Shown here: piece after piece, positions 1 to 30,398 of the stretch
Position numbering within the stretch: position 1 is the first letter of the stretch
Layout: every line of letters begins with the position of its first letter
DNA from: a virus
DNA length: 30,398 bases
IMG/VR virus record: IMGVR_UViG_3300028454_000075
Span: 1-30,398 of that record
Reading direction: 5' to 3' (one strand)
The notes under the pieces: generated by a model
What the model saw: the letters and a program-made list of their open reading frames with translations, nothing else
Databases searched by the model: none
Told to the model about the DNA's origin: nothing
Program-made: the position numbers and the translations under genes

Positions 1-141
1 CCAGAGGTTGCAGCAGTGCTGATGAAACATAGAGACTCAGTAAGCTAGAAAGGAGGTTATTGAGGGAGACATGAAAAGAAGGACAAAGAAGCTCATTCGG
101 TATGTGGCGGCACCGATTGCAGCAGGGCTGATTGTCGGCGG
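1..141. repeat. Terminal direct repeat, left copy (identical to 30258..30398)
   Basis: Read directly: 1..141 equals 30258..30398. It carries the 3' end of the 30093..30305 gene (1..48 encodes PEVAAVLMKHRDSVS*) and the 5' end of the 71..703 gene. Confidence 0.95.
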
Positions 142-703
142 TATTACAAGTCAGCTCACAATGAACTACTTGGACCGAAAGCTTGAGCAGATGGTGGTAG
201 ATACTCCACCAAGCACGAAAGCAGGAGTGTTTGCAGCAGTATCAGCAATAGAGAAGAATGCAACAGCTCCTTATCAGGTGATAGAGGTCACTGCCCCCCC
301 AGTTGCGACGTCGCAAATCAGTGAAGATCCCGCTGGATTAGATTTCAGCGACGAAGAAAGTCAGATGCTTCTGAAGTTAGCAATGGCAGAAGCAGAAGAC
401 CAAGGGGTAATCGGTAAGGCTTTGGTCATGAGGGTAGTTAAGAACCGAGTAGATTCAGAAGCGTTCCCAAACAGCATTGAGGATGTCATTTTCGATTCTA
501 AGCAATTCAGTCCCGTCTGGGATGGTCGATATGACGAGGCGGTTCCCGATGCAGAATGCTATGAAGCTCTTGAGTGGGTTCTGAACTACTGGGATGGCTC
601 AGCAGGAGCTCTCTACTTCGAAGCGGATTGGAACGAGAACACCTGGCACAAGGACAACCTCACAGAGCTGTTCCAATATGACAACTTAATATTTTACAAA
701 TAG
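71..703 (+). CDS. Membrane-anchored SleB-like cell wall hydrolase (Hydrolase_2 family)
   Basis: RBS GAGGGAG lies upstream of the ATG. The N-terminal hydrophobic segment YVAAPIAAGLIVGGI looks like a membrane anchor. The C-terminal region GKALVMRVVKNRVDSEAFPNSIEDVIFDSKQFSPVWDGRY...ALYF resembles the SleB/CwlJ-type hydrolase domain. Confidence 0.7.
   Translation: MKRRTKKLIRYVAAPIAAGLIVGGITSQLTMNYLDRKLEQMVVDTPPSTKAGVFAAVSAIEKNATAPYQVIEVTAPPVATSQISEDPAGLDFSDEESQMLLKLAMAEAEDQGVIGKALVMRVVKNRVDSEAFPNSIEDVIFDSKQFSPVWDGRYDEAVPDAECYEALEWVLNYWDGSAGALYFEADWNENTWHKDNLTELFQYDNLIFYK
303..316. repeat. 14-bp palindrome TTGCGACGTCGCAA, copy 1
   Basis: Inside the SleB-like gene, translated V-A-T-S-Q. Flank: CCAGTTGCGACGTCGCAA. 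Confidence 0.95.
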
Positions 704-931
704 GGAGATGAAAAGAATGAAATTGGGAGAAACATCTTGCCAGTCGGCACTAATTTCAATCGATAAAAAAGAGCAAAGAAAAAGACCACTGCGGTAACAG
801 TGGCCAAGCGTTTCACGGCTTTAATAACTTAAAAACATTATACCATGGAACGCTAACAAACGCAACAAAATCAAGGTGTGAGGCACCTTTAAGTAACACT
901 ATAAACATATTAAAGTTAGGACATTTACTCC

Positions 932-1717
932 ATGGCATATATACAAGACGAATATATTTTCCCTAACTCGATTGAAGTAGAAATCAAATGGGCTGGTAAT
1001 TATGGAGCTAAAGGTGAGAGAAGAGCTCCAAGGGAGAAGGCAACACCACAGCAGATTGAAAAACAAAATCAGTGGAAGAAAGAAAACGAAGTAAGAAGGT
1101 TGCTGAAGCTTAATTTCAACCTTGGAGATTTTTGGATCACTTTAACCTATCCACAAGGAACTAGAAAAGAGATTAGGGAAGTGAAAAAAGATATCGCAAA
1201 ACTGAATAGATTTTTGAGAAGCAAATATAAAAAGCTTGATATTCCATTCAAGTGGATAAGAAGAGTGGAAATTGGTTCACTTGGAGGAATACATGTACAC
1301 ATGATAGTCAATCAGGTAAGAGGCGAGCCGATTGATATGCTCATTCAAGAAAGATGGCATCAGCTGACAGGCGGCAGAGCTCACTACGAAAGATACCAGG
1401 GCGATGAAGAGTCAGCTAGGAAAGTGGGAGATTATTTAGTAAAGCCTCTGACAGAGCAGCAAGAAAAGATACTTGAAGATAGAGGCTGGGATAAATCAGA
1501 ACTGGTTGGATATTCAACCTCTCGTAACCTGATCAGGCCAGAACCGGTCCGAAAGGAATACAAGCGACGAACGATGCAAAGAGTAATTGAAACAGGAGAG
1601 CCGCAAGCTAGAGAAGGTTACTACATCGACAAGAATAGCATTGTATTTGGCGTGAATAAGTTCACTGGCCTAAGCTACCTCTATTACACAGAAGTGAGAG
1701 GAGACACAGAGCCATGA
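932..1717 (+). CDS. HUH-superfamily rolling-circle replication initiator-like protein (Rep)
   Basis: Three ordered motifs are visible: FWITLTY (motif I, uuTLT), GIHVHMIVNQ (motif II, HUH) and VGDYLVKP (motif III, YxxK). The RBS is weak. Confidence 0.6.
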   Translation: MAYIQDEYIFPNSIEVEIKWAGNYGAKGERRAPREKATPQQIEKQNQWKKENEVRRLLKLNFNLGDFWITLTYPQGTRKEIREVKKDIAKLNRFLRSKYKKLDIPFKWIRRVEIGSLGGIHVHMIVNQVRGEPIDMLIQERWHQLTGGRAHYERYQGDEESARKVGDYLVKPLTEQQEKILEDRGWDKSELVGYSTSRNLIRPEPVRKEYKRRTMQRVIETGEPQAREGYYIDKNSIVFGVNKFTGLSYLYYTEVRGDTEP

Positions 1718-2136
1718 TGGAGGCAAATATCTACATTGCATCGAGCATCAAGAGTAACAAGCCAAAAGAGGGATATATAGGCTACGTGCTCCAAGCTGGT
1801 GACACAGATGCAACGAAAACAGACTTCAAGAAGATTGAAGCCACAAGCAATCAATCCTTAGTAATTTGTTTGAAAGAGGCTTTAGCCCCGATAAAGTCTT
1901 CGTGCAGCAGGATAATAATTCACACGGATTCAACATACGTGAATTTAATGCTTGCTAAATCGTGGAAAAATCAAGGAGAAAAGCTTCTGAAAACTGCCAA
2001 AGGAAAAGATATCCAGTTTGCAGCAGAGTGGAAAGAGATATACGAGAAGCTGCAAGGCAAGGATGTAACTGTTATATGCAACCAACCTAACAAGTTTAAG
2101 AGCTGGTTGCAGCAGGAGGTAGAGAGAAGGGGTTAA
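1714..2136 (+). CDS. RNase H-like fold protein, possibly with a degenerate active site
   Basis: The start overlaps the upstream stop (ATGA). SNQSLVICLKEAL and IIIHTDSTYV resemble the RNase HI helix and DSxY motifs. The first Asp (IYIASS) and the Glu position appear substituted. Confidence 0.4.
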   Translation: MMEANIYIASSIKSNKPKEGYIGYVLQAGDTDATKTDFKKIEATSNQSLVICLKEALAPIKSSCSRIIIHTDSTYVNLMLAKSWKNQGEKLLKTAKGKDIQFAAEWKEIYEKLQGKDVTVICNQPNKFKSWLQQEVERRG

Positions 2137-2138
2137 AC

Positions 2139-2384
2139 ATGGATTCAAAATCAAGGTATCTGAACCTAGAAGAATCTTGTAGACAGTATGTACCAGGGTT
2201 AGGCCATCACTGCAAAGAAAGCTTATATCACCCAGAAGAGAACTTCGTGAAGATTAAGCAGGGCGAAACAATCATAAGGACCATCAAGGAAGAGGACGTT
2301 GACGTCCTGTGGCACGCAGCAAGGATGGCACTTGAATCATTTGTTTTTAGTTACATGGAGCAAAAGGAGGCAAAACATGTTTGA
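2139..2384 (+). CDS. Hypothetical protein
   Basis: An 81-codon ORF tightly packed in the + strand operon. No motif recognised. Confidence 0.45.
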   Translation: MDSKSRYLNLEESCRQYVPGLGHHCKESLYHPEENFVKIKQGETIIRTIKEEDVDVLWHAARMALESFVFSYMEQKEAKHV

Positions 2385-2862
2385 ACAGTTTGGGAATTTC
2401 GACAGCGCTCAGGAGTTAAACGAGTCAGCTAATGGCTTAAGACGAGAGCAAGACTACGAATCAATCAAAAAGCTAGCCGAAGAGAACGGCATCGAAGAGG
2501 AAATCGCAGAGACATTCATTGACGGAGATGTGCTTTATATTTGCGACGTCGCAACTGCCGCAATTGGCAAGCTGGAAGTGGAAAAGAAAGCACTTGATTG
2601 TGCTGAAATCATGGAAGACTGGGTAAGCTACATCGAGACAGAATGCTTTGAAAATGAGCAGATGGCTATTCAGGTACGCAAGAGCGACAAAAGCCTTGCT
2701 GATTGCATAGCAAAGCTCCTTACATGGGGCTTCAAGCATCAGCACGAGATTAGCAAAGACATCATGAAGGCTGCGAACGTGAATGCTGGCAGAGTAACGC
2801 TTGGCATTCCTGGTATGGGAACAGCAAAGCAGATCATCAGAGAGTACTATCTCGGAAAGTAG
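2377..2862 (+). CDS. PcfK-like protein (family that includes AcrIIA9-type Cas9 inhibitors)
   Basis: The preferred start is ATG 2377 (MFEQFGNF), 7 nt after AAGGAGG, rather than track start 2299. The pattern FxxxxSAQELNExAxGLxxExDxESIKKLAEENGIEEE...AAIGKLEVE and its position just upstream of a PcfJ-like gene match the PcfK/PcfJ pairing of Gram-positive mobile elements. Confidence 0.5.
   Translation: MFEQFGNFDSAQELNESANGLRREQDYESIKKLAEENGIEEEIAETFIDGDVLYICDVATAAIGKLEVEKKALDCAEIMEDWVSYIETECFENEQMAIQVRKSDKSLADCIAKLLTWGFKHQHEISKDIMKAANVNAGRVTLGIPGMGTAKQIIREYYLGK
2541..2554. repeat. 14-bp palindrome TTGCGACGTCGCAA, copy 2
   Basis: Inside the PcfK-like gene, translated C-D-V-A. Confidence 0.95.
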
Positions 2863-2870
2863 GTGCCGAG

Positions 2871-4850
2871 ATGAAAAAGAAAGCGATTAAGGAGATACCG
2901 TTTAAGAGACCCAAGAGATTAAAGAACGGGCTCCAAGCAGAGGCTCAGTCAATCATCATTGATGGAGTATCGCATCTGTTTTTGGACCAGTGGGAAGACA
3001 AGAAACCAAGTTGGCGTTATATCCTCACCAAAAAAGAGCATGGTCGTTACTGGGTAGCAAGCGATGAATGGGACGGAGCAAAGCTCAACGGACAGTTCGC
3101 TTGGTTCTACGACTTCGGAATGGCAAAGGATGTTGACGAGATTGCAGCAGAATGGGCCAAAGAAAACGGATATTACGAAAAAGACTTCAAAGAATTGGCT
3201 AGAGAGGTTGAGACAGAGCAGCTCAGAACGGCGCAGGTCAACAATGAACTCAGACGAAGATTTAAATTGCAACAGCGTGCAGCTGATCTACAAGAGCTTC
3301 CTGAAGACTGGGAAGAATATATCAACAATGTGCTCTCGGACCATAAGCTCTATTATCACCGACATGGCAGATTCACTACTTACTGGTGTTCACATTGCGG
3401 TACAGAGTACACAGTGGCCAACAAGCAACTAGAGACTTACGAAGGACAGTTTGAGTACTACGAGCCAGCTCCTAGCGACGGAGAAGAAAGAGAGTGCCTT
3501 CACTGCAAACAGACAGCAGTATGCAAGCCAAGAGGCAGAGAGAAGAACGGCTCAAGCATAACTAAGTATATATACCTGGCACAGACAACCAAAAGCGGAG
3601 GCTTTGTTACTAGATACTTCCAAGCAACAAAGAAATTCATGCCAGGAGCAACAGAGAAAGTTGATTGGATTGAAGCTTCTAGGACATACATCAGAGATGG
3701 AAAGAGCCAAAGAGATTTTCAGAAGTATGATTGCTATCTAGGCGAAAGATTCTGGGATGATTGCAATTTGGCAGGATTGTCCAACATTAGAATGTATCAA
3801 GGCGTTATTCATCCAGCGACATGGGATGCGGTAGCTGATAGCTATCTGAAGTACGTTCCTGTGAGAGACATATTAGACCTGGATTCAAGACTGAACTTTG
3901 CAGAGTTCACGCTTATAGCTCTAAAGTGGCCTCAGCTGGAAATGCTTATGAAGTTAGGCTTTGAATGGGCGGTACAAACCATTTTGCAGAATCAATGGAC
4001 AACACGATTTGATGTCAACGCAAAAAAGCCTTGGGAGTTCTTCAGAATCAAAAAAGACAGAATGGCAGAGCTTGAATGCACGCCAGAAGCTCTTCAGGTT
4101 TTGCAATTAGAAAATAAGCTCAATGCACACTGGAACGACGACGAGCTCCAAGTAATAGGTCAATTCAACGAAGAGGACGTAAAGACAATACTCAAATACA
4201 TGTCAGCTGAGAAGATGATTAATCGAGTTTGTGAGTATTGCGGATTCACCAAAGAGAGCCTTCGAACAGTATTCGAAAGAGAGAAGCCGAGACGAAAGGC
4301 GACGCTTTATGCAGATTATCTTCACATGAAGGATGCAGCAGGCTTTGATATGACCAATTCAGTGTATTTGCACCCTAGAAACCTTGATAGAGCTCACGCA
4401 GAGCTTGTAGAGAGAAGAGAACAGATTGAAAACGAGCAGTTCCTCAAGAAGAAGGAAGAACAGTTCAAGAATATCCCTAAACGCTACAGAAGTGCTAACA
4501 GGCATTTCAAGTACGAAAGCGGAGAACTATTCATAAGACCAGCGAGAACAGCGACAGAGATAATCCTAGAAGGTCGAATTCAGCATCACTGTGTAGGCGG
4601 TGACAATTACCTGGATAAGCACAACAGAGGCAAGACTTACATCTGTTTCTTGAGATTCAAGGAAGACAAGAAGACGCCATACTACACCGTAGAGCTCGAC
4701 TGGGAATACAACGTTTTACAATTCTACGCTGCTCACGATAAACAGCCTCAGAAGGCTGAAATCGAAGCGTGGTTGAATACATACAAAGAGACTATGCTAG
4801 CCAAGTTGCAGCAGGATAGCATGGGCACACAAGAAGCAAAGGTAAGTTAG
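2871..4850 (+). CDS. PcfJ-like domain protein (large, function unknown)
   Basis: The C-terminal segment EIILEGRIQHHCVGGDNYLDKHNRGKTYICFLRFKEDKKTPYYTVEL...LQFYAAHDKQP resembles the PcfJ-like domain. Cys clusters CSHCG...CLHCK occur in the N-terminal half. Confidence 0.55.
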   Translation: MKKKAIKEIPFKRPKRLKNGLQAEAQSIIIDGVSHLFLDQWEDKKPSWRYILTKKEHGRYWVASDEWDGAKLNGQFAWFYDFGMAKDVDEIAAEWAKENGYYEKDFKELAREVETEQLRTAQVNNELRRRFKLQQRAADLQELPEDWEEYINNVLSDHKLYYHRHGRFTTYWCSHCGTEYTVANKQLETYEGQFEYYEPAPSDGEERECLHCKQTAVCKPRGREKNGSSITKYIYLAQTTKSGGFVTRYFQATKKFMPGATEKVDWIEASRTYIRDGKSQRDFQKYDCYLGERFWDDCNLAGLSNIRMYQGVIHPATWDAVADSYLKYVPVRDILDLDSRLNFAEFTLIALKWPQLEMLMKLGFEWAVQTILQNQWTTRFDVNAKKPWEFFRIKKDRMAELECTPEALQVLQLENKLNAHWNDDELQVIGQFNEEDVKTILKYMSAEKMINRVCEYCGFTKESLRTVFEREKPRRKATLYADYLHMKDAAGFDMTNSVYLHPRNLDRAHAELVERREQIENEQFLKKKEEQFKNIPKRYRSANRHFKYESGELFIRPARTATEIILEGRIQHHCVGGDNYLDKHNRGKTYICFLRFKEDKKTPYYTVELDWEYNVLQFYAAHDKQPQKAEIEAWLNTYKETMLAKLQQDSMGTQEAKVS

Positions 4851-4858
4851 GAGGAAAC

Positions 4859-6319
4859 ATGGGAGATTACTACCAAATGACAATCAGCGATTGGTTGGCA
4901 TCAAAAACAGAAGAAATTAGGCAGGAGCTAGGCAAGACAGCTCAGAGCTTTGTAGCTATCGGCTACAAGCTCAAAGAGGTCAGAGATTCGGGAAACCTAG
5001 CAGAAGGCGAAACAATTGCAGACTACGCACAAAGAGAGTTCGGATTGTCAGCCTCAACAACATCAAGATTCATTGCCATTAACGAAAAGTTTGGCGATGG
5101 ATTAGAGCTTAAGAGCGAATACTTGAAATTCGGCTCAGGTAAGCTCCAGGAGATGCTGGCACTCTCAGATGCAGATTGCGAACTCATTAATCACAATCAC
5201 ACAGTTAGCCAGATCAGAGAGGTCAAGAGATTTGAAGCTGAAAAGCACGATGATGTACCAAGCGAGCCAGTGCAGCAGCATGGAGCATTCGAGAAATGCA
5301 TCATTGACTACTTCAAGGACAAAAAGAAGCTTCTTACAGAGATTTGTGAGGCTGAATACCTCGAAACAGACGACTATAAGAGAGTGGCAGACCTCATAAG
5401 CCCAAACGGAAGCGCAACCCACAAAAAGGGCATCGTGCTTATGTTCATGTATCAGTTTGATGAAGGTATCAAATACAAGATATTCGGAGAACAGTCAGCA
5501 AGACAGATGTCATACATCGAATTTATTAACACAATCCGCGATATTTACTCTTGCGAAGAGGACGTAAATCCACACGAGGCGTTCTACGGAGTAGAAAAAG
5601 AGCCTGAGACCGTGGAAAAATCAACCAATATTCCAGTTGCGACGTCGCAAGTCGAGGAGGTAAAGAAAATTGAGAACACTGGTAATCAATTGCAACAGTC
5701 TGAGGAAGTACAAAAAGAGACTAATAAATCGCAAGAACTTGAAGCCGATTCACAAGAAGATGCGAATAGCTCTCGTGATGAAGCAAACGGACTACACGAG
5801 GATGATATCGCTTCGGATGGCTTGGGAGAAGATAGAACAAGCTATGAAGAGACTAGCGGAGAGCTTGTCAACGATTGTGGAGAAGATACAACCGGAACTG
5901 GAAAAGGCACTGGAAGCGGAGATGAACCACAAGGACCTGAGAGCGAAAGCGAAGTATTCGAGGAAAGCGAGAAGACAACTTCCACCATGGGAGAGATAAA
6001 CGAGGAGGCAGAGGATGAAACTGATAATGGTATTGCTGGAGAGGATGATTATTCAGACAAAGGTGAGACTACTATCGAAGTAAAGACATGGGCTGGGGAC
6101 ACCATAATAGTCGAAAACCACGAGGCAACACCCGTTGAAATTGAGTTAGCAGAGTGCATCAATCTGTTAGATGGCTGGAGAGCAGAGCTGTGTAAGCCAG
6201 AACTTACAAGCCAGGGCGTAAGAGAGCTTAAAGACAACATGGTTGTATTAATCTCACAAGCTTCAGTCAGACTTGCATCAGCCCTCTGGGAACAGGAAAC
6301 AAAAGAGGAGGACGAATAA
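4859..6319 (+). CDS. Hypothetical protein with an N-terminal putative HTH region and a long acidic low-complexity segment
   Basis: RBS AGGAGG. The N-terminus (AIGYKLKEVRD...ADYAQREFGLSASTTSRFIAINEKFG) looks like a DNA-binding domain of conjugative-element proteins (DUF3102-like). Roughly residues 255-400 are D/E/S/G-rich. The gene contains palindrome copy 3. Confidence 0.5.
   Translation: MGDYYQMTISDWLASKTEEIRQELGKTAQSFVAIGYKLKEVRDSGNLAEGETIADYAQREFGLSASTTSRFIAINEKFGDGLELKSEYLKFGSGKLQEMLALSDADCELINHNHTVSQIREVKRFEAEKHDDVPSEPVQQHGAFEKCIIDYFKDKKKLLTEICEAEYLETDDYKRVADLISPNGSATHKKGIVLMFMYQFDEGIKYKIFGEQSARQMSYIEFINTIRDIYSCEEDVNPHEAFYGVEKEPETVEKSTNIPVATSQVEEVKKIENTGNQLQQSEEVQKETNKSQELEADSQEDANSSRDEANGLHEDDIASDGLGEDRTSYEETSGELVNDCGEDTTGTGKGTGSGDEPQGPESESEVFEESEKTTSTMGEINEEAEDETDNGIAGEDDYSDKGETTIEVKTWAGDTIIVENHEATPVEIELAECINLLDGWRAELCKPELTSQGVRELKDNMVVLISQASVRLASALWEQETKEEDE
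5637..5650. repeat. 14-bp palindrome TTGCGACGTCGCAA, copy 3
   Basis: Inside the acidic protein gene, translated V-A-T-S-Q. Flank: CCAGTTGCGACGTCGCAA. Confidence 0.95.
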
Positions 6320-6423
6320 TGGATGAAGAATTGATTGAAGATAACGACTGTGAACATTGTGAATGCTATGTGATATGTCCAGTGGACTACGGAGAAAAAT
6401 GTATCAAGGAGGGAGAAGAATGA
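6319..6423 (+). CDS. Small Cys-rich protein (34 aa), not in the ORF track
   Basis: Sequence MDEELIEDNDCEHCECYVICPVDYGEKCIKEGEE. The ATG overlaps the upstream TAA (TAATG) and the TGA overlaps the next ATG (ATGA), which suggests translational coupling. Confidence 0.35.
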   Translation: MDEELIEDNDCEHCECYVICPVDYGEKCIKEGEE

Positions 6424-6740
6424 GAGTTTACATCAGCGGAGCAATAACTAACAACCCAGAGTATGTCGAGCAATTCGATGCAGCAGAAAAGGCAGTAGTT
6501 GCGGAAGGACACGAGGTAGTTAATCCAGCAAAGATTAATATGCCTCTTCCAGAGTCAACAACTCATGAGGAGTTCATGCATGTATCATTTGCACTTATGG
6601 ATTTATGCGACACGATATACATGCTTAAGAACTGAACCAACAGCAAGGGCGCACACATGGAGCTTGAATATGCTTTGCGTCACAGAATGCCAATATTTTT
6701 TGAAGGAGGTAGAGTAAATGGCACAAGAAATACCAAGTAG
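6420..6740 (+). pseudogene. DUF4406 / nucleoside 2-deoxyribosyltransferase-like gene interrupted by an in-frame TGA at 6633..6635
   Basis: It starts MRVYISGAITNNPEYVEQFDAAEKAVVAEGHEVVNPA...LCDTIYMLKN, then TGA. The same frame continues TNSKGAHMELEYALRHRMPIFFEGG to TAG at 6738..6740. The stop sits where the family motif GW..S.GA..E has Trp. Confidence 0.6.
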
Positions 6741-7113
6741 AGAGACGGAAAGAGAAACGGTAATTCAGACAGGTGAATGCAGATATTGCGGACAGCATTA
6801 CACATTCGAGGGCCTTATCGATATGTCTGAAGAGGAAAAGAACACAATTGCAACATCCAAGTGCGACTGTGAGGAAGCTATCGCAGAAACAAAGAGACTT
6901 GAAGGTGTGGCTTTAGCAGAGAAGAACATCGACAAGCTCTTAGGCAAGTATGCATTTGCTGAACAGCTCAAGCCCTTTGCTACAGAGCTGGCCAAAGAGC
7001 ATCTCGATAGCATCACAGTAAAGGTTGATAACGTGACAGCGACAATGAGCCTGAACAACGGCAAGATTGTTCTCAAGAAGAAGGTCACAGAAGAGAATAC
7101 CTTGGAGGCATAA
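6718..7113 (+). CDS. Hypothetical protein (Cys pairs CRYCGQ and CDCEE)
   Basis: RBS GAAGGAGG precedes a 131-codon ORF. No family recognised. Confidence 0.5.
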   Translation: MAQEIPSRETERETVIQTGECRYCGQHYTFEGLIDMSEEEKNTIATSKCDCEEAIAETKRLEGVALAEKNIDKLLGKYAFAEQLKPFATELAKEHLDSITVKVDNVTATMSLNNGKIVLKKKVTEENTLEA

Positions 7114-7512
7114 ATGAGCAAATCAATCATGCACCAGAAGGATGGAACCTGTTACCTTTGCATGATGCTCAACGGTGACTATGATGACCACAAAGTGACA
7201 GAGGAGCACCACGCGGTGTTCGGAGTACAAAACAGAACCAAAGCAGAACACTGGGGATTAAAAGTGTACCTCTGTCCATGCCATCATAGAACGGGTAAAG
7301 AGGCAGTGCATAAGAATTACAAGATTGCAAGGTTCCTACAAGAAAAAGCACAACAAGCCTTCGAAAAATTACATCCAGAGCTTAGCTGGATAGAGATATT
7401 TGGGAGAAATTACATACAAACCGAGCAAAAAGCGGAAAAAGCTCGGAGTGACGATACAAGCGGATTCATACCACTAAAGGAGGAAAGTGAAGATGAAAAA
7501 ATTATTTATTAG
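7114..7512 (+). CDS. Putative zinc-binding protein (CxxC...HH...CPCHH), function uncertain
   Basis: RBS GGAGG. The pattern GTCYLC...EEHHAVFG..NR...E.WGLKVYLCPCHHRTGKEAVH recurs in small Firmicutes phage proteins. A nuclease or NinG-like assignment is not established. Confidence 0.45.
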   Translation: MSKSIMHQKDGTCYLCMMLNGDYDDHKVTEEHHAVFGVQNRTKAEHWGLKVYLCPCHHRTGKEAVHKNYKIARFLQEKAQQAFEKLHPELSWIEIFGRNYIQTEQKAEKARSDDTSGFIPLKEESEDEKIIY

Positions 7513-7876
7513 CTGTCCAATGAGAGGCAGAAAAGAGGAAGACATCAAGAAATCGATGGAAAAGATGCACAACATTGCAGAAGCAACTTTGGGAGAAAAA
7601 CTTGAAGTTATTCCAAGCTTTATTGAACATCAGCCACCTGAAAATGTCGAGAAGGCAATATGGTACTTAGGAGAGTCAATCAAGAAACTCGCAGAGGCTG
7701 ATGTAGTTATCTGCGTTAGCGAATCATGGAACTGGCCAGGATGCAAAATCGAGAGAGATGTCGCTTCAAACTATGGAATACCTCTAATTGAAACGGACGT
7801 TATGCATATTGCTCCTGATGCAATTGCAGCCATTAGAGATATTGGAAGAGCGGTTGACTGTGCACCAAACGTATAA
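7493..7876 (+). CDS. Second DUF4406 / deoxyribosyltransferase-like protein
   Basis: ATG 7493 is preferred because it lies 9 nt after AGGAGG, against 3 nt for track GTG 7487. FISCPMRG...LAEADVVICVSESWNWPGCKIERDVASNYGIPLIE parallels the 6420..6740 gene, including the W..G...E...A motif. Confidence 0.5.
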   Translation: MKKLFISCPMRGRKEEDIKKSMEKMHNIAEATLGEKLEVIPSFIEHQPPENVEKAIWYLGESIKKLAEADVVICVSESWNWPGCKIERDVASNYGIPLIETDVMHIAPDAIAAIRDIGRAVDCAPNV

Positions 7877-7888
7877 GGAGGGTGAGTG

Positions 7889-8269
7889 ATGGCACAAAGA
7901 GGCAGACCAAGAAAAGACACGCTGAGTCTTACAGAAAAAAAGGCTCGTGAGCAAGGAGTAACTTACGGCGAATATATCGCAGAAGAGACGAAAAAGACTG
8001 TAGTAATCGAAAAGAAGGACGACGTAGAGCGAATCAAAGTATCCGAGAGGATGACCAAGGCAATGCATATTCCTGATCGAGCAAAGAAAGCCATCGAGGA
8101 AGCTGCAAAGCAGACAGAAGAGGACATTGAAAATCACAAGTCTTGCATCAAAAAGATTCAACAAGAGATTGACCAGCACATCGGATGTATCAGAACTCAC
8201 GAGCAAGCAATCAAAGAGCTGGAACAAGAGCTCAAGGAAGAGAAGGATTTTATTGCACAGTTCAGCTGA
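7889..8269 (+). CDS. Hypothetical coiled-coil protein with an N-terminal AT-hook-like RGRPRK motif
   Basis: ATG 7889 follows AAGGAGG. The sequence is charged and heptad-like. Confidence 0.45.
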   Translation: MAQRGRPRKDTLSLTEKKAREQGVTYGEYIAEETKKTVVIEKKDDVERIKVSERMTKAMHIPDRAKKAIEEAAKQTEEDIENHKSCIKKIQQEIDQHIGCIRTHEQAIKELEQELKEEKDFIAQFS

Positions 8270-8281
8270 AGGAGGAAAGAC

Positions 8282-8449
8282 ATGGACCTCACGGGTTACA
8301 AGGCAGGAGACACAATCAGATGCCGCACAAGTGAAGAGATGCACAACAAGGTTGAATATCTCAAGAAGCTAGGCATCAGAGCTGACTACCTGTATGAAAA
8401 AGATGGTGTAGAGGGAAAATGGGTGATTATAGAGCCTGTTTATCCATAA
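8282..8449 (+). CDS. Small hypothetical protein (55 aa), not in the ORF track
   Basis: RBS GAAGGAGG precedes the ATG by 7 nt. The product is MDLTGYKAGDTIRCRTSEEMHNKVEYLKKLGIRADYLYEKDGVEGKWVIIEPVYP. It fills an otherwise empty gap in the operon. Confidence 0.5.
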   Translation: MDLTGYKAGDTIRCRTSEEMHNKVEYLKKLGIRADYLYEKDGVEGKWVIIEPVYP

Positions 8450-8464
8450 CAGAAGGGAGAGGAA

Positions 8465-8674
8465 ATGGACGTATTAGCAGGATTCGTTATCAAGAACGTT
8501 TCAGAATATGCAACAAGCGGCGATTATCCTTACTGGATTGTTAGAGTTAAGGATGAGGCTGCAACAGAAGGCTACTTCTGGGGAGCATACGAAACAGAAG
8601 AGCGAGCATTAGAGTGCATCAAAGGGATGCATGGAGCAGTACTTGTAACTTACGCAGTGACAGGAGAGATTTAA
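8465..8674 (+). CDS. Hypothetical protein
   Basis: RBS GGGAGAGG precedes a 69-codon ORF. Confidence 0.45.
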   Translation: MDVLAGFVIKNVSEYATSGDYPYWIVRVKDEAATEGYFWGAYETEERALECIKGMHGAVLVTYAVTGEI

Positions 8675-8677
8675 GCA

Positions 8678-9316
8678 ATGGCAAACATGTACATGATTCA
8701 CACCTGCCCACAACGACTTGATTACGTGCAAGGCATATTGGTGCCAGACATGATGGCTCAAGGCATCAAAAGAGACTACATCATCGTCGCTTTAGACGAT
8801 AAGCAGGAAGGAAACCTTAAAGCGTTCCTGTCAGCGCTAGAGATGTTACCAAAGACGGGCTTCACATGGCATCTACAGGACGATGTAGTTGTTAGCTCAC
8901 ACTTCGCTGACCAAACGGAGAAAGAATACAAGTCAGATGTTATTTGTGGCTATTGTTGTCAGACTGATACATGGATTTGCGGAAAGGTTTCGCCAAGCTA
9001 TGCGTGGTTCTCGTTTCAGTGCATAGGCTATAGCAATGAGATTGCAAAAGAGTTTTTAGCCTGGTTTGAAGAGAAAGGCAAAGAGCAGCATCTAGACTGG
9101 GTGGACTATAACAAGTTTGATGATTCGTTCTTTCATGAATTCATCAAAGAAAAGAATTATCAAGCGTACAACATGAAGCCAAACATAGTTGAACATATCG
9201 ATTACCTACTAGGTGGCTCAATAGTAAACGAAGAACGTAGTTGGCAATCACGAGCATTTTACTGGGTAGAACCTGAAAGAGTAGAAGATGTGAAGAAAAG
9301 ACTGAGCAACAGTTGA
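8678..9316 (+). CDS. Hypothetical protein (conserved-looking IHTCPQR / WHLQDD motifs)
   Basis: A 212-codon ORF. The LQDDV acidic motif could indicate a nucleotide-sugar transferase-like fold, but I cannot support that from sequence alone. Confidence 0.4.
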   Translation: MANMYMIHTCPQRLDYVQGILVPDMMAQGIKRDYIIVALDDKQEGNLKAFLSALEMLPKTGFTWHLQDDVVVSSHFADQTEKEYKSDVICGYCCQTDTWICGKVSPSYAWFSFQCIGYSNEIAKEFLAWFEEKGKEQHLDWVDYNKFDDSFFHEFIKEKNYQAYNMKPNIVEHIDYLLGGSIVNEERSWQSRAFYWVEPERVEDVKKRLSNS

Positions 9317-9402
9317 AGGAGGAGCTATGGAGAAAGCAAGAGAACCAACAAAGTGAAGGTCTATTGCAGCAGGATAATAATAGTTTTATACCACACACAT
9401 GC

Positions 9403-9425
9403 GGCGGAGACCTTTTCACTCCGCC
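9403..9425 (+). promoter_or_regulatory. Stem-loop GGCGGAG-N9-CTCCGCC in the intergenic region upstream of the late activator gene
   Basis: A perfect 7-bp GC-rich stem read directly. No U-tract follows, so it is not a canonical terminator. Confidence 0.35.
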
Positions 9426-9449
9426 GACTTTAAGGGAGAAAGAAGAAAC

Positions 9450-9854
9450 ATGACTAAAGCAGAAGTACATGACAAGTTAACGGCACCAAGAAGGACTAAG
9501 AGAAAGATAGCGGTCACGAAAGCTCAGATGGAGCGTCTAAGAGTCATGATGTTACCAGGGGCGATTCGATATGACAAAGACAGCATCCAAACATCACCAC
9601 AAGACCCCATGCTGGTCTTTGCTGAGAAGATGGATGAATTAACAAGACAGGCGAAAGATTTAGAACTACTCTACATGAACGAGTACAAAGAGGTTGAAGC
9701 AATGGCTGAGACATTGGACGATGCTCATAGAGATGTGCTCAAGCTGAGATACTTGGCAGAGTATAAGCCTGTAGAGATAGCTATAGAACTAAACTATTCG
9801 GAGTCAACGGTTTACAAACTCAAGAGGGAAGCAATTAAACTTTTGGAAGGATGA
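9450..9854 (+). CDS. RinA/ArpU-like late gene transcriptional activator (sigma-70 region 4-type HTH)
   Basis: ATG 9450 (MTKAEVHD) follows GGGAGAAAGAAG. The C-terminal DVLKLRYLAEYKPVEIAIELNYSESTVYKLKREAIKLL is a sigma r4 / RinA-type HTH. The gene sits immediately upstream of the packaging module. Confidence 0.65.
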   Translation: MTKAEVHDKLTAPRRTKRKIAVTKAQMERLRVMMLPGAIRYDKDSIQTSPQDPMLVFAEKMDELTRQAKDLELLYMNEYKEVEAMAETLDDAHRDVLKLRYLAEYKPVEIAIELNYSESTVYKLKREAIKLLEG

Positions 9855-9947
9855 TAGTAAAAGTCAAGAAAAAAAGTTTTTATGATGATATTATGATATT
9901 GTCGAAAAGGTCAAAAGGACCCCCCAAACGTAAAACCTTCTCCGAAG

Positions 9948-9977
9948 AGGCACTTGAGAAAGCTCAGGTGCCTTTTT
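9948..9977 (+). terminator. Rho-independent terminator between the late activator and HNH/terminase genes
   Basis: AGGCACTTGAG-AAAG-CTCAGGTGCCT forms 11 bp including one G-U pair, followed by TTTT. Confidence 0.6.
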
Positions 9978-10006
9978 ACGTTGAAAAAGAAGCGAGGTGC
10001 AGCAGT

Positions 10007-10372
10007 ATGAGCAATGCAAGATATCAAAATGGCTCCCTCCGCAGGAAATACCGGGCTAGATTCAAGGCTATGGATGCGCCTTGCGGAATATGCCGAGGGA
10101 GGTTCGGTCCTATTCACTACGACGAACCCAGCGACGCACAGCATCCAATGAGCTTTGTAATCGATGAAATTAATCCGATTTCAAAGTATGCACAGTTCGG
10201 ATACAGTTCAAAGAGAGAAGCAGCGGAGGACTGGAACAATCTGCAGGCTGCTCACTATTGGTGCAATGCTCTCAAGTCAGATAAAACGAACTTTAGCCTA
10301 GCTTGGGGGACACCTACAGAGCCTAGAAGCCCCAAGAAAGAAAAAGAAAACATTTTAGATGGTGATTGGTGA
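10007..10372 (+). CDS. HNH endonuclease (terminase-associated type)
   Basis: ATG 10007 lies 7 nt after GAGGTG. The track start 9851 would run across a terminator. Motifs: CGICRG...H...IDEINPISKY...NLQAAHYWCNALKSDK. It lies adjacent to the terminase genes. Confidence 0.8.
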   Translation: MSNARYQNGSLRRKYRARFKAMDAPCGICRGRFGPIHYDEPSDAQHPMSFVIDEINPISKYAQFGYSSKREAAEDWNNLQAAHYWCNALKSDKTNFSLAWGTPTEPRSPKKEKENILDGDW

Positions 10373-10546
10373 AAAAAGGGTGGGTAGGGACCCCCACCGG
10401 GGGCTATTGGCGAGCCCAGACGTTACATAGCGCCCACACACCAAGTGCTAAAATCCACAGCTATACACATAATCCACATAAAGAACCAACATAAAGAAGC
10501 AACCGTCGTTTCACTTGACGACAAAAAACAACCAAGGAGGTATCTT
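10373..10546 (+). other. Candidate packaging-recognition (cos/pac) region
   Basis: A 174-bp non-coding gap between HNH and TerS. A G/C-rich element (10379..10404) can form two mutually exclusive hairpins: GGTGGG/CCCACC or CCCCC-ACC-GGGGG. Direct repeats AATCCACA (10452, 10471) and ACATAAAGAA (10476, 10489) follow. Confidence 0.35.
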
Positions 10547-10915
10547 ATGGCAACAACAAAAGCTACAGCAAACGGCTCAAGACGTACATCTTCAGCAAAA
10601 CGCAAGACAGCAAAAAAGCAGACATGCAAAACTTCGAGCAGAAGCAAGTTCTCTGTTGAAAAATGCTGGAAAGATGGAGATGAACTGAGTGCAGTTGAGG
10701 CAATTATAATCAAATACGCAAAAATGATAGATGCAACAGACTCCAGCAGAGACTTGAAGCCACTTGCTTCGGGAATGCTGGAGGCTATTGATAGAAAAAA
10801 CGCTCTTGAAGCGGCAAAGGGCTCAAGAAATGAGAACAAAGCTCCTGTGTTTAAGATCCTAGAGAAAGCTCAATCTGATGCACAGGCAAAAATGAAGGCT
10901 GCTAATGGAGAATAA
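10547..10915 (+). CDS. Putative terminase small subunit
   Basis: ATG 10547 follows AAGGAGG by 6 nt. The product is a basic 122-aa protein directly upstream of, and overlapping, TerL. The assignment is positional. Confidence 0.5.
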   Translation: MATTKATANGSRRTSSAKRKTAKKQTCKTSSRSKFSVEKCWKDGDELSAVEAIIIKYAKMIDATDSSRDLKPLASGMLEAIDRKNALEAAKGSRNENKAPVFKILEKAQSDAQAKMKAANGE

Positions 10916-12359
10916 AATCGGTTGTCAGGTGCCTACGTTCCACTGGACAACGCCTTATTACATATCGCAGGGCGAATATGCAGCTCAATTATCGGCCGCA
11001 TACGATATGACACCACACGAGTGGCAAGAGCTGGTCCTAGCGGATTGGCTTGCAGTAGACGAAAATGGCATCTTAGTCAACCACACATGCGTGCTCCTGG
11101 TACCAAGACAAAATGGTAAAACGGGAGTGTCAGACCCTAGAGAGACATGGGGGCTGATTGCCAGAGGCGAAAGCATATTGCATACGGCTCAAGAATATCA
11201 GACAGCGAAGAAAGCTTTCGACAGATTGAGAGCTAAATTCGGTCAAAAGAAGAATGACCCGACTTGCAAATATCCAGAACTCAATCAAATGGTTGCAAAA
11301 TACACAACGTCGGCGAATCAAATGATTCTAGACTTGAAAAACGGCGGTCACATCGAGTTCAGAACCCGAGGCAACAGCTCTGACATTGGTCGTGGAGGTA
11401 CATTCGACCTAGTTGTAATAGATGAGGCTCAGAGCTACACACAGGCTCAAGCAGAAGCTCTTGGACCTCTTAACTCTGCAGCACCATCGGGGAGCCCACA
11501 AACTATATTGATGGGCACTCCGCCAACACCTGAAGCTATTGCTAAGGGTTTTGTATTAGCAAAGACAATCAAAGAAATACGAGCAGATAAGCCAACAGGA
11601 ATGTGCTTACATCAATGGTCAGCTAACGAAGTCGGAGATGTTACAGACAGAAGTAGATGGTACAAAATGAACCCATCACTGGGGTTAAACTTGCTTATAT
11701 CAGGTCTCGAAAAAGACCTAAGAATAATGACTCCTGAAGGATTCGCTAGAGAACATTTAGGTTACATGGCAGACATCACAGAGAAGAAGGTTGATTATGC
11801 ACTTAACAAGAAAAATTGGGAAGCATGCAAGTCAGCAAATATGAAGCCAGAAGGCAAAACAGCTTATGGAGTGAAGTTCTCTGCAGATGGAACACTGGTC
11901 ACATTATGCGGCGCCGTAATCGATAGCGAAGGCTATGCCCGCATCAGCATGATCGAGCAAAAAGAGACTATATACGGCATCAATTGGTTGACAGAATGGC
12001 TCAATGCAAGATATTCCAAAGCGACATGCGTTGTAATTGACGGAAGAAACGGAGTTGACGTTCTAATCGATAAGATTTCGGGCGTTTGGAAGGCTAAAGG
12101 TTCTATCGTTAGACCTTCAGCTAACGATATGATTGCAGCAGTATCAACATTGACGGAAGCAATCAACGAGAAGACTGTTACCTGGTACGAGAAACAGGAA
12201 CAGCTGAATGATAGTGCAACAACATCAACAAAGAGAAAGATAGGCGCAGGATTTGGTTTTGGTGGCGATAACTCAGGACCAATTGAAGCATGCGCTTTAG
12301 CTCTTTGGGGATGTAAGAATAGCAAACGTGATCCACAGAGAAAGCAAAGGATAGGTTAA
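10905..12359 (+). CDS. terL: Terminase large subunit
   Basis: Walker A-like LLVPRQNGKTG, Walker B VVIDEAQ, and size and position typical of TerL. Confidence 0.85.
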   Translation: MENKIGCQVPTFHWTTPYYISQGEYAAQLSAAYDMTPHEWQELVLADWLAVDENGILVNHTCVLLVPRQNGKTGVSDPRETWGLIARGESILHTAQEYQTAKKAFDRLRAKFGQKKNDPTCKYPELNQMVAKYTTSANQMILDLKNGGHIEFRTRGNSSDIGRGGTFDLVVIDEAQSYTQAQAEALGPLNSAAPSGSPQTILMGTPPTPEAIAKGFVLAKTIKEIRADKPTGMCLHQWSANEVGDVTDRSRWYKMNPSLGLNLLISGLEKDLRIMTPEGFAREHLGYMADITEKKVDYALNKKNWEACKSANMKPEGKTAYGVKFSADGTLVTLCGAVIDSEGYARISMIEQKETIYGINWLTEWLNARYSKATCVVIDGRNGVDVLIDKISGVWKAKGSIVRPSANDMIAAVSTLTEAINEKTVTWYEKQEQLNDSATTSTKRKIGAGFGFGGDNSGPIEACALALWGCKNSKRDPQRKQRIG

Positions 12360-12360
12360 G

Positions 12361-13755
12361 ATGGGAACATTAAAAATTGACAACGTAAAAGGAATGGATG
12401 CTGAAACTCTAAAACAGCTCAAAGAGCTAGTGAGCATCTTCAACAGCCATATTGAGGCCAACAAGAAAAAAACTAGATACTACGAAGGCCACGTCACACT
12501 CGACGAGGTCAATTTAGGAATAGCACTACCAGAGTCAATCAAGAATCTCGAAATAGGTTGTGAATGGGGAGCAAAAGCCGTAGACGTCCTTGCAGGTCGT
12601 TCAATGTTTGATGGATTTGTAAGCACGAGCGGTCAATTTCCTTCAGCACTGGACAAAATAGCAAGAGATAACAAGCTGTTTGTCGAGTATTCAAAAGCTG
12701 TTAAAGACGAGCTGAAACTCGGAGCAGCTTTTGCAACATTGTCAGCAGATGAAGAAATCGGATGCAAGATTAGATTCCACTCAGGAGAGACAGCGGCTGC
12801 AAGATGGAACGGAGAAAAAGGACGCATTGACTGTGGCCTTGCTATTATCGATAACGCAAAAGATAACAACGATAAAAAATGGACTCCATCACTTTTGAAC
12901 ATGTACACAGATGATGCCGTGTATGTCATCAGAAAAGATAATAAGGGATGGTCTGCAGAAAAACTTGATAATCCAATGGGAAGGCCTTTGATGGAGCCTC
13001 TAGTTTGGAATGCGACAAGCAAGAAGCCTTTTGGCAGATCAAGACTTAAGAGCTCGGTAAGACATCTGGTCGAGGGATATATCAGAACAGTAGCAAACGC
13101 TACTATCGGATTAGAGTTCTCAACAGCTCCACAGAAGTATTTGCTTGGAATATCTGATGAGCAGTACGACAGCTTAATCAATGATAAGTTCAGACAATAT
13201 GTTGGCAATATTCTTTTAGGAACAGCGAATGAAAGCACAGGACAAAATCCTGTGTTCGGACAGTTGCAGCAGGGCAATATCGAGCCACATGTTTCGATGA
13301 TGAGACTGTTATCAACACAGTTCAGCGCTGCTACTGGTTTGACAGTTACAGATGTCGGTGTAGTCAATGATGCTAACCCAACAAGCTCAGATGCAATATT
13401 GGCACAGTCACAGACTCTCGTTTCACTTGCAGAACAGCTCAACAAGTGCAACGGAGACAGCCTCAGAATGATTGCAAGAATGGCTCAAGCTATAGCACGC
13501 AATAGCAAGCTTGAAGACTTAACAGAAGAGGAAAACAACGTTATTGCACACTTTAAGAACCCAGCGATGCCATCAGTGAGCGCAACAGCTGACGCAGCAA
13601 TTAAAATCGCAAGCGCTAGACCTGATTTTGCTAAGACAGACACATTCTTGGAAATGATAGGATTTGACCAGGCTGATATCAGAAGAATCAACTCTCAGGA
13701 GCAGAGAGTCAGAGGCTTGGCTTTAGTTGAGGAATTAGAGAATGCCGAAGAATAA
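12361..13755 (+). CDS. Portal protein
   Basis: A 464-aa protein immediately after TerL and before the MuF-like gene. The assignment rests on size and order. Confidence 0.7.
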   Translation: MGTLKIDNVKGMDAETLKQLKELVSIFNSHIEANKKKTRYYEGHVTLDEVNLGIALPESIKNLEIGCEWGAKAVDVLAGRSMFDGFVSTSGQFPSALDKIARDNKLFVEYSKAVKDELKLGAAFATLSADEEIGCKIRFHSGETAAARWNGEKGRIDCGLAIIDNAKDNNDKKWTPSLLNMYTDDAVYVIRKDNKGWSAEKLDNPMGRPLMEPLVWNATSKKPFGRSRLKSSVRHLVEGYIRTVANATIGLEFSTAPQKYLLGISDEQYDSLINDKFRQYVGNILLGTANESTGQNPVFGQLQQGNIEPHVSMMRLLSTQFSAATGLTVTDVGVVNDANPTSSDAILAQSQTLVSLAEQLNKCNGDSLRMIARMAQAIARNSKLEDLTEEENNVIAHFKNPAMPSVSATADAAIKIASARPDFAKTDTFLEMIGFDQADIRRINSQEQRVRGLALVEELENAEE

Positions 13756-14488
13756 AATTGAGATAAGCGAAGAAGTATGGCAGGCATACACCAATAAGCT
13801 ATACAAAGTCAGTGCAACGGCTGGAAAGAAGATGGAAGAATACATCCTCGCACACGGCTTAGAGGATAGAGATGGGCTAATCAACTTCGCTTACGGCCTT
13901 GTAACTAAATACAGCGAAGCTACATCAGCTCTCGCAGCACAAATGTATGATGATATTGCAGCAGCTGAGAATGCATTCACACTCTCAGCTGAAACAATAG
14001 CAACACCTAGCTATCACGAAGTGGCAAAGACGGTGAATGGCACTCTTAAGAAGAGCAAAAATGAGAGGTCAATGGGAGGCGCTATTCAGTATCTGGTCAA
14101 AAGATGCGGAGCCGACACAACACTTCACAATGCATTAAGAGATAGTGCTCAATTCGCATGGATACCAGGACCAGGAGAAACGTGTGCGTTTTGTCGAATA
14201 CTGGCATCGAATGGCTGGCGAAACATGTCCAAGAAAGCACTAAAAAACGGACATGCTGAACACATCCATGCAAATTGCAGATGTACATACGCAATTAGAT
14301 TTTCAGAGCAGACAGACATAGCAGGATATGATCCTGACAAGTATTATCAAGAATATCTTGATGCTGGACGTGATGTGAATACAATGCGAACAGACATGTA
14401 CGCAAGCAATGAGGAGTTAGCAGAAAAAATTAAAGCACAAAAGAGAGAAGCTTACGCTAAGCGCAAAGCTCTTGAGAAAAAAGAATAA
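13742..14488 (+). CDS. Head morphogenesis / minor capsid protein (Mu F / SPP1 gp7-like)
   Basis: It follows the portal gene. The motif CAFCRILASNGW...HIHANCRCTYAI resembles the C..C...HPNCRC signature of the family. Confidence 0.6.
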   Translation: MPKNKIEISEEVWQAYTNKLYKVSATAGKKMEEYILAHGLEDRDGLINFAYGLVTKYSEATSALAAQMYDDIAAAENAFTLSAETIATPSYHEVAKTVNGTLKKSKNERSMGGAIQYLVKRCGADTTLHNALRDSAQFAWIPGPGETCAFCRILASNGWRNMSKKALKNGHAEHIHANCRCTYAIRFSEQTDIAGYDPDKYYQEYLDAGRDVNTMRTDMYASNEELAEKIKAQKREAYAKRKALEKKE

Positions 14489-14500
14489 TTATGATGCAAG

Positions 14501-14527
14501 AAGCACTAGATAACCTAGTGCTTTTAA
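14501..14527 (+). terminator. Rho-independent terminator after the MuF-like gene
   Basis: AAGCACTAG-ATAAC-CTAGTGCTT is a perfect 9-bp stem running into TTTT. Confidence 0.6.
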
Positions 14528-14575
14528 TATGCATAAATCAAGGGCACCGACCCACAAAAACGAGGAGGAATAAGA

Positions 14576-15091
14576 ATGAGTGAAGTAGAAAACACTACGG
14601 TAACCACACCGGAAACAGCTCCTGAAGAGGAGAAGAAATTCAGCCAGGCAGATGTCGATGCAATCGTAAAATCACGATTAGATCGAGAGCGTGGCAAGTA
14701 CTCAGACTATGAGGACCTTAAGGCCAAGGCAGAGAAGTTTGATGCTGCTGAAGAGGCACAGAAAACAGAATTGCAGAAGGCCACAGAAAGAGCAGATGCT
14801 CTTCAGGCACAATTGGATAGTATGAACAGAGCAAACGAAGTGAGAAACACTCGTGAGAAGGTATCTCAAGAGCTCGGAGTACCCGCATCACTTCTCACTG
14901 GGGAAGATGAGGAAACATGCCGCAATCAGGGCATGCAGATTCTTGAGTTTGCTAAGAAAACAACTTATCCAACTGTACAGGATGGTGGAGAAACACACAC
15001 TCCAGTCATGACAAAGGCTGAGATTCTCTCTATCAAAAACAACAAAGAGAGATTGAAAGCCATCGAGGAAAATATTGAACTATTTCAGTAG
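14576..15091 (+). CDS. Capsid scaffolding protein (DUF4355-like)
   Basis: RBS GAGGAGG. FSQADVDAIVKSRLDRERGKY, an acidic helical sequence, and its position directly upstream of the capsid gene support the call. Confidence 0.65.
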   Translation: MSEVENTTVTTPETAPEEEKKFSQADVDAIVKSRLDRERGKYSDYEDLKAKAEKFDAAEEAQKTELQKATERADALQAQLDSMNRANEVRNTREKVSQELGVPASLLTGEDEETCRNQGMQILEFAKKTTYPTVQDGGETHTPVMTKAEILSIKNNKERLKAIEENIELFQ

Positions 15092-15103
15092 GAGGAAAAG
15101 AAA

Positions 15104-15940
15104 ATGGCAAATTTAGCAGTACAGGCATTAGCTCAGGAAGTTAATGCAATCGCAAAGTTTGAAAGCGATCTTCACAATCTTTTAGTTCTTCTTAACAAAG
15201 AAGACGTTAATGTTATGGCTCCAGGCACAGCTCTTAAGATTTATAAGACATCTGGAAGCCTTTCAACATCAGTAGTTGCAGAGAAGGCTCTTATCCCTGA
15301 TTCTGCAATCACAACAGACAACGGTACACTTGTTGAGCTTACTTTCGGCAAGTATAGAAACCTTGTATCAATCGAAAAGATTGCTAAGCAGGGTTACGAT
15401 GTAGCAGTTGGAGCTTCAACAGCTTCAATGGTTAAGCAGGCTCAGGCCAAGGCTCGTGCAAGCATTGTTTCAGGAATGGATGTGACAGGAGTTGTCACAG
15501 CATCAGCAGCAACATTCCAGGCTAAAATCGCAAAGGCAGCTGGCAAGATTGCTACAGCTTTCGAGGATGAGGCTTACACACCTATCTTCTTCGTTAACCC
15601 AGAGGATGCATTCGACTACCTCGGAGGAGCAAATATCACTGTTCAGACAGCGTTTGGTATCTCATACATTGCTAACTTCATGGGACTTGGCAATGTAGTT
15701 CTTGATTCAAACGTAACAGCTGGCACAGTATTTGGCACAGCTTGCGAGAACCTTGATGTAGTTGCAGCAGATGTAACAAAGATCGAGGGCATGGAGCTTC
15801 AGACAGACGAGTCTGGCATCATCGCAATCCATGTTGGCGCTAAGTATGAGAATGGAGCAATTGAGACAGTTGTTTACTCTGGCCTCAAAGCTCTTCCTGT
15901 ATTTGCTGACAGAGTTGTAAAGGTTACAACTGCAGCATAG
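15104..15940 (+). CDS. Major capsid protein
   Basis: Strong RBS AGGAGG. A 278-aa Ala/Val/Gly/Thr-rich protein right after the scaffold gene. The assignment is positional. Confidence 0.6.
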   Translation: MANLAVQALAQEVNAIAKFESDLHNLLVLLNKEDVNVMAPGTALKIYKTSGSLSTSVVAEKALIPDSAITTDNGTLVELTFGKYRNLVSIEKIAKQGYDVAVGASTASMVKQAQAKARASIVSGMDVTGVVTASAATFQAKIAKAAGKIATAFEDEAYTPIFFVNPEDAFDYLGGANITVQTAFGISYIANFMGLGNVVLDSNVTAGTVFGTACENLDVVAADVTKIEGMELQTDESGIIAIHVGAKYENGAIETVVYSGLKALPVFADRVVKVTTAA

Positions 15941-15950
15941 GAGGTACAGC

Positions 15951-16274
15951 ATGAAAGAGGTTAAAGTTCTAATCCCTTTCCATGACCTTGTAGAAAACAC
16001 CGCCCGCAAAAAGGGCGGTGTCTTTACTTGCGATGACGAAAGGGCGGAGAAGCTTAACAAGCTATTCCTGGTAAAAATCGTGAAAGACGTCAAAGAGCCT
16101 GAAAAACCAGAAATCACCAGTGCATCAGCAAGCGAGTCCGAGTCTTTGAGCACATCGGAGAGTGAATCAGAATCCTTAAGCACATCTGAAAGCGAATCTG
16201 AGTCCGAAGCAGAGGCAAAGAGCGAAACAGCTGACGATGGAAAGAAGGGAAAGGGAAAAGGCTCAAACAAGTAA
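15951..16274 (+). CDS. Hypothetical head-module protein with a C-terminal Ser/Glu tandem repeat
   Basis: RBS AGGAGG. The C-terminus is SASASESESLSTSESESESLSTSESESESEAEAKSE, followed by KKGKGKGSNK. Confidence 0.5.
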   Translation: MKEVKVLIPFHDLVENTARKKGGVFTCDDERAEKLNKLFLVKIVKDVKEPEKPEITSASASESESLSTSESESESLSTSESESESEAEAKSETADDGKKGKGKGSNK

Positions 16275-16286
16275 AGGAGCGTTAAT

Positions 16287-16652
16287 ATGGCAGCATACGC
16301 AACAGTTCAAGATGTTCAGGCTAGAATGTCTAAGCAGCTAACAGAATCAGAACAGCAAATTGCTAGCACTCTCTTGGAAGATGCAGCAGTTATGATTGAT
16401 AGCCTCAATGAGTCAGCTAAGGCCGATGCAAAGAAGGTTGTATCGTGTCGTATGGTTGCCAGAGCACTAGGCTTTGACGATGCAAGCATACCTTTGGGCG
16501 CATCTCAAGCTACAATGTCGGCTTTAGGGTATAGCCAAACCTTCACAATGGGTTCTGGTACAGCCGGAGAGCTGTATATATCAAAAACCGAAAAGGGATT
16601 GCTTAAAGCTGGAAATAGAATCGGGTACATCAGCCCATTGGAGGATTTATGA
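16287..16652 (+). CDS. Head-tail connector protein (gp6-like)
   Basis: The N-terminus YATVQDVQARMSKQLTESEQQIASTLLEDAAVMID is typical of gp6-like head-tail connector proteins, and the position fits. Confidence 0.6.
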   Translation: MAAYATVQDVQARMSKQLTESEQQIASTLLEDAAVMIDSLNESAKADAKKVVSCRMVARALGFDDASIPLGASQATMSALGYSQTFTMGSGTAGELYISKTEKGLLKAGNRIGYISPLEDL

Positions 16653-16981
16653 TTAAAGGAGAAACAGTAATCTTAATCGAAAAGACAAAGACGGGCACCA
16701 ATCCTCTAGGCGAGCCAATTGCGACGTCGCAAGAAGAGGAAGTAGAAAATGTGCTTGTTGGTAATCCAAGCACTGAAGCAGCAGTGGAAGATTTGAACCT
16801 ATATGGAAAACATTTGGCTTATGTGCTAGGCATTCCAAAAGGTGATAGTCATAACTGGAAGGATGCAGAGGTTCTCATCAGAGGTGAGAGATTTAGAACA
16901 TACGGATTTCCATTGACACAGACAGAAGAAAACGTACCTGGTCCATGGAATACCCAAGTTAAGGTGGAAGCTTATGAGTAG
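16649..16981 (+). CDS. Head closure / head-tail adaptor protein
   Basis: Assigned by position and size (110 aa). The start overlaps the upstream stop. The gene contains palindrome copy 4. Confidence 0.45.
   Translation: MIKGETVILIEKTKTGTNPLGEPIATSQEEEVENVLVGNPSTEAAVEDLNLYGKHLAYVLGIPKGDSHNWKDAEVLIRGERFRTYGFPLTQTEENVPGPWNTQVKVEAYE
16719..16732. repeat. 14-bp palindrome TTGCGACGTCGCAA, copy 4
   Basis: Inside the head closure gene, translated I-A-T-S-Q. Flank: CCAATTGCGACGTCGCAA. Confidence 0.95.
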
Positions 16982-17219
16982 TGCTAAAGTCACATTGAAC
17001 TACAGAGAGGTAGGAGCCTTACTTAAATCCAGCGAAGTAATGGCAGAGCTGAATGCTCAAGCTGACGCCATAATTGGCAGATGTGCAGGCAACTATGAAA
17101 AGTCTGAGTATGTAGGAAAAACGAGAGCTAATGTAGCAATCACAACTACAGACGAGGAGACGTTCCATAGCAACCTGAAAAGCAACGAGCTTTTGAAAGC
17201 TCTTGGAGGTGGCAGATGA
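16974..17219 (+). CDS. Head-tail joining module protein (hypothetical)
   Basis: An 81-aa ORF overlapping both of its neighbours in the connector gene block. Confidence 0.4.
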   Translation: MSSAKVTLNYREVGALLKSSEVMAELNAQADAIIGRCAGNYEKSEYVGKTRANVAITTTDEETFHSNLKSNELLKALGGGR

Positions 17220-17572
17220 TTGAAATGACTGTAATAGAGTATTTGAGAGAAGCTCTAGAAACACCGGTCGAAGCTATCAAGCCAACCGACCAGGGTATAA
17301 CCGAGTTTGTTTTAGTTGAGAAGACAGGCTCATCAAGGGAGAATTTTTTAAATAGAGCAACATTTGCGATTCAAAGCTATTCCGACACACTTTATGGGGC
17401 TATGAGCCTCAACGAAGCTGTCAAGGAAGCGATGCTGGGAGACGGTACAAACACTTTTGGCATTGCATATAGTTGCGACGTCGCAAAATGCTCACTCAAC
17501 AGTGACTATAATTACACAGATACAACAACCAAACGCTACCGATATCAGGCAGTGTTTGACCTAGTATTCTAA
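17216..17572 (+). CDS. Tail completion / tail terminator-like protein
   Basis: The last small gene before the major tail protein. It contains palindrome copy 5. Confidence 0.4.
   Translation: MIEMTVIEYLREALETPVEAIKPTDQGITEFVLVEKTGSSRENFLNRATFAIQSYSDTLYGAMSLNEAVKEAMLGDGTNTFGIAYSCDVAKCSLNSDYNYTDTTTKRYRYQAVFDLVF
17473..17486. repeat. 14-bp palindrome TTGCGACGTCGCAA, copy 5
   Basis: Inside the tail completion gene, translated C-D-V-A. Confidence 0.95.
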
Positions 17573-17584
17573 GGAGGTAGAAAA

Positions 17585-18139
17585 ATGTCAGATGCAAACA
17601 ATGTATCAACAGGCAAGCCACAAGTAAGGGGAGCCATTTTCCGTGCACCACTTGGCACAACATTGCCAACAGATGCACGCACAACACTTCCAACTGCATT
17701 CGTATCACTCGGCCATGTGTCTAGTGATGGATTGACAAATTCTAAGGCAATCTCATCGACTGACATCAAGGCTTGGGGAGGAGCAGTCGTATTTTCGTCT
17801 CAGACAGAGAATACAGATAAGCTCAAATTCAAGCTTATCGAGTCAAAGAATGCAGAGGTGCTCAAGACAATCTACGGCGTGAATAACGTACACGTAGATG
17901 AACAGACACACGACATCTCTGTCGATGTTGGAGCTGAAGACTTTGAGTCTTTTGCATGGGCTGTAGAAATGCTTATTTCAGGCGGAAAGAAGCGAATTAC
18001 AGTTGAAAGCGCTAAGATCACAGAGCTTGGCGACATCGTCTACAAGGATGATGATGTAATCGGCTACGAGCTCACATTGACATGTGCTCTTGGTACAGAT
18101 GGAAAGTACCATCACGAGTACATTTGCCAGGCAGAATAA
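17585..18139 (+). CDS. Major tail protein
   Basis: RBS AAGGAGG. GAIFRAPLGTTLPTDA...FVSLGHVSSDGLT resembles the phi13/TP901-type major tail protein N-terminus. It lies directly upstream of the chaperone pair. Confidence 0.6.
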   Translation: MSDANNVSTGKPQVRGAIFRAPLGTTLPTDARTTLPTAFVSLGHVSSDGLTNSKAISSTDIKAWGGAVVFSSQTENTDKLKFKLIESKNAEVLKTIYGVNNVHVDEQTHDISVDVGAEDFESFAWAVEMLISGGKKRITVESAKITELGDIVYKDDDVIGYELTLTCALGTDGKYHHEYICQAE

Positions 18140-18151
18140 TAGGAGGTTAAT

Positions 18152-18487
18152 ATGTTCGAGGTAATCTTAGGAAACAATGAGAATATGGTAGTAGGAACCA
18201 CAAGTTCGGGGTTTAACTACAAAATCGACAGAGCAATCTTTTCAGATTGGCGCTTAGTTAAGCTATACGCCGAATTACAGAGATTGTCAGACGTTGATGA
18301 AGATGGAGAGGAGACGTTGAAGTTTATCGGAATCATGGCTGAAATTGAAGCGCTCATGTTCAAGGACAAGGGCAAGGCTTTTGAGAAGCACATTCTTAAA
18401 AACAACAACGGCATTGTTGCTCCTGTAGTTGCTCTTGAAGAACTGATGGAGATTTTGAAGGCTTCTAAGCAATCAAAAAACTCCTAG
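18152..18487 (+). CDS. Tail assembly chaperone (G-like)
   Basis: RBS AGGAGG. A 111-aa protein between the major tail protein and the tape measure, ending just after a slippery heptamer. Confidence 0.6.
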   Translation: MFEVILGNNENMVVGTTSSGFNYKIDRAIFSDWRLVKLYAELQRLSDVDEDGEETLKFIGIMAEIEALMFKDKGKAFEKHILKNNNGIVAPVVALEELMEILKASKQSKNS

Positions 18488-18879
18488 CCCTCGCCAATAT
18501 GCTCATAGTTGACGAAGATGCTCTAATCTGCGACTTAGCAGAAACATATAACATCTATGATATTAGGTCGCTATCTCCAGTGCAGGTAGCGACCTTTGCT
18601 ATTGGTTTGAGGGATAATTCAAGAATTAAATTGAAATTAGCAGATACAAAGATTGATCTAGACCGGCTCATGCTGGCATCAATAGTCGATAGATTATCGA
18701 TATTGTTGTGGCGCCAAACCGAACAGGGACGCAAAGGCGAAAATCCTCCAAAATCGTTCGTATTGGCACTCACCGATAAGGAAGAGAAGCCAAAGGAGGA
18801 ATTAAAAGCTTTTGCAACTATTGAAGAGTTTGACAAAGCGTTAGCCGAATTTGATTCAGCACAAAGAAAGGAGGACTAA
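18152..18879 (+). CDS. Tail assembly chaperone frameshift fusion (G-T-like), -1 shift at 18475..18481
   Basis: The downstream ORF (track 18499..18879) is in the -1 frame relative to 18152..18487 and has no RBS of its own. This is the conserved arrangement in long-tailed phages. Confidence 0.55.
18475..18481 (+). promoter_or_regulatory. Programmed -1 ribosomal frameshift slippery site A AAA AAC
   Basis: An X XXY YYZ heptamer in the correct phase of the 18152 ORF, 4 nt before its TAG. The -1 frame is open from 18469 and is the frame of the 18499..18879 ORF. Confidence 0.65.
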
Positions 18880-18880
18880 C

Positions 18881-20761
18881 ATGGCTTCAGAAATCGCTAA
18901 GGCGTATGTCCAGTTAGTTCCATCTGCAAAAGGTTTTGGTAGTGGAATCAAATCTGCAATCGGTGGCGATGTATCAACAGCGGGAACTGACGCAGGAGCA
19001 AGTTTCGGCGGTAGCATGATTTCTAAGCTTAAAGGTGTGCTCGTTGCAGCAGGAATCGGAACGATTGTCAAAGAGACTATCGAAGCTGGTGCAAATCTGC
19101 AACAGTCGTTTGGCGGCTTAGATACGCTATACGAAGATGCAAGCGAAGCTGCTAAGCAATACGCAAGAGAAGCTGCTTCGGCAGGAATCTCAATGAATGA
19201 TTATGCTGAACAGGCAGTATCATTCGGAGCAGCATTGAAATCAGCTTTTGGAGGAGATACGCAAGCGGCAGCAGAAGCCGCAAACCAAGCTATCTTAGAT
19301 ATGGCTGATAACTCAGCAAAAATGGGAACGTCAATTGATTCAATTCAAAACGCATACCAGGGATTTGCTAAAGGCAACTTCACGATGCTTGATAATCTTA
19401 AGCTTGGCTACGGCGGCACAAAAACTGAGATGGAGCGATTACTGAAAGATGCAGAAAAGCTCCATGAGGAAGCCACTGGCGAAGTCACACATTATGATAT
19501 CAACAACCTTGGAGATGTCTATAGTGCAATCCATGATGTTCAGACTGAATTAGGTTTGACGGGAGTTGCAGCAGACGAGGCTAAGACAACATTCACCGGT
19601 TCAATGCAAGCAATGAAAGCCACAGTCACTAATCTGATGGCAGATATAACAACAGGAGCTAGTCCAGAGGTTATATTGGAGGATTTGGCAAGCCTGTTCG
19701 AATCAGTCAAGACTTTTGTTTTTGATAACTTAGGCTCAATGGTTATGGATATCATTAATGCCTTGCCAACACTGCTTAGCGGAATAGCTGATTTTTTATC
19801 AACGGAAATCCCGACAATGACCGAAGAGCTATTAACGCAAATCGGTTCGCTGGCGGAAAAGATTCCTGAGATTATCGCAGAGCTTCTACCTAAGTTGCTA
19901 TCTGTTTTTGATGGACTAAGAGGAAGCACTAACACGTTGATTGATATCGGATTAGAGATGATCCTAAATTTGGTACAAGGATTAATGCAAGCCCTTCCTT
20001 CGTTAATCGAAGCAATTCCTCAGATAATTATGGGATTAGTGCAGACGTTTGTTGAAAACTTCCCTAAGATTATCGAGACGGGCATTCAATTGACATCAAG
20101 TATACAAATCGGGCTCCTCAATGCTCTTCCATCCTTGCTAGAAGGAATGGGACAGATTCTTGTAATGCTGGTCGATTTGATTATTCATACAGACTGGATT
20201 GGCATAGGCAAGGATATAATCGTTGCACTTGCAAACGGAGTAAAAGCATTACAGGAAAATATTCCAAAAGTGCTTAAAAGCATCATGAATACAGCGATAA
20301 CTACAATCAAGAATATTAACTGGAAAGCTGTAGGACATGCAATCATTAACGGTATTGTTAACGGATTGAAGGCTTTAGGACACCTTATCAAAGACTATTT
20401 ATTGGAGCTTGCATCATCAGCTTTGGATTCAATCAAAGAGTTCTTCGGTATCAAATCACCATCGAGAGTCATGCGAGACCAAGTTGGTAAGATGATTCCT
20501 GCTGGTATGGCAATTGGTATCAAGATGAATTCAGACGATGCAATCGAAGCGGCCAAAGATATGTCGGCAGAAGTTCTTGAAGAGGCGAAGGTAGACATTG
20601 ACGATTTTGGACCTGTAAAGGACGAGCCAACACCAGCACCTACAACAAACTTCACACAGAACCTATATGTAACAACAACAGACAATAGCCCAGATGAGAT
20701 TGCCAGAAAGTCAAGGCAAGAATCTCGCTGGGGACTCATGACGGGAGGCGAACTTGGATAA
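18881..20761 (+). CDS. Tape measure protein
   Basis: ATG 18881 follows AAGGAGG. It is the largest tail-module gene (626 aa), Ala/Gly/Ile/Leu-rich and helical, and sits after the chaperone pair. Confidence 0.8.
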   Translation: MASEIAKAYVQLVPSAKGFGSGIKSAIGGDVSTAGTDAGASFGGSMISKLKGVLVAAGIGTIVKETIEAGANLQQSFGGLDTLYEDASEAAKQYAREAASAGISMNDYAEQAVSFGAALKSAFGGDTQAAAEAANQAILDMADNSAKMGTSIDSIQNAYQGFAKGNFTMLDNLKLGYGGTKTEMERLLKDAEKLHEEATGEVTHYDINNLGDVYSAIHDVQTELGLTGVAADEAKTTFTGSMQAMKATVTNLMADITTGASPEVILEDLASLFESVKTFVFDNLGSMVMDIINALPTLLSGIADFLSTEIPTMTEELLTQIGSLAEKIPEIIAELLPKLLSVFDGLRGSTNTLIDIGLEMILNLVQGLMQALPSLIEAIPQIIMGLVQTFVENFPKIIETGIQLTSSIQIGLLNALPSLLEGMGQILVMLVDLIIHTDWIGIGKDIIVALANGVKALQENIPKVLKSIMNTAITTIKNINWKAVGHAIINGIVNGLKALGHLIKDYLLELASSALDSIKEFFGIKSPSRVMRDQVGKMIPAGMAIGIKMNSDDAIEAAKDMSAEVLEEAKVDIDDFGPVKDEPTPAPTTNFTQNLYVTTTDNSPDEIARKSRQESRWGLMTGGELG

Positions 20762-21629
20762 TTTAGCAATTAAGATTGTAAGACAATCTGATGGCAAGAA
20801 ATTTGAAATAAGCAACTCCCATGATTGGGTAGTTGTAAAAGATGGATTAGAGGGATTTGGAGAGATTTCCAACTCCCTCAGTTTTACAGATAATGCTTAT
20901 TCAGATGGCGGAATCATCACAGATGAACATGTCACAAAAAAAGACAGAACCATCAAAGCAGGATACCGCCACAACAACATAGCTCTAGCAAAGCAAAATG
21001 CTGATTCATTCTTCAGCATCAAAGACACCTACAAGGTCATTGTCACACACGGCCAAAAGAATGTGTTTGCGATGGGAAAGATTGAGAAGTATATCTGCAA
21101 GCCAGTCCACCTGGATAACGGCAAGCTAGAGCTTGCAGTAACATTCCTATTTGCTAATCCTTTCTGGAAGTCAGTTGATGACTTTGGAAAGAATATAGCA
21201 GCTCTTAGCGGAATGATAGCATTTCCGTATTTGTGCTCTGTCTCAGGCGGAGTGATCGGAACGACTGGAGGCATATTCAATTATGCCGAAAAGACCGTTC
21301 TATCAAATAACGGAGATGTAGCCACAAAATGCAAGGTTGTGATTGTAGCGGATGGAGAGGTATTCAATCCTAAAATCATCATCAATGGTGAGTATGTTAG
21401 AGTATTGGATACGCTTGAAGCTGATGACAGAATTGAGATGGACTTTGAAGCGCAGCCACCAACCGTCAAAAAGAACGGAGTTAATTGGGTAGGTAAATGC
21501 GACAGAACGAGTGCTTTTCAGTCAATTATCCTTGCAAGAGGCGACAATGAGATTGAGTATGATGCAGACAACGGCAGCTCACACATGAACGTGACTGTCT
21601 ACTACAACAAGCAATACGAGGTAGTCTAA
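20754..21629 (+). CDS. Distal tail protein (Dit, siphovirus tail family)
   Basis: TTG start 5 nt after GGGAGG, overlapping the tape measure stop. It lies immediately after the tape measure gene. Confidence 0.55.
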   Translation: MDNLAIKIVRQSDGKKFEISNSHDWVVVKDGLEGFGEISNSLSFTDNAYSDGGIITDEHVTKKDRTIKAGYRHNNIALAKQNADSFFSIKDTYKVIVTHGQKNVFAMGKIEKYICKPVHLDNGKLELAVTFLFANPFWKSVDDFGKNIAALSGMIAFPYLCSVSGGVIGTTGGIFNYAEKTVLSNNGDVATKCKVVIVADGEVFNPKIIINGEYVRVLDTLEADDRIEMDFEAQPPTVKKNGVNWVGKCDRTSAFQSIILARGDNEIEYDADNGSSHMNVTVYYNKQYEVV

Positions 21630-22723
21630 TGAGCAAAAGCAAAATTGAAATAATGGGCCTAGACTCAGAATTCAACATCGTGACTTTGTTAGAGTATTCG
21701 AATTTGCAGTGGCGTAGGAAGTATTACGAAGCTGGCACATTCTCAGTCGTACTACCAGCGAGCCAATACGACAATAGAATCAAGTATATCTATTCGAAGG
21801 ATAGGCCAGAGGTAGGAGAAGTTACTCAGATTAACTATTATTTCAAGACCGACGGTCCTGTATTTGCTCTCTCAGGTTACTTCCTGGAGAAGCAATTAGA
21901 TCGAAGGATTGTGTACCCTTATGGCACTGGCAATATCACAAACGCACCAAATTGGATTAACCAAACGGGAGCGGCAGAGGATGTTGCCACTGCCTTTTTT
22001 GATGCATTCAAAGATGTAGAATACACAGTTGATGGAGTAGCTAAGGAAAGTCTTCTAGGAATTGCGACGTCGCAATCACAAGGACGAGGACATTACTCAG
22101 AACACGAGCGAGGCGAGGAATACCTAGGCTCTAAAATATATACAATTTTAAAGCCATCGCAGATGAGCTACAGAATTGTATATGACCATATCAATGCAGC
22201 AGTATCATTCGAATGCTGGAAAGGACACGATAGAACGCAGGACAACCAAGACGGAGAGAATCCAGTTATATTCTCAACGGCCTTCGGCAATCTTATTAAT
22301 CCTGACATTGTGATAAGCACAAGCGATTATAAGAATTGCTATATCGTGAAACATAGCTACAGTCAAAACAATGCTGATGTTGTTAGGCTGATAGCCAATG
22401 AGGAAAGAGCCTCAGAAGATACAGCTGATAGATTTATAAAAGTACAAGCATCAATCAACAAAGAGGACTACTCAACAGAAGCTGAGTACATCCAAGGATT
22501 GATGAATTTAGGACACGAAGAGCTTATCAAGAATAAGCCAAAGATGTCTTTTGATTTTGATGCTCTTGAGGGCAGCTACGAATACCTAACAGATTTTGAC
22601 TTAGGTGATAGATGCTCTTTAGAGGTGCCTGAAATTGGATTATCCGAAGAAGCAGTTCTTATTGGCTGCAACGAAGTAATCAAAAGTGGCACATGGAATC
22701 TAACAATGGAATTTGAAGTATAA
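21629..22723 (+). CDS. Siphovirus Gp37-like tail-tip protein
   Basis: The N-terminus IEIMGLDSEFNIVTLLEYSNLQWRRKYYEAGTFSVVLP resembles ReqiPepy6 Gp37-like proteins. It follows Dit and contains palindrome copy 6. Confidence 0.5.
   Translation: MSKSKIEIMGLDSEFNIVTLLEYSNLQWRRKYYEAGTFSVVLPASQYDNRIKYIYSKDRPEVGEVTQINYYFKTDGPVFALSGYFLEKQLDRRIVYPYGTGNITNAPNWINQTGAAEDVATAFFDAFKDVEYTVDGVAKESLLGIATSQSQGRGHYSEHERGEEYLGSKIYTILKPSQMSYRIVYDHINAAVSFECWKGHDRTQDNQDGENPVIFSTAFGNLINPDIVISTSDYKNCYIVKHSYSQNNADVVRLIANEERASEDTADRFIKVQASINKEDYSTEAEYIQGLMNLGHEELIKNKPKMSFDFDALEGSYEYLTDFDLGDRCSLEVPEIGLSEEAVLIGCNEVIKSGTWNLTMEFEV
22062..22075. repeat. 14-bp palindrome TTGCGACGTCGCAA, copy 6 (16-bp palindrome ATTGCGACGTCGCAAT at 22061..22076)
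   Basis: Inside the Gp37-like gene, translated I-A-T-S-Q. Confidence 0.95.
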
Positions 22724-22735
22724 GGAGGTCAAAAG

Positions 22736-23647
22736 ATGATAGCATATCCGCTTGATTCACATGTCAATTTCAATTCCGATGGAATACCAGAGTTTGACAG
22801 AGCAATAACCTCAGCTCCATTCCGCAAGCTAATCAGACAGTTGGTAAGAGAGGGCATAGACCCTACGGTTTCAACTTCATTGCAAGTATATGCGACAGGA
22901 GACATGACTGTTACAGTCAATCCTGGATTCGGAGTTGTAGATGGCCTGTTAGCTTTGGAAGAGGAACTAAGAACTTTAGTAGTTACAGCGTCAGATGGAA
23001 CATACGACAGAATTGACACTGTCGTGCTCAGACTGAACGATAACGACAATGTACGTCTTTGTGATTTGTATATTGTGAAGGGCGTACCAGCATCAAACCC
23101 TGTTCATCCTGATCTAACAAGAGAAGGCTCAATATATGAGCTTGGTCTTGCAGACATCTTCGTCGGAGCCCATGCGACAAGAATAACAACCGACAAGATA
23201 ACTGATACAAGGTACGACACAGAACGATGCGGAGTAATCTCTCCAATCGCTGAGTTCGACACAGAGACACTCAACCAGCAGATGACTGCTTGGGCACAGG
23301 CTCAGCAGGAAGAATTTGGAGAGTGGGAAGTTGCACAGAAAGCATCATTCGAAGCATGGGTTCAGACCATTCAGAATATATTAGACGAATCTGCAGCAGG
23401 ACACCTTCAGCTTGAAATCGAAAGAGTTGATAAGGCTCGAATGGGTCTTGAGGAAACTCACATCGAATTCAATAATGATGGATCCATAACCGAAACCAAA
23501 GGCGACGGAAGAACACTCGAAACTACATTCAACGCCGATGGAACAATCACCCAGGTTCTAGAAGATGCACTGGGCGGAGAATTGTGGAGACAGACAACTA
23601 CATTCAACGCTGATGGTTCTATTGACGTAGTAAAGGAGGTCGAATAA
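22736..23647 (+). CDS. Tail fibre / baseplate structural protein
   Basis: RBS AAGGAGG. It sits in the tail-tip module. The C-terminus has three F-N-(N/A)-D-G-(S/T)-I repeats. Confidence 0.45.
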   Translation: MIAYPLDSHVNFNSDGIPEFDRAITSAPFRKLIRQLVREGIDPTVSTSLQVYATGDMTVTVNPGFGVVDGLLALEEELRTLVVTASDGTYDRIDTVVLRLNDNDNVRLCDLYIVKGVPASNPVHPDLTREGSIYELGLADIFVGAHATRITTDKITDTRYDTERCGVISPIAEFDTETLNQQMTAWAQAQQEEFGEWEVAQKASFEAWVQTIQNILDESAAGHLQLEIERVDKARMGLEETHIEFNNDGSITETKGDGRTLETTFNADGTITQVLEDALGGELWRQTTTFNADGSIDVVKEVE

Positions 23648-25077
23648 TGAGTTTTGCAGATATTGTATGGGCTACAACAGGACAGCTGATGAAGCTCAGA
23701 GTTAAAACCGACGCAGCTCTTATCGGTCAGACAATCAGCGCTACCGATGGAGCAAAGACGGTCACAGCTACAGTGGGAAATGACAAGGTGGCAACCTTGA
23801 TACTTCCTCATGGTGGCGAGTGGACTATTACAGAAGGCTTGAGAAGCCATTCTAAGGTTGTTAACCTTCAGACGTATGGCTGGCATGAAATTACCTTAAG
23901 AAGCTATATTCTATATGGATATAGAAAGACTAAGGGCGACAAGAGAACAGCGGTCAGAATTGAGTATCCTTCTGACGTTGATAATGCTGATTTTGAACCA
24001 GCATATATGGACTTCACGGCCGACAAGTTCAATTATGGTTCATGGAAAAATGCGTTCTTCATGCCTCGTCCATGTATGGTAAAGGCTAACGGAACAGTTG
24101 ACTACTACCTGGATGAGAACGACTTCACTAAGAAAGCAGATGGAAGCGGCGCCTCTGATGTAACAAACACATCATACAATGGCAACGCTATGATTCAGTT
24201 TCCAACCATCTACTTTAAGAGATGGGAGGATTCAACCTATGAATATTGTTATCTGTCAGATGCAGCAGTAGATTCGAACTACAAAGCGTATGCTCACACA
24301 GATAAAAACGGCGACATCATTCCATATTGCTACATGGCAGCATATAGAGGTTCAAGCATCAGCTCTAAGATGCGCTCACTTAGCGGTCAGACATGCATGG
24401 CATCACAGACAGCTGCAGGCGAGAGAACTCTTGCGCAAGCAAACGGTGGCGAATGGGATATGTCAGTACTTGCAGATAGAATGATGGTCAACGATTTGCT
24501 CGTGCTCATCAGCAAGTCAACAAACACACAGAAATCATTCGGATACGGCAACGCTCCTGGCTCTCAGTCAGTTGTCAGCACAGGCCAGCTTGACAAATAC
24601 GGAATGTTCTACGGAACATCTGGCACATCCGGACTTGGGGTTAAGGTGTTCGGAATTGAACACTACTGGGGCAATCAGTGGAACAGACTCCTTGGATGGC
24701 TTAACGTAAGCGGTACACAGAAGATTAAGCTCACAAAGGGCACAGCTGATGGCTCTACAGCTACAGATTATGATTTTGTAGGAACAGGATATATCGCAAT
24801 CGCAAATGCTACACCAGCAGGAACATCGGGCGGATATATCTCAGCAACTAAGATGACTGAATATGGATGCCTCCCTGTTACCGCATCAGGTTCTGACAGC
24901 ACATTTGAATGCGATGGCATGTGGTTCAATAACGGACAGACAGACGTTGCGTTTGTCGGTGGCCACTCGGACCATTCCGCTTTTTGCGGTGCGTTTGCTG
25001 CGGGTCTGGCCGTTGCTGCTTCTAGTGCGTACTGGAACATCGCCTCGTCCTTGTCTTTGAAGCCACTTGCTTCTTAA
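23647..25077 (+). CDS. Tail fibre / receptor-binding protein, the DGR variable (target) protein
   Basis: The last structural gene. Its 3' terminal 113 bp form the VR of the DGR. The variable codons fall in ...VAFVGGHSDHSAFCGAFAAGLAVAASSAYWNIASSLS. Confidence 0.8.
   Translation: MSFADIVWATTGQLMKLRVKTDAALIGQTISATDGAKTVTATVGNDKVATLILPHGGEWTITEGLRSHSKVVNLQTYGWHEITLRSYILYGYRKTKGDKRTAVRIEYPSDVDNADFEPAYMDFTADKFNYGSWKNAFFMPRPCMVKANGTVDYYLDENDFTKKADGSGASDVTNTSYNGNAMIQFPTIYFKRWEDSTYEYCYLSDAAVDSNYKAYAHTDKNGDIIPYCYMAAYRGSSISSKMRSLSGQTCMASQTAAGERTLAQANGGEWDMSVLADRMMVNDLLVLISKSTNTQKSFGYGNAPGSQSVVSTGQLDKYGMFYGTSGTSGLGVKVFGIEHYWGNQWNRLLGWLNVSGTQKIKLTKGTADGSTATDYDFVGTGYIAIANATPAGTSGGYISATKMTEYGCLPVTASGSDSTFECDGMWFNNGQTDVAFVGGHSDHSAFCGAFAAGLAVAASSAYWNIASSLSLKPLAS
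24945..25057 (+). repeat. DGR variable repeat (VR)
   Basis: A 113-bp match to 25167..25279 with 15 mismatches. Each mismatch lies opposite an adenine in the other copy, and there are no others. Confidence 0.9.
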
Positions 25078-25107
25078 GGAAAGGTGAATTGCGAAGAATG
25101 AGCAAGA

Positions 25108-25129
25108 GGGAAACTTCTAGTTTCCCTTT
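25108..25129 (+). terminator. Hairpin downstream of the VR / tail-fibre gene (terminator and possible DGR target-recognition hairpin)
   Basis: GGGAAACT-TCT-AGTTTCCC is a perfect 8-bp stem followed by TTTA, 51 nt past the VR end. Confidence 0.55.
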
Positions 25130-25166
25130 ATGCTCTTTAATTAAATATACGGATTAAGAGGTCGCT

Positions 25167-25279
25167 CGTTGCGTATGTCGGTGGCAACTCGAACAATTCC
25201 GCTATTTGCGGTGCGTTTGCTGCGAATCTGAACAATGCTGCTTCTAATGCGAACTGGAACATCGCCTCGTCCAAGTCTT
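25167..25279 (+). repeat. DGR template repeat (TR)
   Basis: A non-coding copy of the VR. It contains 23 adenines, 15 of which are substituted in the VR. In the VR reading frame the TR reads VAYVGGNSNNSAICGAFAANLNNAASNANWNIASSKS, rich in AAY codons. Confidence 0.9.
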
Positions 25280-25419
25280 ATCCAATAAGACAAAATGACT
25301 TCTTTTTTCGTTGCCCCTTGGCAAAAATAATACTCGACAGCAAGGTGCGGTTAGTAAGCATTAGCAGAAAATCGCATAGAGGATAAGACAGAATTAAGAC
25401 ATCAAGGAAGAGACAACAA

Positions 25420-26475
25420 ATGAAAACATATAAGCATCTATGGGAGGAACTAATATCCGACCAGAACATTGAGACAGCAATCCATAGAGCAAGCCTTGGC
25501 AACAAGGACAAAAGAATGAAAGAAAAACTCAGAAGGATGGAGAGAAAGAAGGAATACTATATTCCATTCTTCAGAGAATATGCAAAGAACTATCACAATG
25601 ATCCACATGTGCCGGTTCAAATCTACGATGGCATTTCGAGAAAGCAAAGAACAATTATAGTTCCAACACCGAAGGAGCAAGTAATACATCACATGGTAGT
25701 ACAGACGATTAAGCCTGTATTCATGAAATCGATGTATAAACACAGCTATGGCTCGATACCAGGGCGAGGATGTCACCTTGCGAAGAGACAGCTGGAAAAA
25801 TGGCTCCCAAGCAAATATGTACTCAAGATTGATATACATCATTACTTCGAGAGCATAGATCAGGATGTTTTGATATCTAAGCTTAAAAGAATTATCAAAG
25901 ACGAAAGAATGATGGAACTATTAGAGAAAATAATACGAGTGTTGCCTCATGGCATCCCACTTGGATTCTATACCTCACAATGGTTCGCTAATTTCTATCT
26001 AACAAGTTTAGACCATTACATCACATCGGAACTAGGCTTCGGAAAGATGATTCGATACATGGACGATATGACCATATTATCGAATAGTAAAAAGAAGCTG
26101 AGACAATTGAAAAAGAAGATTGAAGAGTACTTGAAGACACTAGGCTTAAGACTAAAAGCAAACTGGCAGATATTCAGATTTGACTATATTACCAGAGGAA
26201 AGCGTAGAGGAAGATTTATTGATTTTATGGGATTTAGGTTCTATAGAGATAAAACGACCTTAAGACGTTCGATTATGCTGAAAGCAACAAGGAAGGCTAA
26301 TCGTATAAGCAAGAAGACAAAAGCAACTTGGTACGATGCAGCACAAATGTTGTCGTACACGGGCTACTTTAGGAGCACAAATACGAGAGGCGTTTTTGAA
26401 AAGTATATCAAGCCAAAAGTGAACATCAAGAGCTTGAAAAGAAAGGTATCAAGGCGCTCGAAATGTATGACTTAA
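25420..26475 (+). CDS. DGR reverse transcriptase
   Basis: The YMDD catalytic box (IRYMDDMTIL), the DGR-type GxxxSQ motif (IPLGFYTSQWFANFYL), a size of 351 aa, and the TR 140 nt upstream. Confidence 0.9.
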   Translation: MKTYKHLWEELISDQNIETAIHRASLGNKDKRMKEKLRRMERKKEYYIPFFREYAKNYHNDPHVPVQIYDGISRKQRTIIVPTPKEQVIHHMVVQTIKPVFMKSMYKHSYGSIPGRGCHLAKRQLEKWLPSKYVLKIDIHHYFESIDQDVLISKLKRIIKDERMMELLEKIIRVLPHGIPLGFYTSQWFANFYLTSLDHYITSELGFGKMIRYMDDMTILSNSKKKLRQLKKKIEEYLKTLGLRLKANWQIFRFDYITRGKRRGRFIDFMGFRFYRDKTTLRRSIMLKATRKANRISKKTKATWYDAAQMLSYTGYFRSTNTRGVFEKYIKPKVNIKSLKRKVSRRSKCMT

Positions 26476-26630
26476 TATTACTAGAACAGATGAAAACCAT
26501 CGAACAGCTCACAGTTCTGTGTAAGGAGCTAACTGAGGAGCTGGCGCAGTTCAAAAGTATTGAAGCCGAAGAAAAGCGGCTCGCTAATATAACAAAGGAG
26601 GATAATGCACATGAGAACATTAATAGCTAA
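26463..26630 (+). CDS. Possible small helical protein (55 aa), not in the ORF track
   Basis: The product is MYDLILLEQMKTIEQLTVLCKELTEELAQFKSIEAEEKRLANITKEDNAHENINS. It overlaps the RT stop and the holin start, and its RBS is weak. Confidence 0.3.
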   Translation: MYDLILLEQMKTIEQLTVLCKELTEELAQFKSIEAEEKRLANITKEDNAHENINS

Positions 26631-27102
26631 TCTCAAGCTGTGGGTGGCAGCGCTAAACACACCTAAGGTTAATCTATGCGCCGCAGCTGGCGCACTTGGC
26701 AGTATCATCACATACCTATTCGGAGGATGGACAGAGGGCATGCAGACATTAATGGTTTTGATGGTAATTGATTATTTGACAGGATGGATTGTTGCCGCAG
26801 TATTCAAGCAGTCGAAGAAGACTGAAAGCGGAGGGCTGTCGAGCAATATCGGTTTCAAAGGATTATGTAAGAAATTCGTCGAATGGATGATTGTGGCAGC
26901 TATGTTTAGACTGGATATTCTATTGGGCATTAAATATCTGAGAGACCTTTGTATAATTGGTTTTGCTCTCAATGAAATCATATCCATAACAGAAAATGTT
27001 GGATTGATGGGAATACCACTCCCTCCGGTAGTTGCCAAAGCAATAGCTATATTAAACGAGAAAGCAGGCGGAGAGGATACAGAAGGAGGAAATACAGAAT
27101 GA
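26611..27102 (+). CDS. Holin (Phage_holin_4_1 / toxin secretion-phage lysis holin family)
   Basis: LMVLMVIDYLTGWIVAAVFKQSKKTESGGLSSNIGFKGLCKK plus several hydrophobic segments. ATG 26611 lies 9 nt after AAGGAGG. An alternative ATG at 26605 gives MHMRT. Confidence 0.8.
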   Translation: MRTLIANLKLWVAALNTPKVNLCAAAGALGSIITYLFGGWTEGMQTLMVLMVIDYLTGWIVAAVFKQSKKTESGGLSSNIGFKGLCKKFVEWMIVAAMFRLDILLGIKYLRDLCIIGFALNEIISITENVGLMGIPLPPVVAKAIAILNEKAGGEDTEGGNTE

Positions 27103-27824
27103 GTAATTTAACAGGTCAAGGCCTTGCAAGCTACGCAGAGTCAAAGAAAGGAACGCCTTATTTCTATGGCTCAAAGATGAAAGCGCTCACAGAGGGCTTC
27201 ATGAAATCTATGCATGCAGCTTACCCTTCAGTGGTGACAATTGCATATATGGCACTTGCGAGAGCTAAGAGGCAGGTAGGAAGAATCAATGTTGACTGTT
27301 CGGGATTGATATCCGCATACACTTTGCATGTGCTTGGCAGTGCTCAGCTCTATTCACAGGCTTATGCGAGACTTCCAATCTCAACATGGAAGCAGTGGGC
27401 TGTTGGAGTAGTTTGCTGGCGTTCGGGCCATGTTGGAGTATATCTTGGCAATGGCAAGGTAGCTGAAGCTAAGGGAATCAATTACGGCGTTGTGATTACA
27501 GATATCGAGAAAGGCAACTGGAAGTATGGCTTGACCTTCTCATGGATTAATTACAACATCGTTACGCCTGTGGCAAGTGAGGTTATCACATACAAACTTG
27601 CAAATCCTTACACAGAACCAACAAGAACTCTCAAGAAGGGCTGCATAGGTCAGGATGTTAAGTGGCTACAGTATGAACTTGTAGAAGCTGGCTACAAGCT
27701 TACGATTGACGGTGACTTCGGCAAGAACACAAATGCCGCACTGCTCAAATTCCAAAAGTCTGCGAAGCTTGAGCAAGACGGTAAGTGCGGACCAGCCACA
27801 CGCAAAGCACTTAAAGCAAATTAA
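27099..27824 (+). CDS. Endolysin: N-terminal NlpC/P60-type peptidase plus C-terminal PG_binding_1 domain
   Basis: The catalytic Cys context is INVDCSGLISAY, with a downstream GHVGVYLG. The C-terminal GQDVKWLQYELVEAGYKLTIDGDFGKNTNAALLKFQKSAKLEQDGKCGPATRKAL is a classic peptidoglycan-binding repeat. Confidence 0.85.
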   Translation: MSNLTGQGLASYAESKKGTPYFYGSKMKALTEGFMKSMHAAYPSVVTIAYMALARAKRQVGRINVDCSGLISAYTLHVLGSAQLYSQAYARLPISTWKQWAVGVVCWRSGHVGVYLGNGKVAEAKGINYGVVITDIEKGNWKYGLTFSWINYNIVTPVASEVITYKLANPYTEPTRTLKKGCIGQDVKWLQYELVEAGYKLTIDGDFGKNTNAALLKFQKSAKLEQDGKCGPATRKALKAN

Positions 27825-27886
27825 TGATTGAAATATGGATAGAAGATGTTGAGGAAGGAGCCAGCGAGCTTGAATGGGATGACTAA

Positions 27887-27907
27887 TGTGGGATAGGCTG
27901 TGGGATT
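27887..27907 (+). repeat. Two direct TGTGGGAT(A/T) repeats, 12-bp spacing (candidate integrase arm-type sites, P arm)
   Basis: TGTGGGATA at 27887 and TGTGGGATT at 27899. A degenerate ATGGGAT lies at 27874. Confidence 0.45.
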
Positions 27908-27957
27908 ATCTCTCGCAAGCCTAGATGTTACGTTAAACATAACGAGCCTTTTAATCA

Positions 27958-27992
27958 GGTTGTCGGGAGTTCGAGCCTCCTCAGCCTCAGCA
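27958..27992 (+). other. tRNA 3'-end-like segment, probable attP core
   Basis: GGGAG-TTCGAGC-CTCCT has the T-arm consensus G-TTCGA. CAGCCTC-A follows as an acceptor strand plus discriminator. No convincing D arm or anticodon arm lies upstream. Confidence 0.5.
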
Positions 27993-27998
27993 AGTTAG

Positions 27999-28050
27999 AA
28001 AGCCTTGCAAATCCTTTACTTATAAGGGTCCGCAAGGCTTTTTCTTTTTG
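27999..28050 (+). terminator. Terminator after the lysis cassette
   Basis: AAAGCCTTGC pairs with GCAAGGCTTT as the outer stem, with an inner CCTTTA/TAAGGG stem. TTCTTTTT follows. Confidence 0.6.
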
Positions 28051-28110
28051 CTCGTCAAGTTAAATTTTTAATAAAAATGTTCCCTTCCTGTCCTTTTCTG
28101 TCCCTTTTAG

Positions 28111-28145
28111 TGTGGGATTAGGTGTGGGATTCTAAATTATCCCAC
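28111..28145 (+). repeat. Two direct GTGTGGGATT repeats plus one inverted ATCCCAC copy (candidate integrase arm-type sites, P' arm)
   Basis: TGTGGGATT at 28111 and 28123, again 12 bp apart. The inverted GTGGGAT at 28139..28145 overlaps the integrase 3' end. Confidence 0.45.
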
Positions 28146-29172
28146 GACCTAAAATCTTAGCAGCATCATCAAGAATTTGCTCATCCTGCACATGAGTATA
28201 GATGTCAGCTGTAATTGATATAGAAGAGTGCCCCATGAGCTTCTGAGCCACCCTGATGTCGATTCCTCGTCTTGCTAGGTCGGAACAATAAGTATGTCTC
28301 AATTCATAAGGCACGAAGCTCTCTCTGAGAGGAAATGGAGCTACAAGAGCATTGCGGTAGGTTCTACAACCCATTGCAATGTTCATTTGCCTCTTCAGGT
28401 CACTAGCACATCTATTGTAGGAAGATTCACTGTGGAACCTTCCACTGCTATTAGGAGCTAGTGGCTCGAATGGCCCTACGTTCTTAACCTTCTGATAAAA
28501 TTCTTCAGGCATTGGAACAACTCTATCTGAGTTCTTGGTCTTAGTTCCACGGATGTGCAGCAGAGCAACTCCATCCTTGATGCTCAAATCACTTCCTTGG
28601 CACTTGATTGCTTCTCCAGGGCGACAGCCACAGTAGAGCATAAGTTCAAATACTCGATATTTATCCACGTTATCAACAACAGAATGAAAGATTGCTCGCT
28701 CATGCTCTGTTATGGCTTGCCTTTGTCCTTTGATTGCAGCAGGACGAACAACATCCTTTGCAGGGTTCTCTAAGATGATGTGATTCTGTAGAGCTGTTCT
28801 GAAGATAAATTGCAGATCCTGATAAACCTTCTGAACGGTGCTCCAAGAATATCCCTCAAGAGCATTCATTATAGCCTGGCACTGAATAGGCTTAACGGAT
28901 TTAACCGTATAGGAGCCAATCTTGGCCAGAATGTGCTTATTGACTCTTAGGAGCATGTCCTTACGTCCTTCTTCGTTGAGATTCCTCTTATAAGAATCAA
29001 TAGCAATCTCAGCCCAAGTGGACACAAGCATATTACTGGATACAGTCACCTTGCCTTCTTCCAGCGCCTTCTTCTTCTCAAACATCTTCATCAAGACTTC
29101 TTCTTGAGTATGTCCGTATACTTCATATCGCTTCCCATCAAACGAGAAGGATTTTCTAAATTCGTACTTCAT
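28132..29172 (-). CDS. int: Tyrosine recombinase / phage integrase
   Basis: C-terminal catalytic motifs: LRHTYCSDLARRGIDIRVAQKLMGHSSISITADIYTH and GCRPGEAI. An N-terminal SAM-like region is present. Confidence 0.9.
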   Translation of the reverse strand: MKYEFRKSFSFDGKRYEVYGHTQEEVLMKMFEKKKALEEGKVTVSSNMLVSTWAEIAIDSYKRNLNEEGRKDMLLRVNKHILAKIGSYTVKSVKPIQCQAIMNALEGYSWSTVQKVYQDLQFIFRTALQNHIILENPAKDVVRPAAIKGQRQAITEHERAIFHSVVDNVDKYRVFELMLYCGCRPGEAIKCQGSDLSIKDGVALLHIRGTKTKNSDRVVPMPEEFYQKVKNVGPFEPLAPNSSGRFHSESSYNRCASDLKRQMNIAMGCRTYRNALVAPFPLRESFVPYELRHTYCSDLARRGIDIRVAQKLMGHSSISITADIYTHVQDEQILDDAAKILGRGII

Positions 29173-29186
29173 AATCTACCTCTAAG

Positions 29187-29234
29187 GAAAATAAAAGGGC
29201 GTTTTCTTTAATAAGAACTGCAAGAGAACGCCCT
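29187..29234 (-). terminator. Rho-independent terminator downstream of the repressor gene (minus strand)
   Basis: On the minus strand, AGGGCGTTCTC...GAAAACGCCCT forms a stem with one mismatch, followed by TTTTATTTT. Confidence 0.55.
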
Positions 29235-29270
29235 AAAGAAAAAGTATTTTATTTATGCATCGAAAACTAG

Positions 29271-29657
29271 TTATTTGGTATCGTCGCCAGACATCCGCTT
29301 GAGAACGCTCAGAATTGCTTCTTTGTCGGGACCAGCTAAAGCAATCCAGTAACGGAGCAGACGATGAAAGCTCCTATCCGCCTGTGGCTCATGGGGACAA
29401 TTCCTATATGCTTCGATTAGAGCCATTTCGTCCCCAGAGAGCAACACCGAGGAAACATCATCTCTACCGAGCAAATAATCAGAGGATACATTGAAGGCAT
29501 CGCATAAGGCTTCAAGATTTTCTTTTGTAGGAAAACGGATGCCACGCTCATATTGTGATATAGTCTGCTTGTTAACATCTAAAATATCCGCCAAGCGCTG
29601 CTGAGAAAAATTTTTTTTCAAGCGCAATTCCTTGATTCTATCCTTAAATTCGGCCAT
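29271..29657 (-). CDS. cI-like repressor (XRE-family HTH)
   Basis: ATG at 29657 lies 7 nt after AGGGGG; the track TTG 29675 is less likely. The HTH is FSQQRLADILDVNKQTISQYERGIRFP. The gene is divergent from the cro-like gene. Confidence 0.8.
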   Translation of the reverse strand: MAEFKDRIKELRLKKNFSQQRLADILDVNKQTISQYERGIRFPTKENLEALCDAFNVSSDYLLGRDDVSSVLLSGDEMALIEAYRNCPHEPQADRSFHRLLRYWIALAGPDKEAILSVLKRMSGDDTK

Positions 29658-29705
29658 TTCGTCACCCCCTTTCAAAAAAAGTAAACAAAAAGTTTATATT
29701 TCCTA

Positions 29706-29734
29706 TTGACAATTATAATCTAGTCGTTTACTAT
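29706..29734 (+). promoter_or_regulatory. Candidate early rightward promoter: TTGACA, 17 nt, TACTAT
   Basis: A consensus -35 at 29706..29711, an exact 17-nt spacer, and a -10 at 29729..29734. The operator lies just downstream. Confidence 0.5.
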
Positions 29735-29740
29735 GAACAA
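29712..29740 (-). promoter_or_regulatory. Candidate repressor-maintenance promoter: TTGTTC, 17 nt, TATAAT on the minus strand
   Basis: A perfect -10 (complement of 29712..29717) with a weak -35 (complement of 29735..29740) abutting the operator. Confidence 0.3.
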
Positions 29741-29757
29741 GTAATCAATTAGATTAC
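29741..29757. promoter_or_regulatory. Operator-like inverted repeat GTAATC-AATTA-GATTAC (copy 1)
   Basis: A 17-bp element in the cI/cro intergenic region, identical to 30002..30018. Confidence 0.55.
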
Positions 29758-29786
29758 ACAATAACAACGAAAGGAGATAAAGACCA

Positions 29787-30005
29787 ATGCCAGCAACATT
29801 ACGCACAACTGAGGAAGTAGGAAAAGCAATCAAAGAAATGCGCGGAACCCGTTCTCAGCAGGAGATAGCTGATGCTCTTGGATGCACAAAGATGGCCATT
29901 TCTCAGTACGAGAACGGTCAGAGAATGCCTAACGATGACATGAAGGTGTCTATAGCGAATTTCTTTGGAGTGACCGTGGGCTCTTTATTTTTTACACAGG
30001 GGTAA
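29787..30005 (+). CDS. Cro-like XRE-family HTH regulator
   Basis: RBS AAGGAGA. The HTH is SQQEIADALGCTKMAISQYENGQRMP. A 72-aa protein, divergent from the repressor gene. Confidence 0.7.
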   Translation: MPATLRTTEEVGKAIKEMRGTRSQQEIADALGCTKMAISQYENGQRMPNDDMKVSIANFFGVTVGSLFFTQG

Positions 30006-30018
30006 TCAATTAGATTAC
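30002..30018. promoter_or_regulatory. Operator-like inverted repeat GTAATCAATTAGATTAC (copy 2)
   Basis: An exact second copy that overlaps the cro-like stop codon. Confidence 0.5.
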
Positions 30019-30073
30019 CTTAGTGATACTCTACGACTATCACTAAGGATTAAACACTTGACAGTGTTTAATC
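30018..30073 (+). promoter_or_regulatory. Two abutting perfect 11-bp-arm inverted repeats
   Basis: CCTTAGTGATA-N9-TATCACTAAGG (30018..30048) and GATTAAACACT-TGAC-AGTGTTTAATC (30048..30073). Neither is followed by a U-tract. Confidence 0.5.
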
Positions 30074-30092
30074 AAATTATTGAGGAACAAAT

Positions 30093-30305
30093 ATGAACAA
30101 ACAAGATATTGTCAGGAGATTTGAAAAGGTCACAGAAAAACAAGGTTTTATCACGGCTGCACAGTTCGCAAGATTCATGGGAAGAACAAATGTAAGCAAA
30201 TGCAAAGCGAAGTATCTCGATGGACTCGACCGAATAGATGGAAAGTATTACTTCGTTCCAGAGGTTGCAGCAGTGCTGATGAAACATAGAGACTCAGTAA
30301 GCTAG
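30093..30305 (+). CDS. Small DNA-binding protein, possibly excisionase-like
   Basis: RBS GAGGA. FITAAQFARFMGRTNVS...GKYYFVPEVAAVL fits a winged-helix Xis/MerR-like pattern. The assignment is tentative. Confidence 0.35.
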   Translation: MNKQDIVRRFEKVTEKQGFITAAQFARFMGRTNVSKCKAKYLDGLDRIDGKYYFVPEVAAVLMKHRDSVS

Positions 30306-30398
30306 AAAGGAGGTTATTGAGGGAGACATGAAAAGAAGGACAAAGAAGCTCATTCGGTATGTGGCGGCACCGATTGCAGCAGGGCTGATTGTCGGCGG
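30258..30398. repeat. Terminal direct repeat, right copy (identical to 1..141)
   Basis: Exact 141-bp identity with the window start. It fits a circular-contig overlap or terminal redundancy. Confidence 0.95.

What the first reader, a model, noticed from the sequence alone, without database searches (positions are those of the whole stretch)
303..22075. Perfect 14-bp palindrome TTGCGACGTCGCAA occurs six times, always embedded in-frame in unrelated genes
The copies are at 303, 2541, 5637, 16719, 17473 and 22062. Under uniform base composition a specific 14-mer is expected about 1e-4 times in 30 kb, so six exact copies are far beyond chance.

All six lie inside coding sequences of functionally unrelated proteins: the SleB-like hydrolase, PcfK-like protein, acidic protein, head closure protein, tail completion protein and Gp37-like tail protein. 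None is intergenic. Four are read as (V/I)-A-T-S-Q, three of them preceded by Pro and followed by acidic residues, with the shared flank CCA(G/A)TTGCGACGTCGCAA. Two are read as C-D-V-A. The third phase (L-R-R-R) is never used.

The motif resembles parS/NBS-type 14-16-bp palindromes with a central ACGT, and the highly iterated palindromes of cyanobacteria (HIP1, GCGATCGC). Several roles are possible:
- Binding sites for a dimeric phage or host DNA-binding protein, for example in partition, condensation, silencing or packaging.
- A methylation or restriction-related motif (it contains the AatII site GACGTC).
- Hairpin-forming signals on single-stranded rolling-circle intermediates.
- Footprints of a tiny in-frame-inserting palindromic element.

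No annotated feature explains it.
Basis: seen in the sequence. Interest (0 to 1): 0.75.

Follow-up and report, generated by a model that had tools for sequence, protein, structure and literature searches.

The report
Phage protein's palindromic binding sites
The six identical 14-base palindromes are real and are most likely the DNA docking sites of one uncharacterised phage protein (gene 4859-6319), which in hundreds of related gut-bacterial prophages carries a copy of its own matching palindrome inside its own gene.

Summary
TTGCGACGTCGCAA occurs six times exactly, with no 1-2-mismatch copies (shuffles give 0.07). These are six of the seven perfect palindromes of 12 bp or more in the window.

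The motif is tied to one gene family, here called X (window 4859-6319). X has a DUF3102-like helical N-domain with an HTH signature, an acidic disordered middle and a C-terminal helical pair.
- About 85% of ~140 distinct X genes, found by protein homology in IMG/VR contigs and Lachnospiraceae prophages, carry a perfect palindrome of the form TTGC-N6-GCAA inside the gene. It usually lies just after the N-domain.
- Variants change symmetrically (GACGTC, GCCGGC, ACCGGT, GATATC).
- Site type tracks the N-domain clade.
- Extra copies elsewhere in a phage are of that phage's own type.
- ATSQ in X genes was encoded as GCGACGTCGCAA in 66 of 71 cases, against 0.35% expected. The constraint is therefore on DNA, not on protein.

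New sites arise by point mutation, some at the cost of amino-acid changes, not by insertion.

Best reading: these are cognate sites of a dimeric DNA-binding protein, organised like KorB-OB or ParB-parS, or like lambda ori within gene O. X belongs to neither family. What the bound protein does (regulation, architecture or replication) is inferred, not shown. Binding itself is untested.

The parts
303..316 (.). Site 1, TTGCGACGTCGCAA. It lies in the linker of the SleB-like hydrolase gene (71-703) and is read PPVATSQ at aa 78.
   Evidence: The surrounding stretch does not align with relative L121, which lacks the site. In Butyrivibrio-type relatives the corresponding site lies in intergenic DNA near the start of the early operon, for example after the cro-like gene in L208.
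2541..2554 (.). Site 2, in the PcfK-like gene (2377-2862), read ICDVATAAIGK.
   Evidence: Homologues read LCD(D/E)M(S/T)AAIG at this position. CDVA together with the site occurs in window/L121, L182 and L267, which are 48-93% identical, so the site appears to have been created more than once at an existing TGCGAC half-site.
5637..5650 (.). Site 3, the in-gene copy inside X. It is read IPVATSQVEE at aa 260, where the predicted disordered acidic region begins.
   Evidence: An equivalent in-gene palindrome is present in about 85% of X genes.
16719..16732 (.). Site 4, in gene 16649-16981, read GEPIATSQEEE.
   Evidence: The site is conserved exactly in relative L063, although the surrounding 134 bp are only 78% identical.
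17473..17486 (.). Site 5, in gene 17216-17572, read YSCDVAKCS.
   Evidence: L063 has TTGCAACGTCGCAA here, one base different (D versus N), so the site was gained or lost by point mutation.
22062..22075 (.). Site 6, in the Sipho_Gp37-like tail gene (21629-22723), read LLGIATSQSQ. Here the palindrome extends to 16 bp, ATTGCGACGTCGCAAT.
   Evidence: The site is conserved exactly in L063.
4859..6319 (+). Gene X, 486 aa, the proposed binding protein. Its parts are an N-domain (aa 1-130), an alpha/beta middle domain (143-245), an acidic disordered region (255-417) and a C-terminal pair of long helices (425-485).
   Evidence: Searches give the sequence and the structure model. It matches phrog_15077 only, with no Pfam or NCBIfam hit. 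The family has 1,705 clusters at 50% identity.
4859..5257 (+). N-terminal domain of X. It is all-helical and has a helix-turn-helix signature at aa 53-78 (DYAQREFGLSASTTSRFIAINEKF). A57, G62, S66 and R70 are invariant in the family.
   Evidence: The model has pLDDT 91.7. There is no PDB fold match. The nearest BFVD models are DUF3102 proteins, with E from 2.5e-3 and TM 0.6-0.7. The HTH reading rests on the classical sequence pattern and is an inference.

Best explanation
The 14-bp palindromes are the cognate recognition sites of protein X (4859-6319). X is a member of a large, uncharacterised, DUF3102-like family found in prophages of Lachnospiraceae and other Firmicutes.

**Proposed mechanism**
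- A dimer of X binds each site. Dimerisation is presumably through the C-terminal helices. One N-domain HTH contacts each TTGCGAC half-site.
- One site sits inside the X gene itself, in sequence that encodes a tolerant disordered linker. This keeps the protein and its site genetically linked in mosaic phage genomes. It may also favour binding in cis.
- Further sites are made by point mutation wherever a half-site already exists. They usually fall in the frame that costs the host protein least (xTT GCG ACG TCG CAA = V/I-A-T-S-Q).
- Once bound at dispersed sites, X most likely acts as a regulatory or architectural protein of the phage chromosome, in the manner of KorB-OB or ParB-parS. In relatives these sites lie at the start of the early operon after cro, within the replication module, and next to the capsid genes.
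- This could include roadblock feedback on the early operon that encodes X.
- A DNA-melting initiator role is less likely.

**Status of each step**
- Shown: the linkage of sites to gene X, the DNA-level constraint, the symmetric co-variation with the protein clade, and the origin of sites by point mutation.
- Inferred: that X is the binder, that it binds as a dimer, and what binding does.
For: 1. **Linkage to gene X.** Of 120 IMG/VR loci chosen only because they hold the 14-mer, about 30 encode an X homologue (27-46% identity). In every one the motif lies inside that gene.
2. **Survey by protein homology.** The motif played no part in choosing these loci.
   - 26 of 80 IMG/VR loci hold the exact motif in-gene, and most of the rest hold a symmetric variant in-gene.
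   - 66 prophage loci in Lachnospiraceae genomes show the same.
   - Among distinct N-domains from both sets, 123 of 134 X genes hold a site.
   - 104 of 125 family representatives carry a site-derived peptide, against 0.004 expected per protein.
3. **Constraint on DNA, not protein.**
   - ATSQ is encoded as GCGACGTCGCAA in 66 of 71 cases, and the other 5 are the one-base variant. Codon usage predicts 0.35%.
   - The same DNA is read CDVA in some X genes.
4. **Two-fold symmetry kept through two-sided changes.** This holds even at the four central bases, which would be loop in a hairpin. The variants are GACGTC, GCCGGC, ACCGGT, GATATC and GCATGC.
5. **Specificity.**
   - Copies outside the gene match the in-gene type: A 8/10, B 17/17, C 1/1, D 4/4.
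   - N-domain pairs at least 70% identical share the site type in 99.8% of cases. Pairs 30-50% identical share it in 7.7%.
6. **The site follows X, not its neighbours.** Seven of nine loci without Rep, RNase H, PcfK or PcfJ homologues still have the site in X.
7. **A distant relative.** The DUF3102 gene of Paenibacillus phage Tripp holds the only copy in 50 kb of TTAGCGACGTCGCTAA, which has the same 10-bp core.
8. **Site creation.** The PcfK-gene site was created in separate lineages with D/E-to-V and M-to-A replacements. Site 17473 differs from its L063 counterpart by a single base.
9. **Fold.** The N-domain is confidently folded, with a helix-turn-helix pair and invariant A/G/S/R positions.
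10. **Position in relatives.** Extra sites lie 4 nt after the cro-like stop codon and abut the next RBS, or sit at the junction of the prohead-protease and capsid genes.
Against: - No binding experiment exists.
- No PDB structure or curated family supports a DNA-binding function.
- Co-variation of site type with the X clade is confounded by phylogeny, because whole phage lineages are inherited together.
- About 8-15% of X genes have no such palindrome. One example is Clostridium phage phiCs5676-1.
- Palindromes of 20-30 bp in some relatives are longer than a simple HTH-dimer footprint needs. That leaves room for cruciform or hairpin roles.
- The functional outcome (regulation, architecture or replication) is not resolved by any test here.
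- The host chromosome could not be scanned for the motif.
Confidence: 0.7

Rival explanations
1. **Replication origin inside its initiator gene.** This is the lambda O / SPP1 G38P / replisome-organiser model. X would bind the in-gene palindrome to nucleate replisome assembly or to assist the rolling-circle Rep. The other copies would be secondary or accessory origins.
For: - X always lies in the replication module.
  - In 55-66 of 80 loci it follows RC-Rep, RNase H, PcfK-like and PcfJ-like genes.
  - In L191 it follows a DnaD-like Lin1244_N protein.
  - In Paenibacillus phage Tripp it lies just upstream of DnaC-like, DnaB-like and primase genes.
- The site sits between an N-terminal DNA-binding domain and a C-terminal domain, in an acidic linker. 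Lambda ori in gene O is arranged this way (established knowledge).
- Some X genes carry 2-3 copies.
Against: - There is no AT-rich unwinding element within 400 bp either side of the in-gene site in 116 genes. AT content is flat at about 0.50.
- Most genes have a single copy, not an iteron array.
- Six dispersed copies, three of them in late structural genes, are not what an origin needs.
- These phages already encode another initiator: an RC Rep, a Lin1244_N protein, or an annotated 'replication initiation protein'.
- X matches neither Phage_rep_O nor Phage_rep_org_N in Pfam.
Confidence: 0.17
2. **Hairpin or cruciform signals.** The palindromes would act as folded nucleic acid rather than as duplex protein sites. 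Candidate roles are single-strand origins on rolling-circle intermediates, RNase III or attenuator hairpins in mRNA, or cruciforms.
For: - The phage encodes a rolling-circle Rep.
- In relatives the palindrome often extends to 20-30 bp, for example GCTTCCTGTTGCGACGTCGCAACAGGAAGC in L221. That would form a stable hairpin.
- Symmetric changes are also compensatory for a stem.
Against: - In this window only 14 bp are palindromic. The ssDNA hairpin has a 5-bp stem and -4 to -5 kcal/mol, and several sites fold no better than shuffled sequence.
- The four central bases would be loop, yet they stay palindromic in nearly all types.
- No G-T or G-U type one-sided changes were seen.
- The tight link to the X gene and its clade is not explained by this model.
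- Tripp has the site but carries DnaB/DnaC/primase-type replication genes.
Confidence: 0.06
3. **Host-wide oligonucleotide bias or a restriction-modification/methylation motif.** The model here is HIP1. The phage would mirror a hyper-palindrome of its host, or carry target sites of a methyltransferase.
For: - The motif contains GACGTC.
- Exact copies without degenerate ones are typical of enzyme targets.
- The motif is found in more than 120 IMG/VR contigs.
Against: - The copies concentrate in one gene family. 27 of 35 exact copies in 1.34 Mb of related loci lie inside X genes.
- Related prophages of the same bacterial family use different central hexamers, in step with their X clade.
- No methyltransferase was detected among the window proteins scanned.
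- The IMG/VR hit count alone is near the rough chance expectation. That estimate is my own and not a tool result.
Confidence: 0.04
4. **Footprints of a small palindromic mobile element, or a functional ATSQ peptide.** The copies would be insertions, or the selection would act on the peptide.
For: The copies are identical, lie in frame in unrelated genes, and four share the same peptide.
Against: - Orthologue alignments show substitutions, not insertions.
- ATSQ is always encoded by the one palindromic codon set.
- The same DNA is read CDVA elsewhere.
Confidence: 0.02

Closest known systems
KorB-OB of IncP-1 plasmid RK2 (a ParB-family global regulator)
   Same: - A short, perfectly palindromic operator (core TTTAGCGGCTAAA) is repeated at dispersed places on one replicon. 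Some copies are next to promoters and some are distant from them (PMC11790492; the class and number of sites are from my own knowledge).
- The protein has disordered regions and a C-terminal dimerisation domain (PMC5577506).
- It combines regulation with DNA organisation.
   Different: - X has no ParB/CTPase N-domain, and no ParB, KorA or ParA partner was detected.
- X is phage-borne, on an integrating prophage.
- One site lies inside its own coding sequence.
- Sliding or CTP binding could not be tested here.
Spo0J(ParB)-parS of Bacillus subtilis
   Same: - A 16-bp palindrome with a central CG-containing core occurs in several nearly identical copies.
- Most copies lie inside coding sequences, and one lies within the spo0J gene itself (own knowledge: Lin and Grossman 1998).
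   Different: - The protein fold and family differ.
- There is no partner ATPase.
- The replicon is about 30 kb and integrates through a tyrosine integrase, so partition is not obviously needed.
Lambda O-ori, SPP1 G38P-oriL and replisome-organiser genes of Gram-positive phages
   Same: - The cis site is embedded in the gene of the protein that binds it, between the N-terminal DNA-binding part and the C-terminal part.
- The gene sits in the replication module.
- The arrangement keeps specificity pairs linked in mosaic genomes (own knowledge).
   Different: - There is no iteron array and no AT-rich unwinding region.
- There is no similarity to Phage_rep_O or Phage_rep_org_N.
- Further copies lie in late genes.
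- Separate initiator genes are present.
Dispersed centromere sites of linear plasmid-prophage N15 (SopB sites)
   Same: Several identical palindromic sites are scattered over a phage genome, including regions of late genes (own knowledge: Ravin and Lane 1999; Grigoriev and Lobocka 2001).
   Different: N15 is an extrachromosomal prophage with SopA/SopB. The window phage has an integrase and no ParA/SopA.
DUF3102 (PF11300) proteins
   Same: - The N-domain of X resembles predicted DUF3102 structures, with BFVD E from 2.5e-3 and TM 0.6-0.7.
- It is 32.5% identical over 118 aa to Tripp TRIPP_49, which RefSeq annotates as DUF3102.
- That gene also carries a GCGACGTCGC-core palindrome.
   Different: - X does not reach the Pfam threshold. 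No hit was found for the window protein, and one of 51 relatives hit at E = 0.018.
- DUF3102 itself has no known function. Only three papers in the library mention it, and none is functional.

Membership tests
ParB/KorB family | N-terminal ParB/Srx-type CTPase domain (ParBc, GxxRxxA box) | tested here: not met
   No Pfam hit for X or for 51 relatives. No PDB sequence or fold match.
ParB/KorB family | Cognate 13-16-bp palindromic sites repeated on the replicon, some of them intragenic | tested here: met
   Six exact copies in the window. Cognate-type copies occur in relatives.
ParB/KorB family | Partner ParA-type ATPase, or KorA-type co-repressor, encoded nearby | tested here: not met
   No such domain was found in the window proteins scanned or in the precomputed Pfam calls for the same contig. 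Small unannotated ORFs cannot be excluded.
ParB/KorB family | CTP-dependent clamping and sliding or spreading from the site | not testable with these tools
   This needs biochemistry or ChIP-seq.
Lambda O / replisome-organiser initiators | Homology to Phage_rep_O, Phage_rep_org_N or DnaD-like domains | tested here: not met
   No hit. In L191 a separate Lin1244_N protein lies next to X.
Lambda O / replisome-organiser initiators | Origin inside the initiator gene, made of several iterons plus an AT-rich unwinding element | tested here: not met
   The site is inside the gene (met). However, it is usually a single copy, and AT content is flat within 400 bp either side in 116 genes.
Lambda O / replisome-organiser initiators | Replication actually starts at the site | not testable with these tools
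   This needs marker-frequency analysis or 2D gels.
DUF3102 (PF11300) | Score above the Pfam gathering threshold | tested here: not met
   No hit for the window protein. One of 51 relatives hit at E = 0.018.
DUF3102 (PF11300) | Same fold, or detectable sequence similarity to members | tested here: met
   BFVD Foldseek hits to DUF3102 proteins with probability 1.0 and TM 0.6-0.7. tblastn hit to TRIPP_49 at E = 6e-5.
Host-wide hyper-palindrome (HIP1-like) | Over-representation throughout the host chromosome, independent of any one gene | tested here: inconclusive
   Host chromosomes could not be fetched. Indirect evidence argues against it. Copies concentrate in X genes. Site type differs between prophages of related hosts, in step with the X clade.
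Miniature palindromic insertion element | Presence or absence as an insertion relative to orthologues | tested here: not met
   Alignments show point substitutions without any length change.
Single-strand origin / structured hairpin | A stable stem-loop, with compensatory but not necessarily palindromic loop changes | tested here: not met
   Hairpins give -4 to -5 kcal/mol with 5-bp stems. The central four bases stay palindromic across types.

The most novel reading that the evidence does not exclude
X and its palindromes form a previously unrecognised and widespread phage 'self-marking' system. It would have these features:
- A non-ParB DNA-binding family with at least 1,700 clusters.
- Each member carries its own address site inside its coding sequence.
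- Lineages such as this one are under positive selection to seed more sites across the genome, even at the cost of amino-acid changes.
- The bound protein displays a long acidic, DNA-mimic-like tail on phage DNA.

The tail could organise or partition replicating genomes. It could recruit host replication factors. It could shield phage DNA from host nucleases or silencers. The mechanism would have no described counterpart.
Probability: 0.2. Interest if true: 0.85.

Novelty: new variant of a known kind. Interest (0 to 1): 0.62.

Why it matters
- It gives a testable function to a large family of 'hypothetical' proteins: 1,705 clusters at 50% identity, with no Pfam or NCBIfam model. The family is found in prophages of Lachnospiraceae, which are dominant gut and rumen bacteria.
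- It provides a ready set of protein-site specificity pairs (GACGTC, GCCGGC, ACCGGT, GATATC and others). These could be used to dissect how an unstudied fold recognises DNA.
- It shows, at the sequence level, a cis-acting site living inside the disordered linker of the gene for its own binding protein, and new sites being created within unrelated genes at the cost of amino-acid replacements.
- If the function turns out to be regulatory or architectural, it would be a ParB-independent analogue of KorB or parS in integrating phages.

Tried and rejected
- **Similarity to sequenced phages.** Megablast of 24 kb against INPHARED gave no match. Distant blastn gave only two unannotated fragments.
- **Literature.** No paper holds the 14-mer. 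Papers with the 10-mer core are unrelated. DUF3102 appears in 3 papers, none functional. The PcfJ/PcfK search returned noise. A search for a citable source on parS within spo0J found nothing in the library.
- **Protein X.** No Pfam, NCBIfam or PDB sequence hit. Foldseek against the PDB found nothing with either the full-length or the N-domain model.
- **The search for related loci.** The scan of genome contigs with A1 failed for lack of a conserved stretch. It was repeated with the narrower A4.
- **AT-rich unwinding element next to the in-gene site.** None found.
- **Hairpin stability.** Weak.
- **Insertion-element hypothesis.** Rejected by alignments.
- **ATSQ as a protein motif.** Rejected by codon analysis.
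- **Rep, PcfJ or PcfK as the protein linked to the site.** Rejected, because the site persists in X genes that lack those neighbours.
- **Host-chromosome motif frequency.** This could not be computed with the collections at hand.

Full report
**1. The observation**

TTGCGACGTCGCAA occurs exactly six times, at 303, 2541, 5637, 16719, 17473 and 22062. No additional copy appears at one or two mismatches. One hundred dinucleotide-preserving shuffles give a mean of 0.07 matches.

Six of the seven perfect palindromes of 12 bp or more in the window are this motif. All six lie in + strand ORFs.
- Four are read (V/I)ATSQ.
- Two are read CDVA.
- None is read LRRR.

The window is a small temperate siphovirus-like genome. 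It has:
- an integrase and cI/cro-like genes;
- an early module of a SleB-like hydrolase, a rolling-circle Rep, an RNase H, a PcfK-like protein, a PcfJ-like protein and gene 4859-6319;
- a sigma-r4/DUF1492-type regulator;
- structural genes and lysis genes.

It has no close relative among sequenced phages. The same genome was assembled from at least five metagenome samples.

**2. The motif belongs to one gene family**

In these loci the motif is usually the core of a longer palindrome, CWG-TTGCGACGTCGCAA-CWG, with C at +1 in 65% of flanks.

About 30 of the 120 loci encode a homologue of window gene 4859-6319, here called X. The homologues are 27-46% identical. In every one of them the motif lies inside that gene. 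It sits in non-conserved acidic sequence after the conserved N-terminal domain.

I then sampled the family by protein homology, so that the motif played no part in the choice.
- **IMG/VR.** Of 80 loci, 26 hold the exact motif in-gene. Most of the others hold a symmetric variant at the same kind of position.
- **Bacterial genomes.** The 66 prophage loci found are almost all in Lachnospiraceae, including Butyrivibrio (the closest), Roseburia, Acetatifactor, Eisenbergiella, Anaerostipes and Coprococcus. They show the same pattern, with palindromes of up to 30 bp.
- **Both sets together.** Among distinct N-domains, 123 of 134 X genes hold a site.
- **Protein library.** A search of a library of 1.84 billion proteins finds 1,705 clusters of the family. 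Of the 125 nearest full-length representatives, 104 carry a site-derived peptide. The counts are ATSQ 66, APAQ 27, CDVA 8 and APVQ 3, against 0.004 expected per protein.

**3. The constraint is on DNA, it is two-fold symmetric, and it tracks the protein**
- **Codon choice.** Across 139 distinct X genes, ATSQ is encoded as GCGACGTCGCAA 66 times and as the one-base variant GCGACATCGCAA 5 times. It is never encoded otherwise. Codon usage predicts 0.35%.
- **Frame.** The same DNA is read in another frame (CDVA) in some X genes.
- **Site types.** The types seen are TTGCGACGTCGCAA, TTGCGCCGGCGCAA, GTGCGACGTCGCAC, TTGCACCGGTGCAA, TTGCGATATCGCAA, ATGCGCATGCGCAT and ATGCGCCGGCGCAT. Changes occur on both halves together, including the four central bases.
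- **Cognate copies.** Outside the X gene, additional copies are of the same type as the in-gene copy: A 8/10, B 17/17, C 1/1, D 4/4.
- **Clade tracking.** N-domain pairs at least 70% identical share the site type in 99.8% of cases. Pairs 30-50% identical share it in 7.7%.
- **Independence from neighbours.** Seven of nine loci with no Rep, RNase H, PcfK or PcfJ homologue still have the site in X.
- **A distant relative.** Paenibacillus phage Tripp encodes a DUF3102 protein that is 32.5% identical to the N-domain of X. Its gene holds the only copy in 50 kb of TTAGCGACGTCGCTAA, which shares the GCGACGTCGC core.

**4. How the extra copies arise**

Relative L063 is 78-83% identical to the window around these sites.
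- Sites 16719 and 22062 are conserved exactly in L063.
- Site 17473 reads TTGCAACGTCGCAA there, one base different.
- Site 303 lies in a linker that does not align with L121, which lacks the site.

PcfK-like proteins normally read LCD(D/E)M(S/T)AAIG at the position of site 2541. The lineages window/L121, L182 and L267 are only 48-52% identical to one another here. They read CDVA instead, and this completes the palindrome on a pre-existing TGCGAC. The sites are therefore made by substitution, repeatedly, and sometimes with non-conservative amino-acid changes. They are not insertions.

The window has 5 copies outside X in 29 kb. Its type-A relatives have 8 copies outside X in 407 kb. This lineage is therefore unusually rich in sites.

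**5. The protein**

The AlphaFold2 model of X shows four parts:
- a helical N-domain, aa 1-130;
- an alpha/beta middle domain, aa 143-245;
- a disordered acidic region, aa 255-417;
- two long C-terminal helices, aa 425-485.

The in-gene site encodes aa 260-264, at the start of the disordered region.

Modelled alone, the N-domain reaches pLDDT 91.7. Helices 53-61 and 65-78 carry an A-x4-G-L-S-x2-T-x-S-R-F pattern, with A57, G62, S66 and R70 invariant. From the classical HTH signature I read this as a helix-turn-helix. This is an inference.

Database comparisons gave little:
- No PDB fold match was found.
- No Pfam, NCBIfam or PDB sequence match was found.
- The nearest predicted viral structures are DUF3102 proteins. 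That family has no known function.

**6. Where sites sit in relatives**
- In the Butyrivibrio sp. INlla18 prophage (L208), a strong promoter drives a cro-like gene. The site starts 4 nt after the stop codon of that gene and abuts the RBS of the next small HTH gene. That gene opens the operon which encodes X 4.8 kb downstream.
- Other intergenic copies also lie 2-8 nt upstream of an RBS.
- Type-B phages have a conserved second copy at the end of the ClpP-like prohead-protease gene, just upstream of the major capsid gene.
- L063 has a copy upstream of its scaffold and capsid genes.

**7. Interpretation**

The data fit a sequence-specific, two-fold symmetric DNA-binding protein, X, whose sites are scattered on the phage genome. 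One copy is kept inside its own gene.

I cannot show binding, and I cannot decide what binding achieves.

I favour a KorB/ParB-like regulatory or architectural role for three reasons.
- The sites are dispersed.
- They are exact.
- In relatives they occupy the entry to the early operon and the capsid region.

A roadblock at the post-cro site would give negative feedback on the operon that encodes X.

The lambda-O-type origin model remains the main rival. The gene always sits in replication modules, and an in-gene site is classical for initiators. Three points count against it.
- No AT-rich unwinding element is present.
- Single copies are the usual case.
- Copies occur in late genes, and other initiator genes are present.

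The remaining models are contradicted or unsupported (section 4). These are hairpin signals, methylation or host bias, insertion elements and a peptide motif. The host chromosome could not be scanned, so a host-wide component is not formally excluded.

**8. Comparison and novelty**

In organisation this resembles four known systems.
- KorB-OB (PMC11790492, PMC5577506).
- Spo0J-parS, which has a site within spo0J.
- The dispersed centromeres of N15.
- Lambda O-ori.

The last three comparisons rest on my own knowledge.

X fails the defining protein features of the ParB and lambda-O families. It is only a distant, sub-threshold relative of DUF3102. No paper in the library holds the motif. I therefore rate it a new variant of a known kind: a new protein family and site family that use a known logic.

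Noticed in passing
window 23647-26475: A complete diversity-generating retroelement. The variable repeat is at 24945-25057, at the 3' end of tail-fibre-like gene 23647-25077. The template repeat is at 25167-25279. All 15 differences between them fall on template adenines. The reverse transcriptase (RVT_1) is at 25420-26475.
   Followed up: partly
window 6363-6635 and 7487-7876: Two genes resembling nucleoside 2-deoxyribosyltransferase (DUF4406 and phrog_355) lie just downstream of X. They may point to manipulation of the nucleotide pool or to base modification.
   Followed up: no
window 932-6319 and loci L121-L200: The early module of RC-Rep, RNase H, PcfK-like, PcfJ-like and X is conserved. 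Of 80 IMG/VR relatives, 66 have PcfJ, 62 have PcfK, 55 have Rep and 45 have RNase H. None of PcfJ, PcfK or X has a known function.
   Followed up: partly
L221 (X gene, aa ~439) and L225 (X gene): L221 carries a 30-bp perfect palindrome, GCTTCCTGTTGCGACGTCGCAACAGGAAGC. The X gene of L225 carries both a type-A site and a type-D site, GGTTGCACCGGTGCAACC.
   Followed up: no
L274 (Paenibacillus phage Tripp, NC_028930.1) 29640-29655: The only copy of TTAGCGACGTCGCTAA in 50 kb lies inside the DUF3102 gene TRIPP_49. Here it falls within the N-domain coding part (aa 76), directly upstream of the DnaC-like, DnaB-like and primase genes.
   Followed up: partly
L201-L205 versus window 29271-30005: The same phage was assembled from at least five metagenome samples with two alternative immunity alleles. 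One has a 108-aa cI-like and a 64-aa cro-like protein. The other has 128-aa and 72-aa proteins. The rest of the early region is shared.
   Followed up: no
L272 (Clostridium phage phiCs5676-1, OR574845.1) 33637-34887: This is an X homologue in an isolated [Clostridium] scindens phage. It has no TTGC-N6-GCAA palindrome in the gene or anywhere else in the 41-kb genome. It is an exception that could serve as a natural negative control.
   Followed up: partly
window 9399-9854: A sigma-70 region 4 / DUF1492-type protein lies upstream of the terminase region. It is probably the late-gene regulator. None of the six palindromes lies near it.
   Followed up: no

Follow-up and report, generated by a model that had tools for sequence, protein, structure and literature searches.

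The analysis covered a stretch of 30,398 nucleotides of viral DNA (IMG/VR record IMGVR_UViG_3300028454_000075), referred to below as the window. The genes and features of its diversity-generating retroelement (DGR), from the target gene to the reverse transcriptase (RT), are the following:

23647..25077, + strand: target gene, 476 aa, a putative receptor-binding tail protein and the last gene of the tail module (PHROG 5302, fold)
24945..25057, + strand: variable repeat (VR), 113 nt, codons 434-470; 87% identical to the template repeat, with 15 mismatches, all at template adenines
24953..25039, + strand: mutagenised part of VR, with 21 positions facing template adenines in 12 codons
25040..25057, + strand: IMH-like 3' end of VR, GC-rich TCGCCTCGTCC and then TTGTCTT; fixed TT at 25051-25052 against AA or CA in the template
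25049..25084, no strand assigned: imperfect inverted repeat bridging the 3' end of VR and the stop codon, with a GAAGC-CACTT-GCTTC core (z = -4.65 when 25040-25140 was folded as DNA)
25105..25129, no strand assigned: conserved hairpin between VR and TR, AGAGGGAAACT-TCT-AGTTTCCCTTT, with an 8-bp core at 25108-25126
25167..25279, + strand: template repeat (TR), non-coding, 23 adenines (base-by-base comparison, repeat finder)
25262..25279, + strand: IMH*-like 3' end of TR, TCGCCTCGTCC AAGTCTT (VR/TR comparison)
25275..25283, + strand: TR 3'-end box GTCTTATCC, complementary to the spacer RNA tail; conserved and covarying in 44 distinct loci
25312..25391, + strand: structured spacer RNA, Rfam RT-18 motif (Rfam and own covariance model)
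25381..25389, + strand: 3' tail of the spacer RNA, GGATAAGAC, a 9-bp complement to the TR 3'-end box
25420..26475, + strand: DGR reverse transcriptase, 351 aa, with D138, LGFYTSQ 181-187 and RYMDD 212-216 (Pfam RVT_1, E 4e-20)

The target gene closes a siphovirus tail module, downstream of the tape measure, SPP1_Dit and Sipho_Gp37 genes, and its product was assigned to PHROG 5302, 'tail protein' (E 2e-88). The predicted domains are an N-terminal beta-sandwich, a central domain and a VR-bearing C-terminal domain with a CLec fold, and the AF2 model has a pLDDT of 94. The sequence-only reading of this DNA had suggested testing the C-terminus for a C-type-lectin fold. Such a fold, the one seen in DGR variable proteins, is predicted, and this prediction is directly supported by Foldseek, which returned TaqVP as the best and only significant PDB match of the C-terminal domain, with Mtd, FGE, TvpA and C-type lectins ranking next. 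The BFVD matches of the target are tail fibre proteins. Gene position and fold point to a putative receptor-binding role.

Adenine-specific variation in the repeats

The base-by-base comparison and the repeat finder agree on two copies of 113 nt with an offset of 222 and 87% identity. This re-alignment confirmed the coordinates of VR and TR, the 15 adenine-only mismatches and the 15 altered adenines among the 23 of TR, all of which had been described beforehand together with translations of TR and VR that were also correct. Every one of the 15 mismatches replaces an A in TR by C, G or T in VR, with no differences at non-A positions; the probability that 15 randomly placed mismatches would all fall on 23 A's among 113 positions is 2.7e-13. 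VR had been described as the final 113 bp of coding sequence. It is indeed near the 3' end, but it is not literally last, as six codons and the stop codon follow up to the gene end at 25077. All 23 TR adenines occupy codon positions 1 or 2, and the mutagenised codons (436, 440, 442, 443, 446, 453, 455, 456, 460, 462, 464 and 465) all avoid stops. Around 2.5e12 stop-free protein variants are possible from the 21 positions in these 12 codons.

The population test proposed earlier was carried out on assemblies instead of reads, VR turnover being inferred from consensus assemblies of different samples, and VR variation was found to be limited to TR-adenine columns with TR constant. In 10 distinct related loci TR is identical except for one A/C polymorphism at 25273, while the flanking genes have diverged by 4-15%. 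The 10 distinct VR/TR pairs from related contigs contain 125 mismatches, 124 of them at TR adenines (binomial P ~2e-84); the single non-adenine VR change is a T to G in L002. All 21 mutagenised columns are variable among the 10 distinct VRs, against the constant TR. At the protein level, 4-8 alleles are present at the 12 mutagenised residues in the 15 cluster members, and the alleles among residues 436-465 fall exactly on AAY/ATY/TAT codons. Closely related contigs give the same picture. Over 7,254 nt the window has no differences outside VR from either L019 or L025, with four differences inside VR in the first case and one in the second, and L001 and L024 have none outside VR over 7,431 nt and 14 inside, all of these in TR-adenine columns. 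The adenine-specific TR-to-VR pattern and the constancy of TR during VR turnover in natural populations are therefore directly supported.

A decayed or inactive DGR remnant, in which the TR/VR differences would be fossils of past activity, would fit the lack of Avd, and activity is here read from sequences. This explanation is nonetheless very improbable, since over 7.2-7.4 kb contigs of separate sample origin match everywhere except at 1-14 VR positions, all in TR-adenine columns, the RT reading frame is intact with complete catalytic motifs, and TR is conserved against the divergence of the flanking genes. The comparisons of assemblies indicate that the DGR in the window is currently active.

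Between some near-identical genomes, the differences amount to only 1-4 of the 21 sites. In BPP-1, misincorporation reaches about 50% per adenine, and one full-length retrohoming event would alter more than 1-4 sites. These small differences may come from consensus sequences of mixed populations, from partial conversion or from a lower error rate.

Repeat ends and hairpins

Mutagenesis ends after 25039, and a non-mutated zone begins at 25040. The 19-bp block CTGGAACATCGCCTCGTCC had been considered an invariant IMH-type boundary. This proposal did not hold: the block is unchanged only in the window copy, and it is not an IMH-type boundary because related phages carry other bases at its three adenines (25036, 25037 and 25039). 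The final pair of mismatches, at 25051-52, is a fixed difference of the IMH/IMH* type between TR and VR, and the pattern at the 3' ends of VR and TR agrees with IMH/IMH* as described in PMC5758913. Column 107 has A in every TR and T in every VR; at column 106, VR T occurs with TR A (6/6) and VR C with TR C (4/4).

All 15 cluster members have Leu at residue 469, which raises the alternative that this codon (VR TTG/CTG, TR AAG/CAG) is kept constant because purifying selection acts, after mutagenesis, on a residue essential to the structure, and not because of its position beyond the transferred segment. Mutagenesis requires adenines in TR, and the two differing positions have them; both VR codons seen encode Leu. 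However, TTG is found in all six TR-AAG lineages and CTG in none, T occupies 25052 in every VR, and a mutagenised AAG could give the stop codon TAG, whereas all the mutagenised codons avoid stops. Moreover, the position comes after the GC-rich block, like IMH, and Arawn and Idris likewise have VR TTG against TR TAG just past a GC-rich block. Purifying selection is for these reasons an unlikely explanation, and a position beyond the transferred segment is preferred.

The 8-bp hairpin noted previously at 25108..25126 is present and extends to 25105-25129, and the inverted repeat at 25049..25084 is weakened in L001. The BPP-1-type hairpin consensus has a GRNA loop and is located 4-34 bp from VR (PMC3240598). 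The hairpin at 25105-25129 is off this consensus because 47 nt separate it from the VR end and it has a TCT loop and only 4 GC pairs. It could be merely the intrinsic terminator of the tail operon, and not a DGR target-recognition or RNA element, as it is found 28 nt past the stop codon, fits a terminator-like scan, is followed by TTTATGCTCTTT and falls outside the consensus. Against this, distant relatives carry homologous hairpins in the same place, with covarying stems and an (A)GAGGG... 5' arm; downstream of most of these the sequence is A-rich and lacks a T-run, and the non-coding flanks are conserved between phages with target proteins only ~40% identical. A simple terminator is thus a tenable but somewhat doubtful reading, and an element belonging to the DGR is favoured.

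Spacer RNA and a possible priming duplex

The helices of the RT-18 RNA are P1 (25312-15/25320-23), P2 (25333-35/25379-81) and P3 (25345-51/25371-77). The copy in the window scores 36.8 bits (E 6e-5), below the gathering score of 41.3, and copies in relatives score 53-61 bits. With the own covariance model the score is 67.8 bits, and a single match just upstream of the RT gene is obtained in 93 of 100 loci; this model gave no match in BPP-1. The RNA structure and its covariation are directly supported by the alignment, with pairing in 95.9% of cells and compensatory changes at 12 of the 14 pairs. In its original description, RT-18 (RF03021) was an orphan 'near RT genes', and its DGR link was only speculative (Weinberg et al. 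2017, PMC5737381). The window RNA shares with the Rfam motif the three-helix architecture, the CUUGG hairpin, UAGUA, GAAA and the AUAAGA tail. In contrast to the published description, it is here placed after TR, with its tail pairing with the TR end, and RT-18 was located 33-40 nt past a TR in every case examined.

The mean score of the helix between the TR end and the tail is 7.81, versus 6.82 +/- 0.13 when partners were permuted and 5.99 when tails were shuffled, and compensatory examples are provided by L042, L014, L039 and L036. A rival local hairpin (span 25275-25291) would pair the box at 25275..25283 with ATAAGAC at 25285-25291. It is proposed that the TR-end:tail helix is a template:primer-type duplex, likely the counterpart of the TR:Sp priming duplex of BPP-1.

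In the mechanism proposed here, the RT (25420-26475) would bind a transcript spanning TR (25167-25279) and the 140-nt spacer, which would fold as the three-helix RT-18 RNA. The tail GGAUAAGAC (25381-25389) would pair with the TR 3' end GUCUUAUCC (25275-25283), setting the start of the cDNA, and TR would be copied faithfully except for the incorporation of any nucleotide opposite adenines. The cDNA would take the place of its homologue, VR, at the 3' end of the gene for the tail protein, probably with the 3' junction within the GC-rich IMH-like block at 25040-25050. Change would be restricted to 21 positions templated by adenines, within 12 codons (24953-25039), allowing ~2.5e12 stop-free variants of the C-type-lectin ligand-binding face. 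Rapid host-receptor retargeting, and with it tropism switching, would be a likely consequence of this VR diversification.

Reverse transcriptase and comparison with known systems

The 351-aa RT with YMDD and the DGR GxxxSQ motif was found as previously described, with RYMDD at 212-216 and LGFYTSQ at 181-187. The [I/V/L]GxxxSQ motif is a DGR RT signature (PMC7826257), and the LGxxxSQ-type and YMDD motifs are invariant in about 54 RTs, Brt among them. The protein is 26% identical to Brt (E 2e-28), its R77 aligns to R74 of bRT, and its best PDB match is bRT 8ub7_A. When a family profile built without Brt was scored against PDB RTs, the highest score was 145.7 bits for bRT, against 97 for the top group II intron RT and 42 or less for retron and DRT RTs. 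The profile comparison directly supports the RT family, upholding the claim of a DGR-type RT whose closest solved relative is bRT and not a group II intron, retron or Abi/DRT enzyme. The nearest phage RTs come from groups for which DGRs are reported, for instance the crAss-like and the Bordetella phages; FP_Epona, LBR48 and ANMV-1 also rank high, and they too carry DGRs.

It is extremely improbable that the RT belongs to a retron, a group II intron or an Abi/DRT system and that the repeat is an ordinary duplication diverged by mutation, recombination or selection. The top NCBIfam model is group_II_RT_mat, but its 120 bits are far under the cut-off of 300 bits. Some sources label relatives 'retron-type RT', and the Arawn paper took its RT for a possible immunity gene; nevertheless, the motif is LGxxxSQ and not QGxxxSP, bRT leads the PDB matches by ~49 bits, and the region gave no Rfam match to group II intron or retron (msr/msd) RNAs. 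An ordinary duplication is also at odds with the adenine-only mismatches (chance 3e-13), which hold for 124 of 125 in the population.

Neither Avd nor HRDC was detected anywhere in the window; the arrangement is therefore the known "Architecture A", as neither is encoded. It has been reported that bRT is inactive without Avd (bioRxiv 10.1101/2023.10.23.563531). The RT of the window might act independently of a helper protein, or a very divergent or host-encoded helper may exist. The window very probably represents a temperate siphovirus of about 30 kb that infects rumen/gut Lachnospiraceae and carries a functional, minimal target-TR-RT, Avd-less DGR. The DGR interpretation of the sequence-only reading was borne out by mismatches, population pattern, RT and target alike. 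This kind of DGR is already well known, and the present one is its minimal form without the usual helper Avd.

The likeness to BPP-1 Mtd/Brt that had been proposed applies to the adenine signature but not to the organisation. The window shares with the BPP-1 DGR (mtd-avd-TR-brt) the adenine-specific TR-to-VR transfer, a VR at the 3' end of the gene for a receptor-binding tail protein of C-type-lectin fold (here putative in role and predicted in fold), an AAY-rich TR, so that stop codons are avoided, and a GC-rich IMH-like end with a few fixed TR/VR differences; the RT motifs are of the IGxxxSQ/YMDD type in both. Unlike in BPP-1, no Avd gene is present between VR and TR or elsewhere in the genome, the spacer RNA is Rfam RT-18 instead of the RT-10 motif reported for BPP-1, and the hairpin is farther from VR and without a GRNA loop. 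Furthermore, the target has no detectable sequence similarity to Mtd and is structurally nearer to TaqVP, and the phage is a siphovirus with a Gram-positive host.

The core TR-RT organisation without an accessory gene is common to the window and the Avd-less 'Architecture A1' (target-TR-RT), which comprises 29% of 372 DGRs and implies an Avd-independent mechanism (Wu et al. 2018, PMC5758913). Spacer RNA structures were not described in that survey (PMC5758913).

Among deposited phages, the closest RTs are those of the Butyrivibrio phages Arawn and Idris (Arawnvirus) and the near-identical Closwp03, with 45% identity. The identity is 44% to FP_Epona and 36% to LBR48, which are DGR-bearing Firmicutes gut phages. 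Like the window, the cultured phages Arawn and Idris have ~31 kb genomes, a tail-module-target-TR-RT order and no Avd, and their VRs vary from TR at adenines only, although the DGR went unrecognised in the paper describing them. Their targets and RTs are distant from those of the window (45% or less), and the Arawn spacer is RT-4-like, with a weak RT-18 match.

Finally, TaqVP of Thermus aquaticus (PDB 5VF4), a DGR variable protein like Mtd and TvpA, matches the C-terminal domain of the target with an E of 1.4e-9 and a TM of 0.62 at ~11% sequence identity. The N-terminal domains differ, and the target is a phage tail protein, whereas TaqVP is cellular.

The repeat pair, its reverse transcriptase and its variation

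The region from 23500 to 26700 was read for the anatomy of a diversity-generating retroelement (DGR), and the following features were located in it:

23647-25077: 476-aa tail gene, the putative target of diversification
24945-25057: variable repeat (VR), codons 434-470 of the target ORF, from alignment
25105-25129: hairpin with a TCT loop and four GC pairs in its 8-bp core, starting 47 nt past the VR end
25167-25279: template repeat (TR), non-coding, in the 342-nt gap between target and reverse transcriptase (RT) genes and adjoining the latter, from alignment
25275-25283: TR-end box GTCTTATCC, the reverse complement of the RNA tail, at the exact end of the TR/VR homology
25381-25389: near-invariant RNA 3' tail GGATAAGAC
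25420-26475: 351-aa DGR-type RT (Pfam RVT_1, E 4e-20)

VR and TR form a 113-nt direct repeat at an offset of 222 and 87% identity, for which base-by-base alignment and a repeat finder gave the same coordinates. All 15 mismatches are an adenine in the TR replaced by C, G or T in the VR, so that 15 of the 23 TR adenines are substituted and no non-adenine position differs; the probability that 15 randomly placed mismatches would all fall on adenines is 2.7e-13. These coordinates and adenine-only mismatches had been proposed in a sequence-only reading and were reproduced here, re-alignment revealing no mismatch at other TR bases in the window. The same reading took the VR as the last 113 bp of the coding region; it does lie near the gene end, but six codons and the stop come after it. 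When the TR is read in the target frame, all 23 adenines occupy codon position 1 or 2. The adenine-containing codons are nine AAY, two ATY, one TAT and one AAG, the last being the sole one in which mutation could produce a stop.

The best PDB match of the RT is 8ub7_A, a chain identical in sequence to Brt, the RT of Bordetella phage BPP-1 (AY029185), with 26% identity (E 2e-28). A profile built from 52 family members, with Brt left out, gave this BPP-1 enzyme (bRT) an end-to-end score of 145.7 bits; the highest-scoring group II intron RT reached 97 bits, and retron and DRT RTs at most 42. The RT carries LGFYTSQ at 181-187 and YMDD at 213-216. Among the residues invariant in 54 RTs, including Brt, are D138, G182, S186, Q187, R212, Y213, M214, D215, D216 and R77, which aligns with bRT R74, while L181 (bRT I181) is kept in at least 90% of these 54 aligned RTs. 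It has been described that DGR RTs carry the signature [I/V/L]GxxxSQ, with QGxxxSP in other RTs (PMC7826257). The NCBIfam group II, retron, Abi and DRT models all scored far under their cut-offs for this RT, and neither group II intron nor retron RNA was found by Rfam in 24800-26700. Motif and profile scores would thus assign the enzyme to the DGR clade. The expected 351-aa RT with YMDD and GxxxSQ is confirmed, its motifs being invariant across the 54 RTs, and the affinity with group II intron, retron or Abi RTs that could have spoken against it was not seen, bRT giving the best profile score. RTs of this lineage occur in at least 588 IMG/VR contigs.

Variation was followed in the protein cluster of the target (90% identity, 18 sequences), in which 15 full-length members were compared. 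Residues 436, 440, 442, 443, 446, 453, 455, 456, 460, 462 and 464 have four to eight alleles each, and residue 465 has four alleles at lower frequency. These 12 residues coincide exactly with adenine-containing TR codons, and the remaining protein shows mostly two-allele lineage variation. At the DNA level, 17 closely related loci were retrieved, giving 10 distinct VR/TR pairs. A single A/C polymorphism is the only difference among the TRs of these pairs, and the VRs vary in each of the 21 adenine columns between 24953 and 25039; of the 125 mismatches counted between each VR and its own TR, 124 fall at adenines. The sole exception is a T to G change in the VR of one related locus (L002, column 78, equal to window position 25023), which adjoins a mutated adenine; non-canonical VR changes have at times been reported in other DGRs (PMC5758913).

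Differences between closely related genomes inside and outside the VR (L001, L019, L024 and L025 are related loci from other contigs)
Window and L019 (JGI 3300019373): 7,254 nt compared; 0 outside the VR; 4 inside, all in TR-adenine columns
Window and L025 (SRR7030503): 7,254 nt compared; 0 outside the VR; 1 inside, in a TR-adenine column
L001 and L024 (consecutive ENA accessions): 7,431 nt compared; 0 outside the VR; 14 inside, all in TR-adenine columns

The restriction of VR variation to TR-adenine positions is upheld by this population test, in which turnover is seen between consensus assemblies from independent samples, not at read level. Retrohoming that is still under way, rather than a fossil element, is indicated by the conserved TR beside a VR whose adenine-templated sites are hypervariable, and by VRs that differ between genomes otherwise identical over 7.2-7.4 kb. 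Some pairs differ at just 1-4 VR sites; mixed populations, a low rate of misincorporation or conversions that were only partial might account for this.

The 3' ends of VR and TR, which resemble IMH and IMH* in sequence, mark the limit of this variation. A 19-bp invariant IMH-type block had been suggested, but it is unchanged in the window copy only: its adenines mutate in relatives, those at 25036, 25037 and 25039 (codons N464 and I465) being substituted there. The constant zone starts instead at 25040, with the GC-rich TCGCCTCGTCC followed by TTGTCTT in the VR or AAGTCTT in the TR. The mismatches at 25051-52, the final two, do not follow the pattern of the other 13. At 25052, T stands in every VR and A in every TR; at 25051, a TR A is accompanied by a VR T (6/6 lineages) and a TR C by a VR C (4/4 lineages). 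Residue 469 is Leu in all cluster members, a constancy that might come from purifying selection on the protein; this is the weaker alternative to a fixed 3' end that is not transferred, and two cultured Butyrivibrio phages, Arawn and Idris, likewise have TTG in the VR against TAG in the TR after the GC-rich block. IMH/IMH* has been described as an imperfect repeat past the mutagenised region that opens with a GC-rich segment (PMC5758913), a description that the sequence from 25040 onward matches.

The target protein and its phage

Independent assemblies of this phage (L019-L022) measure 29.7-30.6 kb, one of them being exactly 30,398 bp with a different VR. Since these lengths agree, the window is probably a complete temperate phage genome. 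Its other relevant genes are the following:

932-1717, plus strand: Rep-like ORF (REP_ORF2-G2P), beside the RNase H-like ORF
1714-2136, plus strand: RNase H-like protein (Pfam PF00075, E 1e-6)
9399-9854, plus strand: protein resembling sigma-70 region 4 (also DUF1492), 5' of the packaging and structural genes
18851-20761: tape measure, in the tail module
28132-29172, minus strand: integrase, as in a temperate phage
29271-30005: HTH regulators, as in a temperate phage

The tail module follows a siphovirus order (tape measure, SPP1_Dit-like, Sipho_Gp37-like, a 303-aa structural protein and the target), and holin, endolysin, integrase and repressor genes lie downstream of it. The RNase H-like protein probably has a replication function, and could process RNA:cDNA hybrids in a DGR phage. 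The sigma-70 region 4-like protein may be a late-gene regulator. The 303-aa gene that precedes the target contains, near its 3' end, a 21-nt direct repeat (23521-23541 and 23596-23616, 95% identical) encoding the reiterated peptide TTFNADG(T/S)I; this repeat has no adenine bias and is unrelated to the DGR.

The target sequence had no match in Pfam, NCBIfam or the PDB, and matches PHROG 5302, 'tail protein'. Its AlphaFold (AF2) models are confident, with a pLDDT of 94 for the whole protein and of 91 when residues 225-476 are modelled. The first Foldseek match is the Thermus aquaticus DGR variable protein TaqVP, both with the full length (E 5e-10) and with the C-terminal domain (E 1.4e-9, TM 0.62), followed by Mtd, formylglycine-generating enzymes (FGE), TvpA and classical C-type lectins. 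Viral structure matches are tail-fibre proteins, some of them from crAss-like phages. The C-type-lectin (CLec) domain, found only through fold comparison and not by sequence searches, agrees with the fold that had been suspected at the target C-terminus, and in the model the variable residues sit on it. Gene position and fold suggest that the target binds a receptor and that its variation switches tropism. The DGR variation would then mark 12 residues of the tail receptor-binding tip that are under retargeting.

A candidate RNA between template and reverse transcriptase

Avd, the usual DGR helper protein (PF05635), and HRDC were not detected by Pfam in 39 window ORFs, comprising 30 of the 31 long plus-strand ORFs of 1-20,761 (the tape-measure ORF, 18851-20761, was excluded) and nine others. 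NCBIfam gave no Avd or HRDC in the DGR-flanking ORFs either, and the VR-TR gap (~110 nt) and the TR-RT gap (~140 nt) leave no room for a gene. A divergent or host-encoded protein could still act as a helper. A 55-aa ORF overlapping the RT stop (26463-26630) was rejected as an accessory gene, with no homologue 3' of the RT in 87 related loci and no family match. Many distant relatives, in the set L034-L120, have a conserved small ORF (72-117 aa) directly 3' of the RT and overlapping its stop, with a pattern of roughly W..S..RP....Y.Y(V/L)R(K/R)(N/D)I.....Y.E..(I/L).(P/K).E(F/W)..Y. Pfam gave no match for this family, which the window lacks and which was not counted as part of its DGR. The ORF after it was scanned in one relative only, L049, and is an XkdX gene.

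The Rfam analysis of 24800-26700 returned RT-18 and RT-17 only, both sub-threshold, and no RT-10. RT-18 (RF03021) lies at 25312-25391 with 36.8 bits (E 6e-5), under the gathering threshold of 41.3 bits, while relatives exceed it at the equivalent place (61.3 bits in L006, 54.1 in L004 and 53.4 in L005). Thermodynamic folding of the 140-nt spacer alone was uninformative (z = 0.06), and the structure was revealed by comparative analysis only. With a covariance model of our own, built from 14 diverse RT-18 copies, the window copy scores 67.8 bits, and 93 of 100 loci have one match each, always on the RT strand (plus), most ending within ~10 nt of the RT start codon. In BPP-1 this model found no match.

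Across 49 distinct sequences, 95.9% of cells in the RT-18 helices are paired, compared with 35-51% when the partners are slid, although the figure is raised in favour of pairing by an alignment that follows the model itself; hand-inspected sequences show equal compensation. Compensatory changes occur in 12 of the 14 pairs, a covariation reached by none of 500 shuffles. A three-helix RT-18 structure upstream of the RT gene is therefore upheld by compensatory changes, as far as comparative sequence analysis can tell. In the work of Weinberg et al. (PMC5737381), RT-10 alone was linked to a DGR, that of BPP-1, and for the other RT motifs such a link was a matter of speculation.

RT-18 starts ~33-43 nt past the TR in the window and in L004, L008, L011 and L014, and its tail is complementary to the TR-end box. 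The best helix between TR end and tail has a mean of 7.81 over 44 distinct loci, compared with 6.82 +/- 0.13 when tails are exchanged (maximum 7.17 in 200 permutations) and 5.99 with shuffled tails. Compensatory TR-end/tail pairs include TCTTGTC/GACAAGA (L042), TGTCTTGAAA/TTTCAAGACA (L014), TCTTGTAG/CTACAAGA (L039) and CTTCTTATTCT/GGAATAAGAAG (L036). In BPP-1, a TR(117-129):Sp(47-56) duplex sets the priming residue Sp A56 opposite the initiating TR G117, within a study whose RNA-element survey covered Avd-containing DGRs only (bioRxiv 10.1101/2023.10.23.563531). Because of this precedent, it is proposed that the TR-end:tail helix would fix the cDNA start at ~25274-25275, inside IMH*, with priming from a nucleotide in or beside AUAAGAC (25383-25389). 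Such a start agrees with the differences at 25051-52, which are fixed and not transferred.

It is tentatively put forward, as a possibility somewhat short of an even chance, that this Avd-less lineage uses its own self-priming RNA, in which the conserved AUAAGA tail of RT-18 is paired to UCUUAU, the box at the TR end, and lets a ~350-aa RT start adenine-mutagenic cDNA without a helper. If true, this would give a function to RT-18, so far an orphan motif in Rfam, and a minimal DGR would consist of two components, the RT and ~350 nt of RNA.

The TR 3' end GTCTTAT also forms a perfect 7-bp local hairpin (25275-25291, loop CCA) with a second copy of ATAAGAC at 25285-25291, and comparable proximal copies occur in L001, L017 and L034. 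The same TR end may hence adopt two alternative conformations, the local hairpin or the RT-18 tail helix.

The spacer between VR and TR contains further elements. A BPP-1-type target hairpin has a GC-rich 7-10 bp stem, a 4-nt GRNA loop and a position 4-34 bp past the VR (PMC3240598). The hairpin noted earlier after the VR is present, but departs from this definition in loop, GC content and distance, and in the window it is also terminator-like. Distant relatives have, in the equivalent place, hairpins whose stems covary and whose 5' arm is the same purine-rich (A)GAGGG, mostly with no T-run. The hairpin is regarded as belonging to the DGR element because of these recurring counterparts, and it could serve as a target structure in the DNA or form the 5' portion of the DGR RNA. 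Within the spacer (25078-25166), the blocks AAGGNGTGAATTG and GCAAGAGGGRAAC are shared with L008, L011 and L014, phages whose target proteins are just ~40% identical. This conservation despite target divergence suggests a further cis element, either upstream DGR RNA or a promoter.

Relation to known DGRs and their hosts

By every criterion that could be tested, the window element is a DGR at the level of its sequence: the adenine-only TR/VR differences, the DGR-type RT, the coding VR and the CLec-fold target of that interpretation are all found. The likeness to BPP-1 that was drawn at the outset holds for the working of the element but not for all its parts, since Avd, the RT-10 RNA and the BPP-1-type hairpin are absent. 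BPP-1 has an Avd-dependent cassette (Architecture B) with RT-10 as its spacer RNA, whereas the window has RT-18. The accessory-free layout is instead shared with 'Architecture A', which comprises 29% of surveyed DGRs and for which an Avd-independent mechanism was inferred by the authors (PMC5758913).

A DNA search of deposited phages returned only a 99-nt match to the TR, in one gut contig. The host search found only two MAGs, at 43-44% identity, one of them a Lachnospiraceae MAG from roe-deer rumen, and a 77%-identical homologue is present in a Pseudobutyrivibrio MAG. On the basis of the Pseudobutyrivibrio and Lachnospiraceae MAGs, the hosts are likely to be rumen or gut Lachnospiraceae. DGRs are common in gut and rumen phages, and the element itself is unsurprising. 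What it offers is a clean natural example: a phage of ~30 kb, probably complete, with a minimal Avd-less DGR whose turnover is visible between otherwise identical genomes.

The BPP-1 bRT-Avd-RNA structure does not explain how cDNA is primed and positioned in Avd-less DGRs. The covarying RT-18 and TR-end pairing gives a concrete, testable priming model for them, from which a small cassette of two parts can also be envisaged as a tool for targeted mutagenesis. As parts of an Avd-less DGR, these elements go beyond existing descriptions, their structure being computationally well supported and their mechanism proposed.

The closest deposited phages are the Butyrivibrio phages Arawn, Idris and Closwp03, with RTs 45% identical. 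In Arawn the gene order is as in the window, with no Avd. Arawn (L030, MN882550) has its VR at 4492-4596 and its TR at 4734-4838, and Idris (L123, MN882554) has them at the same coordinates, so that an unannotated Avd-less DGR is present in cultured rumen phages. Their TRs are identical, and the VRs carry 8 (Arawn) and 16 (Idris) A-to-N differences. Between the two VRs there are 13 differences, all in TR-adenine columns, whereas the 4.5 kb upstream differ at a single position. The paper describing both phages makes no mention of a DGR and read the RT as possible prophage immunity. Cultured and with an unrecognised DGR, Arawn and Idris constitute a ready experimental system.
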